A stretch of 64,000 bases of DNA from Chloroflexota bacterium (GTDB lineage: Bacteria; Chloroflexota; Limnocylindria; Limnocylindrales; CSP1-4), in the NCBI GenBank assembly GCA_025935925.1, contig JAICUI010000004.1, forward strand, positions 24,138 to 88,137. Reading direction: 5' to 3'. Shown piece after piece: positions 1-64,000 of the stretch. The notes beneath the pieces were generated by a model, which saw only the letters and a list, made by a program, of their open reading frames with translations, was not told the origin of the DNA and ran no database searches. How positions within the stretch are numbered: the stretch's first letter is position 1; each line of letters begins with the position of its first letter. The translations under genes were made by a program, and so were the position numbers.

Positions 1-1019
1 GTGACCAGGACCGGGCCCGGCAGCTCGGCGAAGGCGCGGATCGCGGGCGCACCACGCTCGACGAGCGCCTCCACGGGCCCGACCACGAGCCCCGCGCCAC
101 GGAGCCGCGCCTCGCGCGAGGCCGCGAGCGCGATCGCCGCCGGGTCGTCGCCGCCGGCCAGGCGGTCGAGGTCCAGCGCGACGCACGGCCGCCCCAGTCT
201 CGCGAGCGCGGTCCAGCCCAGCGAGCGTCCCGACGCGCCCGGTCGCTCGCGCAGGTACGCGAGTGGCAGCCCGCCCGCGATGGCGCGGACGAGCGTCTCC
301 ACCTCCGGAATGTCGACGTCGACCGAGGCCGCCAGCAGCGGCTCGAGCAGCGCGTCCGGCGCATCGTCCCCGAGGAGGTGGGCGATGACCCGGTCCGGGA
401 CCCGGAGCGTTCGCGTGAGCATCGGGCGCTCGGCGTCCTCGACGAGCAGCAGGCCGCTCCGGACCAGCGGTGCGAGGGGTTCCAGCCGCGCGCGCGCCGC
501 GCTGTCGGTCGCGCGTCGCGACCCGAGCGCGAGCTCGAGCGCGAGGCCGACGCTCGCACGCCGCCGGGACACGTCGTCGTGGAGATACCCGTACAGCCGC
601 TCGAACCGGGGGTCGAGGTCCGGCGCCAGGGCGACGAGCAGCAGCTCGACGTCGAGCGGTTCGAGCCCGAAGGCGCGGGCGGCGTCGCGCAGGCGGATCG
701 TCGCACCGGCGGCCTCCGCGGTGACGGCGTGGGCGTCGAGGACCTCGAGCCGCGACGCCGACGCGACCACGAGCTCGTCGGGCACCGTCGGTGCCGCCGA
801 CGCCGCGAGCAGCGCGTCCACCTGGTCGTCCGAGATGTACAGCCCGCGGAAGCGGTCGTCCGGGTCGGGATCCGTCGTGCGCCGGCGGTCGACGGCGGAT
901 CGAACGCGGGCCTCGAGCAGCGTGAGCCGCGCCTGCAGGTAGCCGAGGCTCGCGTCCGACGCGTCCGCGGTCCTGTCGCCGCCGGCGGCCTCCGCCGGCG
1001 CCTCGACGACGGCGCTCAC
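1..1019 (-). CDS. AAA+ ATPase of contractile injection system (Afp15/Cis15-like), N-terminal part only; gene continues past left edge
   Basis: Absent from the ORF track because it has no stop inside the window. My own reverse-strand translation from GTG 1019 stays open to position 1: VSAVVEAPAEAAGGDRTADASDASLGYLQARLTLLEARVRSAVDRRR..RFRGLYISDDQVDALL..LLLVALAPDLDPRFERLYGYLHDDVSRRRASVGLALEL. I recognise this as the helical N-terminal region of eCIS-linked AAA ATPases. Walker motifs would lie outside the window. GTGA overlap with the DUF4255 gene stop. Confidence 0.6.
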   Translation of the reverse strand, partial: MSAVVEAPAEAAGGDRTADASDASLGYLQARLTLLEARVRSAVDRRRTTDPDPDDRFRGLYISDDQVDALLAASAAPTVPDELVVASASRLEVLDAHAVTAEAAGATIRLRDAARAFGLEPLDVELLLVALAPDLDPRFERLYGYLHDDVSRRRASVGLALELALGSRRATDSAARARLEPLAPLVRSGLLLVEDAERPMLTRTLRVPDRVIAHLLGDDAPDALLEPLLAASVDVDIPEVETLVRAIAGGLPLAYLRERPGASGRSLGWTALARLGRPCVALDLDRLAGGDDPAAIALAASREARLRGAGLVVGPVEALVERGAPAIRAFAELPGPVLV

Positions 1020-1738
1020 CGGCGCGTGCCGCGCACCCGCAGCTGCATCCCGCCCTGGTCCTTCCCGGCGCCGTGCGGCACGGTCTCCTGCGGGACCGGC
1101 TCGGGCTCGGCGGCGGCCGCGCGGCCCTTGCGCCTCGTCGACCCGTTGGCCTCCTCCGCGGCGCCGTTCGTGCTCGAGAGCCCGATCGACGGCCCGGCCG
1201 TGACCGGCGCGCCGTACGGCGTCGCGAGGTTGATGACGATGGGCGCCGTGACGACGACGTCCAGCGACGGCTTCAGCTCGCCCCCGAGCGCCGTCCAGAT
1301 GTCCGCCAGGGAGCGTTCCTGGCTCTCCGGCTGGCCGACCTCGATGTACACGGGCAGGTCCGTCTCGTCGAGCGCGCCACCGAGGTCGCCCGGCTTGAGC
1401 ATCGGGTTGCGCAGCATGCACACCAGCAGCGACGACAGGAGCCGGTGCTCGTCCTCGGGCCGCTGCGTCCACGCCGTGACGAGGTACGCCAACCGGAACC
1501 GGCGCGGGGGCTGGCGCCGCCCGCTCACGGTGCCGTCGGTGCCGCGCGCGTCCTCCCAGGTCGGGACCCGGCGCTGGAGGTCCTCGCGGATGTCGTACAG
1601 GTAGAGGTTGACGCACGGCCCGCTGCGCCTCGCGACCCAGTCCTTCGTGGGCGCGTCGAACTCGAGCTCGACCGACGACCCGCTGAGCGCTTCCTGCTTC
1701 ACCAGCCGCTCGAGCAGCTGGTCGACGTCCTGGATCAC
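1016..1738 (-). CDS. DUF4255 / Pvc16-N family protein (tail terminator, Afp16/Cis16-like)
   Basis: ORF 1016..1924(-). I place the start at in-frame GTG 1738 (VIQDVDQLLERLVKQEA..). The segments WVARRSGPCVNLYLYDIRED and RFRLAYLVTAW are typical of DUF4255. The stop overlaps the ATPase start. Confidence 0.8.
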   Translation of the reverse strand: MIQDVDQLLERLVKQEALSGSSVELEFDAPTKDWVARRSGPCVNLYLYDIREDLQRRVPTWEDARGTDGTVSGRRQPPRRFRLAYLVTAWTQRPEDEHRLLSSLLVCMLRNPMLKPGDLGGALDETDLPVYIEVGQPESQERSLADIWTALGGELKPSLDVVVTAPIVINLATPYGAPVTAGPSIGLSSTNGAAEEANGSTRRKGRAAAAEPEPVPQETVPHGAGKDQGGMQLRVRGTRR

Positions 1739-1922
1739 GCCGCGATCGTCCGTCCCGCGCGCGGGGGACGCCACCCGTCGGCGGGCATGCGAGCGGGCAT
1801 CGATGGCTGCCCCTTCGGGCACCCGAGGCCGCCCTGCCGCGCGCCCCCTCGGGCCTTGTCCGTGCCCCCGGCCGGTGGGAGCGTCCATGCGTCGGGATCT
1901 GGAAGCAGGGAAAGGGCCACGC
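1739..1922. promoter_or_regulatory. Divergent intergenic control region between terminator/ATPase arm and sheath operon
   Basis: 184-nt gap between two divergently oriented CIS operons. It contains a direct repeat and a GC palindrome. No promoter hexamers identified. Confidence 0.4.
1781..1800. repeat. Direct repeat GCGGGCAT x2 with 12-nt period
   Basis: Read directly: gcgggcat gcga gcgggcat at 1781-1788 and 1793-1800. Function unknown. Confidence 0.5.
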
Positions 1923-3434
1923 ATGCCGAACTATCTGTCGCCCGGCGTGTACGTCGAGGAGGTCGAGGCCGGGTCGCGTCCCATCGAGGGCGTGGGCACG
2001 GCAGTCGCCGCCTTCGTCGGCCTCGCAGGCCGCGGGCCGGCCAACACGCCGACGCTGGTGACGAACTGGAACCAGTTCACCTCCACGTTCGGGGAGTTCG
2101 TCGAGGGCTCCTACCTCGCGCACGCCGTCTACGGCTACTTCCTCAACGGCGGTGGCGCCGCGTACGTGGTCCGCGTCGGCGCCGATGGCGTCCAGCCCAC
2201 CGCGTCCGCGGAGGTCCCGAGCGCCGAGAAGGGCAAGGCCGCGTTCCGCGTCGCCGCGATCGAGGCCGGCACGACCGGCAACGACATCAGCGTCGACGTC
2301 GAGCCCGCCACCGGCGGCGCCGAGGGCACGTTCAAGCTCGTCGTCAAGCAGGGCAGCCGGGTCGTCGAGACGTTCGACGACGTGACCGCGGGCAAGGGCA
2401 AGACCAACGTCGCGACGGTGGTCAAGGCGCAGTCCAAGGTCATCGCGATCGAGGAGGCGAGCGGCGCCCTCGCGGCCCCGGCCACGGGCTCGGTCTCGCT
2501 GGCCGGTGGCGGCGCGGCGGTTCCCGCGCGCGTGACGCCCACCGACTACGTCGGCAACTCGGCCGACCGGACCGGCTTCGCCGGGCTCGAGGCGGTCGAC
2601 GAGGTCACGATGCTGTCCGTGCCCGACCTGATGGCCGTGTACGAGCAGGGCATCATCGACCTCGAGGGCCTGCAGGCCGTCCAGCTCGCGATGATCGCCC
2701 ACTGCGAGCTCATGGGCGACCGCGTCGCGATCCTCGACGCGCCGCCAGGCCTGAACGCGCAGCAGGTCAAGGAGTGGCGGGTCGACAAGGCCGGCTACGA
2801 CTCCAAGTACGCGACGCTGTACTGGCCCTGGATCAAGGTGTTCGACCCGCTCGCCGGCCAGGCGCGGTTCGTTCCGCCGTCCGGTCACGTGGCCGGGATC
2901 TGGGCCCGCAACGACGACACCCGCGGCGTCCACAAGGCGCCGGCGAACGAGGTCATCCGCGGCGCGATCAGCCTCGAGCTCAACCTGACCAACGCCGAGC
3001 ACGACCAGCTGAACCCCAACGGGATCAACTGCATCCGGGCGTTCCCCGGTCGCGGCATCCGCGTCTGGGGCGCGCGGACCATCTCGTCGGACCCGTCGTG
3101 GCGCTACCTCAACGTCCGGCGGCTGTTCAACTACATCGAGGAGTCGATCTTCGAGGGCACCCAGTGGGTGGTCTTCGAGCCCAACGACATCCGCCTCTGG
3201 GGTCGCGTCAAGCGGACGATCAACGCGTTCCTGCTCCGGACCTGGCGCGACGGCGCGCTGTTCGGCGCGACGCCCGACCAGGCGTTCTTCGTCGTGTGCG
3301 ACGAGACGAACAACCCGCCCGAGACCCGGGACGCCGGCCAGCTGATCGTCGACATCGGCATCGCGCCCGTGAAGCCGGCCGAGTTCGTGGTGTTCCGGAT
3401 CGCCCAGTTCTCCGGCGACCCGAACGCCGAATAG
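1923..3434 (+). CDS. Contractile tail sheath protein (Afp2/Cis2-like)
   Basis: ATG 1923 lies inside ORF 1608..3434. The N-terminus MPNYLSPGVYVEEVEAGSRPIEGVGTAVAAFVG is the classic sheath start. The C-terminal NCIRAFPGRGIRVWGARTIS block is also present. Confidence 0.93.
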   Translation: MPNYLSPGVYVEEVEAGSRPIEGVGTAVAAFVGLAGRGPANTPTLVTNWNQFTSTFGEFVEGSYLAHAVYGYFLNGGGAAYVVRVGADGVQPTASAEVPSAEKGKAAFRVAAIEAGTTGNDISVDVEPATGGAEGTFKLVVKQGSRVVETFDDVTAGKGKTNVATVVKAQSKVIAIEEASGALAAPATGSVSLAGGGAAVPARVTPTDYVGNSADRTGFAGLEAVDEVTMLSVPDLMAVYEQGIIDLEGLQAVQLAMIAHCELMGDRVAILDAPPGLNAQQVKEWRVDKAGYDSKYATLYWPWIKVFDPLAGQARFVPPSGHVAGIWARNDDTRGVHKAPANEVIRGAISLELNLTNAEHDQLNPNGINCIRAFPGRGIRVWGARTISSDPSWRYLNVRRLFNYIEESIFEGTQWVVFEPNDIRLWGRVKRTINAFLLRTWRDGALFGATPDQAFFVVCDETNNPPETRDAGQLIVDIGIAPVKPAEFVVFRIAQFSGDPNAE

Positions 3435-3469
3435 CCACCGACTGAGCCAGGACCCGCACGGAGGCATCG

Positions 3470-3904
3470 ATGCCGACCACCGACCCGCTCCTTCAAGGCA
3501 ACGTACTGCTCGACATCGACGGTGTCGGGGTCGTCGCGAACTTCACCTCGGTCTCGGGGGTCAACTCCGAGGTCGAGATCGTCGACAACCCCTACGTCAA
3601 CGACCAGGGCAAGATCACGATCGCCAAGCTCCCGGGCAAGCCCAAGACGCCGACGGTCACGCTCAAGCGCGGCCTCACCGGCGCGACGGAGCTCTGGGAC
3701 TGGCACATCGCCGTGATGCAGGGGACGCCCGACCGTCGCAACGGCTCGGTCATCCTCATGAACACGCTCGGCGAGGAGGTCCTCCGCTACAACTTCACGA
3801 ACGCCATGGTGTCCAAGATCAGCCTGTCCGAGGGTGGCGCGACCACAAGCGGCGTGCAGATCGAGGAAGCCACCCTGGCGTGCGAGACCCTCATCAAGGG
3901 GTAA
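3470..3904 (+). CDS. Tail tube protein (T4 gp19-like, Afp1/Cis1-like)
   Basis: 144 aa with a GGAGG SD. Size, position after the sheath and beta-rich sequence (FTSVSGVNSEVEIV..KLPGKPKTPTVTLKRG) fit tube proteins. Confidence 0.88.
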   Translation: MPTTDPLLQGNVLLDIDGVGVVANFTSVSGVNSEVEIVDNPYVNDQGKITIAKLPGKPKTPTVTLKRGLTGATELWDWHIAVMQGTPDRRNGSVILMNTLGEEVLRYNFTNAMVSKISLSEGGATTSGVQIEEATLACETLIKG

Positions 3905-3913
3905 GGACCGTAG

Positions 3914-4348
3914 ATGACGGCCGCGGCCCTGCCCGAGATCCCGATCGAGCGCGGGAGCGCGAACGTGTCCGATGCCGTGCGCACGGAATACGCGTTCGTG
4001 CTCCCCCGCGGCTACGTCGACGGGACGGGAGCGGTCCATCGCGACGGCGTGATGCGCCTCGCGACGGCCCGCGACGAGATCATCCCCCAGCGCGACCCGC
4101 GGGTCCGGGAGAACGAGGCGTACCTCACGATCCTCCTCCTGTCCCGGGTCGTGACCAGGCTGGGCACGCTCCCGCAGGTGCACACGGGCGTGATCGAGGG
4201 GCTGTTCGCCTCCGACCTCGCCTTCCTGCAGGACCTGTACCGGCGGATCAACCAGGAAGGCCACACGCAGGCCTCCGTGACCTGCCCGGCCTGCAGTCAC
4301 GCGTTCACCGTCGACGTGGCGGGTGAGCAGCGCCTGGGGGAATCGTGA
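3914..4348 (+). CDS. Conserved CIS protein in the tail-assembly-chaperone position
   Basis: 144 aa with an AAGGGG..GGA SD. Sits directly after the tube as in phage and eCIS order. Single CPAC motif near the C-terminus. The function is positional inference only. Confidence 0.6.
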   Translation: MTAAALPEIPIERGSANVSDAVRTEYAFVLPRGYVDGTGAVHRDGVMRLATARDEIIPQRDPRVRENEAYLTILLLSRVVTRLGTLPQVHTGVIEGLFASDLAFLQDLYRRINQEGHTQASVTCPACSHAFTVDVAGEQRLGES

Positions 4349-4503
4349 CGTACGCGACCGACCGCCTGTTCGAGGAGGTCGCGTACGTCGCCTACCACTT
4401 CCACTGGCCGATGGACACGATCCTCGACCTCGAGCACCCGCTCCGGCTGCGGTTCGTCGAGGAGATCGGTCGCATCAACAAGCGCCTGTCCGAGGAGGAG
4501 TAG
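4345..4503 (+). CDS. Small conserved CIS protein (52 aa, DUF6760-like)
   Basis: Too short for the ORF track. GTG 4345 overlaps the upstream stop (GTGA) and TAG is at 4501-4503. Translation: VTYATDRLFEEVAYVAYHFHWPMDTILDLEHPLRLRFVEEIGRINKRLSEEE. GC-rich third codon positions. The family name is from memory. Confidence 0.6.
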   Translation: MTYATDRLFEEVAYVAYHFHWPMDTILDLEHPLRLRFVEEIGRINKRLSEEE

Positions 4504-4506
4504 CCC

Positions 4507-6498
4507 GTGCGCCTGCCCTGGCCCTTCGGCCGCGGGACGACGTCGGGCGAGCCCGCCTCCGGCGGCGCGTCGACGACGCTGGCGACCGGCGGGCAGCCGG
4601 CCGCCCCTGCCGTCCAGCGCGACGCGACGCCCACCGGCGCGTGGGCGTCGCTGCCGCCGATCCAGCGGACGATCGCGGCCGCCCCGCTCGTCGCCCCGGC
4701 GGCACCGTTCCTGCACGACGTCCCCGGACATCGCCCGCTGCCGCCGATCTTGCAGCCGCTGGGTCACGAGTCGACGCCCAGCGCGCCCGCCGGCCTGGTG
4801 GCCGCGCACGCGTCCCCCGTCCCGAGCCTGACCTCGCAGGCGCCGATGCCGACGCGCCACGTGCAGCGCCGCGCCGCGGAACCGCAGCCGGCCGCGTGGA
4901 CCGGCGCGGCCGCTGGCCCTGAGCCGGACGCGCTCGGCACGTCCGTGGCCGGCGCCGGCGCCGACGCCGGATCCGCGCCCGAGCCCGAGCCGGTCCGCCG
5001 GCTCGCGACGGTGTCGCCATCGCATACGGCCACGCCGCCGGCGCGGCCGCTGACGGTCGCCCCGCCGATCACCAGGAGCGCCGCCCCGGCCGTCCAGCGA
5101 TCCGCCGCGCCGCCAGCGAGCGCTGCAACCGCCGCGCCGACGGCGGGGTCGCCGGCCGTGCAGCGCGACACGGCCATGCCGCTCGCCGCGAGCGGCACGG
5201 CGCCGGCCCGGATCTCGCGCTGGTCCGAGGCGGGATCGACGCCGGGATCGAAGCCGGGCCTCGGCGCGCCGCTGAGCCCGGGCCCGACGCCCGGGACGCC
5301 CGCCGCGTCGTCGCCGTCGCCCTCGACCGCACCGTCCGCGGCCGCCGGGTCCGTGCCGTCGCCCTCGACCGAGCTCGCGCACCGCCCGGGCCTCGGGGCG
5401 CCGATGAAGGCGCTGCCCGACAGCGCCACCCGCGGCCCGGCGCCCTCCATGCCGCTCGTCCAGCGGCTGGCCGCGAGCCACGCCGCGGAGACCGGCGCTC
5501 GCCCGACCACCGGACCGGTCCCGCCCGAGCTGCTGCCGGCATCGGCGACGAGCCCGGGAGCCGCTCCCGGCACGAGCGCGGCCGGCGACCGTCACGCGGC
5601 GGCTCCCCGTCCCGAGGCCGCCCGCGCACTGCCCACCCTCCCGGTCGCTCGTCCGCGTGCCGAGCGCCCGGGTGCCGCTCCGACACCGGTCCAGCGGAGC
5701 ACGGGCCCGGTGTCACCGCGCACCGCCGCCGGGCCCTCGACCAGCCCGTCCGGCACCGCCCCCTCGCCGACGATCCTGCCGCTCGCCGGCGCCCGCCCGA
5801 TCCGTCCCTCGGTCGCGGTGCAGCGACAGGCCGGCGCCGACGACGCTCCGGAACCCGCGCTCCCGGTGGCCGCACGGTGGCCGTCGGGCGACGGCCTGCC
5901 GGCGACGGTCGCGAGCGACGCGCGGCCGACCCCGACGCCCGACGCGGTCCCGCTGCAGCGCCTTGCGGCGCCCGATCCGGCCCCGGTCCAGCCCCCGGCC
6001 GTGGGCACCGGCTGGCACGGCGCGCACAGCCCGGCGCTCGGCAGCCCGGGGCTCGCCCAGGCCGCCAGCCTCGGCGCGCCGGGCGGCGTCCCGGCACCCT
6101 CGATCGCGCGCCGCGCCCCCGCCCCCGCGACCTCGATCGCGCCGACGCTCCAGCTGGCGCGCGCGACCGCCGCGGCCGGAGCCGCGCCGGCGCCGCTCGT
6201 GATCGCCCAGCCGGTCGCCGCGCCCGCGGGCCGCATCGAGGCGCCGGTGTCCACAGCACCCGCCCCCACGGTTCAGACCAGCCCGTCCCCCGCCGCCGCG
6301 CTGCCGACCTTCACGTCGACCCCGGTCGTCCAGCGCGAGGCCGGCACGGCACCCCCCGCCGCCGGGGGCCAGACCGGCCGGACCGACCGCGAGCTCGACG
6401 AGCTCGCCAAGCAGCTGTTCGGCCGCGTCCGCGGCCAGCTGCGCGCCGAGATCATCAACGAGCGCGAGGCCCGCGGCCTCGGCTTCGACGCCTTCTAG
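4507..6498 (+). CDS. Pro/Ala-rich protein with repeated VQR motifs in the tape-measure slot (Afp14/Cis14 position)
   Basis: GTG start after a GAGGAGGAG SD. 663 aa of low complexity with about 10 x [VIL]QR motifs. Charged helical C-terminus TDRELDELAKQLFGRVRGQLRAEIINEREARGLGFDAF. The role is inferred from gene order. Confidence 0.6.
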   Translation: MRLPWPFGRGTTSGEPASGGASTTLATGGQPAAPAVQRDATPTGAWASLPPIQRTIAAAPLVAPAAPFLHDVPGHRPLPPILQPLGHESTPSAPAGLVAAHASPVPSLTSQAPMPTRHVQRRAAEPQPAAWTGAAAGPEPDALGTSVAGAGADAGSAPEPEPVRRLATVSPSHTATPPARPLTVAPPITRSAAPAVQRSAAPPASAATAAPTAGSPAVQRDTAMPLAASGTAPARISRWSEAGSTPGSKPGLGAPLSPGPTPGTPAASSPSPSTAPSAAAGSVPSPSTELAHRPGLGAPMKALPDSATRGPAPSMPLVQRLAASHAAETGARPTTGPVPPELLPASATSPGAAPGTSAAGDRHAAAPRPEAARALPTLPVARPRAERPGAAPTPVQRSTGPVSPRTAAGPSTSPSGTAPSPTILPLAGARPIRPSVAVQRQAGADDAPEPALPVAARWPSGDGLPATVASDARPTPTPDAVPLQRLAAPDPAPVQPPAVGTGWHGAHSPALGSPGLAQAASLGAPGGVPAPSIARRAPAPATSIAPTLQLARATAAAGAAPAPLVIAQPVAAPAGRIEAPVSTAPAPTVQTSPSPAAALPTFTSTPVVQREAGTAPPAAGGQTGRTDRELDELAKQLFGRVRGQLRAEIINEREARGLGFDAF

Positions 6499-6509
6499 CG
6501 AGGAGCCCG

Positions 6510-6998
6510 ATGGACCCCGCCGTCAACGTCTTCTACCGCGTCTCGATCGACGGGATGATCCCGCTCGGCATCTGGACCAAGGTCGATGGCCTCGGCATGG
6601 AGTACCAGGTCACGGAGTACCGCGAGGGCGGCGTGAACGGGTACATGCACAAGATCATCGGCCCGGCGAAGTTCACGAACCTTCGGCTGTCGCGACCCGT
6701 CGACATGACGTCGCCGCTCCTGATGGCCTGGCTGGTCAGCAACCAGGTGGCCATCAAGCCCCAGACGATGGCGGTGACGGCGATGACCGCCGCGGGCGAC
6801 GACATCACGACGTGGAGCCTCGTCGGCGTCGTCCCGGTGAAGTGGACCGGCCCCTCGCTCGACATCATGAGCAACGCGGTGTCCACGGAGACGCTCGAGG
6901 TCGCGTACCAGGAGATCAGCCTGCTCGGCGGCCTGCTCGGATCCGCGGTCGGCGCGCTCGCGGGCGCCGTCGGCGGCTCCGCCAGCGTGTCGTTCTGA
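6510..6998 (+). CDS. Second tube-like protein (gp19 family, Afp5-like)
   Basis: ATG 6510 with a GAGGAG SD inside ORF 5877..6998. Starts MDPAVNVFYRVSIDGMIPLGIWTKVDGLGMEYQVTEYREGG, which resembles tube and tube-initiator proteins. Gly/Ala-rich C-terminal tail. Confidence 0.82.
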   Translation: MDPAVNVFYRVSIDGMIPLGIWTKVDGLGMEYQVTEYREGGVNGYMHKIIGPAKFTNLRLSRPVDMTSPLLMAWLVSNQVAIKPQTMAVTAMTAAGDDITTWSLVGVVPVKWTGPSLDIMSNAVSTETLEVAYQEISLLGGLLGSAVGALAGAVGGSASVSF

Positions 6999-7009
6999 GG
7001 TCCTGATCG

Positions 7010-7759
7010 ATGGGACTGGACATCGCCGGGGCCGCCGCGGGCGCCGCCGCGACCTTCGGCGGAGACCTCCTCGGGCTGACCAAGCCCACCAAGGCGAAGC
7101 TCACGGTGAAGTCGGGCGAGCCGGACTCCCCGGACAACACCGATCCCCTGCCGTGCATGTTCAACCCGACCGAGTACTCCCTGTCGCGGACGACGTCGGT
7201 CCAGCGCAACGAGAGCCCGCAGCAGGTCGGCGGGACGCCCCATTACTCCGGCAGCGGCCCGCTGTCGCTGACGATGCAGCTCTTCTTCGACGACTTCGCG
7301 GCGGCCGAGGGCGACGTGACGCCGGCGATCACCCGGCTGCTCGGCTGGACGGTCCCCAAGGACCCGACCCAGCCCAACGCCCGGCCGCCCAAGATCGGCT
7401 TCGACTGGGGCAACCCGCAGCTCCAGGGCTTCTGGGGCTACATCACCTCGCTCCGGATCAGCTACACGGTCTTCCGGATGAACGGCATCCCGGTCCAGGC
7501 CAAGGTCGATCTCACGATCGAGGAGGTGATGCCCGAGAACCCGCCCGGGACAAACCCGACGTCGCACTCGATCAACAGCCGCCGGGTGCGCACCGTGATC
7601 GAGGGCGAGTCGCTGCAGGGCCTCGCGTACCGTGAGCTCGGCAAGCCGTCGTACTGGCGGGCGATCGCGGAGCTCAACGGCATCGACGACCCGATGTCGC
7701 TCCAGCCGGGCGCCGCGCTGCTGATGCCGACCAAGGCCGACGCGGCGCGCCAGGGCTGA
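7010..7759 (+). CDS. Tube-fold N-terminal domain plus LysM domain protein (Afp7-like baseplate/tube initiator)
   Basis: 249 aa. The C-terminal VIEGESLQGLAYRELGKPSYWRAIAELNGIDDPMSLQPGAALLMP is a LysM motif. The CMFNPTEYSLS tube-like block lies upstream. Confidence 0.85.
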   Translation: MGLDIAGAAAGAAATFGGDLLGLTKPTKAKLTVKSGEPDSPDNTDPLPCMFNPTEYSLSRTTSVQRNESPQQVGGTPHYSGSGPLSLTMQLFFDDFAAAEGDVTPAITRLLGWTVPKDPTQPNARPPKIGFDWGNPQLQGFWGYITSLRISYTVFRMNGIPVQAKVDLTIEEVMPENPPGTNPTSHSINSRRVRTVIEGESLQGLAYRELGKPSYWRAIAELNGIDDPMSLQPGAALLMPTKADAARQG

Positions 7760-7763
7760 CCGC

Positions 7764-9437
7764 ATGCCGCTGACCGCCTCCGTCCCGAGCACGGCGACCG
7801 TCAAGGTCGACGGGAGCGACCTCGATCCCGCCGTCGCGGCGTCGATCGAGAGCGTCCTCGTCGTGGACCGGCTGGCGATGCCCGACATGTTCACGGTCGT
7901 GTTCCGCGACCGCGATCGGGACATCCTCGGCAACGCGGGGCTCGAGATCGGCAAGGCGATCGAGATCTCGGCAACGTCGCAGTCGGACGACGCCGACGCG
8001 GTGCTGATCAAGGGCGAGGTGACCTCGGTCGAGGCGGACTACGACACGCTCGGCGCGCGGGCGATCGTCCGCGGCTACGACAAGTCGCACCGCCTCGCGG
8101 CGGGCCGGAAGACGAAGACGTTCGAGAACGTGAAGCTGTCCGACGTCGCGAAGCAGATCGCGTCGGGCGCGAGCCTCCAGGCCGACGCGGACGAGACCGA
8201 CGGCACGCTCGACCACGTGTTCCAGGTCAACCAGTCGGACCTCGACTTCCTGTACGCGATCGCGCTCCGCGCGGGATTCGACTGCCGGGTGGACGGCGAC
8301 ACGCTGCTGTTCAAGAAGCCGGTCGAGTCGTCCGGCGGCCCGGACGAGGGCGAGCCCAGCGATGCCGGCGGCGCGACCCTCGTCTGGGGCGTGAACCTCG
8401 TCGAGTTCCGGGCGCGCATGAGCGCTGTCGCGCAGGTGTCCGAGGTCGAGGTCCGAGGCTGGGATCCCAAGGCCAAGGAGGCGGTGATCGGCAAGGGCAC
8501 GCCGGCCGCCGCGAACACCGAGCTCGAGAGCGGCGTGACGCCGACGGACCTCGCCGACAAGGTCGGCGGCCAGACGCTGGTCGTCGTCGATCACCCGGTC
8601 TCGACGCAGGCCGACGCCGACGTGCTGGCGAACGCGCGGGCGGGCCAGGTCGGCAGCGCGGCGTTCGAGGCGACCGCGGTCGCGGTCGGCGACCCGAAGC
8701 TCAAGGCCGGGACGGCGGTCAGCGTGTCGGGCGTCGATCCGGCGCTCGTCGGCAAGTGGGTCATCTCGGGCTCGCGCCACGAGTTCAGCAACGGCGTCTA
8801 CCAGACGGCGCTCGACTTCACGGGCCGCCAGGATCGCTCGATCCTCGGCCTCGTGTCCCAGGGCCTTGCGGGCGGCGACAAGCTGTACGGCGTCGTCGTC
8901 GGCATCGTGAGCGACAACAAGGATCCCGACGAGCTGGGCCGCGTCAAGGTCAAGTACCCGTGGCTCGCGGACGACGCGGTCTCGTACTGGGCGCGCGTCG
9001 CCGCCCCGGGGGCCGGCACGACGGCCGGCGTGACGTGGCTGCCGTCGGTCAACGACGAGGTGCTGCTCGCGTTCGAGCACGGCGACCTCGACCACCCGAT
9101 CGTCCTCGGCGGGTTGTGGAACGGCAAGGACGCGATCCCGTTCAACTACGACGAGGACCTCGACAACGGCACCGTGACGTACTTCGGGTTCACCTCCCGG
9201 ACCGGCCACAAGATCAGCCTGTTCGAGGGCCAGAACGACTCCCTGATCCAGCTCCTGACCGCCAACGGCGAGGTCAACGTCGTGCTGGACGACAAACACA
9301 AGGAGCTCCGGATCGAGAGCACCGGGAAGGTCACGGTCGATGCCCAGGGCGACGTGTCGATCAAGGCCGGCGGCTCCATGAAGATCGAGGCCTCGGGCGA
9401 GCTGTCGCTCAAGGGCTCCACGGTGAAGATCAACTGA
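7764..9437 (+). CDS. VgrG-like baseplate hub/spike (phage gpD-like, Afp8/Cis8-like)
   Basis: 557 aa. Contains a gpD-like N-terminal region (VFQVNQSDLDFLYAIALRAGF), an OB-fold block (GVVVGIVSDNKDPDELGRVKVKYPWL) and a beta-helical C-terminus. Confidence 0.9.
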   Translation: MPLTASVPSTATVKVDGSDLDPAVAASIESVLVVDRLAMPDMFTVVFRDRDRDILGNAGLEIGKAIEISATSQSDDADAVLIKGEVTSVEADYDTLGARAIVRGYDKSHRLAAGRKTKTFENVKLSDVAKQIASGASLQADADETDGTLDHVFQVNQSDLDFLYAIALRAGFDCRVDGDTLLFKKPVESSGGPDEGEPSDAGGATLVWGVNLVEFRARMSAVAQVSEVEVRGWDPKAKEAVIGKGTPAAANTELESGVTPTDLADKVGGQTLVVVDHPVSTQADADVLANARAGQVGSAAFEATAVAVGDPKLKAGTAVSVSGVDPALVGKWVISGSRHEFSNGVYQTALDFTGRQDRSILGLVSQGLAGGDKLYGVVVGIVSDNKDPDELGRVKVKYPWLADDAVSYWARVAAPGAGTTAGVTWLPSVNDEVLLAFEHGDLDHPIVLGGLWNGKDAIPFNYDEDLDNGTVTYFGFTSRTGHKISLFEGQNDSLIQLLTANGEVNVVLDDKHKELRIESTGKVTVDAQGDVSIKAGGSMKIEASGELSLKGSTVKIN

Positions 9438-9453
9438 GCGGGCGGGAGACGAC

Positions 9454-9852
9454 GTGACGGAGCAGTTCATCGGCCGCGGCTGGGCGTTCCCCCTGCGCGT
9501 GGACTCGACCGGCGGGATCGCGCTCGTCTCGCGCGAGCAGGAGATCGAGGAGGCGATCCGGCTGATCCTCGGGACGTCACCCGGCGAGCGGCCGATGCGA
9601 CCGGAGTTCGGCTGCCGGATCCACGAGTACCTCTTCGCGTCCGCCGACAGCGAGACCGCCCACGCGATCGAGGGCGAGGTGCGTGCCGCGCTCCGCCAGT
9701 GGGAGCCGCGGATCGAGGTCCAGGACGTCGTCGTGAGCATCGACCGCGTCAGCCCCGCGCTCCTGTACATCGACGTCCGCTACGCGATCAAGGCGACCAA
9801 CGACCGCCGCAACCTCGTGTTCCCGTTCTACGTGATCCCGGGAGGAGACTGA
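9454..9852 (+). CDS. GPW/gp25 family baseplate wedge protein (Afp9-like)
   Basis: 132 aa. FIGRGWAFPLRVDSTGGIALVSREQEIEEAIRLILGTSPGERPMRPEFGCRIHEYLF is the canonical gp25 signature. Confidence 0.92.
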   Translation: MTEQFIGRGWAFPLRVDSTGGIALVSREQEIEEAIRLILGTSPGERPMRPEFGCRIHEYLFASADSETAHAIEGEVRAALRQWEPRIEVQDVVVSIDRVSPALLYIDVRYAIKATNDRRNLVFPFYVIPGGD

Positions 9853-9854
9853 CC

Positions 9855-11801
9855 ATGGCCCTGCCGGTCCCCAACCTCGACGACCGCCGCTTCCAGGACC
9901 TCGTCGACGAGGCCAAGCGGCTCGTCCAGCAGAAGTGCCCCGAGTGGACCGACCACAACGTGTCGGATCCGGGCGTGACGCTGATCGAGCTGTTCGCGTG
10001 GATGACCGACCAGGTCGTCTACCGGCTCAACCGCGTCCCGGACCGGCACTACGTCAAGTTCCTCGAGCTCATCGGCGTCACGCTGTTCCCGGCCACCGCG
10101 GCCCGGACGCAGGTCACGTTCTGGCTGTCGGCCCCCCAGCCGGACGTGGTCTCGATCGCCGCCGGGACGCAGGTCGCGACGCTCCGCACGGACACCTCCG
10201 AGGCGATCCTGTTCGCCACGACCGGGGCGCTGCCGATCGTCCCGTGCTCGCTGGCACGGCTCGGCTCGATGATCGACGGCAAGACCTTCCGCGACCACAC
10301 CGAGGCGCTCCAGAAGGGCGCCGACGTGTACGGCTTTCACGAGGTGCCGCAGCCGGGCGACGCACTGTACGTCGGCCTGTCGGACGCGGTGCCGTCGAAT
10401 GCCGTGCGGCTCCGGTTCAACGCCCACATCGAGGGCGTCGGCGTGGATCCCACGAACCCGCCGCTCGCCTGGGAGGCGTGGACAGGCGACGACTGGGAGC
10501 CGTGCGAGCTCGACACCGACACGACCGGCGGTCTCAACCGCGACGGCGACGTGGTGCTGCACGTCCCGAAGGGCCACGTCGCGTCGCTGCTCGCGAAGCA
10601 GCGGGCCGGCTGGCTCCGGGCCCGGGTGACCGAGGCCTACGAGGGCCAGCCGGCGTACAGCGCGTCGCCGAGCGTCACCGGGCTCGCCGCGATCACGATC
10701 GGCGGGACCGTCGAGGCCGTGAACGCCGAGCTCGTCCACGACGAGGAGGTCGGCGTCTCGGCCGAGATCCCGGGCCAGCGGTTCCCGCTCAAGAAGGGTC
10801 CCGTGGTGCCGGCCGACGATCCCGCCGTGCTCGAGGTGTCCGACGACGAGGGCTGGGACGAGTGGACGTTCGTCGCGGACTTCGCGGCGAGCGGCCCGGA
10901 CGACAAGCACTTCACGCTCGATCTCGCCGCCGGCGAGGTCCTTCTCGGCCCGGCGGTGCGGCTCGCCGACGGCGGGCTGCGGCAATACGGCAAGATCCCG
11001 GCCAAGGGCGCGCATCTCCGGCTGCGCGAGTACCGGGTGGGCGGCGGCCGGCGCGGCAACGTCGCGCCTCGGGCGATCAGCGTCATGAAGGCCTCGATCC
11101 CGTTCGTGTCGCGCGTCGAGAACCGGCGGCCCGCGCGGGGCGGCGTGGACGCCGAGGACATCGAGAACGCGAAGCTGCGCGGGCCGATCCGGCTCCGGGC
11201 GCGCGGGCGCGCCGTGACGACCGAGGACTACGAGCAGCTCGCGCGCGAGGCCGCCCCGGAGGTCGCGCGCGTGCGCGCGGTCGCGGCGGGCGACGGCGCC
11301 GATGCCGGGTCGGTGCGCGTCCTCGTCGTCCCGTCCGCGGTGTCCGAGCAGGGCCGCCTGCGGTTCGACCAGCTCGTCCCCAACGACGACACGCTCCAGA
11401 AGATCACCGACCGCCTCGAGGAGAGCCGCGTGATCGGCACGCGGGCGAACGTCGAGCCGCCGGTGTATCGAGGGGTCACGGTCGTGGCCCGCCTCCGGGC
11501 GCGCCCACGAGCGAACCCGGCGCGGCTCCAGGAGGACGCGCTACAGGCACTGTTCGAGTACTTCCACCCGATCACGGGCGGGCCCGACGGGTCGGGCTGG
11601 CCGTTCGGCCGACCCGTCAACGTGGGCGAGGTGTACTCGGTGCTCCAGGCGCTGCGCGGGACCGAGATCGTCGAGGATGCGCGGCTGTTCGGCGCGGACC
11701 CGGTCACCGGGCAGCGCGGGCAGCAGACCCAGCGCCTCGAGCTCGAGCCGCACGCGCTGGTGTTCAGCTACGAGCACCAGGTCCTGGTCGAGGGCGCCTG
11801 A
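9855..11801 (+). CDS. Baseplate J-like protein (gp6/Afp11-like)
   Basis: ATG 9855 with a GGAGGAG SD inside ORF 9699..11801. N-terminus MALPVPNLDDRRFQDLVDEAKRLVQQKCPEWTDHNVSDPGVTLIELFAWM is typical of this family. Confidence 0.9.
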   Translation: MALPVPNLDDRRFQDLVDEAKRLVQQKCPEWTDHNVSDPGVTLIELFAWMTDQVVYRLNRVPDRHYVKFLELIGVTLFPATAARTQVTFWLSAPQPDVVSIAAGTQVATLRTDTSEAILFATTGALPIVPCSLARLGSMIDGKTFRDHTEALQKGADVYGFHEVPQPGDALYVGLSDAVPSNAVRLRFNAHIEGVGVDPTNPPLAWEAWTGDDWEPCELDTDTTGGLNRDGDVVLHVPKGHVASLLAKQRAGWLRARVTEAYEGQPAYSASPSVTGLAAITIGGTVEAVNAELVHDEEVGVSAEIPGQRFPLKKGPVVPADDPAVLEVSDDEGWDEWTFVADFAASGPDDKHFTLDLAAGEVLLGPAVRLADGGLRQYGKIPAKGAHLRLREYRVGGGRRGNVAPRAISVMKASIPFVSRVENRRPARGGVDAEDIENAKLRGPIRLRARGRAVTTEDYEQLAREAAPEVARVRAVAAGDGADAGSVRVLVVPSAVSEQGRLRFDQLVPNDDTLQKITDRLEESRVIGTRANVEPPVYRGVTVVARLRARPRANPARLQEDALQALFEYFHPITGGPDGSGWPFGRPVNVGEVYSVLQALRGTEIVEDARLFGADPVTGQRGQQTQRLELEPHALVFSYEHQVLVEGA

Positions 11802-12355
11802 TGCGCGGCGGCGTGCAGGGACTCGTGTCGGCCCACCCGATGGGGCCGACGCTGCCCGCGATCTACCAGGACGACGACTTCGCGCAGCGCTTCCTCGCGG
11901 CACTCGACCAGGTGTACGCGCCGATCTGGAGCACGCTCGACAACTTCGACTCGTACCTCGACCCGTACCTGACGCCCGACGACTTCCTGACCTGGCTCGC
12001 GGGCTGGGTCGGGATCGCGCTCGACGAGAGCTGGGACGAGGCACGCCGGCGGGCGATCGTGTCGCGCGCCGTCGAGCTGTACCGGATGCGCGGGACCGCG
12101 GCCGGTCTCGCGGGCCAGGTCGAGATCCAGACCGGCGGTGCCGTCGAGATCGTCGAGAACGGCGCGACCGGCTGGTCCGTCGATCCGGGCGGCGACCTCC
12201 CGGGGTCGCCGGAGCCCTTGGTCGTCGTCCGCGTCCGGGTGCCGGATCCCAAGTCGATCGACGCGAACCGGCTGGACGCGCTGGTGGCGGCCGCGAAGCC
12301 GGCGCACGTGATGCACCGGATCGAGCTCGTGAAGGGCGCCGCCGACAAGGCATGA
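11801..12355 (+). CDS. Phage tail protein I-like (P2 gpI / Afp12-like)
   Basis: ATG 11801 shares one nucleotide with the stop of the J-like gene (TGATG). LPAIYQDDDFAQRFLAALDQVYAPIWSTLDNFDSYLDP..AVELYRMRGTAAGL matches the gpI-like family. Confidence 0.88.
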   Translation: MRGGVQGLVSAHPMGPTLPAIYQDDDFAQRFLAALDQVYAPIWSTLDNFDSYLDPYLTPDDFLTWLAGWVGIALDESWDEARRRAIVSRAVELYRMRGTAAGLAGQVEIQTGGAVEIVENGATGWSVDPGGDLPGSPEPLVVVRVRVPDPKSIDANRLDALVAAAKPAHVMHRIELVKGAADKA

Positions 12356-12431
12356 CCTCTGGCCGGGATGTGAAGCGGGTGCTGCGCCACTATGCTTCGC
12401 GCGGGATTCCACGGCTGAGGGGAGTGCACGC

Positions 12432-15239
12432 TTGATCGTCTGCGGCAACTGCGGCGCACAGAACGATCCGTCCGACGCGTTCTGCGGGAACTGCGGCCAG
12501 TTCCTGGAGTGGTCGAAGCCCGCGGAGCCGATCGATTCCGCGCCCACCGCCCCCGCGCCGTCATCGAGCCGCGTCGTGTTCGTCGACACGGATCCCGATG
12601 CCGCGCCCGCCGCGGCAGCAGGAGGCCCGCAGGCAGAAGCCGATCGTCAGGCCGCCGCAGAAGCGGAGCGACAGGCCGAGGCGGAGCGACAGGCTGCTGC
12701 GGCCGAGGCGGAGCGACAGGCCGAGGCGGAGCGGCAGGCTGCTGCGGCCGAGGCGGAGCGCCAAGCGGAAGCGGAGCGCCAGGCGGAAGCGGAGCGGCAA
12801 GCGGAAGCCGAGCGCCAGGCTGCTGCGGCCGAGGCCGAGCGTCAGGCAGAAGCGGAGCGCCAGGCTGCGGCGGCCGAGGCGGAGCGGCAAGCGGAGGCAG
12901 ATCGGCAGGCGGAAGCGGAGCGTCAGGCTGCGGCCGCCGAGGCGGAACGGCAGGCCGAGGCGGAGCGGCAGGCGGAAGCCGAGCGCCAGGCTGCGGCGGC
13001 GGAAGCGGAGCGTCAGGCCGAAGCGGAGCGCCAGGCCGCGGCGGCGGAAGCTGAGCGGCAGGCCGAGGCCGAGCGCAAGGCGGAAGCCGACCGCCAAGCC
13101 GAAGCCGAGCGCCAGGCTGCGGCGGCCGAAGCCGAGCGCCAAGCCCAAGCCGAGCGGGAAGCCGAAGCAGAGCACAAGGCCGAAGCCGAGCGCAACGCCG
13201 AGGCCGAGCGGCAAGCCGAGGCCGAGCGGCAAGCGGAAGCCGACCGCCAAGCCGAAGCGGAGCGCAAAGCCGAGGCCGAGCGCAAAGCCGAGGCCGAGCG
13301 GCAAGCCGAAGCGGAGCGGCAGGCGGCCGCCCAAGCGGAGCGCCAGGCTGCCGCCGAAGCCGACCGTCAGGCGAAAGCCGAGCGACAAGCAGAAGCCGAA
13401 CGGCAGGCTGCAGCAGCGGAAGAGGAGCACCGAGCCGAGGCGGAGCGGCAAGCCGCTGCAGCGGAGGCTGAGCGCCAGGCCGAGGCCGACCGCCAAGCCG
13501 AGGCCGATCGCCAGGCCGAGGCCGATCGCCAGGCCGCTCGCACGACAGCTGGATCGACGACCTCAACGACGACGCCCGCCGACGACCCGCCAACGCCGAC
13601 CTCGCCCGCGCCCGGCCGCGCACCGCAAACGGACCCAACGAGCGCGCCGGTTCCCGACCCCATCGCCGCGGCCGCGATCGTCGCCGGAGCTCCCCCGGTC
13701 GCTGCCGCAGAAGCCGCCGCCGCATCCGCCGGAGCGATGGCGTCGAACACGACCCCCGCGGTCGCCCCGGAGTCCGCCACGCCGGGCGTCGCCGATCGTC
13801 CCGCAGACGGTGACGCCGAGCCGGAAGGCGTGCCGGCGTTCGAGCCCGAGCCCGTCGAACCGGTCGTTTCCGCTCCCCCGCCGGCGCCGAAGGCGCGCAA
13901 GGGCGGTGCCTCCAAGAAGTTCTCGACGACGCTCGCGGCCGGGGCCGCGGAAGCGGCCGCCGCAGCGGCAGCGACGGAACCGCTGAGCGGCATAACCCCG
14001 ACCACCGAAGCCGTCGCTCCGTCAGCGACGCCGCCGGGCTCCTCGCCATCGGGCGCGCGGCCCGCGGCTGCCGGCGCGATCCCGGGCTGGGGTCAGCCGG
14101 TCGCGCCGTCGACCTCCGCGACGACGTCAGCGCCGCCTGCCGTCACGCGGATCGCGGCGACGCCTCCGCCTCCGCCGCCGGGTACGGCAGCGCATACCAC
14201 GCCACCGGCCGTCGCGCCGACGGCCGGGCAGCAGCCGGCGGCGGTCCGCCCGACGGCGCCCGTGACCGCCGCCATGGCCGGCGCCGCGACCGCGGCGGCA
14301 ACGACGGAGCCCGCCGCACGCCCGCCCGTCGCACCCGACGACGGCATCCAGTCGAGACGGCCGCAGGACGTCGCCCGACCGGCGCCGAAGCCGGCCACGT
14401 CCGTCCCCGAACGCGTCGCCCAGCCCGGCGACCGCATCTGCGGCGCGTGCAGCGAGCCGAACGATCCCGCTCGCAAGTTCTGCCGCCGCTGCGGCGCCAG
14501 CCTCGTCGAGGCCAAGGTCGTCGCGGCACCGAAGCTGCCGTGGTACCGACGGATCTTCGGTGGCGGCAAGCAGGCAAAGCAGTACGCCGCGGGCGAGCGC
14601 ATCGACTCGATGCAGAAGGGCTCGGTCAAGGCTCCCCGCCAGGGCATCGGCGGCCTGCTCCGCAGCTTCGCCAAGGGCCGGAGCATGGTCGTGGGCCTGC
14701 TGGGCATCGTCGTCGCGATCGGGTTCCTCGGCTACATCGGCATCCCGTCGGTCCACGGCATGGTGGACGGCGCGCTGAGCGGCGGACCCCAGCACATCGT
14801 CGACAACATCCGCAAGGCGATCGCGCCGACGCCGCAGATCGTCACGCCGACGTCGGTGACGTCCCTGGACGCGGGCGCCGACGTCAAGGACCATCCGCCC
14901 GCGCTCGTCTGGGACAAGGCGACGAACACCGACTGGCAGTCGACGTCGAAGGCCCCCGGGCTGAAGGTCACGTTCAAGGACAGGATCGACCTGATGTTCC
15001 TGCTGGTCTACGCCGGCAACTCGACGAAGTTCGTCGACCTCCAGCGGCCGGCGAAGCTCCGGATCACGTTCCCCGACGGCTCGAGCCAGGACATCGACCT
15101 CGCCGACACGAAGGACAAGCAGTCGTTCCCGGTGTCGAAGGACGGCATCGATTCGCTGACGATCACCGTCCTCGACACGAACGGGCCGGCGGGCGCCCCC
15201 TTGTCGATCTCGGAGCTCGAGTTCAACAAGAAGACCTAG
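12432..15239 (+). CDS. Bitopic membrane protein: zinc ribbon, AEAERQ repeat helix, Pro/Ala linker, second zinc ribbon, TM helix, discoidin/NADase-type glycan-binding-like C-terminal domain
   Basis: TTG start with a GAGGGGAG SD. CxxC-x10-CxxC at aa 4-21 and aa 670-687. Repeats at aa 68-367. TM helix MVVGLLGIVVAIGFLGYIGI at nt 14685-14744. The C-terminal domain contains ALVWDKATNTDWQS. Confidence 0.8.
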   Translation: MIVCGNCGAQNDPSDAFCGNCGQFLEWSKPAEPIDSAPTAPAPSSSRVVFVDTDPDAAPAAAAGGPQAEADRQAAAEAERQAEAERQAAAAEAERQAEAERQAAAAEAERQAEAERQAEAERQAEAERQAAAAEAERQAEAERQAAAAEAERQAEADRQAEAERQAAAAEAERQAEAERQAEAERQAAAAEAERQAEAERQAAAAEAERQAEAERKAEADRQAEAERQAAAAEAERQAQAEREAEAEHKAEAERNAEAERQAEAERQAEADRQAEAERKAEAERKAEAERQAEAERQAAAQAERQAAAEADRQAKAERQAEAERQAAAAEEEHRAEAERQAAAAEAERQAEADRQAEADRQAEADRQAARTTAGSTTSTTTPADDPPTPTSPAPGRAPQTDPTSAPVPDPIAAAAIVAGAPPVAAAEAAAASAGAMASNTTPAVAPESATPGVADRPADGDAEPEGVPAFEPEPVEPVVSAPPPAPKARKGGASKKFSTTLAAGAAEAAAAAAATEPLSGITPTTEAVAPSATPPGSSPSGARPAAAGAIPGWGQPVAPSTSATTSAPPAVTRIAATPPPPPPGTAAHTTPPAVAPTAGQQPAAVRPTAPVTAAMAGAATAAATTEPAARPPVAPDDGIQSRRPQDVARPAPKPATSVPERVAQPGDRICGACSEPNDPARKFCRRCGASLVEAKVVAAPKLPWYRRIFGGGKQAKQYAAGERIDSMQKGSVKAPRQGIGGLLRSFAKGRSMVVGLLGIVVAIGFLGYIGIPSVHGMVDGALSGGPQHIVDNIRKAIAPTPQIVTPTSVTSLDAGADVKDHPPALVWDKATNTDWQSTSKAPGLKVTFKDRIDLMFLLVYAGNSTKFVDLQRPAKLRITFPDGSSQDIDLADTKDKQSFPVSKDGIDSLTITVLDTNGPAGAPLSISELEFNKKT
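12633..13532 (+). repeat. In-frame tandem repeat, about 44 x 18-nt units (AEAERQ) with 9-nt AAA inserts
   Basis: Hand count of hexads in the translation. The units differ mainly at third codon positions (gcg/gcc/gca, gag/gaa, cga/cgg/cgc/cgt, cag/caa). Confidence 0.95.
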
Positions 15240-18200
15240 GGCGCGGCCGCGGCGACCTCGCTGCCGATCCCGAGCTCGTTGAGGACCTGCGCGTACTCGC
15301 GCCGTTCGCGTGACGCGGCGCCCGACTCGCCACCGCGCTCGCGCGCCGAGATGAGCATCCGCCACAGCCCGTCCTGGTAGCGATCGAGGCCGAGCCCGAA
15401 CCGGCAGGCGCGAGCGGCCGTCGCGAGGTCCTCGACGAGCAGCGACTCCTCCGCGAGCGACGTCGCGGCCTCGATCGCCCGCGCGCGGTATTGGTCGCGG
15501 CGGTCCGCGACCCACTCGGCCGGACCCTCCTCGGGCAGGAGATCCCCCGTGTACAGGTCGAGAGCGGCCGCGAAGGCGTCGGCCGAGGCCACGCCTCGCG
15601 CCCTGGCTCCCCTGCCCGCCGCGACCGCGCGGTCGAAGCGGCCGAGATCGACGTCTTCGGCGCCGACCGCGAGCCGGTACGCGTCGCCGTCGCGCGCGAT
15701 CAGGCGACCGCCCGGCGCGTCGGCGACGTCGTCGAGGAGCTTGCGCAGCGCCGACAGGGCGACGTGCAGGCTCCGCGCGCCGGCCGCGGCGTCGGCGTCG
15801 GGCCACAGCGTCTCCTGGATGACCTCGCGGTGGACAGGCGCGCCGGCATGGACCGCGAGCAGGCGCAGCAGCGACCGGACGCGTGGCTTCACGCCGTCGA
15901 GCGGCACCGAGCGCCCGCCGATCTCCAGGACGAAGCCGCCCAGAGTCCGGATGCGGACGCCGGCGTCGGCTCGCCCGGCGGGTGCCGCCGCCGGCCCGTC
16001 CGCGAACACCGGCACGAGCGCGACCGCACGGGCGGGTGTCGCGTCGTCCGGAGCGATCTCCCCAGCGCACGCCCACGCCGGCAGCACGAGGCCGGTCTCC
16101 GCGGCGGCCGCGGTCTCCAGCTGCCGGTGATCGCCTGCCCGCGCGGGCTCGACGAACGCGAGCGCCGCGTGCGCCAGCTGCCGCGCCGCCGCGGTTCCGG
16201 TCGCGCGGGCGAGGCCCTCCGCGGACGCGGCAGCCTCACGCGCGTCGGGGACGGACGCGCGGGCTCCGGCGAGCGCCGCGATGCCGCGCGCCCACGCCTC
16301 GGGGACGCCGGTCCCGAGCCGGCGGAACGCGTCGCCCGCCGCCTCGGCGGACACCAACGCGGCCTCAGGGCCATCCACGCCCGCCCATCCGGCGGCCAGC
16401 TGCGTGAGCGCGTCTCCCCACGGATCGTCCGCCGGCCAGGCGTCCGCATCCCGCGCGGCGGCCGGCGGCGCGACCGCCCCCGACGGCGCGGTCTCGCCGA
16501 GCAGCTCGCCGATCGCCCGCGCGAGACGAGCCAGCCACGCCGAGCCCGCGTGCTCCGCCTCCTCGACGGCGCGGTCGAACGCGCGCGCGCCGGCCGGCTC
16601 GCCAGCGAGGACCGCCGCCACCGTCGCCCCGAGCCGCGCGGCCGCCGCGGCGATCGGCCCACCATCGCCGGCCTCGGCGGCCGCGTCGAGGACACGGCGG
16701 GCGGCCAGCACCTCGCCCGCGGCGAGGAGGAGCAGCCCCCGCGCCACCGGTCCGGCCTCGTGGCCCCGTCGCGCGACCTCGCGAGCCGCGTTCGACGGGT
16801 CGCGAACGAGCCCGGCGCGCAGCGCCCCCGAGGCGTCCGCGGGCGGCACGGCGCCCGGATCGAGCCAGGCCGCGAGCGCGAGCCGCTCGCTTCGCGGCGC
16901 CTCGGCGGACCGCGCGGGCCCGAGCCCGGCCTCCGCGTGCGCGTACGCTGCGAGGGCGGCGGACCACCGGCCGTCGTTCCGGGCGCGGCGCGCGGCGGCG
17001 AGCGCGACCCACGGATCGTGGCGTTCGATGGCCGGCGGCAGCTCCTCGATCCAGCGCCCCTCGCGGCTCGCGGCCAGCCGCTCACCCTCGCCGCCGAGGA
17101 GCCGGCGGACCGCCGCCCAGTCCTCGGCGCGCGAGTACGCCCGCAGCGCCTCGGCGTACGCGCCGTCGTCCTCGAGCAACCGTCCGGCGCGCCCGTGGCG
17201 TTCGCGCGCCGCGGCCTCGCCGATCTCCTCGACGAGCATCCGGTCGAGGTGCTGGCGCAGCACCTCGTGATACCGGTACGCGTCCGTCCCATCCTCGATC
17301 GGGACGGTGAAGACGCCGCGCCGCGCGAGCTCGTCGAGGAGCGCGCGACTCCCGGTGGCCCCGCGAATGCGGTCGCACAACGTGCCCGACAGCCGACCGA
17401 GCACGCACGTGTCGAGCAGGAACACCTGCAGCTCGACGGGCAGCCCGGCCATGACGTTCTGGGCGAGGTACTCGCGCAGCAGCCGGCCCGACGACCCGGG
17501 GCCGCCCAGGACCCGCCGCCGCTCCTCGGGTGAGCGCCCGCGGGTCGCGAGGTGGAACAGCTGGAGGCCGGCCGCCCAGCCCTCGGTCCGGCGGGCGAGC
17601 ACCGCGAGGTCGGCCGGCGCCACGAGGTCGTGGTAGACGTCGCGGAACAGCTGCTCCACCTCCCAGGCGCGGAACCGGAGATCGTCCGCGGACACCTCGA
17701 GCAGCTCGTCGGCGAGGCGCAGCCGCGACAGGTTCAGCCCGGGCGCGACGCGCGGCGCGACGACCAGCGTGAGCCAGTCCGGCGCGTAGTCCACGAACCG
17801 GCCGAACGCCGCCTCCGCCGCCGTGTCCTCGAGGTAGTAGAAGTCGTCGATCACGAGCAGGACCGGGCCGCGTCGTGTTGCGGCGGCGGCCTCGAGGTCC
17901 CGGGCCGCGTCCTCGACGGACGCCCAGCCGCCGGCGATGCCGGGCACCGCGTCCGCGAGCGAGGCCTCGAGATGGCGCACGAACGACGCCTCGTCCGCGT
18001 CCCACGATTCCGCCCGATACCAGGCGACCGCGGCGCCGCTCGCCGTCGCGAAGCGCGCGAGGAGCGTGGTCTTGCCCGATCCCGCGGGCGCGACGACGAG
18101 CGTCAGCCGCTTGCCGAACGCGTCGGCGAGCCGGGCCTCGATGCGCTCGCGCGGCAGGGGCGCCTGGACGGGCAGGGGCGGCCTGACCTTGGCGGGGACG

Positions 18201-18259
18201 ACCCTCGGTGTGCCGAGCCGCTCCGCTCGGCCCTCGCCCGCGCCGCGCGCGTCTCGCAA
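15236..18259 (-). CDS. STAND/MalT-like ATPase with helical repeat region and C-terminal SARP module (OmpR-type wHTH + BTAD)
   Basis: TTG start 18259 with a GGAGAGGG SD. Walker A is VVAPAGSGKTTLL and Walker-B-like is LLVIDDFYYLED. The last 240 aa (nt 15239-15958) read IRTLGGFVLEIGG..LWPD..LDLYTGDLLPEE..YQDGLWRMLI, which is wHTH+BTAD. Confidence 0.85.
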   Translation of the reverse strand: MRDARGAGEGRAERLGTPRVVPAKVRPPLPVQAPLPRERIEARLADAFGKRLTLVVAPAGSGKTTLLARFATASGAAVAWYRAESWDADEASFVRHLEASLADAVPGIAGGWASVEDAARDLEAAAATRRGPVLLVIDDFYYLEDTAAEAAFGRFVDYAPDWLTLVVAPRVAPGLNLSRLRLADELLEVSADDLRFRAWEVEQLFRDVYHDLVAPADLAVLARRTEGWAAGLQLFHLATRGRSPEERRRVLGGPGSSGRLLREYLAQNVMAGLPVELQVFLLDTCVLGRLSGTLCDRIRGATGSRALLDELARRGVFTVPIEDGTDAYRYHEVLRQHLDRMLVEEIGEAAARERHGRAGRLLEDDGAYAEALRAYSRAEDWAAVRRLLGGEGERLAASREGRWIEELPPAIERHDPWVALAAARRARNDGRWSAALAAYAHAEAGLGPARSAEAPRSERLALAAWLDPGAVPPADASGALRAGLVRDPSNAAREVARRGHEAGPVARGLLLLAAGEVLAARRVLDAAAEAGDGGPIAAAAARLGATVAAVLAGEPAGARAFDRAVEEAEHAGSAWLARLARAIGELLGETAPSGAVAPPAAARDADAWPADDPWGDALTQLAAGWAGVDGPEAALVSAEAAGDAFRRLGTGVPEAWARGIAALAGARASVPDAREAAASAEGLARATGTAAARQLAHAALAFVEPARAGDHRQLETAAAAETGLVLPAWACAGEIAPDDATPARAVALVPVFADGPAAAPAGRADAGVRIRTLGGFVLEIGGRSVPLDGVKPRVRSLLRLLAVHAGAPVHREVIQETLWPDADAAAGARSLHVALSALRKLLDDVADAPGGRLIARDGDAYRLAVGAEDVDLGRFDRAVAAGRGARARGVASADAFAAALDLYTGDLLPEEGPAEWVADRRDQYRARAIEAATSLAEESLLVEDLATAARACRFGLGLDRYQDGLWRMLISARERGGESGAASRERREYAQVLNELGIGSEVAAAAP

Positions 18260-18397
18260 CTGCCCTCTCCGTCGATGCCCGAGCCAGGCTGGTGGGTGGC
18301 CAATGGTGCCACCGCGACGGTCAACGGGTCCAGCGATTCCGCCGCTGTTGCGGGCGCAGATGGTCCTGCGCGGGCGGTCGCGCGGGAGCCGGGCGAG

Positions 18398-21178
18398 CTA
18401 CCGGTCGTGAGCCGTCGCGAGCACCGCCTGGGCGGCCGCGAGCCGCGCCACGGGGACGCGGAACGGCGAGCACGACACGTAGTCGAGCCCGATCCGCTCG
18501 CACTTGTGGATCGACTCCGGGTCGCCGCCGTGCTCGCCGCAGATCCCGAGCTCGATGTCCGGGCGCGTGCTGCGTCCCTTGTCGACGGCGATCTTCATCA
18601 GCCCGGCGACGGCGTCGTCGAGCGTCTGGAACGGGTTGAACGGCAGGATCTTGTCCTCGACGTACTTGAGGAGGAAGCCGCCCTCCGCGTCGTCGCGGCT
18701 GTAGCCGAACGTCATCTGCGTCAGGTCGTTCGTGCCGAACGAGAAGAAGCTCGCGTGCTGCGCGATCTCGTCGGCCGTGAGCGCGCCGCGCGGGACCTCG
18801 ATCATCGTGCCGAACTTGTAGTCGACGTCGATGCCGCCGGCGGCCTGGCGCACCGCCTCGGCCTCCGCCTCGAGGATCCGCCGCGTCTCGGCGAGCTCGT
18901 TCACGTGGCCGACGAGGGGGATCATGATCTTGGCGATCGGGTTGCCGCCGGCCTTGCGGACGGCGATCTGCGCGTTGAGGATCGCCCGGGTCTGGATCTT
19001 CACGAAGTCCGGGATCATCAGGCCGAGCCGGCAGCCGCGCAGCCCGAGCATCGGGTTCTGCTCGTGCATCGACTTGATCGTCGCGAGCAGGCGCTTGTCC
19101 TCCTCGGAGGCGCCGCCCGCGTCCTCGGCACGGGTGACCTTGACGAGCTGCTCCTCGAGGTTGGGCAGGAACTCGTGGAGTGGCGGGTCGATGAGCCGCA
19201 CGACGACCGGCAGGCCGTCCATCGCGCGGAAGATCCCCTCGAAGTCGCCCTGCTGGAGCTGCTCGAGCCTGGCCATGGCCGCGTCGAACGTGGACACGAC
19301 CGACCGTTCCGCGTCGGTCAGCTGCCCGCCCGCCGCGGCCTTGGCCTTCGCGCGGGTGGCGTCGTTGGCGACGAGGATCGCGCCGCGGACGATCTCGAGG
19401 CGGTCGCCCTCGCGGAACATGTGCTCGGTCCGGCACAGGCCGATGCCCTGCGCGCCGTACGCGCGGGCCTGTGCCGCCTCCTCGGGCTTGTCGGCATTCG
19501 TCCACACGCCGAGTCGCCGGATCTCGTCCGCCCAGCCCAGGATCTGCTGCAGCTCGGGCTGGTCCTCGAACCGCGCCTCGACGGTCGGCAGCGCGCCGAG
19601 GTACAGCGCGCCGGCGGAGCCGTCGAGGCTCACCCAGTCGCCCTGCTTGAACTCGGTGCCGGTGACGTTGCAGTGCGCCTGCTTGCCGCCGTAGTCGACG
19701 AACAGGTCGGCGGAGCCCGCGACGCACGGCTTGCCGATCTGGCGCGCGACGACCGCCGCGTGCGAGGTCGCGCCGCCCCGGGCCGTGATGATCCCCTGGG
19801 CCACGGCCATGCCGTGGAAGTCGTCCGGCGACGTCTCGATCCGGACGAGGACGACGGGCTCCCCCTTCGCCGCCCACTCGACGGCGGTGTCGGCGTCGAA
19901 CACGGCCCGGCCGACGGCCGCGCCCGGCGAGGCGTTGAGCCCGTTGACGATCTTCGTCGCGCCGCGCAGCGCCTCCTGGTCGAACGTCGCCCGCAGCAGC
20001 TGGTCGACCTGCGCGGGCTCGATCCGCTCGACCGCCTCGCGCTTGGTGATCACGCCCTCGTCGACCATCTGGACCGCGATCTTCACGGCCGCCGCCGCGG
20101 TCCGCTTCGCGACCCGCGTCTGGAGCATGTACAGGCGGCCCTTCTCGATCGTGAACTCGAGGTCCTGCACGTCGCGGTAGTGCGACTCGAGCTGATTGCC
20201 GATGCGCACGAACTCGTCGTAGGCCTCGGGCATGGCCGCCTTGAGCTGGCTGATCTTCTCGGGCGTGCGGATGCCCGCGACCACGTCCTCGCCCTGGGCG
20301 TTGGTCAGGTACTCGCCGTACAGCTCCTTGCTGCCGTCGAAGGTGTTCCTCGTGAACGCGACGCCCGTGCCGGAGTCGTCGCCCATGTTCCCGAACACCA
20401 TCGTGACGACGTTGACCGCGGTGCCGAGGTCGTGGGCGATCTTCTGGCTGTTGCGGTAGTCGTTCGCACGCTTGCCGAACCACGAGGCGAACACGGCCTT
20501 GATCGCGAGGTCGAGCTGCTCCCACGGGTCCGACGGGAACTCGCGGCCGGTGTCCTCGCGCACGACCTGCCGGTACTCGTCGACGAGCGCCTTGAGGTCG
20601 TCGACCGTCAGGTCCGTGTCCTTGGCGTCGGGCCCGATCGCGTGCTTTCGGGCCTCGAGCGGCTCGTCGAACCGCTCCGCCTTCACGTCCATCACGATCC
20701 GGCCGAACATGCCGATGAACCGGCGGTACGCGTCCCAGCCGAAGCGCTCGTTGCCGCTGAGCGCGATCAGGCCCCGCAGCGTCGCCTCGTTGAGACCGAG
20801 GTTGAGGACCGTGTCCATCATCCCGGGCATCGAGAACTTGGCGCCGGAGCGGACCGAGACGAGCAGCGGGTTGGACGGGTCGCCGAACCCCTTGCCGGAG
20901 CGCTCCTCGACCTGGTGCATCGCGTCCTGGACGTCCTGCCACAGGCCCTCGGGGAGCTGCTCGCCGTTGGCGAAGTAGTCGTTGCACGCCTCGGTCGTGA
21001 TCGTGAACCCGGGCGGCGTCGGGAGCCCCGCGATCGTCATCTCGGCGAGGCCGGCGCCCTTGCCGCCGAGCAGGTCCTTCATCCCCCCGTTGCCTTCGGC
21101 GGTCCCCGCGCCCCAGGCGTAGATGTAGCGCTTGGCGGCGACGTGGTGCCGCTCGGACGTGGTCGGGCTCTGGACCAT
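18398..21178 (-). CDS. ppdK: Pyruvate, phosphate dikinase
   Basis: ATG 21178 with an AAGGAG SD inside ORF 18398..22141. KDLLGGKGAGLAEM, the catalytic-His region GGATSHAAVVARQIGKPCV, and the C-terminal PEP-utilising TIM block. Confidence 0.93.
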   Translation of the reverse strand: MVQSPTTSERHHVAAKRYIYAWGAGTAEGNGGMKDLLGGKGAGLAEMTIAGLPTPPGFTITTEACNDYFANGEQLPEGLWQDVQDAMHQVEERSGKGFGDPSNPLLVSVRSGAKFSMPGMMDTVLNLGLNEATLRGLIALSGNERFGWDAYRRFIGMFGRIVMDVKAERFDEPLEARKHAIGPDAKDTDLTVDDLKALVDEYRQVVREDTGREFPSDPWEQLDLAIKAVFASWFGKRANDYRNSQKIAHDLGTAVNVVTMVFGNMGDDSGTGVAFTRNTFDGSKELYGEYLTNAQGEDVVAGIRTPEKISQLKAAMPEAYDEFVRIGNQLESHYRDVQDLEFTIEKGRLYMLQTRVAKRTAAAAVKIAVQMVDEGVITKREAVERIEPAQVDQLLRATFDQEALRGATKIVNGLNASPGAAVGRAVFDADTAVEWAAKGEPVVLVRIETSPDDFHGMAVAQGIITARGGATSHAAVVARQIGKPCVAGSADLFVDYGGKQAHCNVTGTEFKQGDWVSLDGSAGALYLGALPTVEARFEDQPELQQILGWADEIRRLGVWTNADKPEEAAQARAYGAQGIGLCRTEHMFREGDRLEIVRGAILVANDATRAKAKAAAGGQLTDAERSVVSTFDAAMARLEQLQQGDFEGIFRAMDGLPVVVRLIDPPLHEFLPNLEEQLVKVTRAEDAGGASEEDKRLLATIKSMHEQNPMLGLRGCRLGLMIPDFVKIQTRAILNAQIAVRKAGGNPIAKIMIPLVGHVNELAETRRILEAEAEAVRQAAGGIDVDYKFGTMIEVPRGALTADEIAQHASFFSFGTNDLTQMTFGYSRDDAEGGFLLKYVEDKILPFNPFQTLDDAVAGLMKIAVDKGRSTRPDIELGICGEHGGDPESIHKCERIGLDYVSCSPFRVPVARLAAAQAVLATAHDR

Positions 21179-21382
21179 CCTGGATGGGCTCCTTGGGTTC
21201 GGACGTCGGGCCGCGCGACAGGCGAGCCCGGGATGAGCGTCAGGGTCCCGCCGATTGTACGCCGCGGCCCCGGCGGTCCCGGTTGCGAGGGGGTTGCGAC
21301 GAGCGAAGGTCGGTCCGAACGGCGCGGCGCGACCCTGCCGGAGGTCCCCGGTCGGGCGGTGCCCCGGCGGTACACTGCCCGC

Positions 21383-22240
21383 GTGACGACGCAGCAGCAG
21401 GACGCCCCGCCGATCGTGGCCGACGACCCGGTCTACAACGCGACCTACACGCGCCGCGAGGACCTGAGCCCGGATCTCGCCTCCTTCTGGGTCAAGATGG
21501 ACGGCCCGGCGATCCCGTTCCAGGCCGGCCAGTACATGACGATCGGCGTGAAGCAGGGCGAGCGCATGGTCCAGCGGCCGTACTCGGTCGCATCGCCGCC
21601 GTCGGTCGCCGACACCGAGGGCTACGAGTTCTACGTCCGCAAGGTGCTCGGCGGGACGTTCACGCCGCTGCTGTTCGACCTGCCCGTCGGGCACCGGATG
21701 CGGATCATCGGCCCCAAGGGCAAGTTCACGTTGCTGCCCGACGACGACCGCCAGCACATCTTCATCTCGTCGGGCACCGGCAATGCCCCGTTCGTCGCGA
21801 TGATGCGCGAGCTGCTCATCCACGGGACGCCGCGCCCGGCCGTGATGCTCAACGGCGTCTCGTACGCGCACGAGCTGGGCTACGTGCCGCTGCTCGAGGG
21901 CTGGGAGCGCTCCGGCGAGTACCCGGTGCGGTTCATCCCGACGGTGTCGCGCCCCAACGACCCGTCGAACGAGGGCTGGACCGGTCGCACGGGCCGCGTC
22001 GAGGCGATCCTCGCGCCCGTGCTGGACGAGCTGGGGCTCACGCCGGATAACTCCATCGCGTACATCTGCGGCAACCCGGACATGATCGTCGCGGCGGAGC
22101 AGACGCTCCTCGACCGCGGCTACCCGGAGGACCAGGTCCACAAGGAGCTCTACTGGCCCAAGGGCAAGGAGCCGCGCGGCTTGGCGGCCGCGGACCTCGC
22201 ATCCGCGATCGAGATGGCCGAGGCCAACGAGGACCAGTAG
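21383..22240 (+). CDS. Ferredoxin-NADP(+) reductase-type FAD/NAD(P)-binding oxidoreductase
   Basis: GTG 21383 in the frame of ORF 17552..22240; only the last 285 aa look real. RPYSVAS FAD motif and SSGTGNAPF NAD(P) motif. Confidence 0.85.
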   Translation: MTTQQQDAPPIVADDPVYNATYTRREDLSPDLASFWVKMDGPAIPFQAGQYMTIGVKQGERMVQRPYSVASPPSVADTEGYEFYVRKVLGGTFTPLLFDLPVGHRMRIIGPKGKFTLLPDDDRQHIFISSGTGNAPFVAMMRELLIHGTPRPAVMLNGVSYAHELGYVPLLEGWERSGEYPVRFIPTVSRPNDPSNEGWTGRTGRVEAILAPVLDELGLTPDNSIAYICGNPDMIVAAEQTLLDRGYPEDQVHKELYWPKGKEPRGLAAADLASAIEMAEANEDQ

Positions 22241-22243
22241 CCC

Positions 22244-23638
22244 TCAGCGAGGGTCGAAGACGCTGGGCGCGAGCGATTCTCCGGTGAGGATCCGCGCGAT
22301 GCGCTCCCCGCCGAAGATCGACGGCAGGAACCCGACGCCGTTGCAGCCGAGGTTGTAGAGCAGCTGCCCGTGGCGCGGATGCGCGCCGATCACGCGCACC
22401 ATTCCGGGCATGTAGCCCATGAGCCCGTGCCACTGGAAGTCGTACGCGAGCCCGGGCGGCCGCCTCGGCTGCGCATACGGCCGGACGACGTCGTCCATCT
22501 GCGCGAGGAGCTCGCCCGGGAACGGCTCGTCGGCCGCCCACGGGTGGTCGATCGGCCACTCGGGGCCGCCCATGCAGGTCAGGGTCACCTCGCCGTCGGG
22601 CCGGTCGTAGGTCCGGCGGGTGACGTACACGTACGGCGTCGGGCCGCCGATCTCGGCGTTCCGGATGTAGCTCATCGCCGCGGGCTCCCGGCGCTCGTCC
22701 TCGACGAACGCGGCCATGAACCCGATCGTGCCCGTGATCCGCTGCGCCTCGTCGAGCTCGACGCGGTCGCCATGGCCGTCTTCGACGACGTGGCCGGTGA
22801 AGCCGTTCGTGCACAGCACCGCGGCCCCAGCCCGGATCCGCCGGCCGCTCGCCTCGGCCCGGACGCCGCCGTCGCCCACCACGAGCCGGTCGACGTGCGT
22901 GCCGTCCGCGTACCGGAAGCGATCGGCGTAGCGGGTCTCCAGGAACGCGAGCACCTGCTGGACCAGGAGGCCGCTGTTCGCGCAGCCCTTGCGATCCGAG
23001 AGCACGGCGCGATACCGGTCGTCGTCGAGCTCGAGAAGCTCGCGGATCCGCGCCTGGGGGACGACGCTGAACAGGCCCTCGAGCTCGGACGGGATGGCGT
23101 CCAGGAAGTCGGCGTCCTCGGACACGACGCACGACTCCTCGCGGAGCCCGCCGCGCCGCCGCACGAGGTTGTTCCGCAGGTGCACGGTGACGTGGTTCAG
23201 CGTCGACATCCCCATGTGGCCGGTGAACCGCTCGATGCGCACCGTCGAGCCTGACTCGGCGGCCATCAGGTCGAGGAGGTCGTGCGCGTCGTCGAACCCG
23301 CGCTGCGCCTCGGCGGCGAGGCTCTCGCCGAACTGGGTCGCGATGCTCGCGAGCGGCCGCTCGAAGTAGGTCGTGAGCTGCCCCGCGTTCCGCCCGGTCG
23401 CACCGCGGCCCACGCGGTCGCGCTCGACGAGGAGCACGCGCATCGACGTCGACCGGAGCACGAAGAATGCCGTCGCGATGCCGGCGATCCCTGCGCCGAC
23501 GACGAGGACGTCGGCCTCGACGTCCGCGCGCAGCGGGCGCCGCGGGCCGTCCGGGCTGAGCTGCGCGATCCACGGCGAGCGACTGGGCAGATCCGGGCGC
23601 GCGCCGACGAGACCAGCGGGAGCAGGGAGCGGCGTCAT
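22244..23638 (-). CDS. FAD-dependent oxidoreductase (DAO family)
   Basis: 464 aa. The dinucleotide-binding motif is DVLVVGAGIAGIATAF. Confidence 0.8.
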   Translation of the reverse strand: MTPLPAPAGLVGARPDLPSRSPWIAQLSPDGPRRPLRADVEADVLVVGAGIAGIATAFFVLRSTSMRVLLVERDRVGRGATGRNAGQLTTYFERPLASIATQFGESLAAEAQRGFDDAHDLLDLMAAESGSTVRIERFTGHMGMSTLNHVTVHLRNNLVRRRGGLREESCVVSEDADFLDAIPSELEGLFSVVPQARIRELLELDDDRYRAVLSDRKGCANSGLLVQQVLAFLETRYADRFRYADGTHVDRLVVGDGGVRAEASGRRIRAGAAVLCTNGFTGHVVEDGHGDRVELDEAQRITGTIGFMAAFVEDERREPAAMSYIRNAEIGGPTPYVYVTRRTYDRPDGEVTLTCMGGPEWPIDHPWAADEPFPGELLAQMDDVVRPYAQPRRPPGLAYDFQWHGLMGYMPGMVRVIGAHPRHGQLLYNLGCNGVGFLPSIFGGERIARILTGESLAPSVFDPR

Positions 23639-23648
23639 CGCGGCTGAG

Positions 23649-24905
23649 CTACCCGGCGCCGGCGAGCAGGTGGAGCGACGAGAGCGCCCGGACGTCGCCG
23701 CGCGGCTTCCACGCCGGCGTGTACGCGGGGTCCAGGCGGAACTCCGGGAGGAGCGCGGCGAACCGCTCGGTCATGATCGTGAGCTCGAGCCGGGCGAGGT
23801 TGGCGCCGAGGCACAGGTGCCGCCCGTGCCCGAACGCGAGGTGGCGGTTCGGGTGCCGGTCGAGGACGACGTCGTTCGGCTGGTCGAACGCGCGCGGGTC
23901 CCGGTTCGCGGCGCCGTACCCGAGCAGGACGACGTCGCCCGCCGGGATCGTCTCGCCATACAGCTCGACGTCGTGGGCGGCGTTGCGGCCGAACGTCTGC
24001 ACGGGGGACACGACGCGCAGGAGCTCGTTGACGGCGGTGTGGGCCAGCCCATCCGGATCGCCGAACAGGTCCGCGCGCTGCTCCGGGTGCTCCGCGAGGT
24101 GCAGGAGGCTCATGCCCATCGCCCCGGACGTCGTCTCGTACCCCGCGAGCAGCATCAGCATCCCGAACTGGCGCACCTCGAGGTCGGACAGGCGGTGGCC
24201 CTCGACCTCGGCCTGGAGCAGCAGCCCGAGGAAGTCGTCACGCGGCTCCCGCTTGCGCTCCGCGATCCGCTCGTCGATGTAGGCCTCGGCATCGTGGACG
24301 GCCTGCGCCTGGTCCTCCTTGTCCCGAAGCGCGTTGGAGTACATCCGCTCGACCCAGTCGAACCAGCGGCCCTCGTCGGCCTCGGGAAGGTCCATCAGCC
24401 GCGCGAGCGAGCCGAGCGACATCGGGTGGGCGAAGTCCGCCATGACGTCGCCGCCGCCCTTGCGGACGAACGCCTGGAGCAGCCGGGTCGCGAGCGCTTC
24501 GAGGTCGGGGCGCAGCGTGTCGATGCGCGGCTTCGCGAACAGCGGGTTCACGAGCGCCCGGTAGCGCGTGTGCTCGGGCGGGTCGAGCTCGATCGGCAGC
24601 AGCGGGTCGTGGCGGGGCTGCGTCGGCGGGATGAGCGTCGTGCCCGGGACGGCGGACGTGAACGCCTCGCAGTCGAGCGTCGCCGCGACGACGTCGTCGT
24701 ACCGGGTGAGCAGCCAGAAGCCGCCGTACCGCTCCGAGTGGACGAGCGGCTGCGCCTCCCGAACCGGCCCGAAGACCGACTCGGGATCGCGGACGAGGTC
24801 GGGGTCGTGGTGGTCGAAGCCGCGCGCCGGCTCCGCGGCGTCGGGGTCGGCGCCCTCGGGCACATCGTGCGGAGGCGGGACGCTCTCGACGCTCATCGTG
24901 CGCAC
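23649..24905 (-). CDS. Cytochrome P450
   Basis: 418 aa. Heme-binding loop FGHGRHLCLGANLARLE and the ETTS I-helix motif (LLAGYETTSG). Confidence 0.92.
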   Translation of the reverse strand: MRTMSVESVPPPHDVPEGADPDAAEPARGFDHHDPDLVRDPESVFGPVREAQPLVHSERYGGFWLLTRYDDVVAATLDCEAFTSAVPGTTLIPPTQPRHDPLLPIELDPPEHTRYRALVNPLFAKPRIDTLRPDLEALATRLLQAFVRKGGGDVMADFAHPMSLGSLARLMDLPEADEGRWFDWVERMYSNALRDKEDQAQAVHDAEAYIDERIAERKREPRDDFLGLLLQAEVEGHRLSDLEVRQFGMLMLLAGYETTSGAMGMSLLHLAEHPEQRADLFGDPDGLAHTAVNELLRVVSPVQTFGRNAAHDVELYGETIPAGDVVLLGYGAANRDPRAFDQPNDVVLDRHPNRHLAFGHGRHLCLGANLARLELTIMTERFAALLPEFRLDPAYTPAWKPRGDVRALSSLHLLAGAG

Positions 24906-25273
24906 CTCGTTCGGGTGCGCGAATCGTACTCCGCGGCGGCGATCGCCGAACGTTACGGAGCGTTCACGAGTCGTGTCGCCTGGACGCCGCCTGGCCGGCG
25001 CCCGCGTGGTTGGGCGCGACCGTCCTCGATCCCGGCATGGGTGGCCGGCGACGGACGACCGCGCCCCTGTGCCGATCCTCGTCGCGCGTCACGCTCGACC
25101 GCGATGACCCGAATGTCCCGCTCGGTGCGGCGCGGCACCGGCAGCGGTGGCGAGCGACCACGTTGAGGTGCGATCCGTTGCGCGGCGCATCGGCACGGCG
25201 GCGGCGACGAACACCGCTGCGCGAACGAAGCGACGCGTCGCAGCGGGCCCAGCCTAGGCAGCGCGAGCGGCGG

Positions 25274-26422
25274 TCAGGCGGCGAACCGGCTCGCGCGGAA
25301 CCCTTCGACGGGATAGGCCGTCCGGCCGTGGATCGCGAGGTCGGCCAGGATCTCGCCGACGACCGGCGAGAACTTGAAGCCGTGGCCCGAGCAGGCCGAG
25401 GCGACGGCGACGCCGGGCGCTCCGGGGTACGTGTCGAGCACGAAGTCCTCGTCCGGCGTGTCCGTGTACAGGCACACCGACGCGCCGCGGAGCGGGCCGT
25501 TCGCGCCGGGCATCCGCGTCCGCAGGAATGCCCGCACGCGGGCCTCGTCCCCGGGCGTCAGGCCGCGGTCGAGCGCCTCCAGCTCGTCTGACGCGACGAC
25601 CTCCCCGGAGTGGTGCCGCGCGACCTTGAGACCCGCGTCGGGATCGTAGGGGAAGCCGTAGAACGAGCCGTCCACGTCGGTCTCGATGATCCACACGGGG
25701 AGCCGCCCGACGGCCACCTCGGCGGCCGGGATCCGCGGCTCGACCCACAGCAGCGGGACGCGCTCGATCCTGAGCGGCAGCCGCAGATCGGGCACGAGCT
25801 CCGGCATCCATGCCCCGCCCGCGATCACGAGGTGGCCCGCGCCGAGCGTCGTGCCCGACGCACAGTCGACCTCGTACCCGCCACCTGCCGACGAGCGCCA
25901 GCCGGTCACCCGATCCTCGAAGCGGAACGTCGCCCGATGCCGTTCGGCGACGGCGAGCTGCGCCTCGATCGCGAGGTCCGAGCGGAGCACGCCCGCCTGC
26001 TGCTCGACCAGCGCCTGCGAGCCCTCCGCGGGATCGAACACCGGCCACCGGCGCCGCAGCTCGTCGGCGTCGATCACCTCGTGCGGCAGGCCGTGCTCGC
26101 GTGCGCTGCGGATCGCGCCGTCGAGGACCGCGGACCCCGCGAGGCCGCCATAGAGCCCGCCGGTCGGGGTGAGGATCGGGGTGCCGGACTCGGCCTCGAG
26201 CGCCTGCCAGCGCGTCCACGACTCGACGGCGAGCGGCACGTACGCCGGGTCCTCGAAGTACGCGAGCCGGATGATCCGCGTGCGGCCGCCGGATGACGCC
26301 ATCCCGTGCGCCCGCCCGAAGCGCTCGACGCCCGCGACCCGCAGCCCCCGCCGGCTCAGCGCGAGCGCCGCCGCAGACCCATGGGCGCCCAGCCCGATGA
26401 CGACGGCGTCGAAGGTCTCCAT
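25274..26422 (-). CDS. Monomeric sarcosine oxidase / N-methyl-L-tryptophan oxidase family flavoprotein
   Basis: 382 aa. N-terminal DAVVIGLGAHGSAAA and the CSGHGFKF covalent-FAD region. Confidence 0.85.
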   Translation of the reverse strand: METFDAVVIGLGAHGSAAALALSRRGLRVAGVERFGRAHGMASSGGRTRIIRLAYFEDPAYVPLAVESWTRWQALEAESGTPILTPTGGLYGGLAGSAVLDGAIRSAREHGLPHEVIDADELRRRWPVFDPAEGSQALVEQQAGVLRSDLAIEAQLAVAERHRATFRFEDRVTGWRSSAGGGYEVDCASGTTLGAGHLVIAGGAWMPELVPDLRLPLRIERVPLLWVEPRIPAAEVAVGRLPVWIIETDVDGSFYGFPYDPDAGLKVARHHSGEVVASDELEALDRGLTPGDEARVRAFLRTRMPGANGPLRGASVCLYTDTPDEDFVLDTYPGAPGVAVASACSGHGFKFSPVVGEILADLAIHGRTAYPVEGFRASRFAA

Positions 26423-26444
26423 CGACCGCCCCTCCCCCGCCGCG

Positions 26445-27857
26445 CTACGGCCGGACGGCCGCCATCCGATCCAGGAGGAGCCGCTTCACACCCTCCAGCG
26501 GCACGCGCTCCTGGGTCATCGTGTCGCGGTCGCGGACCGTCACCGCGCCGTCGTCGAGCGAGTCGACGTCGACCGTCACGCACCACGGCGTGCCGATCTC
26601 GTCCTGCCGCCGGTAGAGCTTGCCGATCGCCGCCGTGTCGTCGTAGACGGCCATGAGGTCGCGCTTCAGGTCGCCGAGGAGCCGGTGGCACAGCTCCACG
26701 ATCTCCGGCCGCTTCTTGAGCAGCGGCAGGACCGCGACCTTGTACGGCGCGAGGTCCGGGTGCAGGCCGAGGACCACGCGGGTCTCGCCACGCACCTCCT
26801 CCTCGCGATACGCGTCGATGAGGAACGTGAACGCGGCCCGGTCGGCGCCGGCCGCCGTCTCGACGATCCACGGGATGAAGTGCTCGCCCGTGGCCTGGTC
26901 GAAGTACTCGAGGTTCTCGCCGGACGCCTTGGCGTGGTTGCCGAGGTCGAAGTCGCCGCGGTTGTGGATCCCCTCGAGCTCCTTCCAGCCGAACGGGAAG
27001 CGGTACTCGACGTCGATCGCCTTCTTGGCGTAGTGCGCGAGCTCGTCCTTCGCGTGCTCCCGGAAGCGCAGCCGCGACGGCGTCACGCCGTACGCCTCGT
27101 ACCACGCGCGGCGCTTCGGCAGCCACTGCTCGAACGCCGCCGCCGCGCCCTCCTCGGGGCGGACGAAGTACTGCATCTCCATCTGCTCGAACTCGCGCAT
27201 CCGGAACACGAAGTTGCCGGGCGAGATCTCGTTCCGGAACGACTTCCCGATCTGCGCGATACCGAACGGGATCTTCTTGCGCGAGCTCTGCTGCACGTTC
27301 TTGAAGTTGACGTACGAGCCCTGCGCCGTCTCCGGCCGGAAGTAGACGATGTTGCCGTCGTCCTCGACCGGGCCCATGTGGCTCGTGAACATCAGGTTGA
27401 ACCGGCGGGGCGGCGACAGCGGGCCGCCGTCGTTCGGACAGACCAGGCCCAGCCGCTGCGTCACGGTCTCGTCGCGCAGGTCGGTCTGGCTCAGGTCCTC
27501 GGCACCCGGCAGCTCGTCGAGCCGGTAGCGCCGGTGGCACGTCGCGCATTCGACGAGCGGATCGCTGAACGAGCCGACGTGGCCGCTCGTGACCCACACC
27601 TGCGGGTGCATGAGGATCCCGGCGTCGAGCCCGACGATGTCGTCGCGGTCCTGGACCATCGCCCGCCACCACGCGCGCTTGGTGTTGTTCTTCAGCTCGA
27701 CGCCGAGGGGCCCGTAGTCCCACACGGCGTTGATGCCGCCGTAGATCTCGGACGACGGGAAGATGAAGCCGCGCCGCTTGGACAGCGAGACGATCGTCTC
27801 GAGGTTCGCGACGGCGGGCGCGACCGCGTTGGGGTCGGGGTCCGGGGAGGTGGTCAC
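26445..27857 (-). CDS. glyQS: Glycine--tRNA ligase (dimeric class II)
   Basis: GTG 27857 with a GGAG SD inside ORF 26445..27911. [35 protein letters not shown] is diagnostic. Confidence 0.92.
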
Positions 27858-27963
27858 GGGAGGCTCCGTATGGCGTCGGTCCTGGCATGGCCGAGCGCGG
27901 TGGATGGGCACCCGATGCTAGCAGGCACGCCATCCGCGCCCGGGCACCGGCGATACTCGCCGC

Positions 27964-29466
27964 ATGCCGGGTTACGTCGGGGCGCTCGACCAGGGAACGA
28001 CGAGCACCCGGTTCATGGTGTTCGACCACGCGGGAACGCCGGTCGCCGCACATCAGCTCGAGCACCACCAGTCGTACCCGCGGCCGGGGTGGGTCGAGCA
28101 CGATCCGCTCGAGATCCTCGACCGGGCCCGCGAGGCGATCGCCGGCGCGCTCCGGGCGGCGGGGCTGGCCGCCCGCGACCTCGCGGCCGTCGGGATCACG
28201 AACCAGCGCGAGACCACCGTCGTGTGGGACCGCTCGACCGGCCGGCCGGTGCATCCCGCGATCGTGTGGCAGGACACGCGAACCGATGCGCTCGTGGCGG
28301 CGCTCGCGCGCGACGGCGGAGCGGACCGCTTCAGGGCGGCGACCGGGCTGCCGCTGGCGACCTACTTCGCGGGCCCCAAGGCCCGCTGGATCCTGGACGA
28401 GGTGCCGGGGGCCCGGGCGCGGGCCGAGGCGGGCGAGCTCGCGTTCGGCACCATCGACACGTGGCTCGCGTGGAACCTCACGGGCGGCGTCGACGGCGGC
28501 GTCCACGTCACGGATGTCACGAACGCCAGCCGGACGATGCTCATGGACCTCGCGTCGCTCGACTGGGACGACGGGCTGCTCCGGACGATCGGCGTGCCGC
28601 GCGCGATGCTGCCCGAGATCCGGCCGTCCTCCGCGGTGGCCGGCGCGGCGCACGGTGCGCTCGAGGGCGTGCCGATCGCCGGCATCCTCGGGGACCAGCA
28701 CGCGGCGCTGCTGGGGCAGGTGTGCCTCGACCCTGGCGATGCGAAGAACACCTACGGGACGGGTTGCTTCCTGCTGCTCAACACGGGCACGCGGATCGTC
28801 CCGTCGACCTCCGGCCTCCTGACGACCGTCGCCTACCGGCTCGGCGACGCCCCCGCGCACTACGCCCTGGAGGGCTCGGTCGCCATCGCCGGGGCGCTCG
28901 TCCAGTGGTTGCGCGACAACCTCGGGCTGATCCGGACCGCCGCCGAGGTGGAGGACCTGGCCCGGACGGTCGACGACAACGGCGGCGTCTGGTTCGTCCC
29001 GGCGTTCTCGGGCCTGTTCGCGCCGCACTGGCGGAGCGATGCCCGGGGCATCATCGTCGGCCTGACCCGCTACGCCAACCGCGGGCACATCGCGCGGGCG
29101 GCCCTCGAGGCGACGGCGTGGCAGACGCGCGAGGTGCTGGACGCGATGCACGCGGACGCCGGCGTCGAGCTGACGTCCCTGCGCGTCGACGGCGGGATGG
29201 TCGTCGACGAGCTGCTGATGCAGCTCCAGGCGGACGTCATCGGCGTCCCGGTCGTGCGACCGACGGTCGCCGAGACGACCGCGCTCGGGGCCGCGTACGC
29301 CGCCGGCCTCGCCGTCGGGTTCTGGGCGAGCCCGGACGAGCTGCGCGCGAACTGGTCCGCGGATCGGACCTGGATACCGGCGATGGCCCCCGCCGACCGC
29401 GAGCGTGCGTATGCGACGTGGAAGCGGGCCGTAGCGCGGACGCTCGACTGGGTCGAACCCGGATGA
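27964..29466 (+). CDS. glpK: Glycerol kinase
   Basis: 500 aa. [18 protein letters not shown] and [13 protein letters not shown]. Confidence 0.93.
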
Positions 29467-30503
29467 CGCTCCGGGTCGTCGTCGTGGGGCCGGGGGCGGT
29501 GGGGACGTTCCTCGCGGCGGTCCTCGCGCGCGGCGGGACGGACGTCACGCTGGTCGGTCGTGGGGACGGGCCGTCGGGGCGCGCGGAGGTCCGCCTCGAG
29601 GATGTCGAAGCGAACGTCACGGTGACCGTCACGCGGGCGTCGGCCGCCGACGCCCGCGTCGACGCGCCGGACCTCATCGTCCTCGCGGTGAAGGGGTTCG
29701 ACCTCGACGCGGCGCTCGCGACGGCCGCGCGCTGGCCCGACGCGCCGGTCATGACGGTCCAGAACGGGATCGGTGCCGAAGCCATCGCAGCGGCGGAGCG
29801 GACGTCCCCGGTGGTCGCGGCGTCGCTCACGTCGGCCGTGGTCCTGGTGCCCGGCGGCGTGCGCCGGCTGCGGCGCGCCGGGATGGGCGTGGCGGACGCC
29901 CGGGGCACGGGGCACGCGCGACTGGCCGCGATCGCCGCTGCCTTCGAGGCGGGTGGGCTCGAGACGCGCGTGTACCCCGACGCCGCGAGCATGAAGTGGT
30001 CCAAGCTGCTCGCGAACCTCGTGGGCAACGCGACGAGCGCGATCCTCGACCTCGACCCGGCCGCGATCTACGCGGACCCGGTCGCGTACCCGATCGAACG
30101 GCGCCAGCTGCTCGAAGCGCGCGACGTCATGCGCGCGGTCAGCGCCGACGCGGTCGACCTGCCCGGCGCGCCGGTCCGTCCCCTCCTCCTCGGCGTGCGG
30201 CTGCCCGCATGGCTCGCCCGGCCCGTCCTGTCCCGGGCGATCGGCGGCGCGCGCGGCGGCAAGTCGCCCTCGCTCCGGCTCCACGTGCGCGGCGGCGACG
30301 GGACCCCGCCACGTTCCGGCCCGACGGAGATCGACACGCTCAACGGCGCCGTCGCGCTCGAGGCCGGGCGCCGCAACCGCCGGGCGCCCGTGAATGCCGC
30401 GCTCGCCGCGATCGTCGAGGAGGTCGCAACCAGTCCCGACCGCGCGGCGTGGTTCTCGGGACGCCCGGACCGCCTGCGCGCGGCCGTCGAGGACGGCGGC
30501 TGA
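29463..30503 (+). CDS. Ketopantoate reductase (PanE/ApbA) family oxidoreductase
   Basis: ATG 29463 overlaps the glpK stop (ATGA). [21 protein letters not shown] Rossmann motif and [10 protein letters not shown] motif. Confidence 0.75.
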
Positions 30504-30980
30504 CTACTTCAGGGCGTTGCGGATCGCGTCCTCGGCATCCGGGTCGAGCGTCGTCTGGATCACGTCGCCCTTGAAGTTGCGCAGGACGCCGAGCGCCGCG
30601 TCGCGGTCGGCGCCGCGGACGAGCAGGAACAGCGCCGACTTCCCGGGCGGCAGCTCCTCCTTGACGTCCTTCACGAAGTCGCCCGAGACGCCGCGACCCA
30701 TGAGCGCGCCGATGCCGCCGCCGACGAGCGCGCCGACCGCGATCCCGGCGACCGGGAACATGAACGTGATGAACCCGCCCAGGATGGCGCCGATGGCCGC
30801 GCCCGTCTCGGTCGTGCTGCTGGCCTCGTTCTTCACCTGGAACTTGCCGTCGAGGCCGTGGGTCACGACCGCGGTGTCCTCGAACGAGATGCGGCCGTCG
30901 TGCTCGAGCCGGCGGAGCGACTTGAGCGCCTCGAGCGCCTGCTCCTCGGTGTCGAAGCCGAGGACGACGAGCTGACTCAT
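30504..30980 (-). CDS. DUF1269-type small membrane protein
   Basis: ATG 30980 with a GGAGG SD inside ORF 30504..31649. Gly-rich hydrophobic core GAAIGAILGGFITFMFPVAGIAVGALVGGGIGALMG. Confidence 0.75.
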   Translation of the reverse strand: MSQLVVLGFDTEEQALEALKSLRRLEHDGRISFEDTAVVTHGLDGKFQVKNEASSTTETGAAIGAILGGFITFMFPVAGIAVGALVGGGIGALMGRGVSGDFVKDVKEELPPGKSALFLLVRGADRDAALGVLRNFKGDVIQTTLDPDAEDAIRNALK

Positions 30981-31088
30981 GAGAACCTCCGGGCACGATC
31001 GGCGGGCGGACGCCGACCAGCGTAACGCGTCACCCGATCCGCGCACCAGCCCCGGCCGGGCCACGGCCACTGCGTATACTCCCGCCCC

Positions 31089-31718
31089 GTGGAGCCGTGG
31101 GAGATCGTCCGGGCGATCATCGTCGTCGTCGCGGCGTACCTCATCGGCGGCATCCCGTGGGGCGTGATCATCGCCCGCGTCTCCGGCGGCCCGGACCCGC
31201 GCACGATCGGCAGCGGGCGGACGGGCGGCTCCAACGCCATCCGGGCCCTCGGGCCGCGGCTCGGGCTGGTCGCCGGGATCCTCGACCTGCTGAAGGGCGT
31301 CGCCGCGGTGCTGCTCGCCCGGGCGGTCGGCGCGGGACCCGGCGTGGAGGTGGTGGCGGCGCTCGCGGCGGTCGTCGGCCACAGCCGGTCGCCGTTCCTC
31401 GGGCTCAACGGCGGCCGCGGCGTGGCGACGGGCTTCGGCGCGCTGCTCGTGTTCAGCCCGATCGTGGCGCTGCTCGTCGTCCCCGTCTTCGGCCTGACGA
31501 TCTGGCTCACGAAGTACTCGTCGGTCGGGTCGCTCGTCGCGACCGGGCTCGGCGGGATCGGGCTCGCGATCGCCGTTGCCGTCGTGCCGCTCAGCCCCTG
31601 GTACTACCTGTACGCGGGCGTCGGGACGCTGCTGATCTTCCTGTTCCACACCGACAACATCCAGCGGCTCCTGGCGGGCCAGGAGCGGAAGGTCGGGACG
31701 CCTCGCGACCCGGGCTGA
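31089..31718 (+). CDS. plsY: Glycerol-3-phosphate acyltransferase PlsY
   Basis: 209 aa. GSGRTGGSNAIRALG and HSRSPFLGLNGGRGVATGFG motifs. Confidence 0.9.
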   Translation: MEPWEIVRAIIVVVAAYLIGGIPWGVIIARVSGGPDPRTIGSGRTGGSNAIRALGPRLGLVAGILDLLKGVAAVLLARAVGAGPGVEVVAALAAVVGHSRSPFLGLNGGRGVATGFGALLVFSPIVALLVVPVFGLTIWLTKYSSVGSLVATGLGGIGLAIAVAVVPLSPWYYLYAGVGTLLIFLFHTDNIQRLLAGQERKVGTPRDPG

Positions 31719-32903
31719 TCAGTCCTCGGGGAGCGTCACCGAGAACACGCGCAGCGCGTTCTCGCCCATGACCCCGCGGATCGCCGCCTCGTCGAGGCCC
31801 ACGTCGAGCAGCGCCGCCGTCAGCCGGTCGGGCCGAGCCGCGTCGAACGGGACCGCGACCGCGCCGTCCCAGTCGGATCCCAGCGCGACGTGGTCGGCGC
31901 CGATCCGTTCCACCGCGTATGCGATCGACCGCGCGATCGCCGCCGCGTCCGGACCGCCGCACGCCGTCTCCCAGAACCCGATCCCGACGAGGCCGCCCGT
32001 CGCCGCGACGCCCGCCAGCTGCTCGTCGGACAGGTTGCGCACGTTGTCGGCGATCCCGCGCACGCCGGTGTGCGACGCGATCACGGGTCGCGTGGCGACC
32101 GTGAGGGCGTCGTCGATCGTGCGCGGCGATCCGTGGGCGACGTCGAGGAGCACGCCCCGGCGCTCCATCCGCGCCACCATGTCGCGTCCGGCGGCCGTGA
32201 GGCCGTAGCGCGCCACGCCGTGCGCCGAGCCGCCGAACGCGGTGTCGAAGAAGTGCGCGGGCGAGATCATCCGGACGCCGAGATCCGCGACGACGTCGAC
32301 GTTGGCCGGGTCGCCCTCGAGCGCATGCGCGCCCTCGATCGACAGCAGGCCCGCGGCGGTGGCCGGATTGGCCGCATGGTCCGCGAGGTACGCCGCGAGC
32401 TCGGCGCGCGTGGTCACGATCCGGAACGCGCCGCCCGAGCGCGCCTCGAGGTCCCGCGCGCGTCCCACGAGGTACGCGACCCGCGGCAGCAACCGGCGCC
32501 ACGTCGCGGGCGGCCAGCGCTTGGCGAGCGCGAGCGTCCGCACCTCGTCGGAGCGGTCGTCGTTCGCGTCGTAGTTCAGGCCGCGCGGCGTCTTCACGGC
32601 CATCGACAGCACCTGGAGCGCGACCCGGCCCTCGATCATCCGCGGCACGTCGAGGTGGCCGCGCGACGAGCGGCGCAGTAGGTCCCGCCCGAACAGCAGC
32701 GAGTCGGCATGCAGGTCCACCACGCGCAGCTCCCGGTGCAGCTCGCGTGCGCGGGCCGGGACCGGCGTCGGTGGCGGCGGCGCGACCGGGTTCAGCCGCC
32801 GCTCGACCTGCGCGACGGCCAGGTCGAGCGCCGGCCGCGCGACGGCGAGCCCGGCGACGACCGCGCCGGCGGCGACCACCGCGGCGCGCCGGCGGACCGT
32901 CAC
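31719..32903 (-). CDS. Membrane dipeptidase (peptidase M19 family) with N-terminal hydrophobic anchor
   Basis: GTG 32903 overlaps the upstream stop (GTGA) inside ORF 31719..33257. VVDLHADSLL, SIEGAHALEG and ASHTGVRG motifs. Confidence 0.82.
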   Translation of the reverse strand: MTVRRRAAVVAAGAVVAGLAVARPALDLAVAQVERRLNPVAPPPPTPVPARARELHRELRVVDLHADSLLFGRDLLRRSSRGHLDVPRMIEGRVALQVLSMAVKTPRGLNYDANDDRSDEVRTLALAKRWPPATWRRLLPRVAYLVGRARDLEARSGGAFRIVTTRAELAAYLADHAANPATAAGLLSIEGAHALEGDPANVDVVADLGVRMISPAHFFDTAFGGSAHGVARYGLTAAGRDMVARMERRGVLLDVAHGSPRTIDDALTVATRPVIASHTGVRGIADNVRNLSDEQLAGVAATGGLVGIGFWETACGGPDAAAIARSIAYAVERIGADHVALGSDWDGAVAVPFDAARPDRLTAALLDVGLDEAAIRGVMGENALRVFSVTLPED

Positions 32904-33325
32904 AGCCCGAAGGCCACGCCGCGCGTCGGCCGGACCCGGAGCGGGACGTTGTAGATCGTCGCCATCTCCTCCGGGGAGCCCAGGAGGTCGTCGATGAGCC
33001 GGCGGTACTTCGCGAGGTACGCCGGGTTCTCGGGCACGGGCGGCGTCGCCGGGTCGATGCGCGCCTCGCCCTCGATCACGACGATGCCGTCGCCCTTGCC
33101 GTCGTCGTTGAGGTGGACCGACACGCGCGGGTTGACGGCGAGGTTCGCGTTGCGGCGCGCGCGCCGGTCGCCGTAGATGAGGATCTCGCCGTCGTGCCAC
33201 AGGTACCAGATCGGGAACGTCTGCGGCTGACCCTCGGGCGTCACCGTGGTGAGCCACGCGACGGTATCCCGCTCCAGCCGCGCCAGCGCGCGGGCGTCGC
33301 GATCCGAGCCGGTGTCGAAGACCAC
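32900..33325 (-). CDS. PPOX-class (probably F420-dependent) pyridoxamine 5'-phosphate oxidase family protein
   Basis: 141 aa. VAWLTTVTPEGQPQTFPIWYLWHDGEILIY fits the split-barrel family. Confidence 0.75.
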   Translation of the reverse strand: MVFDTGSDRDARALARLERDTVAWLTTVTPEGQPQTFPIWYLWHDGEILIYGDRRARRNANLAVNPRVSVHLNDDGKGDGIVVIEGEARIDPATPPVPENPAYLAKYRRLIDDLLGSPEEMATIYNVPLRVRPTRGVAFGL

Positions 33326-33355
33326 GGGAACCTCCGAAGGGTGGTGGGCGGCGGG

Positions 33356-34162
33356 TCAGGCGGGCGTGGCCGCGGGTGACGGCGACGGCAGCGTCGACGG
33401 ATGGCCCGCACGGACCTCGTCGAGGAAGGCCAGCGAGCGCGGGTCACGCTCGAGGGCGATCCGCATGAAGTCGCGCATGGCGGCCTCGACCTCGCGCTCC
33501 ACGGCATCGGCCAGCCGCAGCGTCGCGATCGCCTCGATGTCCAGCCGCTGGTACGCCTTGAGCAGCTTGAGCGCATCGAGCGACAGGCCGGTCCGCTGCG
33601 CGGGCGGGCCCGGGCATCGCCCGCAGACGACGCCGCCGAGCGGCGGGATCCAGCGGAACGTCTCGGTCGCCTCGAGCATCCGGTCGCACTCGACGCAGCG
33701 GTCCACCTCCGGCCGCTGGCCCAGCTCGTCGGCGAGGTGCATCTCGTACCAGCGCGCCACGCGGCCCGGCGCCATCCCGGCATCGAGCAGCTCGTAGGCG
33801 CGGTGCAGCAGGTCGTACAGCGGCTGCGCCGCGTGGCGCTCCTCGAGGCTCCGGTCGGCGAGCTCGGCGAGGTACCACGCGGTCGCCGCGCTCTCGAGGC
33901 GATCCCTGAGACCCAGCCAGGCATGGCCGACGTGGACCTCGGTCACGACGTCGAACGTCCGGCCGCGCGCGAGGACGACGGACAGCTCGGCGAACGGCTC
34001 GAGCGAGCCACCGAGCCGCGACGCCGGCCGCCGGATGCCCTTGGCGATCGCCTTGAGCTTCCCGTAGTCCGGCGTGACCAGGGTCACGACGCGGTCGGCC
34101 TCGCCCAGGTCGAACCGCGACAGGACGATGGCGTCGGTGACGTAGCGGCGCGGGACGGGCAC
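33356..34162 (-). CDS. recO: DNA repair protein RecO
   Basis: Start placed at in-frame GTG 34162 (VPVPRRYVTDAIVLSRFDLGEADRVVTL). Zinc motif CVECD..CGRC. The start is uncertain. Confidence 0.85.
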   Translation of the reverse strand: MPVPRRYVTDAIVLSRFDLGEADRVVTLVTPDYGKLKAIAKGIRRPASRLGGSLEPFAELSVVLARGRTFDVVTEVHVGHAWLGLRDRLESAATAWYLAELADRSLEERHAAQPLYDLLHRAYELLDAGMAPGRVARWYEMHLADELGQRPEVDRCVECDRMLEATETFRWIPPLGGVVCGRCPGPPAQRTGLSLDALKLLKAYQRLDIEAIATLRLADAVEREVEAAMRDFMRIALERDPRSLAFLDEVRAGHPSTLPSPSPAATPA

Positions 34163-34193
34163 GAGGGCGACGGTACCACCGACGCCGCCCCGC

Positions 34194-34919
34194 TCACACC
34201 GGCAGCGGCGCCTCGCGGGCGAGCCGGACGGCCTCGTCGATGCCGCCGTCGAAGGCGTCGCCGTGGCCCGGCAGGACGAGCCGCGCGTCGAGGCCCTCGA
34301 GGCGGCCGAGAGACGCACGGGCCGCCTCGGGGTCGGCGCTGAACGGGGCGATCCGCGGCCCGCGCGAGCCGGTCGTGACGGCATAGGTCGCCATCGCGTC
34401 GCCGACGAGCAGCGCCCCGTGCCCCGCGAAGTGCAGGGCGGCGCTGCCCGGAGTGTGGCCCGGGACGAGGATCACCCGCGGCGACCCCGGCACGTCGAGC
34501 GTCGCACCGTCGCCGAACGTCGCGACCTCGCCGAGGTGCGTCGTTCGCAGCGCGCCGTGCCGGAGGCCCCACCACACGAACGCCAGGAGCGCGCGGGGTC
34601 TCATCGGGCCGCCGCCCCGTGCCGGATTCCCGACTTCGCCGCGCGCGAGCGCCGCGTCGAGCTCGTGGACCGAGACCGGCCAGCCGCGCTCGCGGCGGCC
34701 CCGCTCGGCGTACCCGATGTGATCCGTGTGGCCGTGGGTCAGCACGATCGCACGCACGTCGTCCAGCGTGCGGCCCATCGCACGAAGCTCGTCGGGCAGC
34801 GCCTTCCACAGGCCGGGCATGCCGGCGTCGACGATCGTCACCGCGCCCCCGTCGTCGACGAGGTAGCTGTTGACGATGCTGTCCGGGCCGACCCGGTGGA
34901 TCCGAGGCGCGATCTGCAT
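34194..34919 (-). CDS. MBL-fold metallo-hydrolase
   Basis: 241 aa with the THGHTDHIG motif. Confidence 0.85.
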   Translation of the reverse strand: MQIAPRIHRVGPDSIVNSYLVDDGGAVTIVDAGMPGLWKALPDELRAMGRTLDDVRAIVLTHGHTDHIGYAERGRRERGWPVSVHELDAALARGEVGNPARGGGPMRPRALLAFVWWGLRHGALRTTHLGEVATFGDGATLDVPGSPRVILVPGHTPGSAALHFAGHGALLVGDAMATYAVTTGSRGPRIAPFSADPEAARASLGRLEGLDARLVLPGHGDAFDGGIDEAVRLAREAPLPV

Positions 34920-35009
34920 CCGGACATGATCGCCCGCCCAAGGCCGCCATCCAACAGGCTACTTTCGACGAACACGTTTGCGCCGGGAAGGGCTACACTC
35001 GGAGCCAGC

Positions 35010-36032
35010 ATGACCGTCTCGAACGACATCGACCTCGCGCTGCTCGTCGCCGACACGGAGGCCGAGATCCTGCGCGTGCTCGGGCGCGAGGACGCCGCCA
35101 CCGCGGGCGTGTACGAGATGATCCGCTACCACCTCGGGCTCGACCACGAGGACGGGCCGCGCGGCAAGCGGATGCGGCCGCTGCTGGGGCTGCTCGCCTA
35201 CGCCTCGATCGCCGGCGAGCACGCGCGGGCGCTGCCGGGCGCGGCCGCGGTGGAGCTCGGCCACAACTTCAGCCTCGTCCACGATGACATCGAGGACGGC
35301 GACAGCGAGCGCCGCCACCGGCCCACGCTGTGGGCGAAGCACGGCGTGCCCCAGGCGATCAACACGGGCGACCTCGTCTTCAGCCTGTCGCGGATCGCGC
35401 TCCACCGGTTGTCCGAGCTCGGCTTCTCCGACGCCAAGGTCCTCCGGCTCATGCGCCTGTACGACGAGACGTGCGTGCGGCTGTGCGAGGGCCAGTACCT
35501 CGACATCGCGTTCTCGGTGTCCGCCGACCCGATGCCGGTGGAGCTGTACTTCGACATGATCGGCCGCAAGACGGCGGCGCTGATCTCGGCGTCGATCGAG
35601 GCCGGCGCCCTGCTCGCGACCGACGACGACGACCTGATCGCGGCCTACCGGCGGTTCGGCTGGGCGCTGGGCATCGCCTTCCAGCTCAACGACGACCTGC
35701 TCGGGATCTGGGGCCAGGAGGCATCGACCGGCAAGGTCCCGACCGACCTCGCGCGACACAAGAAGACGCTGCCGGTGCTGTACGCGCTCGAGCACGCGAC
35801 CGGCGCGGCCCGCGGGCGGCTCGCGGTTCTGTACGCGCAGCCGGATCCGGCCGACGACGAGCTGCTCGAGATGGCAGCGCTCATCGACCGCGCCGGCGGC
35901 CAGGCGTTCACCCGCGCCGAGGCGCGGCGGTACCGCGACGACGCGCTCGCCGAGCTCGACGCGATGCGGATCGTGGAGCCGGCGGCCCGCGAGCGGCTGC
36001 GGACCATCATCCTGGGCGTCATCACCGCCTGA
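35010..36032 (+). CDS. Polyprenyl diphosphate synthase (GGPP synthase-like)
   Basis: ATG 35010 inside ORF 34263..36032. First DDxxD in LVHDDIEDGD and second in FQLNDDLLG. Confidence 0.88.
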   Translation: MTVSNDIDLALLVADTEAEILRVLGREDAATAGVYEMIRYHLGLDHEDGPRGKRMRPLLGLLAYASIAGEHARALPGAAAVELGHNFSLVHDDIEDGDSERRHRPTLWAKHGVPQAINTGDLVFSLSRIALHRLSELGFSDAKVLRLMRLYDETCVRLCEGQYLDIAFSVSADPMPVELYFDMIGRKTAALISASIEAGALLATDDDDLIAAYRRFGWALGIAFQLNDDLLGIWGQEASTGKVPTDLARHKKTLPVLYALEHATGAARGRLAVLYAQPDPADDELLEMAALIDRAGGQAFTRAEARRYRDDALAELDAMRIVEPAARERLRTIILGVITA

Positions 36033-36072
36033 CACGCCGGCGACCAGCCGCTGCCCGCGCGCGGGAGCCGGC

Positions 36073-37407
36073 CTAGGGCTCCTCCTCCGAGCCCGGCTCG
36101 GACGCCGGCACCTCGTGGACGACGAGGACCTTGCCGACCCGGCGCCCGTCGGTCGATTCGACCGTCAGCCGCAGCCCGTCGACCTGGATCTCGTCGCCCG
36201 GGGTCGGGACCCCGCCGATGCGGTGGTAGACGAGGCCGCCGACGGTGTCGTACTCCGAGTCGTCCTCGAGCTGGGTCTTGATGTCCCACAGCTCGAGCAG
36301 GTCCTCGACCGAGGCCCGCCCGTCGACCCGCGCGCGGTCGTCGCCGATGCGCTCGACGAGCGGCTCCTCCTCGTCGTACTCGTCCTGGATCTCGCCGACG
36401 ATCTCCTCGAGCAGGTCCTCGATCGTCACGAGGCCGGCGGTGCCGCCGTACTCGTCGAGCACGATCGCGATGTGGACCTTGCGGCGCTGGAACTCGTGGA
36501 GCAGATCGTCGATCGACATCGACTCGGGCACGAACACCGGCGTCCGGAGCAGCGACCGGAGCGCCGGCCGCGAGGCGCTGCTCGTCTTGAGGAACGGCAG
36601 GAGGTCCTTCGCGTACAGGATCCCGACGATCTCGTCGTTCGACGTCTCGTACACGGGCACCCGGGAGTGGCCCTCCTCGACGAGCAGGTCGATCGCCTCG
36701 TCGATGGTCGCGGAGGCCGGCAGCGACACGATCGCGATCCGGGGCACCATCACCTCGTGGAGGCGGCGGTCGCCGAGCTCGATGACCGCGTTGATCATCT
36801 GCTCCTCCTCCGCCTCGAGGACGCCCTGCTCGCCGCCGCGCTCCACGATCAGGCGCAGCTCCTCGGCGGTGATCTGGACGTCGGTCGACACGTCCGCACC
36901 GAGCAGCCTGGCGACCCAGCGCGTCGTCCCGGTCAGGAACATCACGACCGGGCCGAACAGCCGGGCGAGGAACTCGACGGGCGCGGCGAGCGTCAGCGCG
37001 AACCGCTCGGCGTTGGCGAGCGCGAGCGTCTTGGGCACGAGCTCCGCGAACACGATCGTGAACATGGCGAGGATCACCGTCACGATGACCAGCGCGACCA
37101 CGCTCGCGGTCCCCGCGTCGAGGCCGGCGGACGCGAGCACCCCCGCGAGGCCGTCGGCGAGGCTCACGGCGGCGTACGCGGACGCCAGGAACCCGATGAA
37201 CGTCAGGCCGAGCTGGCTCACCGCGAGGAACCGCCCGGGCTCGCTCACGAGCTTCTGCACGCGCCGCGCGCCGGGCCGGCCCTCCTCGACCAGCTGCTCG
37301 ACGCGGCTGCGCCGGATGGAGACCAGCGCGATCTCGGCGGCGACGAAGAAGGCCTCGAACAGGGTCAGGACGAGCAGGAACAGGATCTCGCCGATCGGCA
37401 GGTTCAC
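36073..37407 (-). CDS. CNNM/DUF21-CBS-CorC_HlyC family protein (hemolysin/TlyC-like)
   Basis: GTG 37407 overlaps the glmU stop (GTGA). TM-rich N-terminus, a CBS pair and a CorC C-terminal domain (DTVGGLVYHRIGGVPTPGDEI). Confidence 0.88.
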   Translation of the reverse strand: MNLPIGEILFLLVLTLFEAFFVAAEIALVSIRRSRVEQLVEEGRPGARRVQKLVSEPGRFLAVSQLGLTFIGFLASAYAAVSLADGLAGVLASAGLDAGTASVVALVIVTVILAMFTIVFAELVPKTLALANAERFALTLAAPVEFLARLFGPVVMFLTGTTRWVARLLGADVSTDVQITAEELRLIVERGGEQGVLEAEEEQMINAVIELGDRRLHEVMVPRIAIVSLPASATIDEAIDLLVEEGHSRVPVYETSNDEIVGILYAKDLLPFLKTSSASRPALRSLLRTPVFVPESMSIDDLLHEFQRRKVHIAIVLDEYGGTAGLVTIEDLLEEIVGEIQDEYDEEEPLVERIGDDRARVDGRASVEDLLELWDIKTQLEDDSEYDTVGGLVYHRIGGVPTPGDEIQVDGLRLTVESTDGRRVGKVLVVHEVPASEPGSEEEP

Positions 37408-38807
37408 CCGCCGTCGTCCTCGGGGCTCCGCCGCGGATGCGGGTCGCGCAGCCGCGCCGGGACGCCGACCGCGAGCTTGCCCGCCGGGACGTCCTTCGTG
37501 ACGACCGCGCCCGCGCCGGTCTTCGCACCGTCGCCGAGGGTCACCGGCGCGCGGAGCATCGTGTCGACGCCCAGGAACACGCCTTCGCCGATCGTCGTCC
37601 GGTGCTTGCGCACACCGTCGTAGTTGGCGGTGATCGTGCCCGCGCCGACGTTCGTGTCGTCCCCCAGCTCGGCGTCGCCGAGGTAGCTCATGTGGTGCTG
37701 GCGGACGTGCTCGCCGAGGCGCGTGTTCTTGAGCTCGGCGTAGTTGCCGATCTCGCTGTGGCGGCCGACGTGCGTCCCGGGCCGAAGATGGCTGAACGGC
37801 CCGATCGTGACGTGGTCCTCGACGGTCGAGCGCTCGACGATGCTCGCCCAGACGGCGGAATCCGGGCCGATCTCCGCGTCCACGAGCTGCGACCCCGCCC
37901 CGATCCGCGTCCGCTCCCCCACCCGCGTCGCGCCGCGGAGGATGACGTTGGGCTCGAGCACGACGTCCTGCGCGAGCTCGACGCCGTGGTCGAGGTACAC
38001 GGTCGAGGGGTCGACCATCGTGACGCCGGCGCGCATCCAGCGGTCGTTGACCTCGACCCGCATGTCCCACTCGGCCCGGGCGAGCTGGGCGCGGTCGTTG
38101 ATCCCGGTGAGGCGCCCGTCGTCCTCGACCTCGAGCGCCGCCACGAGCCGGCCGTCGTCCCGCGCGAACGCGACGAGATCGGTCAGATACAGCTCGCCGG
38201 TCGCGGCGGACGGGCGCAGGTCGCCGATGCGGCGCCGGACCCACGTGGCGTCGATCGCGTACAGGCCCGCGTTGATCTCGGACACGCCGCGCTCGTCGTC
38301 GGTGGCGTCCTTGTCCTCGACGATCCGCTCGACCGTGCCGCCGTCGTTGCGCAGCACCCGGCCGAGACCGGTCGGGTCCACCGCGTCGACGGACACCAGC
38401 GCGAGCGCCGCGTGATCCATGGCGCGCGCCTCGAGCAGGCTCGTCAGGAGGTCGCCGCGGACGAGCGGGACGTCGCCCGAGACGACGAGGACCTCCTCCA
38501 CGCCGTCCTCGAGCGCGGCGAGCGCCGTGGCGAGCGCGTCGCCCGTCCCTCGCGGTTCGGCCTGGACGGTGACGTCGGCCCGGTCGGCGATCTCGGCGCG
38601 GACGGCTTCGGTGGCGGGCGAGACGACGACGAGCGGCGGCGACCCGGTCGCGGCGATCGCGGCGTCCAGGACGTACTGGATCATCGGCCGGCCGCACAGC
38701 GGGTGGAGGACCTTGGGCGTCGTCGACTTCATCCGCGTGCCGAGCCCGGCGGCCAGGACGACGGCCACGGTGCGGCGCGGAGCGGCGTCGGGACTTGAGG
38801 GGGTCAC
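37404..38807 (-). CDS. glmU: Bifunctional UDP-N-acetylglucosamine diphosphorylase / glucosamine-1-phosphate N-acetyltransferase
   Basis: VVLAAGLGTRMKSTTPKVLHPLCGRPM plus C-terminal left-handed beta-helix hexapeptides. The start is uncertain: GTG 38807 was chosen and GTG 38837 is also in frame. Confidence 0.88.
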   Translation of the reverse strand: MTPSSPDAAPRRTVAVVLAAGLGTRMKSTTPKVLHPLCGRPMIQYVLDAAIAATGSPPLVVVSPATEAVRAEIADRADVTVQAEPRGTGDALATALAALEDGVEEVLVVSGDVPLVRGDLLTSLLEARAMDHAALALVSVDAVDPTGLGRVLRNDGGTVERIVEDKDATDDERGVSEINAGLYAIDATWVRRRIGDLRPSAATGELYLTDLVAFARDDGRLVAALEVEDDGRLTGINDRAQLARAEWDMRVEVNDRWMRAGVTMVDPSTVYLDHGVELAQDVVLEPNVILRGATRVGERTRIGAGSQLVDAEIGPDSAVWASIVERSTVEDHVTIGPFSHLRPGTHVGRHSEIGNYAELKNTRLGEHVRQHHMSYLGDAELGDDTNVGAGTITANYDGVRKHRTTIGEGVFLGVDTMLRAPVTLGDGAKTGAGAVVTKDVPAGKLAVGVPARLRDPHPRRSPEDDGG

Positions 38808-38928
38808 TGGCTGGGGCGCCGCGAGGTTCGCGGCCACGCGGCCGCCGGTGGAGCGGCGCCGTCGCCCTGCAGGTCGTGCGTGATCGTCATCGGTGAGGCG
38901 CCGATTCTGGGGTGGGTCACGGGGGGTG

Positions 38929-39423
38929 TCAACCGACCGAGCCGCCGCGGGCCGCCTCCAGGACGCGCCGGGCCTGGTCCGCGTGATCCCACGGATGGTC
39001 GGCGTAGTCGCGAAGCCACGCCTCCACCCCATAGGGTCCCTGCTCGCCGTGCGTGCCCGTTCGCGCCCAATCGGCGTCGTCGAGGTGCTCGAGGACCTGG
39101 AGTGACGCGGCGCGCACCGCCGTCGCGGCCGCGATCGACGGCGCGATGTCGCGCGCGCCGTACGACAGCCGGCGGCTGAACTCCATCTCGTCGTAGCCGT
39201 CGAGCCGGGGGTCGTCCTCGGCGACCAGCCGGCGCAGCCGGACCGCGGACGTGATCTCGCTGTCGGCGAGGTGGTGGCAGATCTCGCGGACGGTCCACTC
39301 GTCGGGGAACGGCCGGACGTCGAGCTCGGCGTCGCTCAGCCGCGCGACGACCGAGGTGAACGCCGCCGCGCCGTCGCGATACCGCTCGAGCAGCCGGGCG
39401 CGCTCGTCGGTGCCCATCGTCAT
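38929..39423 (-). CDS. DinB family protein
   Basis: ATG 39423 overlaps the ridA stop (ATGA). WTVREICHHLADSE and DHPWDHADQ His motifs. Confidence 0.75.
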   Translation of the reverse strand: MTMGTDERARLLERYRDGAAAFTSVVARLSDAELDVRPFPDEWTVREICHHLADSEITSAVRLRRLVAEDDPRLDGYDEMEFSRRLSYGARDIAPSIAAATAVRAASLQVLEHLDDADWARTGTHGEQGPYGVEAWLRDYADHPWDHADQARRVLEAARGGSVG

Positions 39424-39809
39424 CGTCCCGCCCGCCTCGCGACGACCTCGATCTCGACCCGGGCGCCCTTGGGCAGCGCCGCGACCCCGATCGTCGACCG
39501 CGCGGGCGGCGGGTCGGGCATCACGGCGCCGTACACCGCGTTGACGGCGGCGAAGTCGCCGATGTCGGCGAGGAAGATCGTCGTCTTGGCGACGTCCGCC
39601 CACGCGACTCCGGCTGCGTCGAGCACCGCCGCGAGGTTGCGCAGCGCGCGCTCGGCCTGCGCCTCCACGCCGCCCTCGACGAGCTCGCCGGTGTCGGGAT
39701 CCAGCCCCAGCTGGCCGCTGCAGAAGACGACGCCGTCGGCGTCGATCGCCTGGCTGTACGGGCCGAGGGCGGCGGGCGCACCGCCCGTGGAGATCGCGTT
39801 GCGGGTCAT
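39420..39809 (-). CDS. ridA: RidA/YjgF family reactive-intermediate deaminase
   Basis: ATG 39809 overlaps the ispE stop (ATGA). APAALGPYSQAI..VFCSGQLGLDP..ARSTIGVAALPKGARVEIE. Confidence 0.88.
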   Translation of the reverse strand: MTRNAISTGGAPAALGPYSQAIDADGVVFCSGQLGLDPDTGELVEGGVEAQAERALRNLAAVLDAAGVAWADVAKTTIFLADIGDFAAVNAVYGAVMPDPPPARSTIGVAALPKGARVEIEVVARRAGR

Positions 39810-40852
39810 GGCTCCCTCCGCTGCGCGTCGCGCGCCGTGGTGGTGGACGACAGGATGCGGGCAGCCGTCACGAACGGCGGCAGCGGCCCGGGCGCGGGCA
39901 GCTCGCCGGCGTCCGACGCCGCGCGCACGGCCTCGGCCGCGGCCTCCGCCTCGGCATGGGAAGGATAGAGCGCCCAGTGCGTCGGCCCCGACCCCGACAC
40001 GCCGATCGGCCGGCGCAGCAGGCGGATGAGCGCGCGCCGGAACGGCACGAGCCCGGGTTCCACGACCGCGCTCGCCGGCGCGAGGTCGTTGGCGGCGGCG
40101 AGGACCGCCGCGCGCGCGACGAGGTCCGCGACACGCAGGCCACGCCGCAGCTCGTCGGCGAGGTGCTGCGAGGCGAGACGCGCGGCGCCGGCGCCGGGGC
40201 GAGCGCCGGCGTCCCACGCGGCGAACGCGGCGGGCGTCGGCACGCCGCACGAGGGCGTCACGAGCAGGATCCCCGGTCGGTCGTGGGCCGCGTCCGCGTC
40301 CCGCAGCCACGGCAGCGGCGTCACCCGCTCGCCGCGGCCCTCGACGAGCGCGGGACCCTCGGCGAGGAAGAACGGGACGTCGGAGCCGAGCCGCGCCGCG
40401 AGCGCCCGGCGTGCCGCGTCGTCGAGCGCGACGCCCCACGCCTCGAGCGCCGCGTCGGCCGCCGACGCCGCGTCCGACGACCCGCCGGCGAGCCCGGCGG
40501 CGACCGGGATCCGCTTGTCGAGCCGCGCGGCGAGCGGCGGCGGCGGTTCCGGGCGGCCCCACGCCGCCCGGGCGGCGTCGCGCGCGGCGGCGATCGCGCG
40601 CAGGACGAGGTTGTCGGAGACGGGGCCCGGGTCGTGGCCGACGACGTGCAGCGTGTCGGTGCGACCGGGCGGCAGCACCGCGAGCGAGAGCCGGTCGGCG
40701 ACGTCCACGGGCACCATCACGCTGTGGAGGTCGTGGAACCCGTCCCGGCGCGTGTCGAGCACGGCGAGGGTCAGGTTGACCTTCGCCGGCGCCAGGCGCA
40801 CGACGGGCTCGAGCCGGCGGCTCGGGTCGGTGGGCGTCGCGGGGCTCGTCAC
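39806..40852 (-). CDS. ispE: 4-(cytidine 5'-diphospho)-2-C-methyl-D-erythritol kinase
   Basis: 348 aa. APAKVNLTLAV and the GHMP motif IPVAAGLAGGSSDAAS. GTGA overlap with rsmA. Confidence 0.88.
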   Translation of the reverse strand: MTSPATPTDPSRRLEPVVRLAPAKVNLTLAVLDTRRDGFHDLHSVMVPVDVADRLSLAVLPPGRTDTLHVVGHDPGPVSDNLVLRAIAAARDAARAAWGRPEPPPPLAARLDKRIPVAAGLAGGSSDAASAADAALEAWGVALDDAARRALAARLGSDVPFFLAEGPALVEGRGERVTPLPWLRDADAAHDRPGILLVTPSCGVPTPAAFAAWDAGARPGAGAARLASQHLADELRRGLRVADLVARAAVLAAANDLAPASAVVEPGLVPFRRALIRLLRRPIGVSGSGPTHWALYPSHAEAEAAAEAVRAASDAGELPAPGPLPPFVTAARILSSTTTARDAQRREP

Positions 40853-41730
40853 CGCGTCGCCGGCAGGTCGCCGAGCGCGTCGGCGAGCGCGATCCAGTCC
40901 CCCACGGCCACGGTCTGCGGACGCCGGTCACGCGCGATGCCGGTCGCCTCGAGCGCCGCGTCGACCCGCTCGGGCGGCACCGGGAGCTGGCGGGTCAGGA
41001 CGTTGTGGAGCATCTTCCGGCGCTCGCGGAACGCCGCCTGGACGACCCGCCACAGCCGGTCCTCGGCCGCGGCGTCGAGCCGGTCGTCGCCCGGGTACGG
41101 ATCGAGCACGAGGACGGCCGACTCGACCTTCGGCGGCGGCTCGAACGCGTCGCGCGGGACGCGGAACGCGACGCGCGCCTTGGCGTGGTACTGCACGAAC
41201 ACGGACAGGTAGCTCATGTCGCCGGGTGCTGCCGCCACCCGCTCGGCGACCTCGCGCTGGACCATGAGGACGAGGCGTTCCGCGCGCGGCGCCTCCCCCA
41301 GCAGCCGGTGCAGGATCGGGCTCGTGATGTGGTACGGCAGGTTCGCGACGACCTCGTAGGGCGGCTCCACGAGGCGGACGAGGTCCTGGTCGAGCGCGTC
41401 ACCCTCGACCACCCGCAGCTGGCCCGTGTCGAGCTCGCCCGGGTACGTCTCCTTCAAAACCGCGACGAGTCCCCGGTCGAGCTCGACGGCGGTCACGGCT
41501 GCGCCCGCCGCGAGCAGCCCGCCGGTCAGGAACCCGAGGCCGGGCCCGATCTCCAGCACGCCGCGCGCCGGGCCGGGGTCCGCCTCACGCAGGACGCCCT
41601 CGAGGACCTCGACGTCGGCGAGGAAGTTCTGTGACAGATTGTGGCGCGGGCGGAGCCCCGCCTCGCGCAGGCGCCGCTGGACGAACCGGGGATCGAGCCG
41701 CAGGTCGCCGGCGCGCGGCGTCCCCGTCAT
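40849..41730 (-). CDS. rsmA: 16S rRNA (adenine1518/1519-N6)-dimethyltransferase
   Basis: ATG 41730 overlaps the tsaD stop (ATGA). NLSQNFL, VLEIGPGLGFLT and VVANLPYHITSPIL motifs. Confidence 0.9.
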   Translation of the reverse strand: MTGTPRAGDLRLDPRFVQRRLREAGLRPRHNLSQNFLADVEVLEGVLREADPGPARGVLEIGPGLGFLTGGLLAAGAAVTAVELDRGLVAVLKETYPGELDTGQLRVVEGDALDQDLVRLVEPPYEVVANLPYHITSPILHRLLGEAPRAERLVLMVQREVAERVAAAPGDMSYLSVFVQYHAKARVAFRVPRDAFEPPPKVESAVLVLDPYPGDDRLDAAAEDRLWRVVQAAFRERRKMLHNVLTRQLPVPPERVDAALEATGIARDRRPQTVAVGDWIALADALGDLPATR

Positions 41731-42794
41731 CGCGCGAGGGGCAGCGATGGCCGGGCGTCCAGGACGAGCCCCGCGCGCACGCCGGCGGCGAGCCGGCGGG
41801 CGCCGGCCGCGCCGATCATCGCGCCGTTGTCGGTGCACAGGCCGGGACGCGGGATCACCATCGCGATGCCCCGCGCCTCCGCCTCGCCGGCGATCCGCGC
41901 GCGGAGCGCCGCATTCGCCGCGACGCCGCCGCCGAGCACGATCCCGCGGGCGCCGATCGCCTCCGCCGCCCGGATCGTCTTGGTCGCGAGCACGTCGACC
42001 ACGGAGTCCTGGAAGCCCCACGCGAGCTCCGCGACCACGGGGTCCGCGAGCGTGCCGCCCTCGCGCTCGTCGGCCGGCAGCCCCTCGTCGGTCCGTGCCC
42101 GCGCGACGATCCGACGCGCCGCGGTCTTGAGCCCCGAGAAGCTGAGGTCGTACGTGTCCGGCAGCCACGCGCGCGGAAAGACGCGATCGTGGGCCACCGC
42201 CGTGTCGGCCGCCTTCGAGATCGCCGGGCCGCCCGGATAGCCGAGGCCGAGCAGCCGCCCGACCTTGTCGAACGCCTCGCCCGCGGCGTCGTCGACGGTC
42301 GTGCCCAGCAGCCGGTAGTCGAGGTGATCGCGCATCTCGACGAGGAACGTGTGCCCGCCGGACACGACGAGCGCGACGAGCGGGAACGGCGGCGCCTCCT
42401 TGTCCGCCTCGCCCGGGTCGAGCAGCCAGCCGGCGTACACGTGCCCCTCGAGGTGGTTCACCGGGACGAGCGGCTTGCCGTGCGCCCACGCGAGCGTCTT
42501 CGCGAAGTTGATCCCGACGAGCAGCGAGCCGGCGAGGCCCGGGCCGTACGTGACGGCCACCGCGTCGACGTCGTCCATCGTGACGCCGGCCGTCGCCATC
42601 GCCTCGTCGAGCACGGGCACGATCCAGCGCAGGTGCGCACGGGCCGCGACCTCCGGCACGATCCCGCCCGTCGGGGCGTGGAGCGCGACCTGGCTCGCGA
42701 CGACGTTGGCGTGGACCCGCCGGCCGTCCTCGACCAGGGCGACGCCGGTCTCGTCGCACGACGATTCGACCGCGAGCAGCAGCGGGCCGCTCAT
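41727..42794 (-). CDS. tsaD: tRNA N6-adenosine threonylcarbamoyltransferase
   Basis: 355 aa. LLLAVESSCDETGVALV and GGVAAN motifs. Confidence 0.92.
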   Translation of the reverse strand: MSGPLLLAVESSCDETGVALVEDGRRVHANVVASQVALHAPTGGIVPEVAARAHLRWIVPVLDEAMATAGVTMDDVDAVAVTYGPGLAGSLLVGINFAKTLAWAHGKPLVPVNHLEGHVYAGWLLDPGEADKEAPPFPLVALVVSGGHTFLVEMRDHLDYRLLGTTVDDAAGEAFDKVGRLLGLGYPGGPAISKAADTAVAHDRVFPRAWLPDTYDLSFSGLKTAARRIVARARTDEGLPADEREGGTLADPVVAELAWGFQDSVVDVLATKTIRAAEAIGARGIVLGGGVAANAALRARIAGEAEARGIAMVIPRPGLCTDNGAMIGAAGARRLAAGVRAGLVLDARPSLPLAR

Positions 42795-43387
42795 CCCGGG
42801 CCACCGGGCGGAAGGCGGACGCCGGCGTCGCCGGGCGCGTCCTCGTCATCGGGCACCGGGCTCGGGGCCGGGGCGTCGTCCAGCTCGTGCCGGAGCCGCT
42901 CAGTCCGCGCGCGCATCGCGGGCTCGGCGAGCGGCTCGGTCGTCATGATCAGCGCGTCCTCCTGGTTGTCGCTGTAGTAGCGCGGCCGGATGCCCACGGG
43001 CCGGAAACCGTACTTCTCGTACAGCCGCCGCGCGGCGAGGTTCGACAGCCGCACCTCCAGTGTCGCCTCGCGCGCGTGACGGTCGAGCGCGAGGTCCAAC
43101 AGCGACAGCAGCAGCCGCTCCCCGATCCGCCGGCGGCGGTAGCGCGGATGGACCGCGAACGTCGTGATGTGCGCCTCGTCGACCATGAGCCAGATGCCGC
43201 CGTACGCGACGATCTCGCCGGCGAGCGTCGCGACGAGGTAATGGGCGAGCCGGTTGCCCTCGAGCTCCTGGCGGTACGCGTGCGGCGGCCACGGCGTCGT
43301 GAACGAGGCACGCTCGATGAGCTGGACGGACGGCAGGTCCGCCGCCGACATCGGGCGGATCCGCAGCACCCGCGTGTCGACGGTCAC
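42791..43387 (-). CDS. rimI: Ribosomal-protein-alanine N-acetyltransferase with about 50-aa acidic/Pro C-terminal tail
   Basis: 198 aa. GNAT motif HPRYRRRRIGERLL..ARRLYEKYGF. Confidence 0.85.
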   Translation of the reverse strand: MTVDTRVLRIRPMSAADLPSVQLIERASFTTPWPPHAYRQELEGNRLAHYLVATLAGEIVAYGGIWLMVDEAHITTFAVHPRYRRRRIGERLLLSLLDLALDRHAREATLEVRLSNLAARRLYEKYGFRPVGIRPRYYSDNQEDALIMTTEPLAEPAMRARTERLRHELDDAPAPSPVPDDEDAPGDAGVRLPPGGPG

Positions 43388-44070
43388 GAGGAGCCCCCCG
43401 TCACCTCGACGGCGTCGTCGGGCAGCTTCGCGCGGACGCCGCGCGGCAGCGTCACGTACTCGGGCACGAGACGCGCGAGGTCGTCGGCGTCGCCCGCGGC
43501 GAGCCGGGCCGCGCCGGCGGCCAGCAGCGCGGCGGCGAGCTCGTCCCGCGCGGCGTGGCCGAGCGCGACGGCGTCGTCGGGCGCGCGTCCCTCGAGATCG
43601 ACGGCGACCAGCCGCTCCCCCGGCCGCAGCTCGGGATCCGTACCTCCCGGGAGGATCCGCGACGGCTCGCCCGGGCGGCTAAGGACGCGGTCCGAGAGAC
43701 CCGCGGGCTGGACCAGGGCGACGGTCGCGCCGTCCGCGGCACGCGCTCCGGCGGCGAGCAGCGCCGACCCGGTCGCGACGCCGGCGATCGGCAGCTCGAG
43801 CGCGTGCGCCAGCGCCTTGGCCGTCGCGATCCCGACCCGCAGCCCCGTGAAGGCGCCGGGCCCCGTCCCGACGACGACGCCGCCGAGCCCCGCGGGAGGG
43901 GTGCCTCGGTCGCGCAGCAGGTCCTCGATCCTCGCGAGGAGCTCCTCGCCGTGCCGGTACCCGGCGGTCCACGAGCGGGCCTCGAGCACGCCATCGTCGG
44001 CCGCGCCGAGCGCGACCACCGCCTGGGTCGTCGCCGTGTCGATGACGAGGATGGGGCCGCCGGGCGTCAT
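43384..44070 (-). CDS. tsaB: tRNA threonylcarbamoyladenosine biosynthesis protein TsaB
   Basis: ATG 44070 overlaps the tsaE stop (ATGA). ILVIDTATTQAVVAL and VVVGTGPGAFTGLRVG motifs. Confidence 0.88.
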   Translation of the reverse strand: MTPGGPILVIDTATTQAVVALGAADDGVLEARSWTAGYRHGEELLARIEDLLRDRGTPPAGLGGVVVGTGPGAFTGLRVGIATAKALAHALELPIAGVATGSALLAAGARAADGATVALVQPAGLSDRVLSRPGEPSRILPGGTDPELRPGERLVAVDLEGRAPDDAVALGHAARDELAAALLAAGAARLAAGDADDLARLVPEYVTLPRGVRAKLPDDAVEVTGGSS

Positions 44071-44537
44071 GCGGCGTCCAGGTACCGTCCGTACGCGGGG
44101 TCGGCGGACCGCAGGATGATCGTTCGCGGCTCGTCGCCCGTCCCGTCGATGACCACGTCGAGCCGCGCGACCGGCAGCGCCTCGCCCAGGCGCTCCGCCC
44201 ATTCGACCAGGGCGACACCCTCGAGCTGGCGCTCGTCGAGGAGGCCGCCCGCGAGCGCGTCGGCGGCATCGTCGAGCCGGTACAGGTCGACGTGGAACAT
44301 CGGGAGCCGGCCGGCGTACTCGCTCATGAGCACGAACGTGGGCGAGCTCACGATGTCGGTGATCCCGAGCCCCTCCGCGAACCCCTTGGCGAGCTGCGTC
44401 TTGCCGGCGCCGAGGTCGCCGAGCAGGCACAGCAGGTCGCCGGGCTGCGCGACGGACGCCAGGCGGGCGCCGAGCGCGCGGGTCTCGCGGGCGTCGCTCG
44501 TCGTCACGACGCGCTCGGTTCGGAGTGAGGCGGGCAT
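44067..44537 (-). CDS. tsaE: tRNA threonylcarbamoyladenosine biosynthesis ATPase TsaE
   Basis: ATG 44537 inside ORF 44067..44759. Walker A GDLGAGKTQLAKG, SPTFVLMSEY and HVDLYRL. Confidence 0.88.
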   Translation of the reverse strand: MPASLRTERVVTTSDARETRALGARLASVAQPGDLLCLLGDLGAGKTQLAKGFAEGLGITDIVSSPTFVLMSEYAGRLPMFHVDLYRLDDAADALAGGLLDERQLEGVALVEWAERLGEALPVARLDVVIDGTGDEPRTIILRSADPAYGRYLDAA

Positions 44538-44607
44538 CCACGCGAGGGTAGCCGAAATCCCGCTGGCGACGGCTCCCACGAGCCTCGCTACGGCCGCCCG
44601 AGCGCGA

Positions 44608-45630
44608 TCAGGCGAAGCGCTCGAGGTCGCCGATCGCGACGTCGACCGGCGCCTCGCCGTCAGCCGCCACCCACGCGGCGTCGAGCTGGACGTTCGCGGC
44701 GTACCGGCGTGGTCCCGCGAGCCCGACGATCCGTCCCTCGAGGCCGGCGTGCGGGCCACCCCGCACGCGCACCCAGTCCGGATCGGGCAGCGGCAGGTCG
44801 TCGGGCGCCTCGTCGAACACGAGCGCGGGCGGGTCGACGAGGAGCGCCACGTGCGTCCCGGCGAGTCGCTCGAGGATCGTCGTCACCGGCCCCGGGATCG
44901 GACGCCGCACCGCGCCTTCCAGCGCGAGCACCGCGAACGGCGGCACGGCATGCAGCGACGCGCGCTGGCGTCGCTCGGAGGCCTGGAAGTCGCGCAGCTC
45001 CTTGCCGGGCAGCGCTGCGACGACGATGCCGCGGACGCCCATCGCGCGGGCCCTCGTGAGCGCCTCGGCATCGATCCGCGACCCGACGACGAGGATGCTG
45101 CCGGCGCGACCGACGTCGATGCCGCCCGGCCGCAGCTCGCCGAAGGGATCCGTCGCGAGCTCGAGCGGCCCGTGCGCCGAGGCGCCGGCCGACAACGCGC
45201 CGCGGATCGCCGGCCCCGCGGCACGGATCCGGAGCTCGGCGCCCGGGACGACCGCGCTGACCTCGCCGCGCAGCGGGGACGACAGCTGGACGCGGTGCTC
45301 GCCGGTGGCGAGACGCCAGCGATCGCTCCGGCCCGGTAGCGGCGCGAGCAGCTCGCCGTCGGCGGCGGTCTCGTTCCGTCGCCGCGAGGCGGGCGGCGAC
45401 CAACGCGAGCCGACCACCGGCGCGGTCACGGCCGCCGAACCTGCGGCGACCTTCACGTCCACCTCCGCGATCCGCCGGTCGCGGACGTGCTCGACGATCG
45501 GATCGCCCGCGTCGACCCAGGCACCCGTGACGACGAGCGGCCGGTCGCCGGGCGGCAGCGGGATGCGCGCTTCGAGGCCCCGCTCGAGCAGCGTCCGCGC
45601 CGGCACTGCGGCGAGCGTCTCGGGGTTCAC
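44608..45630 (-). CDS. Hypothetical protein (340 aa), third gene of a coupled trio
   Basis: GTG 45630 overlaps the upstream stop (GTGA). No family recognised. Coding is supported by coupling and by the amino-acid composition of the chosen frame. Confidence 0.6.
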   Translation of the reverse strand: MNPETLAAVPARTLLERGLEARIPLPPGDRPLVVTGAWVDAGDPIVEHVRDRRIAEVDVKVAAGSAAVTAPVVGSRWSPPASRRRNETAADGELLAPLPGRSDRWRLATGEHRVQLSSPLRGEVSAVVPGAELRIRAAGPAIRGALSAGASAHGPLELATDPFGELRPGGIDVGRAGSILVVGSRIDAEALTRARAMGVRGIVVAALPGKELRDFQASERRQRASLHAVPPFAVLALEGAVRRPIPGPVTTILERLAGTHVALLVDPPALVFDEAPDDLPLPDPDWVRVRGGPHAGLEGRIVGLAGPRRYAANVQLDAAWVAADGEAPVDVAIGDLERFA

Positions 45631-47255
45631 GCGTCGAGCCCCGCCCAGAACGCGCTCTGCCACGCGGCGAGCAGGTCGCGCCGGCGGTCCGGCTGGTCGG
45701 GCAGGCGAAGCGGGACGTCGCGCAGGTCGACGATGAGCCCGCCGAGGCCACCCGCCACCTCCGCGGCGGCGTGCCGCGACTTGACACCGAGGTCGACGGG
45801 GTCACGGAAGGTGAGCTCCACCGTCGCGCGCTCGCCGGGCGGCAGGTCGACGAGCTCGAGGCCGCCCGGCGTGAGCTCGACCTCGACGGGCTCCCCCTCG
45901 CCGCGGACGGTCAGGCGGCCGGGGTGCCCGGATCGCAGGCCGGCCGGGAGCACGAGGCTGCCGAGCGGGAGCAGCAGCTCGTCGCGCAGATCCGCGACGA
46001 CCACGCGCCGCTCGTCCGGGTCCTCGATCATCCCGAGCGGCGCGAGGAGGCGCGCGTGGTCCCACCCGAGCGCACGGACCCCCGGGCGCCGCAGCGCATC
46101 GGCGAGCGCGAGCCCCACCGCGGGTCCCGGCGCGATCGCCCACGCGCCACCCGAGGCGACGAGGACCTCCGGTGGCTGCCGGCCGGCGTCGAGGCTGCGC
46201 GTCGCCGCCGCAAGCCGGGTCAGGGCTGCGCGGGCCGCCGCGAGCCGGAGCAGCGCGCCGTCGCCCGCGGCGTCGCTCCACGGGGCGATCGACAGCTCCC
46301 GCAGCCGGTCGCGGACGCGCAGCCGGTCCGGCGCGGACGCGAGCCAAGCCGTGATCGCATCGAGGTGCGCGTCGGTGAACGCGGCCGGCAGGAGCGCGGC
46401 CGCCGGGACGCTCGCCCAGCGCAGGTCGGCGCCCCCACCGGGCGACCACGTGGCGAGCGCTCGCGTCGCGCCGGACTGGCCGATCTCGACCACCTCGACG
46501 CCGCGCCGCAGCACCTCCGCCAGCGTCGCCGTGGCGGTCGCGAGCGCGCGACGGCCGTCGTCCTCCCCGGCCCGCAGCCCGTCGAGCACCCGCCGCAGCG
46601 GTGCGCCGCCGCCGGCCGTGGCCGACGGCGCGAGCACGGTCGACCCGGCCCGGTCCGGCAGGATGCCATCGCCCCGGCCGCCGGGCGTCGCCAGCCCACC
46701 CGAGAGCACCGTGACGAGATCCGGGCGCCGTTGCGCGGCGGCGGTGACGACGGCCCCGAGCTCCGCGAGCAACGACCGCTCGTCGGCGCCCGGCGGGTCC
46801 GAGGCGCCGGCGAGGATCGCGCCGATGCGCGGGTCCGCCAGCGCCGTGGCGACGGGCAGGATCTCGGCGCCGTCGATGACGACCTGGCGCACGCGCCAGC
46901 CCGCGGTCGCCGCGACGTCGGCCAGCGGGCCCGCGACCCGGCGGGTCGCCGCGACGACCGCGATCTCGGGCGGCCGTTCGGTGGTGCACCGGAGGCGCGC
47001 GAGATCCGCCGTCGACCCCGGGTCCGCCAGTCCGGCGGCGGCCGCGAGCTCGGGGTCCGCATCCGCGAGCCGGCCCCGCAGCCGCTCGGCGACGCTGGAC
47101 TCGTCGACGCCCGCGGGCGCCTGGGCGGCGCCGAGCAGCCGCCACGCGCCGGCGACCCTGCCGACGAGCGCGACCGCGACGGTCGCGGTGCCGTGATCGA
47201 TCGCGAGGAACGCGCCCTCGGAGGTGGGACGGACTTCGGTCGCCGGCTCGGTCAC
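45627..47255 (-). CDS. Hypothetical protein (542 aa) with N-terminal ASKHA-like DxGT motif
   Basis: GTG 47255 overlaps the upstream stop (GTGA). FLAIDHGTATVAVALVG resembles the phosphate-1 motif of actin-fold ATPases (GlmL/MutL-like?). This is weak recognition only. Confidence 0.6.
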   Translation of the reverse strand: MTEPATEVRPTSEGAFLAIDHGTATVAVALVGRVAGAWRLLGAAQAPAGVDESSVAERLRGRLADADPELAAAAGLADPGSTADLARLRCTTERPPEIAVVAATRRVAGPLADVAATAGWRVRQVVIDGAEILPVATALADPRIGAILAGASDPPGADERSLLAELGAVVTAAAQRRPDLVTVLSGGLATPGGRGDGILPDRAGSTVLAPSATAGGGAPLRRVLDGLRAGEDDGRRALATATATLAEVLRRGVEVVEIGQSGATRALATWSPGGGADLRWASVPAAALLPAAFTDAHLDAITAWLASAPDRLRVRDRLRELSIAPWSDAAGDGALLRLAAARAALTRLAAATRSLDAGRQPPEVLVASGGAWAIAPGPAVGLALADALRRPGVRALGWDHARLLAPLGMIEDPDERRVVVADLRDELLLPLGSLVLPAGLRSGHPGRLTVRGEGEPVEVELTPGGLELVDLPPGERATVELTFRDPVDLGVKSRHAAAEVAGGLGGLIVDLRDVPLRLPDQPDRRRDLLAAWQSAFWAGLDA

Positions 47256-47542
47256 GCGTCCCAGCCGTCGACCTCGTCCAGCTCCTCGAGGCGGTCGATC
47301 AGCGCCTCGATCCCGGCCTCGTCGCGCATCAGCTCGGTCGCGGACGGCGACTCGCCACCGAACACCTCGCGGAGCACCGGGTCGAAGAACAGCATGGCCG
47401 GCGCGCCGAGCGGGCGATACGGACGGCTGGCCTCCAGGAAGTGGACGGCCGGGCCCGTGAGGCCGCGCAGCCGGATCTCCCGCGCGACCGCCTCGACGAG
47501 GGCCTCCCGGCGCTGGTCCAGCGGCTCGAAGGGCAGGCTCAC
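47252..47542 (-). CDS. Hypothetical protein (96 aa), first gene of a coupled trio
   Basis: GTG 47542 overlaps the macro-domain gene stop (GTGA). Acidic C-terminus EELDEVDGWDA. No family recognised. Confidence 0.5.
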   Translation of the reverse strand: MSLPFEPLDQRREALVEAVAREIRLRGLTGPAVHFLEASRPYRPLGAPAMLFFDPVLREVFGGESPSATELMRDEAGIEALIDRLEELDEVDGWDA

Positions 47543-48195
47543 CGGCCCGGCTCGTCCGTGGGGCGGCCGGCGCGGTCCGTGTCGGCCGTGTGGCCGCGGG
47601 GCGCGTCCGCGTCGGCCGTGACGCCCGCCGGGCGGCCCGGACCCACCGACTGCCACGCGTCGGCCTGGAGGACCGGCCGCGACGGCGCTGGCTCGCCGTC
47701 CGAGAGCGCCCGCGCGAATGCCTCGTACGCCGCGGCGCCGCGGAGGGCGAAGATGACGTGCTCGATCGAGGGCGATGCCGGCAGCTCGTCGCGCACCGCG
47801 GTGACCGCGATCCGCGCGGCGTCGTCGAGCGGAAACCCGCCGATGCCGGTGCCCAGCGCCGGAAACGCGATGCTGCCCAGGTTGAGCTCGCGGGCGCGCG
47901 CCATCGCGTTGCGGGCGGCTTGCTCGATCGCCGGGCCGTTCGTGCGCCGGTCGCGCTCGAGGGACACGGCGTGGATCACCACCCGCGCGGCAAGGTTCCC
48001 GGCCGGGGTCACGATCGCGTCGCCGAGGGCGACGGGGGCCTGGCGCAGCGCCGCGAACTCGACCGCGTCGCCGCCCGCACGCTTGATCTCGCCGGCGATG
48101 CCCGTCGACATCCACAGGGAGGTGGCCGCCGGGCTCACGATCGCGTCGACCTCGAGGTCGCAGATGTCGCCGTTCCAGAGCTCGATGCGTGCCAT
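47539..48195 (-). CDS. Macro domain protein (ADP-ribose / O-acetyl-ADP-ribose hydrolase type) with low-complexity tail
   Basis: 218 aa. WNGDICDLEVDAIVSPA, AARVVIHAV and IAFPALGTGIGGFP are macro-domain signatures. Confidence 0.85.
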   Translation of the reverse strand: MARIELWNGDICDLEVDAIVSPAATSLWMSTGIAGEIKRAGGDAVEFAALRQAPVALGDAIVTPAGNLAARVVIHAVSLERDRRTNGPAIEQAARNAMARARELNLGSIAFPALGTGIGGFPLDDAARIAVTAVRDELPASPSIEHVIFALRGAAAYEAFARALSDGEPAPSRPVLQADAWQSVGPGRPAGVTADADAPRGHTADTDRAGRPTDEPGR

Positions 48196-49470
48196 TCAGG
48201 TCTCCCGCCGGGTGAGTGTCCGCATCGCGACCGCAGAACCCGCGGCATCGTACACCCGGGCCAGCCGCCGGGACATCGCGGTGACCACCTCGTGGCTGAT
48301 CGTCCGGCCGATCCCGGCGAGCTCGTCGGCGGTGATCCGCTCGTCGCCCTGCGCGCCGATCAGCACGAACTCGTCGTCGGCCGTGACGGGGTCGCCGGGC
48401 ACGAGCGTCACGTCCGCCATCACGGCGTCCATCGCGACGCGACCGACCAGCGGCACGCGCACCCCGCGCACCAGCGCCGCCGACCGGTCGGACAGGAAGC
48501 GGTGCCAGCCGTCACCGTAGCCCACCGGAAGGGTGGCGATCCGGGATGGACGGCTCGTGACGAACGAGGGACCGTAGCTCACGCCGTGGCCCGCGGGGAG
48601 CTCCATGACCCGGACGGGCCGCGCCCGCAGGCTGAGGACCGGGCGGATCCGGCCCATGGCGCCCTCGCGGCCCGGCCCCGCGACGACGCCCGCGGGGATG
48701 AGGCCGTACAGGCTCAACCCGGGGCGGACGGCCTCCCAGCGCGACGCGCCCTCGCCGAGGATCCCGCCGCTGCCCGCGAAGTGACGGCGGATCGCGCCGG
48801 CGTCCCCGCCCCAGACGACGGCCTCGCCGAGCGGCGCGAGCGCGTCGCGGAACGTCGCGTCCTGGGCGCGAACGCTGTCGGTCCGCTCCGCGGCCGCGAG
48901 GTGCGTCCACACGCCGGCGAGGCGGACGCCCGGCGTCGCGAGGATCCGTTCGATCGTCCCGGCGGCATCGTCGGGCGCCACGCCGCCGCGGCCGAGGCCG
49001 GTGTCGACCTCGAGGTGGACCTCGAGCGGCCGCGTCCCGCGTCCCGCCCCGCGCTCGGCCGCCCCGAGGACCGACGCCGACGGCTCGCCCGCGCCGAGCG
49101 TCACGGCGATCGAGCGGTCCCGCGCGACGTCCACGGCGGCCGCCGGCACCGGATACAGCACGAGGACCGGGAGCCCGACCCCGGCGTCCCGCAGCTCGAC
49201 GGCCTCGTCCAGCGTCGCGACGGACAGCCCGTCGGCGCCCGCGGCCTCGAGGGCTCGCGCGACCTCGACCGCGCCGTGGCCGTATGCGTCCGCCTTGACC
49301 ACGGGCTCGACGCGCACGCCGGGCCCGGCGGCCTCGCGCAGCGCCGCCAGGTTCGCGACGAGCGCGTCGAGGTCGATCTCCAGCCACGCCGACCGCAGCA
49401 GCGGCGGCAGCCCCGCTCGGGCCAGGCGCGCCTCGATCGGTTCCGGCCGGCCCGCGCCGGCGCCGCTCAG
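48196..49470 (-). CDS. alr: Alanine racemase (start codon unresolved)
   Basis: WLEIDLDALVANL and the PLP-lysine motif VVKADAYGHG. There is no ATG/GTG/TTG between the upstream stop (49467-49469) and the conserved N-terminus. The 5' end is set at in-frame CTG 49470. The next canonical start, GTG 49317, would truncate the fold. Confidence 0.8.
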   Translation of the reverse strand: MSGAGAGRPEPIEARLARAGLPPLLRSAWLEIDLDALVANLAALREAAGPGVRVEPVVKADAYGHGAVEVARALEAAGADGLSVATLDEAVELRDAGVGLPVLVLYPVPAAAVDVARDRSIAVTLGAGEPSASVLGAAERGAGRGTRPLEVHLEVDTGLGRGGVAPDDAAGTIERILATPGVRLAGVWTHLAAAERTDSVRAQDATFRDALAPLGEAVVWGGDAGAIRRHFAGSGGILGEGASRWEAVRPGLSLYGLIPAGVVAGPGREGAMGRIRPVLSLRARPVRVMELPAGHGVSYGPSFVTSRPSRIATLPVGYGDGWHRFLSDRSAALVRGVRVPLVGRVAMDAVMADVTLVPGDPVTADDEFVLIGAQGDERITADELAGIGRTISHEVVTAMSRRLARVYDAAGSAVAMRTLTRRET

Positions 49471-50588
49471 GACGCGGCTCCGGCCGTGGCGGCGCCGCCG
49501 TCCGTGGCGGGGTTCCCGTCGCCGCCAGCGGTCCGCGGCGGCTCGTCGTCCCGTGCCGCGAACCCGAACCGGCGACCCGCCCTGGTGCGCTCCGCGATCT
49601 TGGCCAGGCGCCGGCGGCCGATCGGCAGGGCGTCCGGGAGGTCGCTCGCGAGCAGCCCGGCGTCGCCGATGCGCTCGCGAACCGCCTCGCCCGCGAGCCC
49701 GTGGAGGTAGACGCCGAGCCGCGCCGCGTCGTACGGCGCGAGGCCCTGGGCGAGCAGCGCACCGATCGTCCCGGCCAGCACGTCGCCCGTGCCGCCGGAC
49801 GCCATCGCCGGGTTCTCGAACGGCGCCAGCGCGGCCGACCCGTCGGGGCCGGCGATGATCGTGTTCGCGCCCTTGAGCACCACGACCTGGCGCCACTCCG
49901 TCGCCGCCGCGACGGCGGCCTTCACCCGCGCCTCGTCGTCGCCGTTGAGGTCGCCGTCCTCGGCGGGGTCGTGGCCGCTCCCCGCACGGAGCCGCGCGAA
50001 CTCGCCCGAGTGCGGGGTCAGCACGCACGGGCGCGTCACCCGGTGCCACCAGCCATCGGCGCTGGCGAGCGTCCGCAGCGCCTCGGCGTCGAGCACGGCC
50101 GGCGGCGCGCCGCTCTCCTCCGGTGCCGTGAGGATCAGCCGCAGCAGGTCGGCGAGCGCGAGGGACGGCCGGAGCCCGGGCCCGATGACCAGCGCGTCGT
50201 GCTCGTGGTCGAGCACCGCGGCGAGCGCGGGCTCCGGGTCGACCTCCTCGACGTCGTCCTCCGGCAGCGCGAGCGTCGTCGCCTCGACCACCTTCGCGGC
50301 GAACAGCGGCTGCAGCGACTCGGGGACGGCAAGGGTCACCAGGCCGGCGCCTGCGCGACCGGCGGCCCGGCACACGAGCAGCCCCGCGCCCGCGTAGTCG
50401 AGCGAGCCCGCGATCACCAGCAGCTTGCCGAAGGTGCCCTTGTGGCCGCGAGCGGCGCGCTCGGGGACGAGCTTCGCCATGGCGTCGTCGTCCAGGCGCA
50501 CGGACCCCGCGGGCGCCTGCGCGACCGGCGGTGGCGCCGTCGGGTCGCCCTCGCGTCGCCCGAAGCCCACGGGCCGCCGGTCAGCCAC
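49467..50588 (-). CDS. nnrD: ADP-dependent NAD(P)H-hydrate dehydratase (YjeF C-terminal type only)
   Basis: HKGTFGKLLVIAGS and SGGTGDVLAGTIGALLAQG motifs. Start is GTG 50588 (8-nt overlap with acpS), or alternatively ATG 50618. Confidence 0.82.
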   Translation of the reverse strand: MADRRPVGFGRREGDPTAPPPVAQAPAGSVRLDDDAMAKLVPERAARGHKGTFGKLLVIAGSLDYAGAGLLVCRAAGRAGAGLVTLAVPESLQPLFAAKVVEATTLALPEDDVEEVDPEPALAAVLDHEHDALVIGPGLRPSLALADLLRLILTAPEESGAPPAVLDAEALRTLASADGWWHRVTRPCVLTPHSGEFARLRAGSGHDPAEDGDLNGDDEARVKAAVAAATEWRQVVVLKGANTIIAGPDGSAALAPFENPAMASGGTGDVLAGTIGALLAQGLAPYDAARLGVYLHGLAGEAVRERIGDAGLLASDLPDALPIGRRRLAKIAERTRAGRRFGFAARDDEPPRTAGGDGNPATDGGAATAGAAS

Positions 50589-51159
50589 GATCGCCGCCCG
50601 AGGCGTCCGGGGGCGCATCGCCCGCGGCGCCGACAGCGCTGGCCTCGAGCTCGGCCGTGGCCGCGCGAAGCGCGCGGAGCCGCTCGAACCGCGCCATGAG
50701 CCGGCGCTCCTGGTCGTCCAACCGGTCCTCGATGTCGAGCGGGAACACGTAGCGGCCGCCCGCCGTCCGCACTCCGAACGCGACCGCCACCGCGTACTCG
50801 GCCTCGTGCGTGATCGAGACGGCGACCCGGTCCATGCCCAGCTGCGCCGCGCGGCCCGCGGCGCGGCCGTGGAGCACGATCGACGGCTGGCCGGTCGGCA
50901 GGCGCTCGACCTCGATGTCCTTCCAGCCGACCCCGCGGACGCCGAGGCCGAGAACCTTGGACACCGCCTCCTTGGCCGCCCAGCGGCCCGCGAACGTCTC
51001 CGGGCGCTGGCGCACGTAGCGCTGCTCGCGCTCGGTGAGGACGCGGTTCGCGAAGCGTGTGCCGAACCGCTCGATCGCCGCGGCGATGCGGTCGACCTTC
51101 ACGATGTCGACGCCGAGCTCCGTGATGCCGGGCGGGACGCTGCCCGCGGACGCGTCCAC
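50581..51159 (-). CDS. acpS: Holo-[acyl-carrier-protein] synthase with about 60-aa C-terminal extension
   Basis: 192 aa. LGVDIVKVDRI..FAGRWAAKEAVSKVLG..SITHEAEYAVAVA. Confidence 0.85.
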   Translation of the reverse strand: MDASAGSVPPGITELGVDIVKVDRIAAAIERFGTRFANRVLTEREQRYVRQRPETFAGRWAAKEAVSKVLGLGVRGVGWKDIEVERLPTGQPSIVLHGRAAGRAAQLGMDRVAVSITHEAEYAVAVAFGVRTAGGRYVFPLDIEDRLDDQERRLMARFERLRALRAATAELEASAVGAAGDAPPDASGGDRG

Positions 51160-51161
51160 CG

Positions 51162-52991
51162 CTACTCGACCGTCACCGACTTCGCGAGGTTTCGGGGCTG
51201 GTCGACGTCCGTGCCGCGCGCGACCGCGGTGTGGTACGCGAACAGCTGGAGCGGGATGACCGCGAGCACCGGCGACAGCGCATCGTGCGTCGCGGGAACC
51301 CAGACGACGTCGTCCGCGAGCTCGCGGATCGCGTCGTCGCCCTCCGTCGCGACGGCGATCACCCGCGCGTCACGCGCCCGGCCCTCCATCACGTTGCTGA
51401 TCAGCTTGTCGTAGATCCGCGACCGGGTCGCGACCGCGACCAGCGGGCACTCGGCGTCGAGCAGCGAGATGGGGCCGTGCTTGAGCTCGCCCGCCGCGTA
51501 GCCCTCCGCGTGGATGTAGCTGACCTCCTTGAGCTTGAGCGCGCCCTCGAGCGCGGCCGGCAGCCCGTACCCGCGGCCGATGAACATGAAGCCGCGCGAG
51601 TTCACGTAGCGCCGTGCGAGCGACGCCACACCCGACGCCCCCTCGAGCGCCCGTGCCGCCGCCTCGGGCAGCGACCGGAGCGCGTGCCCGAGCTCGAGCT
51701 CCTGCTCCGCGCCCATCGCGCCACGCGCCTTCGCGATCGCCGCGGCGAGGACGACCAGCGTCGTCACCTGGGTCACGAACGTCTTCGACGCCGCCACCGC
51801 GATCTCGGGGCCGGCCTGCAGGAACAGCACCGCGTCGGCCTCGCGGGTGATCGCCGACCCCACGGTGTTCGTCACGGCGACGATCGGGCAGCCCTGCTCG
51901 CGTGCCCAGCGGGTCGGGGCGATCGTGTCCGCGGTCTCGCCCGACTGGGTCACGGCGATCACCAGCGCATCGGCGTCGAGCGGCGGCGGCGCGTAGCGGA
52001 ACTCCGACCCCACCGTGACCCGTGCCGGCAGCCCGGTCCAGTCCTGGATCGCGGCCGCGCCGACGAGCGCGGCGTACGACGCGGTCCCGCAGGCGACGAG
52101 CTCGACGCGGGTGACCCGCCGGAACGCGTCCGCGAGCGCGTCCACCTCGGGCGCCTGGATCGTGCCCGAGGGCGTCACCCGGCCGGCCAGCGACTGGCGC
52201 AGCGCCTCGGGCTGCTCGTGGATCTCCTTGAGCATGAAGTGCTCGTAGCCGCCCTTCTCGGCCGCCTCGGGCGTCCAGTCGATGACCGTGACCGGCCGCT
52301 CCTGCCGCCGGCCGTCGAGGTCCGTGATCACGACGCCGGTCGGGCGGACGTCCGCGACGTCGCCGTCCTCGAGGAACACCACGCGGTCGGTGTGCGCGAG
52401 GATGGCCGCGACGTCGCTCGCGATGAAGCTCTCCTCGCCGTTGAGCCCGACGACGAGCGGGACGTTCTGGCGGGCGCCGACGAGCCGGCTGACCTCGCCC
52501 TTGTGCATCACGACCAGTGCGTACGCCCCCTCGAGGCGGCGCAGCGCGGCTCGCACGGCATCCGCGAGGTCGCCCGCGTACGCCTCCTCGACGAGGTGCG
52601 CGATCGCCTCGGTGTCGGTCTCGGACGCCAGCGTGTGCCCGCGCTGCTCCAGGCCCTCGCGGAGCTCGCGGAAGTTCTCGATGATCCCGTTGTGGATGAC
52701 GGTGATGTCGCCGGTGCAGTCCTGGTGGGGATGCGCGTTGAGGTCGTTGGGCCGGCCATGGGTCGCCCAGCGCGTGTGCGCGAGGCCGAGCGTCGCGTGC
52801 GGCGTCCGGTCCGCGATCGCCGTCTGGAGGTTCGAGAGCTTGCCGGCCTTCTTGTCGACGAACAGCTCGCCCTGCTCGTCCACCAGCGCGATCCCAGCGG
52901 AGTCGTAGCCCCGGTACTCGAGGCGGCGCAGCCCCTCGATGAGGATCGGGCCGGCCTCGCGGGGGCCCGTGTAGCCGACGATGCCGCACAT
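51162..52991 (-). CDS. glmS: Glutamine--fructose-6-phosphate aminotransferase
   Basis: 609 aa. MCGIVGY N-terminus, SIS domains and C-terminal LAKSVTVE. Confidence 0.95.
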   Translation of the reverse strand: MCGIVGYTGPREAGPILIEGLRRLEYRGYDSAGIALVDEQGELFVDKKAGKLSNLQTAIADRTPHATLGLAHTRWATHGRPNDLNAHPHQDCTGDITVIHNGIIENFRELREGLEQRGHTLASETDTEAIAHLVEEAYAGDLADAVRAALRRLEGAYALVVMHKGEVSRLVGARQNVPLVVGLNGEESFIASDVAAILAHTDRVVFLEDGDVADVRPTGVVITDLDGRRQERPVTVIDWTPEAAEKGGYEHFMLKEIHEQPEALRQSLAGRVTPSGTIQAPEVDALADAFRRVTRVELVACGTASYAALVGAAAIQDWTGLPARVTVGSEFRYAPPPLDADALVIAVTQSGETADTIAPTRWAREQGCPIVAVTNTVGSAITREADAVLFLQAGPEIAVAASKTFVTQVTTLVVLAAAIAKARGAMGAEQELELGHALRSLPEAAARALEGASGVASLARRYVNSRGFMFIGRGYGLPAALEGALKLKEVSYIHAEGYAAGELKHGPISLLDAECPLVAVATRSRIYDKLISNVMEGRARDARVIAVATEGDDAIRELADDVVWVPATHDALSPVLAVIPLQLFAYHTAVARGTDVDQPRNLAKSVTVE

Positions 52992-52997
52992 GGGGGG

Positions 52998-54332
52998 CTA
53001 GTGTAGGCGGTCCCCCGCGAGGCTCGCGATCGCGTCGGCCAGCTCGGCCACGACGGCCGCATCGCGGCCTTCGACCATCACGCGCAGGACCGGCTCCGTC
53101 CCCGAGGGCCGGACGAGGATCCGGCCGTCCGGCGCGAGGCGCCGCTCGGCGTCGGCGATCGCGGCGAGGAGGCGATCGTCGTTCTCCCACTGGTCGCGGT
53201 GGCGCACGCGGATCGCCCGCTGCTGCTGGGGGAGCAGCGGGATCGCGCGGGCGAGGTCGTCGAGCCCCGTGCCGGCGGCGCGCATCACCCGCAGCAGCTC
53301 GAGCGCGGTCACGATGCCGTCGCCGGTCGTGGCGTGCTCGCGGACGATCACGTGGCCGCTCTTCTCGCCCCCGAGCCCGGCGCCCGACACGAGCATCGCG
53401 GCGAGGATGTGCTTGTCGCCGACCGGGGTCCGCACGAGCCGCCCGCCGGCCGCCTCGACCGCGTGCTGCAGGCCCCCGTTCGAGAGGACCGACACGACGA
53501 GGCTGCCGTGGTCGAGCGCGCCGCGGCCGAGCCGCTCGAGGGCGAGGATCCCGAGCACCTGGTCGCCGTCGACGAGCTGGCCGCCGGCGTCCACCGCGAC
53601 GCAGCGATCCGCGTCGCCGTCGAGCGCGAACCCGACGTCCGCACCGAGCTCGCGGACGGCCGCCATCAGGCTCTCGGGGTGCGTGGCCCCGCAGTCCCGG
53701 TTGATGTTGTCGCCGTCGGGTTGGTCGTGGAGCACCGTCACCCGGGCGCCGGTCGCCTCGAGGATCCGGGGCGCGACCCGGTACGCGGCGCCGTCCGCCG
53801 TGTCGAGCACGACGTGAAGCCCGGCCCCGGGCACCGTTTCCGCGAGCGCGCTCCGGTTCGCGACGTACCGCTCGAGCAGCTCGCGCGCGTGGCGTGCCAC
53901 GCCGATCGCGGACGGCGGCGCGCCGGGCAGCTCGTCGGCCCGCAGGATCAGCGCCTCGAGCTCGTCCTCGAGGTCGTCGTCCAGCTTGAGCCCCGACGGG
54001 TCGAGGACCTTGAGCCCGTTGTCGTCGGCGGGGTTGTGCGACGCCGAGACCATGATGCCGGCGCCGAACTCGCCCGACCCGGCGAGGAACGCGAGCGCCG
54101 GCGTCGGGACGACGCCGACGGCGTGGACATCCGTCCCCATGCTCGTCGCGCCGGCGGTGATCGCAGCGACGAACATGTCGCCCGACCGCCGCGTGTCCTG
54201 CCCGAGCACGATCGAGCGGCCCGACCCACCGACCTGGTGGGCCGTGGCCCGTCCCAGCGAGAACGCCAGGGACGGCCGGAGGTCGACATTGGCGACGCCG
54301 CGGATGCCGTCGGTGCCGAACAGTCGGGTCAT
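52998..54332 (-). CDS. glmM: Phosphoglucosamine mutase
   Basis: 444 aa. LFGTDGIRG and SASHNPADDNGLK motifs. Confidence 0.95.
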   Translation of the reverse strand: MTRLFGTDGIRGVANVDLRPSLAFSLGRATAHQVGGSGRSIVLGQDTRRSGDMFVAAITAGATSMGTDVHAVGVVPTPALAFLAGSGEFGAGIMVSASHNPADDNGLKVLDPSGLKLDDDLEDELEALILRADELPGAPPSAIGVARHARELLERYVANRSALAETVPGAGLHVVLDTADGAAYRVAPRILEATGARVTVLHDQPDGDNINRDCGATHPESLMAAVRELGADVGFALDGDADRCVAVDAGGQLVDGDQVLGILALERLGRGALDHGSLVVSVLSNGGLQHAVEAAGGRLVRTPVGDKHILAAMLVSGAGLGGEKSGHVIVREHATTGDGIVTALELLRVMRAAGTGLDDLARAIPLLPQQQRAIRVRHRDQWENDDRLLAAIADAERRLAPDGRILVRPSGTEPVLRVMVEGRDAAVVAELADAIASLAGDRLH

Positions 54333-54372
54333 GCAGGGTCCTCGTTCGCTGCGGCCGTGGTGGGTCCGGCGG

Positions 54373-55665
54373 TCAGGGCGCGGCGGTCGGCGCCGGCGTC
54401 GCGCCGTCCCCGGCGGAGGGCTCGGAGGCCGGCGACGCGCTCGGCGGCGCCGCTACGGTGACCGTGACCTGCTCGGGCGAGATGGCCGCGACCGACACGG
54501 ACGACGGGACGCCGGGCACGACGGGCACCTGGTGACTCCCGGGCGCGAGCGACTCGACGTTCAGGGCGATGACGATCGGCGAGCTCTCGAGCCGGTCGAG
54601 GTCCGCCGTGGACCCGAACAGCGTCAGGAGCACGGTCCGGTCCGACACCTGGTAGTCGAAGCCGGCCTTGCGGCCGTCGAGCCGGATGCCCGCCGTGTAC
54701 GTCCGCGTCTCGGTGACCGCGACGATCCGCACGGTGACGTGGGCCGTTCCAGGCGAGCCCACCACGGAGATTCCCGTCGGCAGCGCGTACGCGACGTCGC
54801 TCGTGAGGTCGCGGGTCGCCCCCGAGACCGAGACGGGCGCGGTGTCGGCGGTCTGGAGCCCGGTGAGCTGGTCCTGGTCGCCCTCGACGGACACGACCAG
54901 CGGGTCGACCGCCACCCGGTCGACCCGGAACCCGGCGGCCGGCGTCCCGGTCACGATCGGGTTCACGGGCACCGTCTTGTTCTGGAGGTTCTGGTAGACG
55001 GGGATCTTGACGTGGACGGTCGTCGGCTGGATCTCGACGCCCGTCACCGTCTGGCCGCCGTCGTCCACCGGCTCGGGCGCGACGTCGCGGTCGACGTTGA
55101 CCGCGCTCGCGTCGATCGTGACGCTGACCCGGGCCTCGACCACCTGGTTGACGGACGTCGACGGGCCGCTCACCTCGACGTTCGACGGCGTCACGACGGT
55201 CGTCCCGACCTGGAGCCCGTCGGGCGGCGTCGACTGGATCACCGTGACCTGGACCGCCTTGGTGACCTTCTGGTCGAGGGTGACCGGGATCGATGGCGGC
55301 CGCACCGCGAGGATCGTGACGCGTGCGTCGACCGGCCGGACGTCGACGCGCACGCTGACGGGGTTTCCGTCGGGCCGGACGCCGGACAGGTCGACCGTCG
55401 CGCGGAAGTCCTCGGCGCGCAGCCGGCCGAGGTCCGCCGGCGCGATGTACTGGATCTGCTCGATGTCCTTCAGCTGATTGACGAGCACCGTGTCCGGCGG
55501 CTGGTTGATGGGCGTGACCGGTACCGGACCGGGGTAGACGTTGCTGTCCTGGGACGCGACGAAGCCCGCGTACAGGAGGGTGGCGAGCGCGATCGCTCCG
55601 AGCTTGAGCGGCCAGTTGTGGACGATCACCCCGGCGACGCGCCGCGCGGCGCGCCCGGCGTTCAC
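54373..55665 (-). CDS. cdaR: YbbR-domain protein (CdaR-like regulator of diadenylate cyclase)
   Basis: GTG 55665 overlaps the cdaA stop (GTGA). N-terminal TM helix, then repeated beta-rich YbbR-like modules. Position between cdaA and glmM. Confidence 0.8.
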   Translation of the reverse strand: MNAGRAARRVAGVIVHNWPLKLGAIALATLLYAGFVASQDSNVYPGPVPVTPINQPPDTVLVNQLKDIEQIQYIAPADLGRLRAEDFRATVDLSGVRPDGNPVSVRVDVRPVDARVTILAVRPPSIPVTLDQKVTKAVQVTVIQSTPPDGLQVGTTVVTPSNVEVSGPSTSVNQVVEARVSVTIDASAVNVDRDVAPEPVDDGGQTVTGVEIQPTTVHVKIPVYQNLQNKTVPVNPIVTGTPAAGFRVDRVAVDPLVVSVEGDQDQLTGLQTADTAPVSVSGATRDLTSDVAYALPTGISVVGSPGTAHVTVRIVAVTETRTYTAGIRLDGRKAGFDYQVSDRTVLLTLFGSTADLDRLESSPIVIALNVESLAPGSHQVPVVPGVPSSVSVAAISPEQVTVTVAAPPSASPASEPSAGDGATPAPTAAP

Positions 55666-56621
55666 GTGTTGGGCACGGCGGCCGCGGCGCCGCCCTCCTC
55701 GTCCTTCCGCTCCGCCGGGACGCCGGCGGGCACCGCCGGCGGCAGCGCGCCGTCGGTTCGCGGCGTCCGGCGCGCGATCCGGAGCCGCCCGCGCGACGTC
55801 CCGCCGCCGCGACCGCGGCCGCCGCGCCCGAGCGCGCCGGGCACGGACGGCGCCTCGAGCAACGCGACCAGCGCGCGCTCCAGCTGGCTCTCGTTCGGGA
55901 CGCGCACGATCCGCGCGCGCTCGACGACGCTCATCTGGCCGCTCTCCTCGGACACGACCACGGCGACGGCGTCCGTGTCCTCGGTGATCCCGAGGGCCGC
56001 GCGATGCCGGGTCCCGAACCGCTCGGAAAGCGTCATCTCGGTGAGCGGCAGGAGGGCACCGGCGGCGAGCACCTGGTCGCCGCGCACCAGCACCGCGCCG
56101 TCGTGCAGCGCCGCGCGGGGCATGAAGATCGTGCACAGCAGCTCGTGGGACAGATCGGCGTGGACCATCACGCCCGTCTCGGCGATCTCCTCGAGGCCCG
56201 TCTCGCGTTCGAGGACCATCAGGGCCCCGTGGCCCTCGCGCGACAGCATGCCGGCCGCCTTGGACACCTCGTGGGCGACGTGCTCGATCTGGCGCTGCGC
56301 CGCCGGCGCGAAGATCCGGCCGACGGCGCCGACGCGTCCGATCCGCTCGAGCGCTCGACGCAGCTCGGGCTGGAACACGACGACGAGCGCGAACAGCCCG
56401 ACGACCGCGCCCGCCTGGAGCAGCTGCGTGAACAGCCGCAGCCCCAGGAACTGCGCGAGCGCATAGATGCCGAGCAGGATCGAGACCCCGATGACGAGGG
56501 TGACGGCGCGGGTCCCGCGGATCAGGCTGAACAGCCAGTAGATGAACAGCGCCGTGATCCCGATGTCGAGCACGGTCGTCAGCGTGATCTGCCGGACGAG
56601 CGACTCGATGAACGGGAGCAT
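55662..56621 (-). CDS. cdaA: Diadenylate cyclase CdaA (3 TM + DAC domain) with Arg/Gly-rich C-terminal tail
   Basis: 319 aa. ALHDGAVLV and GTRHRAALG DAC motifs. Three N-terminal hydrophobic helices. Confidence 0.9.
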   Translation of the reverse strand: MLPFIESLVRQITLTTVLDIGITALFIYWLFSLIRGTRAVTLVIGVSILLGIYALAQFLGLRLFTQLLQAGAVVGLFALVVVFQPELRRALERIGRVGAVGRIFAPAAQRQIEHVAHEVSKAAGMLSREGHGALMVLERETGLEEIAETGVMVHADLSHELLCTIFMPRAALHDGAVLVRGDQVLAAGALLPLTEMTLSERFGTRHRAALGITEDTDAVAVVVSEESGQMSVVERARIVRVPNESQLERALVALLEAPSVPGALGRGGRGRGGGTSRGRLRIARRTPRTDGALPPAVPAGVPAERKDEEGGAAAAVPNT

Positions 56622-56679
56622 CGTCGGGCGAGTCTACCATCGGGTTCCGCGCGTTCCCCCGCTCCGGCGGGGTCGCCGA

Positions 56680-57828
56680 TCAGCTCCGGGCCGCCCTCGC
56701 TGCCTCCACGCGGGCCCGCGACGACGCATCCTCGTCGAGCGTCACGAGGCGGTCCAGCAGGCCCAGCTTCTCGCTCGCGAGCGCTCCCCAGCCGTGCTCG
56801 TCGTAGAGCTGGACGAGGGCCAGGTGAAGGCCGACGTCGTCGGGTGCGAACGAGAGGCCCTGGTAGCACGCGTCGATCGCCGCGTCCTGCGACCCGTAGA
56901 GGCGGTTCGCCGCCGCGAGGTCGAGGAGGCGCTCGACGGCCGGCTGCGGGTCGCCCGCGTCCACGGCCTCCTCTGCGAGCCTGGCGAGCTGCCCGAGGTC
57001 CATGCCGGGCGGCAGGTCACGATCGAGGGCCGCGGGGACCCCGGGGACGGCCAGGGACGGCCCCCCGGCCACCGCCTCCGCGTCGGGCTCGTCGTCCGGG
57101 ACCGCGAGGGCGGCCTCGAGGCCCGGGTCGAGCAGGAGCACCGCGTCGTCGTCGACGGCCTCGCCCGCGGCGGCCAGGGCCGCCCGCTCGTCGCGCTCGG
57201 CGGCCGCGTCCGCGGCGGCGATGGCCGCCGCGAGGACGTCGGGGTCGATGGCCGGCGGCCGGGGCGTCGCGGCGCGCCCTTCGAGGACCCGGAGCGCCTT
57301 CTCCAGCGCGCGCCGCGCGGGTTCGTCGGCGCGCGTCGCGCGCAGCCGGCTGATCAGCCGCTCGAGCGTCCGGCGGCGCTCCCGCCCCTCGGCGAGCTCG
57401 AGCGCGCGGCGCGCCGCGTCGACGGCGTCGGCGAGCTTCCCGCTCGCCGCGCGAAGCTGCGCGAGCGAGTCGTACGCGTCCGCGGCCTCGGCCTTCCGGT
57501 CGAGCGCGACGAGCGCCTGCGCCTGGCCCAGCAGCGCCGCCTCATCCCGCGGCGCGAGGCGCGAGGCGGCCTGGTAGTACGCGAGCGCATCGCTCGGCCG
57601 CCGCCGCCGCAGCAGCGCCGTGCCGGCGGCCGTATGCGGCGTCGCGCGCTCGGGCGCGATCCGCGATGCCTCGGCATACGCGTCGAGCGCCTCGTCGAGC
57701 CGCCCCCGCAACGCGGCCACATGGCCGCGCTTGAGCGCGTCCTTGTACCGCTCGTACACGCCCTCCCCGGCCACTACCGCCTCACCGCTCCGTCGCCCAT
57801 CGCGGCATCCTCGCAGAAACCGAGCCAC
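56680..57828 (-). CDS. Tetratricopeptide-repeat protein
   Basis: 382 aa of Ala-rich helical repeats (ALDAYAEASRIAP..ALAYYQAASRLAP). GTG start at 57828; downstream GTGs are also possible. Confidence 0.65.
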   Translation of the reverse strand: MARFLRGCRDGRRSGEAVVAGEGVYERYKDALKRGHVAALRGRLDEALDAYAEASRIAPERATPHTAAGTALLRRRRPSDALAYYQAASRLAPRDEAALLGQAQALVALDRKAEAADAYDSLAQLRAASGKLADAVDAARRALELAEGRERRRTLERLISRLRATRADEPARRALEKALRVLEGRAATPRPPAIDPDVLAAAIAAADAAAERDERAALAAAGEAVDDDAVLLLDPGLEAALAVPDDEPDAEAVAGGPSLAVPGVPAALDRDLPPGMDLGQLARLAEEAVDAGDPQPAVERLLDLAAANRLYGSQDAAIDACYQGLSFAPDDVGLHLALVQLYDEHGWGALASEKLGLLDRLVTLDEDASSRARVEAARAARS

Positions 57829-58022
57829 CCGCGCCAGACGACGCGGGTGGACTGATGAGGGATGGACGTCGCTGGCGACCCCGACCTGTGCAGCGCACGA
57901 AGCCTAGCCGGCGCACGGCGCGCCGCCGAGAAGGCGACGCCGAGCAGCGGAGCGAGCGCACTCGGACGTGCGTGAGCGAGCAGCACAGGCGGCAACGCCC
58001 TCGGCGGCCGCTCGTGCGACGG

Positions 58023-58421
58023 CTAGCGCTTGGTGTACTGGGGGGCCTTGCGGGCTCGCTTCAACCCGTACTTCTTCCGCTCCTTCATCCGCGGGTCCCG
58101 CGTCAGCAGGCCCGCCTGGCGGAGCGGCAGCCGGTTCGCGTCGGGGTCTACCTGCAGCAGCGCACGGGCGATCCCGTGGCGGATCGCGCCGGCCTGGCCG
58201 GTCGTCCCGCCACCCTCGACCTTGATCATCGCGTTGTAGCGGCCCTCGGTCCCGGTCACGCGGAACGGCAGGAACAGCTCGGCCTCGGGCAGGATCCCGC
58301 CGAAGTGCTCTTCGGGGGTGCGGCCGTTCACGACCATCTGCCCCTCGCCGGGGATGAGGCGGACGCGGGCCACCGCCGTCTTGCGGCGGCCGGTGCCCCA
58401 GTAGAACGCAGGCGTCGACAT
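58023..58421 (-). CDS. rpsI: 30S ribosomal protein S9
   Basis: 132 aa. [12 protein letters not shown].. and C-terminal ..KAPQYTKR. Confidence 0.97.
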
Positions 58422-58430
58422 CGGGGCTCC

Positions 58431-58862
58431 TTACGCGAGCGGCTCGGGCTTCTGGGCCTGGTGCGGGTGGTCGCCACCCGCATAGACCTTGAGCTTCCGA
58501 AGCTGCTGGGTTCCGAGGCGGTTGTGGGGCAGCATGCCCTTGACGGCGCGGCGGATGACCTCCTCCGGCCGGCGGGCGAGGAGGTGACCGAGCGTCTCCT
58601 CCTTGAAGCCCTGCGGGTAGCCGCTGTGCCGCGCGTAGACCTTCGAGGTGAGCTTGTCGCGAGACACGGTGATCCGGGCGGCGTTCAGCACGATCACGTG
58701 ATCGCCGGTGTCGATGTGCGGGGCGTACGTGGGCTTGTGCTTGCCCTCGAGGACGCGCGCGATGCGCGTCGCAAGGCGGCCGAGCGTCTCGTCCGTCGCG
58801 TCCACGACGTACCAGCGTCGCTCGATCTCGCTCTCCCGAGGCGTATAGGTCTTCGCGTTCAT
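58431..58862 (-). CDS. rplM: 50S ribosomal protein L13
   Basis: 143 aa. [35 protein letters not shown]. Confidence 0.97.
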
Positions 58863-59749
58863 TCCTCGTCTTCCTTGTCGTCCCGCGGCCGCCGTCCCAG
58901 GACGACGCGCCGGAGGCAGAGCCCCTTGGCCGGTGCCGCTGCCCCGTTGAGGGCCGGCTCCGGCGCGGCGAGCGCCGCGCCGAGGGCCGCTGCATCGATT
59001 CGGTTGTGCCCGACCTCCAGGAGGCCGGCGACCATCCGCCGGACCTGTCCGCGAAGGAAGGATTCCGCCGTGACGTCGATCGTCACGAGGCGGCCCTCCC
59101 GCCGGACCCGGACCGCGTTCACGGTCCGGACCGTCGACCGGTCCGTCGCGCCGCTGAAGGCCGAGAAGTCGTGCCGGCCCTCGAAGACCGACGCGGCGCT
59201 CGCCATGGCGGCGATGTCCAGCGGGTCCCGCACCCCGAGCGCGTGTCGCTCGCGGAGCGGGCTTCGCGGCCCGTTCCAGACGGTGTAGCGGTACTCCCGG
59301 TACCGCGCCGCATAGCGCGGGTGGAACCCGTCGGGTGCCCGCCGGAGGTCGCGGATCGCGACATCCCGCGGGAGCAGGGCGTTGACCGCCCGCTGGAGCC
59401 GGCTACCGGCGACCTCGCCCGCGTAGGTGAAGGCGATCACCTGGCCGCTGGCGTGGACCCCGGCATCCGTGCGTCCTGCCCCGTCGACCACGACCCGCTC
59501 GCCTCGGTTGAGGCGGGTCAGCGCGGCCTCGAGCTCTCCCTGGACCGTGCGGGCGTTGCCCTGGAGCTGAAAGCCCGCGTAGTCCGTTCCGTCGTATTCA
59601 ACCGTCGCGCGATAGCGCGTCGGGCGAACCTCTCGGCCCTCCTCTTCGGTCGCCCGTCTGCCGGCCGATCGCGTCGTTGGACCCTGCGCTCCTCGCTCAC
59701 GCACATCCGAGTGCGCTCGCTCCGGTGCTCGGGTCCGCCTAGCGCTCAA
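58859..59749 (-). CDS. truA: tRNA pseudouridine(38-40) synthase TruA
   Basis: [16 protein letters not shown] and [15 protein letters not shown] motifs. The start is uncertain: TTG 59749 or GTG 59704. ATGA overlap with rplM. Confidence 0.85.
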
Positions 59750-59785
59750 TCCGGCGGCCGGGCGAGTCAGAGACTCAGTTCAGCG

Positions 59786-60139
59786 TCAGACCAGTTCGAT
59801 CTGGACGATCTCGGCGGCGTCGCCCTTGCGCTGGCCGATATGCACGAGCCGGGTGAACCCGGACGTGCGGTCGGCGTACTTCGGGGCGATGACGTCGAAC
59901 AGCTTGGCGATCACGAGCGGCTCGTTCGGAAGCTCCGACACGACCGCCCTTCGAGCCGCGAGATCACCGCGCTTGGCGAGCGTGATGATCTGCTCGACCT
60001 GGCCGCGGATCTCCTTGGCCTTGGCCTCGGTCGTCTGGACGCGCTCGTAGCGCAGGACCGAGACGATCAGGTTGCGATAGAGGGCGAGGCGGGGCCCGCG
60101 CTTGCGCGAGAGCTTCCGGCCGTCGACGCGATGGGCCAC
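59786..60139 (-). CDS. rplQ: 50S ribosomal protein L17
   Basis: 117 aa. GRKLSRKRGPRLALYRNL..TTEAKAKE. Confidence 0.96.
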   Translation of the reverse strand: MAHRVDGRKLSRKRGPRLALYRNLIVSVLRYERVQTTEAKAKEIRGQVEQIITLAKRGDLAARRAVVSELPNEPLVIAKLFDVIAPKYADRTSGFTRLVHIGQRKGDAAEIVQIELV

Positions 60140-60142
60140 GGC

Positions 60143-61144
60143 TCAGGCCTCCTCGTCGCCGTCGTCGTCGAAGGCGCCGTCGACGTCGTCGTCGGCGTAC
60201 TCCCCGTCCGACTCGGTCTCGGGCAGGATGAAGCCGCGCATGCGCAGGCGCTCCTTCATCTCGTCGAGCGACTTCTTGCCGAAGTTCCGCATGCGCAGCA
60301 GGTCGTCGTCCTTCAGCTGGAGCAGCTGGCCGACCTTGACGATGTTGTTGCGCTTGAGCGAGTTGTAGGCCCGCATCGGCAGGTCCAGCTCCTCGATCGG
60401 CATGTCGAGCATGTTCGGCGGGAGCTGGGGGACGCCGGCGGCGGCGCGGTCGGGCGCGGCAGCCTGGACGCCGACGGTCACGAACGGCTGGAACTGGTGG
60501 ACCAGCATGTCCGCCGACCGGGAGAGCGCCTCCTCGGGGGTGACGGTGCCGTCCGTCTCGATCTCGATCGTGAGCTTGTCGAACGTCGTCACCTGGCCGA
60601 CGCGCATGCCCTCGACCCAGTAGTTGACCTTGCGCACCGGCGTGAAGATCGCGTCGACCGCGATGACGCCGATCGGCAGCGCCTCCGAGCGCTCGGCCGC
60701 GAGGTAGCCGATGCCGCGCTCGACGGTCAGGTCCATCTCGATGGTGACGTCGTCGGAGTCGATCGTCATGAGCACGAGCTCGGGATTGACGATCTCGACG
60801 TCCGCCGACTCGGCGATGTCCGCGGCGATGACCGGGCCGGCGCCGCTCTTGATCAGCCGGAGCTGGACCGGGTGCGACGCGAAGCTCTTGAGCCGGAGCT
60901 TCTTGACGTTCAGGACGATCTGCGTGACGTCTTCCTTGACGCCGGGGATCGTCGAGAACTCCTGGTAGACGTCACGGATCTGGATCGACGTCACGGCCGC
61001 GCCCTCGAGGGACGAGAGCAGCACGCGGCGGAGGGCGTTGCCAAGGGTGACGCCGTAGCCTGCCTGCAGCGGCCCGGCCTCGTACTTGGCGTACGTACCG
61101 GCTTCCGCGACGGGCTCGATCTGCGGGGTCTCGAGTTCGATCAT
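60143..61144 (-). CDS. rpoA: DNA-directed RNA polymerase subunit alpha
   Basis: 333 aa. GYGVTLGNALRRVLLSSLEGAAVTSIQI and the CTD LDLPMRAYNSLKRNNI. Confidence 0.97.
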   Translation of the reverse strand: MIELETPQIEPVAEAGTYAKYEAGPLQAGYGVTLGNALRRVLLSSLEGAAVTSIQIRDVYQEFSTIPGVKEDVTQIVLNVKKLRLKSFASHPVQLRLIKSGAGPVIAADIAESADVEIVNPELVLMTIDSDDVTIEMDLTVERGIGYLAAERSEALPIGVIAVDAIFTPVRKVNYWVEGMRVGQVTTFDKLTIEIETDGTVTPEEALSRSADMLVHQFQPFVTVGVQAAAPDRAAAGVPQLPPNMLDMPIEELDLPMRAYNSLKRNNIVKVGQLLQLKDDDLLRMRNFGKKSLDEMKERLRMRGFILPETESDGEYADDDVDGAFDDDGDEEA

Positions 61145-61153
61145 GGAGGGCGA

Positions 61154-61780
61154 CTACCTCGAGTAGTACTCGACCACGAGCTGCTCGTTGAAGTCGAGCG
61201 GCATCTGGTCGCGGCGCGGGAGGGCGATCACGGAGCCGGCCATGTTGCCGGCATCGAGGCTCAGCCACTCTGGCGCCTGGTGCTGGCGAAGGGTCTCCTT
61301 CACCGTCTTGAACAGCTCGCGCTCGTGATGCGAGATGCGGACCGCGATGCGGTCGCCCACCTTGAGCGAGTACGAGGGGATGTTGGTGGCGGTGCCGTTG
61401 ACCTCGAAGTGGCCGTGCGCCACGATCTGGCGCGCCGCCGCCCGGGAGGGCGCGAAGCCGAGCCGGAACACGACGTTGTCGAGTCGCAGCTCGAGCTGGC
61501 GCAGGAGCGCCTCGCCGGTCACGCCCGAGTGGCGGGTCGCCTCGATGAAGTAGTTGCGGAACTGCTTCTCGAGGACGCCGTACACGCGGCGGACCTTCTG
61601 CTTCTCGCGCAGCTGGAGGCCGTAGTCGCCGACCTTGCGGCGGCGGACACCATGCTGGCCGGGCGGCGTCGGGCGCCGCTCGAACGAGCACTTCTTGCTG
61701 TAGCAGCGGCTGCCCTTCAGGTAGAGCTTCATGCCCTCCCGGCGACAGAGGCGGCAGACGGGATCGGTATAGCGAGCCAT
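61154..61780 (-). CDS. rpsD: 30S ribosomal protein S4
   Basis: 208 aa. MARYTDPVCRLCRREGMKLYLKG. Confidence 0.97.
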   Translation of the reverse strand: MARYTDPVCRLCRREGMKLYLKGSRCYSKKCSFERRPTPPGQHGVRRRKVGDYGLQLREKQKVRRVYGVLEKQFRNYFIEATRHSGVTGEALLRQLELRLDNVVFRLGFAPSRAAARQIVAHGHFEVNGTATNIPSYSLKVGDRIAVRISHHERELFKTVKETLRQHQAPEWLSLDAGNMAGSVIALPRRDQMPLDFNEQLVVEYYSR

Positions 61781-61793
61781 GGTCTCTCGGGTC

Positions 61794-62189
61794 TCAGACG
61801 CGGCGCCGCTTGGGCGGGCGGCAGCCGTTGTGCGGGATGGGCGTGACGTCCGTGATCGCGCTGACCTCCAGGCCGGCGGCCTGCAGGGAGCGAATGGCCT
61901 GCTCGCGGCCCGCCCCGGGCCCCTTCACGTAGACCTCGACCTGGCGCATGCCGTGCTCCATCGCGCGGCGAGCGGCGCCGTCGGCGGCGAGCGCGGCGGC
62001 ATAGGGCGTGCTCTTCCGGGAGCCCTTGAACCCGGCGATGCCGGCGGAGCCCCACGAGATGACGTTCCCCGTGAGGTCCGTGATCGTCACGATCGTGTTG
62101 TTGAAGGACGCCTGGATGTGGACGTGCCCCTGGGGAACGTTCTTCCGTTCCCGACGCCGCTGCTTGACGGCGCGCTTGCGGTCGGCCAT
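61794..62189 (-). CDS. rpsK: 30S ribosomal protein S11
   Basis: 131 aa. [28 protein letters not shown]. Confidence 0.97.
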
Positions 62190-62206
62190 GCGCTAACGGT
62201 TCCTCG

Positions 62207-62578
62207 TCACTTCTTCTTGCGGGCGCCGACCGTCTTCTTCGGTCCGCGGCGCTGACGGGCGTTGGTCTTGGTCCGCTGCCCGCGCACCGGCAGGTTGCGG
62301 CGGTGCCGAAGCCCGCGGTACGACCCGATCTCGATGAGGCGCTTGATGTTCAGCGCCACCTCGCGACGGAGGTCGCCCTCGACCTTGAACGTCCGGTCGA
62401 TGACCTCGCGGAGCCGGTTGACCTGGTCATCCGTGAGGTCCCGGACGCGGGTGTCGGGATTGATGCTGGTCTGCTTCAGGAGCTTCTGGCTCGAGCTGAG
62501 CCCGATCCCGTAGATGTACGTGAGGGCGACCTCGACGCGCTTCTCGCGCGGGATGTCGACACCGGCAATTCGTGCCAT
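62207..62578 (-). CDS. rpsM: 30S ribosomal protein S13
   Basis: 123 aa. [26 protein letters not shown]. Confidence 0.97.
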
Positions 62579-62582
62579 CGCG

Positions 62583-62696
62583 TCAGCCCTGCCGCTGCTT
62601 GTGCTTGGGGTTCTCGCAGATCACCATCACGGTGCCGTGGCGCCGGATGATCTTGCAGTTGTCGCAACGCGTCTTGACGGACGCTCTGACCTTCAC
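62583..62696 (-). CDS. rpmJ: 50S ribosomal protein L36
   Basis: Too short for the ORF track. My translation from GTG 62696 is [37 protein letters not shown], with the stop at 62583-62585. Confidence 0.93.
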
Positions 62697-62707
62697 GGGT
62701 TCCTCGA

Positions 62708-62926
62708 TTACTTCAGTCGGTACGTGATGCGACCCCGTGTGAGGTCGTACGGAGACAGCTCGACGCGGACCCGGTCCCCGGGCAGGATCCGGATGAAGTT
62801 CATCCGGAGCTTGCCGCTGATGTGCGCGAGGACGCGATGACCGTTTTCGAGCTCGACCGCGAACATCGTGTTCGGCAGTGGCTCGATGACGGTGCCTTCG
62901 ACTTCGATCGCGTCCTTCTTCGCCAA
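62708..62926 (-). CDS. infA: Translation initiation factor IF-1
   Basis: 72 aa, TTG start, [34 protein letters not shown]. Confidence 0.97.
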
Positions 62927-62988
62927 CCTTGCTCCCTGGTCCTACTCAGCAACGAGTGCCGGCCCGCCGGGCCGACACACGAACGGTG

Positions 62989-63017
62989 AGGATATCAAAC
63001 GGGGCACGATCCGACAA
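62989..63017 (-). promoter_or_regulatory. Candidate sigma-A-type promoter for infA-rpmJ-rpsM...
   Basis: On the minus strand TTGTCG (63012-63017), a 17-nt spacer, then TATCCT (62989-62994). This lies about 60 nt upstream of the infA TTG. Confidence 0.45.
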
Positions 63018-63140
63018 CCCGACGTCTCGACTGGACACGGGTGAGGATCTCCGGAGACCCTCAGGCCGAGCGCACGCGGGCGCTTCAGCTCGGCCTTCGG
63101 TGGGCAGGTCGCGGACACGTGCGCTTCCTTGTCCTCGGTC

Positions 63141-63929
63141 CTAGACACGCGTCAGGATCTCCGGTCCATGATCCGTCACCGCGATCGTGTGCTCGAAGTG
63201 GGCCGCGAGCGAGCCGTCGGCGGTCGCGACCGTCCAGCCGTCGTCGAGGACCTCGGTGTCCTCCGCGCCGAGCGTGAGCATCGGCTCGATCGCGAAGCAG
63301 TGGCCCGGCTCGAGCTGGAGCCCCGGGCGACCGGTGCGGTAGTTCGGGACGTTCGGGTCCTCGTGCATCGACGTTCCGATGCCGTGGCCCACGTACTGGC
63401 GGATGATCCCGTACGGGCCGCTGCGCGCGACGTCCTCGACCGCGGCGGAGATGTCGTTGAGGCGGCAGCCGGGGCGCGCGGCCTGGATCCCGGCCATCAG
63501 CGCCAGGCGGGTCGTCTGCACGAGCTGCACCGCCTCCGGCGTACCGGCCGCCTCGCCGCCGCAGATGAACGTCCGCGCGCCGTCGCCGTGCCAGCCGTCG
63601 TAGATCGCGCCGACGTCGATCGACACCAGCTGCCCGGCCCGCACCTCGCGGTCGCCCGGGATGCCATGGACGATCTCGTCGTCGATCGAGATGCACGTCG
63701 ACGCGGGATAGGCGTGCGGGTCGCGAGGGTCGTAGCGGCGGCCGCCGAGGTAGTTGAGGAACGACGGGACGGCGCCCGCGGCGCGGATGTGCCGCTCCGC
63801 GATCCGGTCGAGCTCGGCCGTGGAGATCCCCGCGACGAGGTGCTCCTCCATCAGCGCGAGCACCTCGGCCACGATCCGGCCGGCTGAGCGCATCCTGGCG
63901 ATCTCGTCCTTCGACTTGCGCGTGATCAC
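63141..63929 (-). CDS. map: Type I methionine aminopeptidase
   Basis: 262 aa. GTG start overlaps the upstream stop (GTGA). Metal-ligand blocks ISIDVGAIYDGWHGD and HGIGTSMHE. Confidence 0.93.
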   Translation of the reverse strand: MITRKSKDEIARMRSAGRIVAEVLALMEEHLVAGISTAELDRIAERHIRAAGAVPSFLNYLGGRRYDPRDPHAYPASTCISIDDEIVHGIPGDREVRAGQLVSIDVGAIYDGWHGDGARTFICGGEAAGTPEAVQLVQTTRLALMAGIQAARPGCRLNDISAAVEDVARSGPYGIIRQYVGHGIGTSMHEDPNVPNYRTGRPGLQLEPGHCFAIEPMLTLGAEDTEVLDDGWTVATADGSLAAHFEHTIAVTDHGPEILTRV

Positions 63930-64000
63930 CGGACGTCCTCCGACTCGACCGCGTCCGCGAGCCCGGCCTCGACCAGGGCGGCATCGATCGCCGCCGCGAC
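63926..64000 (-). CDS. adk: 3' end of upstream gene, probably adenylate kinase (by synteny only)
   Basis: My translation of the minus strand reads ..VAAAIDAALVEAGLADAVESEDVR stop. Only 24 codons lie in the window. The identity is inferred from the conserved adk-map-infA order. Confidence 0.4.
   Translation of the reverse strand, partial: VAAAIDAALVEAGLADAVESEDVR

Follow-up and report, generated by a model that had tools for sequence, protein, structure and literature searches.

A chromosomal contractile injection system of probable cytoplasmic type, with a CisA homologue, in Candidatus Limnocylindrales (Chloroflexota)

The DNA analysed here (the window) is a stretch of 64,000 nucleotides from Candidatus Limnocylindrales (Chloroflexota), an uncultured soil bacterium, in which the initial annotation had placed a run of contractile injection system (CIS) genes at positions 1-15239. 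The run is borne out by a third-position-GC frame plot and by Pfam, NCBIfam and PHROGs profile scans, with each gene call supported at its given place, and 1-15239 holds a complete CIS core (Table 1). The cap gene and the N-terminal part of the ATPase gene lie on the minus strand, the cap stop overlapping the ATPase start by 4 nt, while the plus strand carries twelve closely spaced genes, from the sheath to the baseplate. Successive genes either overlap (by 4, 4 and 1 nt) or stand 2-16 nt apart, the exceptions being 35 nt between sheath and tube and 76 nt between the gpI-like gene and the next one. That next gene, encoding 935 residues, was missing from the initial gene list, though it lies within the coordinates covered. 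The AAA ATPase named there stands in part: the winged-helix N-terminus is in the window, and the AAA domain, which lies beyond the left edge, is read only from the 710-aa WHD+AAA protein of a relative (L001, 90.5% nucleotide identity), whose N-terminus is 85% identical to the part in the window.

Table 1. Features of the CIS locus and its surroundings, in window coordinates.
Feature	Position	Strand	Evidence or remark
ATPase (Cis15/Afp15-type), N-terminal 339 aa, winged-helix domain	<1-1019	-	Pfam WHD PF22977 E=1.3e-31
Cap/terminator (Cis16, Pvc16_N/DUF4255)	1016-1738	-	Pfam Pvc16_N E=4.3e-38
Divergent promoter region, 184 nt	1739-1922	.	Length and motif conservation
GGGCA half-sites	1783-1787, 1795-1799		In divergent promoter region
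Palindrome TGCCC-N4-GGGCA	1808-1821		In divergent promoter region
Contractile sheath (Cis2)	1923-3434	+	Pfam Phage_sheath_1 and Phage_sheath_1C
Inner tube (Cis1a, gp19-like)	3470-3904	+	Pfam Phage_T4_gp19 E=1.4e-22
144-aa chaperone-like protein, C-terminal CxxC motif	3914-4348	+	phrog_508 tail assembly chaperone E=4.2e-5
DUF6760 small protein, 52 aa	4345-4503	+	Pfam DUF6760 E=8.7e-13
663-aa Pro/Ala-rich protein, tape-measure slot	4507-6498	+	Motif content; no family match
Second gp19-like tube/tube initiator (Cis1b, Afp5-like)	6510-6998	+	Pfam Phage_T4_gp19 E=2.1e-25
Tube initiator/spike hub with LysM (Cis7)	7010-7759	+	Pfam CIS_tube E=2.2e-21; LysM E=6e-4, just under cut-off
VgrG-like spike (Cis8)	7764-9437	+	Pfam Phage_base_V and Phage_GPD; NCBIfam VgrG_rel E=5e-142
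gp25-like sheath initiator (Cis9)	9454-9852	+	Pfam GPW_gp25 E=2.1e-27
Baseplate wedge (Cis11, Baseplate_J)	9855-11801	+	Pfam Baseplate_J; NCBIfam TIGR02243 E=2.6e-162
Baseplate wedge (Cis12, Tail_P2_I)	11801-12355	+	Pfam Tail_P2_I E=2.7e-16
CisA homologue, 935 aa	12432-15239	+	BLASTP, hhalign, NCBIfam, AF2
CisA homologue, N-terminal zinc ribbon	12432-12518	+
CisA homologue, AEAERQ-repeat helical spacer	about 12615-13547	+
CisA homologue, Pro/Ala/Thr-rich linker	between AEAERQ spacer and second zinc ribbon	+
CisA homologue, second zinc ribbon	about 14439-14504	+	Followed by PWYRRIF/AAGER juxtamembrane motif
CisA homologue, single TM helix	14685-14747	+
CisA homologue, extracytoplasmic NADase-type discoidin domain	14844-15236	+	NCBIfam NADase_discoid
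Cluster-linked regulator: MalT-like STAND ATPase, helical repeats, C-terminal OmpR-type winged helix and BTAD	15236-18259	-	Pfam BTAD, Trans_reg_C, AAA_22

Judged from the genes, the particle set is complete, with the cap, ATPase, sheath, tube, two tube initiators, spike, gp25 and the Cis11/Cis12 wedge. It is noted that the inner tube protein is found identically on 12 metagenome contigs and that the second tube protein matches NCBIfam TIGR02241 above the cut-off and CIS5_fam below it (E=3e-17). The 144-aa protein has no match in Pfam or NCBIfam; across related loci from several phyla its best tblastn segments are 52-98% identical. The 663-aa protein in the tape-measure slot, which has no family match in the Pfam, NCBIfam and PHROGs scans, carries nine P-x-[VL]QR motifs against 0.19 expected (none of 2000 shuffles reaches nine), and shares these motifs and a C-terminal ELxxxL..RER.G helix with its counterparts in Saccharothrix, Umezawaea and S. 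lividans; it is possibly a length determinant or a lumenal cargo.

The region between the divergent arms is 184-190 nt long in the window and in 16 of 34 related loci, and in the alignment of these 17 sequences the GGGCA/TGCCC motif columns are at least 90% conserved; these sites would act as an operator. At the other end, the gene of a regulator, whose NCBIfam MalT N-terminal match (E=2e-57) is below the cut-off, is convergent with the 935-aa gene. Among the Chloroflexota and Acidimicrobiales loci, nearly all have it next to the CisA homologue, which the three actinomycete loci do not, and we judge it from these sequences to be dedicated to the cluster. Housekeeping genes make up the flanks, where a scan to 57.8 kb found neither phage nor mobile genes, and ppdK adjoins the same locus in two metagenome relatives that were checked, in keeping with the earlier chromosomal, non-prophage reading.

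In 1-18259 no coding space is left over, the biggest unassigned stretches, of 184 nt and 76 nt, being too small for a PAAR gene. Among all proteins scanned up to 57.8 kb there is no match to fibre, capsid, terminase, integrase or PAAR families, and a tRNA search found none. The absences listed in the initial annotation are thus confirmed; what has to be revised is the picture of an empty fibre slot, which is taken up by the overlooked 935-aa gene.

By its sequence, the product of this gene, the most telling one at the locus, is a full-architecture homologue of CisA, the membrane protein that is needed for CIS firing in Streptomyces (PMC12237407). In BLASTP against residues 1-310 of S. coelicolor CisA two collinear matches are found, at residues 670-772 (E=9e-14) and at the N-terminal ribbon (E=2e-4), and hhalign of the family alignment (A1) with full CisA (P0361) gives 99.7%, E=2.4e-26 over 233 columns. 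Like CisA (SCO4242), the protein has an N-terminal zinc ribbon, a low-complexity cytoplasmic region, a second zinc ribbon, a single TM helix, a motif corresponding to PWWRRLF/AGDR, an outer domain of the NADase-type discoidin kind and the same gene position. The outer domain passes NCBIfam NADase_discoid (NF047619) with 45.1 bits against a cut-off of 38, and Streptomyces CisA itself matches PF25302 NADase_transloc, the C-terminal modules of the two being only 27% identical. The AF2 model of this domain has pLDDT above 90 and matches CBM32/discoidin structures in fold; the domain plausibly binds a cell-wall glycan. By contrast with the 468 aa of SCO4242, the present protein has 935, and its cytoplasmic spacer between the two ribbons has 648 residues, compared with 199 in S. 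lividans CisA. About 300 of these residues are AEAERQ repeats, for which AF2, modelling from the single sequence, predicts two long helices, 67-230 and 238-372 (164 and 135 residues), that may form a hairpin instead of one rod. The spacer is 118-700 residues long in the CisA-like proteins compared, and in the closest relative (L007) an EP repeat replaces the AEAERQ repeat. The linker contains further conserved short motifs, KARKGGASKKFSTTL and GAIPGWGQP. The homologue is present in about 140 related genomes, and of 80 related genome loci every one that has enough upstream DNA has a CisA-like gene directly 3' of Cis12.

The six structural proteins that were tested all have S. coelicolor CIS chains (8bky, 9gtp, 9gtr, 9gts) as their top PDB matches, by wide margins: the sheath over its full length (8bky_A, E=1.5e-201; 8bl4_V, E=3e-198), Cis11 (9gtp_1K, E=1.2e-234, the runner-up reaching merely 1.8e-5), Cis8 (9gtr_q, E=2.6e-73), the cap (9gts_0A, E=2.7e-58), Cis12 (9gtp_E, the sole match, E=1.7e-48) and Cis7 (9gtp_P, E=7.3e-31). 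The locus agrees with CIS-Sc of S. coelicolor and SLP of S. lividans in the part list and the sheath-to-CisA operon order, in having two tube-like initiators, the Cis11/Cis12 wedge and a CisA-type membrane protein after Cis12, and in being without fibre, typical tape measure and PAAR, traits already published for the clade, the last of them in S. coelicolor (PMC10066040). With SLP the gene order from Cis1b to CisA is identical at 27-61% protein identity, the 61% being that of Cis9. The present locus differs from both systems in that its cap and ATPase genes directly adjoin the promoter of the sheath gene, in the winged helix and BTAD domain at the end of its regulator, and in its host, which belongs to the Chloroflexota and not to the Actinobacteria.

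On the divergent arm of L001, and of 23 among 38 further loci, the genes next after the ATPase are of the eCIS_core (DUF4157) cargo type, and such genes very probably lie just left of the window in this genome too. The initial annotation held that toxin genes there would make the locus a classical secreted eCIS. This is too strict, because Streptomyces systems likewise have such genes (Sle1/Sle2, PMC13277306), and with them in place, as seen in L001, the layout would match that of CIS-Sc/SLP. The Streptomyces-type reading, with probable cytoplasmic or membrane-facing action, is now better supported by the CisA homologue, the PDB matches, the gene order, the housekeeping flanks and the published clade traits.

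A classical extracellular CIS like AFP or PVC, in which lysis would release particles that inject eCIS_core-linked toxins into other organisms and the 935-aa protein would serve the envelope in some unrelated way, is in our estimate unlikely. The locus does share the sheath, tube, spike, gp25, Baseplate_J, Pvc16-type cap and AAA ATPase with AFP, PVC and AlgoCIS; the cap, ATPase and eCIS_core genes are hallmarks of secreted eCIS as well, and the Roseiflexus study (PMC12998442) leaves room for eCIS-like action on neighbours. However, those systems, which act outside the producer, possess Afp13-type fibres and a defined tape measure, in most cases together with PAAR, whereas here the Pfam and PHROGs scans found no fibre or other receptor-binding gene, the tested parts are all nearest to the cytoplasmic Streptomyces system (the matches to AFP/PVC/AlgoCIS structures being weaker by 100-150 orders of magnitude for the sheath and about 50 for the cap), and the locus comes in strict linkage with a firing-factor homologue. 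Moreover, the IId particles observed in Streptomyces, Roseiflexus and Deinococcota were all intracellular (PMC10066040, PMC12998442).

It is also improbable that the CisA homologue is a permanent baseplate anchor, analogous to that of the T6SS, from which the tube is fired outwards through the envelope into neighbours. A single-pass protein whose N-terminal module is cytoplasmic and conserved, whose outer domain is of glycan-binding type and whose gene is strictly linked to those of the baseplate would suit such a role, but the flexible spacer of 118-700 residues would make a poor rigid anchor, there are no TssJLM-like or ClpV-like genes within the 58 kb scanned, and Streptomyces and Roseiflexus particles float free, none having been seen docked (PMC12237407, PMC12998442). 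That the core parts all descend from myophage tails might suggest a defective prophage tail module or tailocin, which we regard as very improbable indeed: the Pvc16 cap and WHD-AAA ATPase are CIS-specific, portal and lysis genes are lacking in the 57.8 kb scanned just as are those of the capsid, terminase and integrase and tRNAs, and the locus lies beside the same regulator, as well as beside ppdK in the two relatives.

We thus assign the locus, with good confidence and as known here from its genes, to the cytoplasmic CIS of eCIS subtype IId (CIS-Sc/SLP type) on the chromosome of Candidatus Limnocylindrales. It adds a member to a class already known and does not represent a novel type of machine. 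It shares phylum, subtype and the lack of fibres with the CIS of Roseiflexus castenholzii, from the Chloroflexota/Deinococcota branch of IId, where free cytoplasmic particles have been seen; by contrast, a 2026 ISME J study reports no close cisA homologue there, while one is present here.

By analogy with Streptomyces, where cytoplasmic particles and cell death have been described (PMC10066040), and with the cytoplasmic IId particles of Chloroflexota (PMC12998442), the action is proposed to be cytoplasmic and membrane-triggered. Particles would assemble free in the cytoplasm, as homology with the Streptomyces and Roseiflexus systems suggests. The CisA homologue would engage the baseplate, probably via Cis11, by its cytoplasmic region and the conserved zinc ribbon at its N-terminus; note that, according to the literature, purified Streptomyces particles were not seen to contain CisA and the CisA-Cis11 contact is an AlphaFold prediction only. 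With its two predicted helices and disordered Pro/Ala/Thr segment, the spacer would be long enough for the N-terminal ribbon to extend tens of nanometres into the cytoplasm. Under envelope stress this contact would draw the particle to the membrane, and sheath contraction would then drive the lumenal cargo, probably eCIS_core/DUF4157-linked proteins with genes just beyond the left edge of the window, and perhaps the VQR-motif protein of the tape-measure slot too, into the producer's own membrane. For the bacterium, the outcome would be regulated cell death or a physiological change.

The G+C content of the window is about 74%, so that raw ORF lists cannot be trusted here, and the gene map of the region 1-18259 was derived from a third-position-GC frame plot together with the translations, which gave one consistent solution. 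The initial annotation had listed the genes of a contractile injection system (CIS) from a DUF4255 protein and an AAA ATPase through to a gpI-like protein. Every listed call is supported by the frame plot and by profile searches of the products against Pfam, NCBIfam and PHROGs, while the AAA domain itself lies off the window and the list had omitted a 935-aa gene, a homologue of CisA (SCO4242), the membrane protein needed for firing of the cytoplasmic CIS of Streptomyces coelicolor (CIS-Sc). At the junctions the genes either overlap or lie 2-16 nt apart, with the exception of two gaps of 35 nt and 76 nt, and the convergent genes for the regulator and the CisA homologue overlap by 4 nt at their stops.

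Genes and intergenic region of the CIS locus and its regulator
Feature	Position	Strand	Remark
ATPase	<1-1019	minus	N-terminal 339 residues; continues past left window edge
Cap	1016-1738	minus	Pvc16_N/DUF4255
Divergent intergenic region	1739-1922		184 nt
Sheath	1923-3434	plus	
Tube	3470-3904	plus	gp19
144-aa protein	3914-4348	plus	
DUF6760 protein	4345-4503	plus	
663-aa protein	4507-6498	plus	Pro/Ala-rich; tape-measure slot
Second tube (Cis1b)	6510-6998	plus	gp19
CIS_tube+LysM protein (Cis7)	7010-7759	plus	
Spike (Cis8)	7764-9437	plus	VgrG-like
gp25 (Cis9)	9454-9852	plus	
Baseplate_J (Cis11)	9855-11801	plus	
Tail_P2_I (Cis12)	11801-12355	plus	
CisA homologue	12432-15239	plus	935 aa
Regulator	15236-18259	minus	1007 aa; converges on CisA-homologue gene

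For all six proteins that were tested against the solved structures, the best match is a chain of CIS-Sc, with large margins over the next matches. Thus, as judged from the PDB matches, the structural proteins of the window appear to group with those of CIS-Sc rather than with their AFP, PVC, T6SS or phage counterparts.

Best matches of the structural proteins among solved structures (PDB)
Protein	Best match	E-value	Next match
Sheath (full length)	8bky / 8bl4	1.5e-201 / 3e-198	AFP/PVC sheaths, ~1e-44 to 1e-50
Cis11	9gtp	1.2e-234	1.8e-5
Spike (Cis8)	9gtr	2.6e-73	1e-39
Cap	9gts	2.7e-58	2e-9
Cis12	9gtp	1.7e-48	no other match
Cis7	9gtp	7.3e-31	1.7e-10

The gene order points in the same direction. 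From Cis1b to the CisA homologue it is the same in the window and in the S. lividans locus, with protein identities of 27%-61%, and in the operon half upstream of Cis1b, where the order was compared with related loci and the published description only, the succession of sheath, tube, two small genes and Pro-rich protein completes the order of eCIS subtype IId. This subtype is described as having no fibre and no typical tape measure, with PAAR present in some species only, and its particles as lying free in the cytoplasm and bringing about stress-induced cell death (PMC10066040). By its genes, the window locus is therefore classed as another Streptomyces-type cytoplasmic CIS of subtype IId and not as a new type of machine.

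The 935-aa protein begins with a zinc ribbon. AEAERQ-type repeats make up the next 310 or so residues and a Pro/Ala/Thr-rich stretch the following 280 or so. Then come the second zinc ribbon and the motif PWYRRIF...AAGER, and a single TM helix at residues 752-772, the only hydrophobic peak of the protein, precedes the C-terminal domain of 130 residues. Residues 1-310 of S. coelicolor CisA, taken from the published supplementary model file, contain counterparts of both ribbons and of the TM helix, with the motif in the form PWWRRLF...AGDRP, and BLASTP aligns the two proteins collinearly at the juxtamembrane block (E=9e-14) and at the N-terminal ribbon (E=2e-4). A search with the same 310 residues recovered the full S. 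lividans CisA of 468 aa, which bears PF25302 (NADase_transloc), and hhalign matched the profile of the C-terminal module of the window family to this full CisA in an alignment of 233 columns that reaches the terminal ISEIEFF (probability 99.7%, E=2.4e-26). Moreover, the C-terminal domain of the 935-aa protein scores 45.1 bits with the NCBIfam model NADase_discoid (NF047619), above the cut-off of 38, and the AF2 model of this outer domain (pLDDT >90) resembles CBM32/discoidin structures with a target-normalised TM-score of up to 0.77. Its gene lies directly 3' of Cis12, from which 76 nt separate it, in the slot that cisA occupies in S. lividans. From these matches and the gene position, the 935-aa protein is identified, at the level of sequence, architecture and position, as a CisA homologue. 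Lys/Arg-rich residues precede the TM helix and the zinc ribbons lie on its N-terminal side, both of which are consistent with a predicted N-in topology. The eLife paper compares the CisA outer domain to substrate-binding domains. The view that the CisA outer domain is unrelated to the window domain was dropped once full-length CisA had been recovered and aligned, and the NCBIfam MSCRAMM matches of the 935-aa protein, far under the cut-off, were discarded as low-complexity noise.

The surroundings of the locus are those of a bacterial chromosome. The stretch of 18.4-57.8 kb consists of housekeeping genes (ppdK, prolyl-tRNA synthetase, glycerol kinase, recO, glmU, ksgA, tsaD, alr, glmS, glmM and others), and the rpoA ribosomal cluster is present at 59.8-62.6 kb, with rpoA, rpsD, rpsK and rplQ named from the names of their protein clusters. 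The profile-library scans covered the proteins of 1-57.8 kb; among those of 18.4-57.8 kb no phage, transposon or PAAR family was found, and the window has no tRNA. In this stretch the ORFs 43555-45339 (594 aa), 45627-47255 (542 aa) and 47252-47542 (96 aa) have coding-like codon statistics and no Pfam match.

With these data the alternatives to a cytoplasmic CIS can be weighed. If the locus were the remnant of a prophage, head and lysis genes would be looked for, whereas no head, packaging, lysis or integration gene and no tRNA attachment site is seen in the window. The reading as a prophage remnant is hence disfavoured and the CIS locus is chromosomal, as the initial annotation had proposed, and its statement that capsid, integrase, transposase, lysis genes and tRNA are lacking in 1-18259 also holds. 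That the locus encodes a secreted eCIS is disfavoured by the missing fibre: AFP and PVC use the Afp13 fibre for target binding, whereas the fibre slot of the window holds the CisA homologue instead. The scans of 1-18259 against Pfam, NCBIfam and PHROGs gave no family match to an Afp13-type tail fibre or a PAAR protein, and since only 184 nt and 76 nt are unassigned in this region, neither gene can hide there, so that the earlier claim of a locus with neither fibre nor PAAR gene is upheld. A system tethered to the membrane and firing outwards is likewise disfavoured, with its membrane complex missing: neither of the two T6SS hallmarks, a TssJLM-type membrane complex and a ClpV recycling ATPase, was found in the protein set scanned (1-57.8 kb).

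The Streptomyces-type cytoplasmic CIS is not confined to this one genome. A scan of species-representative genomes with the profile of the C-terminal module yielded 142 relatives, and 80 loci were retained. Nearly all are MAGs assigned by their labels to Chloroflexia, Chloroflexota or Candidatus Limnocylindrales, the remaining ones being a few Acidimicrobiales or Thermoleophilia together with Saccharothrix and Umezawaea. For ribosomal protein S11, the sheath and the 144-aa protein of the window, the named members of their 90% clusters are Candidatus Limnocylindrales or Chloroflexota, which places the host in the Chloroflexota and not in the Actinobacteria. The linkage is strict: in every kept locus with enough upstream DNA the CisA-like gene lies 3' of Cis12 in a full CIS operon, and outside the actinomycetes it is followed by the same regulator in almost every locus. 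The window and about 140 related genomes thus show a package of particle, CisA-type adaptor, cluster regulator and probable eCIS_core cargo to be conserved in Limnocylindria and in some Acidimicrobiales and Thermoleophilia, which extends CisA beyond the actinomycetes. Roseiflexus, the sole Chloroflexota whose cytoplasmic CIS has been studied, was reported to have no close cisA homologue (PMC12998442), and no link between CIS and Limnocylindria was found in the literature searched. The conservation of CisA-type adaptors well outside the actinomycetes is a modest new point.

As the window ends inside the ATPase gene, the DNA to its left was judged from relatives, chiefly a metagenome contig (L001) that is 90.5% identical in nucleotides to window positions 1-4406. 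Leftwards, this contig completes the ATPase (710 aa, WHD+AAA) and goes on with a 234-aa eCIS_core/DUF4157 protein and then a giant protein (1-4277 of the contig; the gene call has 3215 aa, of which 1425 were read) whose N-terminal eCIS_core domain contains HExxH. The giant protein also has some ten VIEMEPxVITGRPP repeats and an extended, charged helical region rich in Lys and Glu, and is a candidate large effector. This arm resembles the reverse arm of S. lividans with its pair of Sle2 (DUF4157) and Sle1 (coiled-coil effector) (PMC13277306). An eCIS_core gene comes right after the ATPase in 23 of the 38 related metagenome loci having at least 3 kb past the ATPase start. By analogy with these loci and S. 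lividans, cargo genes would be expected just outside the window on the left; such eCIS_core cargo adjoining the ATPase would be in keeping with a cytoplasmic CIS and would not count against it.

The divergent region between cap and sheath has a length of 184-190 nt in the window and in 16 of 34 related loci. It contains conserved GGGCA half-sites at 1783-1787 and 1795-1799 and a conserved palindrome TGCCC-N4-GGGCA at 1808-1821, beyond which CCTTGTC and GAGCGTC-like boxes are conserved as well, and may serve the cluster regulator as operator and promoter. The regulator starts with a STAND ATPase of the MalT type, continues with helical repeats and has an OmpR-type winged helix and BTAD at the C-terminus, an unusual order opposite to that of the AfsR-type SARPs. 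The 663-aa protein in the tape-measure slot has no match in Pfam, NCBIfam or PHROGs and contains nine P-x-[VL]QR motifs, where 0.19 are expected and nine were reached in none of 2000 shuffles; these motifs and a conserved C-terminal helix are also found in the counterparts from Saccharothrix, Umezawaea and S. lividans. VQR motifs are present in the eCIS_core proteins of L001 too, and their sharing by the two kinds of protein hints at a tube-lumen or loading motif. The 144-aa protein, with no Pfam or NCBIfam family, is among the best conserved of the cluster (tblastn best-segment identity of 52-98% across phyla); in PHROGs it weakly matches tail assembly chaperones, and a CxxC motif lies in its C-terminal part.

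We now turn to the spacer between the two zinc ribbons of the CisA homologue. Among 41 complete homologues it has 118-700 residues and is made of either Pro/Glu-rich EP repeats or Ala/Glu/Arg/Gln-rich helical repeats; that of the window, with 648 residues, is the third longest, as compared to 199 residues in S. lividans CisA. In the closest relative having the CisA-homologue gene (L007, 8384-10984), Cis11 is 93% identical and the N-terminal ribbon is identical, yet an EP spacer replaces the AEAERQ repeats, implying that the spacer type switches fast while the flanking motifs persist. The DNA of the AEAERQ repeat units matches at 65-80%, with the differences mainly synonymous and the peptide pattern kept. 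Frameshifts occur within the spacer repeats in several Nanopore-derived MAG loci. Single-sequence AF2 predicts helices at residues 67-230 and 238-372 (pLDDT >90), which may make up a single rod some 45 nm long or fold back as a hairpin. The short conserved motifs PAPKARKGGASKKFSTTL and GAIPGWGQP inside the low-complexity linker (window ~13860-13915 and ~14070-14100) are shared across Limnocylindria relatives (L007, L009, L037 and L044) and are possible docking motifs. A minus-strand ORF at 12561-13496 (311 aa) was favoured by the third-position-GC picker, which is an artefact of the AEAERQ codons: in the real plus-strand frame their first position is 100% GC and their third only about 75%. The minus-strand ORF was rejected because the plus-strand ORF is continuous, the flanking modules are conserved in frame and homologues have similar repeats.

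Based on the work on Streptomyces and Roseiflexus, we suggest that the particles would assemble free in the cytoplasm of the producer, that the CisA homologue would recruit the particle to the membrane, possibly through Cis11, that stress would trigger firing into the producer's own membrane, and that upon firing the lumenal cargo would be set free. A further proposal, which we consider rather unlikely to be correct, is that the hypervariable spacer could be a tuned semi-rigid 'reach' element that sets the distance of the conserved N-terminal ribbon from the membrane for the capture of free-floating particles, with the outer discoidin domain reporting cell-wall damage.

Cytoplasmic CIS were first recognised in 2023 and the firing factor CisA in 2025, and the work to date concerns Streptomyces, plus imaging in Roseiflexus and Deinococcota. 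A second modest new point is that the CisA-type adaptors carry very long, fast-evolving and probably stiff spacers. Limnocylindria is an uncultured Chloroflexota lineage of soil and freshwater, and the whole cytoplasmic-CIS package is kept in it. The spacers, which vary naturally in length and type, offer material for testing the mode of action of CisA. If the proposal of a reach element is true, the natural spacer variants would provide a direct handle on how a cytoplasmic CIS finds the membrane and on what triggers its firing.

Follow-up and report, generated by a model that had tools for sequence, protein, structure and literature searches.

Comparison of sequences identifies the open reading frame that follows the baseplate genes in a 64,000-nucleotide stretch of Chloroflexota DNA (the window) as an orthologue of CisA (Sco4242) from Streptomyces coelicolor, the experimentally characterised bitopic adaptor on which contraction of the contractile injection system (CIS) and CIS-dependent cell death depend in that organism (PMC12237407). 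The reading we consider best founded, with a probability of roughly 85%, is that this gene is a cisA belonging to a CIS of the cytoplasmic, Streptomyces-like kind, and that its product serves as a membrane adaptor in which a long spacer would hold out an N-terminal zinc ribbon for the capture of particles. The order of modules along the protein is zinc ribbon, AEAERQ repeat, Pro/Ala/Thr-rich segment, second zinc ribbon, transmembrane (TM) helix and discoidin-type domain (Table 1). What is new relative to existing knowledge of CisA is the inter-ribbon spacer, which is here unusually long and built in part from a repeat predicted to be helical.

Table 1. Features of the cisA locus in the window (nucleotide positions are those of the window).
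Feature	Position	Strand	Basis or remark
cis11 (Baseplate_J)	9849-11801	+	Pfam; upstream context
cis12 (Tail_P2_I)	11801-12355	+	Pfam; upstream neighbour of the cisA ORF
GAGGGGAG, Shine-Dalgarno-like	12417..12424	+	7 nt 5' of TTG; direct sequence reading
cisA orthologue	12432..15239	+	ORF list; from TTG to TAG, 935 codons for amino acids
N-terminal zinc ribbon module, aa 1-29, putative cytoplasmic tip	12432..12518	+	Pfam DZR, Zn_Ribbon_1
SSSRVVFVD, aa 44-52, short conserved motif 3' of ribbon 1	12561..12587	+	
AEAERQ hexads, aa 68-367, predicted to form one long alpha-helix (net charge -39)	12633..13532	+	
Pro/Ala/Thr-rich segment, aa 368-665, predicted disordered	13533..14426	+	composition, AF2
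Basic motif KARKGGAS, aa 487-494, in disordered segment	13890..13913	+	conserved
Second zinc ribbon, aa 670-687, near membrane	14439..14492	+	Pfam DZR_2, Zn ribbon matches
Juxtamembrane motif PWYRRIFGG, aa 703-711	14538..14564	+	PWW(R/K)RIF across family
Single transmembrane helix, aa 752-771	14685..14744	+	Kyte-Doolittle, AF2, CisA alignment
Extracytoplasmic C-terminal domain, aa 776-935; discoidin-like beta-sandwich aa 817-930	14757..15236	+	
STAND-ATPase / OmpR-type winged-helix / BTAD (AfsR/SARP-like) regulator	15236..18259	-	Pfam; convergent with cisA

Relationship to CisA

In BLASTP searches aa 670-931 of the window protein align with aa 223-458 of the S. lividans/coelicolor CisA in a collinear fashion (26% identity, E 8e-20), the N-terminal ribbon (aa 4-29) aligns with CisA aa 6-31 (E 2e-4), and comparison with SCO4242 aa 1-310 yields an E value of 9e-14; the S. 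lividans CisA (P0096, 468 aa) is itself 100% identical to SCO4242 over aa 1-310. The identity to Streptomyces CisA is low, the 26% applying from ribbon 2 to the C-terminus, and the function considered here is drawn from homology. Another member of the family, the 431-aa protein P0093 of Cellulomonas flavigena DSM 20109, which from its length and organism we infer to be Cfla_2271, one of the reciprocal-BLAST CisA homologues listed by Casu et al., matches the C-terminal module of the window protein with an E value of 6.5e-10 and 100% coverage. The NADase-type discoidin model NF047619 scores above cut-off in both P0096 (78.8 bits) and P0093 (83.9 bits).

Common to the window protein and CisA of S. 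coelicolor are the gene position after cis11/cis12 and the succession of ribbon, low-complexity linker, ribbon, PWW/YRR(I/L)FGG, TM and a glycan-binding domain of ~160 aa. They differ in host (Chloroflexota here, an Actinomycete for CisA), in size (935 aa as against 468 aa) and in the linker, which in CisA comprises ~196 aa of Pro/Ala/Thr/Gly, whereas the window protein has a 300-aa AEAERQ helix followed by a 298-aa Pro/Ala/Thr segment. Several features that mark the CisA family, namely adjacency to cis11/cis12, collinear similarity, a TM, a sugar-binding domain of ~150-160 aa and ribbons ahead of the TM, were found. A reading made from the sequence alone had drawn a parallel with Streptomyces CisA, which proves to be homology, and its suggestion of a CIS-linked, membrane-anchored adaptor or tether is supported. 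It did not recognise the domain combination as that of a described CIS component, yet Sco4242/CisA has the layout ribbon-linker-ribbon-TM-sugar-binding domain; for Sco4242, Vladimirov 2023 (PMC10020575) had reported a carbohydrate-related C-terminal domain and, ahead of the TM, a Zn-binding domain rich in Cys.

Conserved elements of the cytoplasmic half

The cytoplasmic half of CisA has been described as largely unstructured (PMC12237407). In the window protein two CxxC-x10-CxxC ribbons with NDP in the loop had been read correctly from the sequence (C4/C7/C18/C21 and C670/C673/C684/C687), and the corresponding cysteines of SCO4242 are C6/9/20/23 and C223/226/237/240, ribbon 2 aligning with CisA C223-C240. 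The Pfam families DZR, Zn_Ribbon_1 and DUF7577 all score above cut-off in the 935-aa protein. Across four phylum-level groups the N-terminal ribbon retains a mean identity of 0.50-0.71 to the window protein, and no part of the protein is better conserved than the ribbons, whose identities are 0.44-0.71 as compared to 0.27-0.39 for the C-terminal domain. The first 33 aa of the N-terminal ribbon region are identical in relative L001, while in ribbon 2 the octapeptide RKFCRRCG is invariant in both alignments, A1 and A2.

The ribbons are accompanied by short linear motifs. In Limnocylindria-type orthologues S(S/D)RV(V/R)VI(E/D) recurs at the position occupied here by SSSRVVFVD, a position that in other lineages is taken by GL(I/L)xR(V/I)(K/R)xA(V/I)G, and the juxtamembrane motif has the form PWWRRLFGG in SCO4242. 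The basic motif, generalised as [KRPA][AR]R[RK]GG[PAS]S, occurs just past the repeat cassette in 14 of 67 assessable orthologue loci, every one of them Chloroflexota-labelled; this set of loci is drawn from GTDB species representatives of Chloroflexota, Dormibacterota, Acidimicrobiia and Actinomycetes.

The inter-ribbon spacer

The repeat (aa 68-367) has the composition A123 E79 R43 Q39 D8 K5 H2 N1. The 44 hexads originally counted in it reduce to 40 strict ones, of which 27 are exact AEAERQ, together with AA/AAA inserts, and at the DNA level periods of 18 nt and 45 nt are detected with 66-76% matches (TRF). Because the 27 exact peptides are encoded by 20 different DNA versions, and synonymous codon differences between hexads exceed non-synonymous ones (2130 vs 474), the repeat is real and coding; the synonymous excess suggests in addition that the peptide is under purifying selection. 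AF2 returns a continuous 307-residue helix over aa 66-372 (pLDDT 80-91), a result from one sequence in which a monomeric helix and a strand of an oligomeric bundle are not told apart, and the best prediction for the repeat is a long monomeric helix.

Assembly of the repeat into a coiled coil or a bundle of several helices, for example within a CisA pentamer, would find some support in the pentamer predicted by AF3 for the TM and C-terminal domain of CisA (PMC12237407), in an Ala period near 7 revealed by Fourier analysis of the repeat, and in the close packing that is possible for Ala-rich helices. However, Leu, Ile, Val, Met, Phe, Trp, Tyr, Cys, Pro and Gly are absent from all 300 residues, which include no helix breakers; the helical moment of Ala at 100-103 degrees amounts to ~0.01-0.05, such that the repeat has no seam, those of Arg and Glu being likewise <=0.05 with no amphipathic stripe; and chains packed side by side in a bundle, each with a net charge of -39, would repel one another. 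We therefore regard a bundle as unlikely.

The comparison with ER/K single alpha-helices (SAH) made in the sequence-only reading stands in so far as a long helix with no seam is predicted, and fails in so far as the repeat is not of the classical ER/K type, which is distinguished by a very high content of Glu, Lys and Arg and by dense i,i+4 pairs: here 45% of residues are charged, 41% are Ala, and opposite-charge pairs are spaced i,i+3 (0.22 per residue) rather than i,i+4 (0.037). As in the SAH domains of myosin VI/X, caldesmon and INCENP (Wolny et al. 2014, PMC4183817), a long seamless Glu/Arg-rich helix is predicted to bridge two modules, but with its Ala content, i,i+3 pairing and negative net charge the design has more in common with (EAAAK)n linkers and with helical peptides based on Ala. 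The Pro/Ala/Thr-rich character attributed to the following segment is borne out by its composition (A82 P60 T36 among 298 residues), and AF2 assigns it no secondary structure (pLDDT ~30).

Among the orthologues the inter-ribbon spacer ranges from 88 to 696 aa and is not alignable. It takes three mostly acidic forms, Ala/Glu/Arg helices, (Glu-Pro)n rods and Pro/Ala-rich disorder, and 42 of 50 orthologues have a spacer of negative net charge. A spacer of the helix type that is 100 aa or longer is present in 10 of the 67 genome loci and, among the 73 representative clusters with two ribbons, in 16. A close relative with Cis11 and Cis12 93% and 95% identical to those of the window carries a Glu-Pro cassette where the window has the AEAERQ cassette, and the DNA of the window and L001 is 87% identical up to aa 62 and 73.5% identical from aa 462, with no similarity between these points.

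These data bear directly on the earlier proposal that the protein spaces the baseplate at a defined distance from the membrane. Such a molecular ruler, in which a rigid helix would set one stand-off matched to CIS geometry, could appeal to the continuous predicted helix, to the synonymous excess suggestive of purifying selection and to the presence of helix-type spacers in several lineages, and yet it is difficult to reconcile with spacer lengths spread from 88 to 696 aa, with an unrelated cassette in so close a relative, or with ~300 predicted disordered residues in series with the helix, on account of which the end-to-end distance would not be fixed. For ER/K helices, moreover, a persistence length of ~15 nm has been reported (Sivaramakrishnan 2009), far below the ~45 nm that the repeat would span if wholly helical. 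A ruler is for these reasons decidedly unlikely, and the spacer data fit a long-reach tether.

Membrane helix and outer domain

A single TM helix had been placed after the basic stretch RSFAKGRS, and the Kyte-Doolittle maximum (2.5) does lie there, at aa 751-771; AF2 also predicts a helix at this site, which aligns with the TM segment of CisA and is flanked by basic residues on its N-side and not on its C-side. From the sequence, this one segment would leave the N-terminus in the cytoplasm and the C-terminal domain on the far side of the membrane, as in the CisA family, and the topology deduced earlier, with ribbons and repeats inside and the glycan-binding domain outside, agrees with that established for CisA by PhoA/LacZ fusions (PMC12237407).

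The likeness of the C-terminal domain to discoidin/NADase-type modules has been upheld by several approaches. The NCBIfam model NF047619 (NADase_discoid) matches the window protein with 45.1 and 48.2 bits (cut-off 38), and Pfam PF25302 with an E value of 0.32 only; the AF2 model of the domain (pLDDT ~97) retrieves APC10/DOC, muskelin discoidin and CBM32 folds in Foldseek (E 1e-8 to 1e-6, TMt 0.6-0.77), and the top PDB profile match is 7ji1_A (E 4.6e-9). Sequence and model together thus point to a NADase-type glycan-binding, or discoidin, beta-sandwich, with putative binding activity. This fold is shared with the translocation domain of Streptococcus pyogenes NADase (SPN) and with F5/8 type C and CBM32 modules (7ji1, PF25302, NF047619), but whereas those modules sit on a secreted toxin or glycosidase, the domain is here joined to a TM anchor at the cell's own surface. 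Casu et al. likened the C-terminal domain of CisA to solute-binding proteins (PMC12237407); in our searches, by contrast, the outer domain groups with the NADase-type discoidin glycan binders.

A carbohydrate-binding fold at the C-terminus would also suit the tail fibre of an extracellular CIS, attached by its N-terminus to the baseplate, with the helix as shaft, the discoidin domain as receptor-binding tip and a hydrophobic segment that would not span the producer membrane. The gene occupies the fibre position after the baseplate wedge genes, as do those of Afp13-like eCIS/phage tail fibres, which the protein resembles in plan, the N-terminus binding the baseplate, the middle being drawn out and the C-terminal tip binding carbohydrate, and Sco4242 has been called a putative fibre and detected in particle preparations (Vladimirov 2023, PMC10020575). 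Unlike such fibres, however, the protein has a segment of 20 residues, strongly hydrophobic and basic in its N-side flank, that is kept across the family, and no fibre-like domains were found in its 935 aa by Pfam and NCBIfam; CisA itself co-sediments with membranes, is oriented N-in/C-out and is missing from the particle cryo-EM structure (PMC12237407). A fibre is accordingly very improbable.

Genomic setting

The sequence-only reading had located the gene directly after the last baseplate gene, behind a 76-nt spacer containing a Shine-Dalgarno sequence and the hexamer TATGCT (12391-12396), and all of these positions are correct. Since a sigma-70 consensus scan of 12200-15500 returned no promoter-like site, the lone hexamer gives no evidence of a promoter. 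The N-termini of the orthologues conform to [MV]I[VI]C, placing the start 3 residues ahead of the first Cys, and the start is conserved. At the other end the palindrome CTAG (15236-15239) provides the stop common to cisA and the convergent AfsR/SARP-like regulator, which is syntenic in most orthologue loci. The host is a Chloroflexota bacterium of high GC content that probably belongs to the class Limnocylindria. The gene order of its CIS cluster resembles that of Streptomyces, and other Chloroflexota CIS have been assigned to the cytoplasmic lineage, subtype IId (PMC12998442).

Co-occurrence with CIS genes across related genomes, which the sequence-only reading had put forward as a check, is observed: cis12/cis11 lie upstream on the same strand in 64 of the 67 loci, spread over four phylum-level groups. 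The three loci with no same-strand upstream baseplate gene are L058, where the upstream flank measures 408 bp only, and L057 and L064, where CIS genes are absent within 10 kb. Judged by this synteny, the notion that this is a generic zinc-ribbon/TM/discoidin protein which acts in the envelope or in signalling independently of the CIS and merely adjoins the cluster is largely refuted and hardly tenable, for although L057 and L064 and the weak matches to zinc-ribbon N-termini and NADase-type discoidin domains in many unrelated proteins could be cited in its favour, Sco4242 homologues are missing from CIS-negative Streptomyces (Casu 2023, PMC10066040) and the phenotype of cisA deletion is CIS-specific (PMC12237407).

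Proposed mode of action

By homology with CisA, the adaptor would be a bitopic protein with both ribbons, the AEAERQ helix and the Pro/Ala/Thr segment in the cytoplasm and the NADase-type discoidin domain facing the wall. Its cytoplasmic part would bind the baseplate, most likely via the N-terminal ribbon or the adjoining short motifs and with Cis11 as the partner; the contact between CisA and Cis11 is an AlphaFold prediction only, and lay beyond test in Casu et al. 2025 eLife (PMC12237407). Free-floating CIS particles would in this manner be drawn to the cytoplasmic membrane, a precondition for sheath contraction, while the outer glycan-binding domain would fix the protein to the wall or sense the state of the envelope. 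The AEAERQ repeat would act as a polyanionic helical spacer which, together with the disordered residues, may keep the N-terminal ribbon far off the membrane in the fashion of a fishing line, operating by length, extension and charge rather than by specific sequence.

TolA domain II is an Ala/Glu/Lys-rich helix, and TonB contains a Glu-Pro-rich extended rod composed of (Glu-Pro)n/(Lys-Pro)n; the same two spacer chemistries alternate among the CisA orthologues. Like the window protein, TolA and TonB are membrane-anchored and reach a distant partner via a long low-complexity spacer. Their spacers span the periplasm, whereas that of the CisA orthologue would reach into the cytoplasm, and neither sequence homology nor a link to an energy-transducing complex is known to connect them with the window protein.

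A broader and much more tentative proposal, which we hold to be possible rather than probable, is that outside Streptomyces the protein is a modular fishing line, in which a ribbon bait is combined with an interchangeable and repeatedly evolved polyanionic spacer that tunes CIS firing. The invariant N-terminal zinc ribbon would then be the bait for the baseplate, and the spacer, as a cytoplasmic counterpart of the spanning domains of TolA and TonB, would have arisen repeatedly by repeat expansion, in some cases as a single helix of Ala, Glu and Arg and in others as a Glu-Pro rod. Its length and stiffness might tune the capture radius, the firing geometry or the threshold, and the fast exchange of cassettes among close relatives could reflect selection on firing behaviour.

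Implications for the CisA family

To our knowledge, CisA is the only known factor coupling cytoplasmic CIS particles to the membrane. The present comparison indicates that its cytoplasmic half has a conserved anatomy, consisting of two ribbons better conserved than the outer domain together with short linear motifs, and that what separates the ribbons is a freely evolving, mostly acidic spacer of widely differing lengths and physical types. The family extends well past the Actinomycetes, to Limnocylindria-like Chloroflexota, Dormibacterota and Acidimicrobiia, and the ribbons, the spacer and the glycan-binding domain offer experimental handles on the arming and aiming of a self-killing injection device.

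A CisA family member behind the baseplate genes

Judged from its sequence, the window gene is a member of the known, experimentally studied family of CisA, the membrane adaptor for the contractile injection system (CIS) of Streptomyces coelicolor, which is needed for in situ sheath contraction and CIS-dependent cell death (PMC12237407). Residues 1-310 of SCO4242 (CisA), taken from the AlphaFold3 cif file in the supplement of the CisA paper (PMC12237407), comprise a ribbon (C6/C9/C20/C23), a Pro/Ala/Thr/Gly-rich linker, a second ribbon (C223/C226/C237/C240), the sequence PWWRRLFGG and a TM helix. BLASTP aligned aa 670-772 of the window protein with CisA 223-306 (E 9e-14) and aa 4-29 with CisA 6-31 (E 2e-4). 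A search seeded with this fragment returned P0096, an S. lividans protein of 468 aa that is 100% identical to it throughout the 310 residues and carries the Pfam domains Zn_Ribbon_1, DZR and NADase_transloc. The C-terminal 270 aa of the window protein aligned with P0096 from ribbon 2 right through the C-terminal domain (E 8e-20). The NCBIfam model NF047619 (NADase-type glycan-binding domain) scores over its cut-off in the window protein, in P0096 and in P0093, a protein of 431 aa from Cellulomonas flavigena DSM 20109 which by length and organism we equated with Cfla_2271, a CisA homologue in the reciprocal-BLAST list of Casu et al. (97% coverage). The first homologue search with the window C-terminal 270 aa had no Streptomyces protein among its matches; the link to CisA comes from the supplementary BLAST table of the CisA paper, the SCO4242 sequence in the cif file and the second search, seeded with SCO4242.

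The sequence-only reading had taken the domain combination for an undescribed one. This was wrong, since CisA shares the ribbons, the TM helix and the NADase-type domain, and parts of the combination were reported for Sco4242 in 2023, as a Cys-rich, probably Zn-binding region before the TM helix with a carbohydrate-related C-terminal domain in a 'putative fibre' (Vladimirov et al. 2023; PMC10020575), and as a TM protein with a sugar-binding domain (Casu et al. 2023; PMC10066040).

The gene lies in a CIS cluster, in a window of 74% G+C. The 76-nt spacer before cisA, with the two short elements read in it earlier, was matched in the sequence. A consensus scan of 12200-15500 found neither a sigma-70-like promoter nor a terminator; as it held no promoter-like site, the lone TATGCT was rejected as a promoter.

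Coordinates of the CIS cluster, of cisA and its parts, and of the convergent regulator in the window
Feature	Nucleotides	Strand	Length or residues	Remark
Large ORF	3-1604	+	533 aa	CIS cluster; no Pfam match
Sheath	1605-3434			upstream of cisA; Pfam
Tube	3446-3904			upstream of cisA; Pfam
Large ORF	4507-6498	+	663 aa	CIS cluster; no Pfam match; position where a tape-measure protein or another accessory one might be expected
Further gp19-like tube gene	inside 5877-6998			upstream of cisA
CIS_tube/LysM	7007-7759			upstream of cisA; Pfam
VgrG-like spike	7725-9437			upstream of cisA; Pfam
gp25	9427-9852			upstream of cisA; Pfam
Baseplate_J (cis11)	9849-11801			upstream of cisA; Pfam
Tail_P2_I (cis12)	11801-12355			directly upstream of cisA; Pfam
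TATGCT	12391-12396			76-nt spacer
GAGGGGAG	12417-12424			76-nt spacer
cisA	12432-15239	+	935 aa	TTG start; ORF listing
Ribbon 1			aa 4-21	CxxC-x10-CxxC, NDP in loop
SSSRVVFVD	12561-12587		aa 44-52	after ribbon 1
Antisense ORF	12561-13562	-	334 codons	GC3 0.95; rejected as a gene
AEAERQ repeat			aa 68-367	
Ala-, Pro- and Thr-rich segment			aa 368-665	
KARKGGAS	13890-13913		aa 487-494	after repeat cassette
Ribbon 2			aa 670-687	CxxC-x10-CxxC, NDP in loop
TM helix			aa 751-771	basic residues before
cisA/regulator overlap	15236-15239		4 nt	tail-to-tail; palindromic CTAG gives TAG stop to both
AAA/STAND regulator	15236-18259	-		directly 3' of cisA

Distribution and genomic context

The C-terminal module (ribbon 2, TM helix and C-terminal domain) has 94 word-indexed homologues and, in a representative library of 1.84 billion proteins, matches 615 clusters at E <= 1e-30, rising to 1584 at E <= 1e-10. 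The GTDB species genomes, when scanned, yielded 80 cisA homologue loci, the closest of which, at no more than 57% identity, belong to MAGs labelled Chloroflexia, Chloroflexota or Candidatus Limnocylindrales, with others in Dormibacterota, Acidimicrobiia and Actinomycetes (Kribbella, Occultella, Nocardioides, Miniimonas). Roseiflexus has been reported to be without close cisA homologues (ISME J 2026), and the clear orthologues in another Chloroflexota lineage thus extend the published picture.

The linkage to CIS proposed from the window holds across relatives: far from being common without a CIS and never syntenic with one, the orthologues are preceded by cis12 (or cis11) in the same orientation in 64 of the 67 loci that could be assessed (tblastn with the window CIS proteins). 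The exceptions are L057, L064 and L058, the last with almost no upstream flank. Three Acidimicrobiaceae loci (L049, L052, L054; MAGs) have extra genes inserted, with 4.7-7 kb between cis12 and the cisA homologue; L057, in which no CIS gene lies within 10 kb, may be an extreme case of such insertion.

On the other side of cisA, an AfsR/SARP-like STAND regulator is convergent downstream in most of loci L001-L081, and is a candidate for a conserved CIS regulator. In the window it is a large protein whose N-terminal part is an AAA/STAND ATPase and whose C-terminal part combines an OmpR-type winged helix with BTAD, and its position is kept in Chloroflexota, Dormibacterota, several Acidimicrobiia and Actinomycetes. 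By gene coordinates the 4-nt overlap recurs in three related loci (L001 10981-10984, L082 1129-1132, L083 1345-1348). No terminator-like hairpin was found between cisA and the regulator.

Conserved ribbons and a discoidin-like C-terminal domain

Orthologues share a plan of N-terminal ribbon, short motif, low-complexity spacer, ribbon 2, TM helix and C-terminal domain. Both ribbons of the window protein, as first described, are matched by Pfam zinc-ribbon models, the proposed TM helix is a single strong hydrophobic segment, and composition bears out the Ala-, Pro- and Thr-rich segment. Extending the ORFs of homologues upstream gave the N-terminal pattern [MV]I[VI]CxxCGxxNxxxDxFCGxCGxFLEW. The ribbons are the best conserved parts of CisA orthologues, with mean identities to the window of 0.50-0.71 (ribbon 1) and 0.44-0.66 (ribbon 2), and 0.27-0.39 for the C-terminal domain. 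Two short motifs stand out in the otherwise low-complexity cytoplasmic part and may be docking motifs: SSSRVVFVD, in place of which other lineages have GL(I/L)xRV(K/R)xAVG, and KARKGGAS, which takes the form ARRGG(P/A)S in at least 14 Chloroflexota loci.

The discoidin or NADase-type assignment of the C-terminal domain proved correct, although it took NCBIfam, a modelled structure and a profile search of the PDB to make it, Pfam being insufficient (NADase_transloc sub-threshold on the full protein, E 0.32). Modelled by AF2 with 82 homologues, aa 666-935 reach a mean pLDDT of 83.9 (about 97 in the beta-sandwich), and Foldseek against the PDB matched the model to APC10/DOC, the muskelin discoidin domain and many CBM32 modules (E 1e-8 to 1e-6). 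The family profile matched 7ji1_A (E 4.6e-9), a chain of 159 residues deposited under the name ADP-ribosyl cyclase / cyclic ADP-ribose hydrolase, which we take to be the translocation domain of S. pyogenes NADase. The likeness to solute-binding proteins drawn in the 2025 CisA paper (PMC12237407) was not recovered here. Acidimicrobiia homologues of ~920 aa with helix-type spacers (L066, L069, L076, P0224, P0355) carry ~145 extra residues after the discoidin domain.

A predicted long helix of AEAERQ hexads

The region first read as 44 hexads does consist of A, E, R, Q, D, K, H and N only, but the count is 40 strict hexads, 27 of them exactly AEAERQ. The repeat is coding and old, rather than a recent slippage product: the 27 identical units have 20 different DNA spellings, codon differences between hexads are synonymous in 2130 cases and non-synonymous in 474, and the DNA matches only 66-76% for 18-nt and 45-nt periods (TRF). 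NCBIfam hits of the MSCRAMM type (ClfA/ClfB/SdrC/SdrD) on the repeat scored far under their cut-offs and were rejected as compositional artefacts. The GCN-GAR-CGN-CAR codon structure opens the antisense ORF through the repeat, which could mislead gene callers; it was rejected as a by-product because the sense frame holds all the conserved modules.

On the single sequence, AF2 predicts one unbroken helix from aa 66 to 372 (pLDDT 80-91, dipping to 62-77 around aa 200-250), followed by aa 373-665 without predicted structure (pLDDT ~30). The repeat region is 45% charged (net charge -39) and 41% Ala, and contains no Leu, Ile, Val, Met, aromatic residue, Cys, Pro or Gly; helical moments of at most 0.05 leave no amphipathic stripe. 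A canonical coiled coil, or one forming a bundle, therefore ranks low, Ala being the sole hydrophobic residue. The long helix of the earlier proposal is thus supported by the model, whereas its E/R-type single alpha-helix (SAH) design is not: with this Ala content, and with ion pairs at i,i+3 (0.22 per residue) and almost none at i,i+4, the region differs from the textbook ER/K SAH and comes nearer to Ala-based helical peptides. With a rise of 0.15 nm per residue, the predicted helix of ~300 residues would extend ~45 nm and, the persistence length of ER/K helices being ~15 nm, would be semi-flexible, not rod-like. SAH domains are known to link two functional domains and to act as soft springs (PMC4183817).

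An exchangeable spacer

Between the ribbons, orthologues are unalignable, with spacers of 88-696 aa (median 351) that are net negative in 42 of 50. Counts of spacer types are approximate, as frame breaks occur in this region in many nanopore MAGs: (Glu-Pro)n-rich spacers are found in 16 loci, all Chloroflexota; Ala/Glu/Arg(/Gln)-rich spacers, with Pro/Gly-free runs of 155-379 aa, in 10 (5 Chloroflexota, 5 Acidimicrobiia); and the Pro/Ala-rich type, to which the Streptomyces CisA linker belongs, includes 13 Actinomycetes-group loci. Of the 150 best representative clusters, 73 have two ribbons; a helix-type spacer of 100 aa or longer is present in 16 of these 73 (longest 305 aa). The AEAER-x hexad recurs in Limnocylindrales (L025, for example, has 14 exact AEAERQ), and Acidimicrobiia have other repeat units or non-repetitive sequence, which points to several independent origins of helix-type spacers.

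Comparison with L001, a locus whose Cis11, Cis12 and tube proteins are 93%, 95% and 98% identical to those of the window, shows that the spacer is an exchangeable cassette, since an unrelated middle segment lies between similar flanks. The first 33 residues of the two CisA proteins are identical and the cisA DNA is 87% identical as far as aa 62 and 73.5% identical from aa 462 onwards; the intervening 1.2 kb shows no similarity, and in L001 it encodes Glu-Pro/Val-Ala-Ala repeats. A frame-shift relation of the cassettes was rejected: by eye, the other frames and the reverse of the AEAERQ DNA give no Glu-Pro, and the two are taken as independent. The L001 gene (8384-10984), which lies on the closest long contig, is split over three frames inside its Glu-Pro region, whether through faulty long-read assembly of the repeat or through a true frameshift, as in many MFD nanopore MAG loci.

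A hunt for nearer relatives sharing the AEAERQ cassette ran into contig ends: the short-read contigs whose C-terminal domains are closest (L082, L083) start immediately 3' of the spacer, and the one locus found in a metagenome scan with aa 1-67 (L084, 75% identity) ends after a Glu-Pro-type spacer begins. Such ends at the spacer edge imply that short-read assemblies and gene catalogues systematically truncate repeat-rich cisA genes or miss them.

Tether or ruler

Beyond homology, synteny, folds and spacer behaviour, the mechanism is transferred from S. coelicolor. By this homology the orthologue would be inserted in the cytoplasmic membrane, N-terminus inward, and its outer discoidin domain would touch wall glycans or sense envelope state. 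Its cytoplasmic part would bind the baseplate, where the source paper (PMC12237407) predicts Cis11 to be the partner, so bringing free-floating particles to the membrane and permitting firing. Judging by the pattern of conservation, the ribbons and the motifs next to them would serve as interaction surfaces, and the spacer would act through reach, extension and negative charge.

The AEAERQ helix is best read as a long-reach tether. The earlier idea of an anchor or spacer survives in this form, but not its defined distance: a fixed ruler is unlikely because spacer length ranges so widely among orthologues, the cassette is swapped between the window and L001, and a disordered segment lies in series with the helix. 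We rank lower the readings as a true extracellular tail fibre or as a CIS-independent protein.

Relative to the papers cited here, three features of the family seem to be new: its long spacers of helical and Glu-Pro type, which are rapidly exchanged; the high degree to which the N-terminal ribbon is conserved; and its wide phyletic spread. These are useful leads on the mechanism of CisA rather than a new kind of system.
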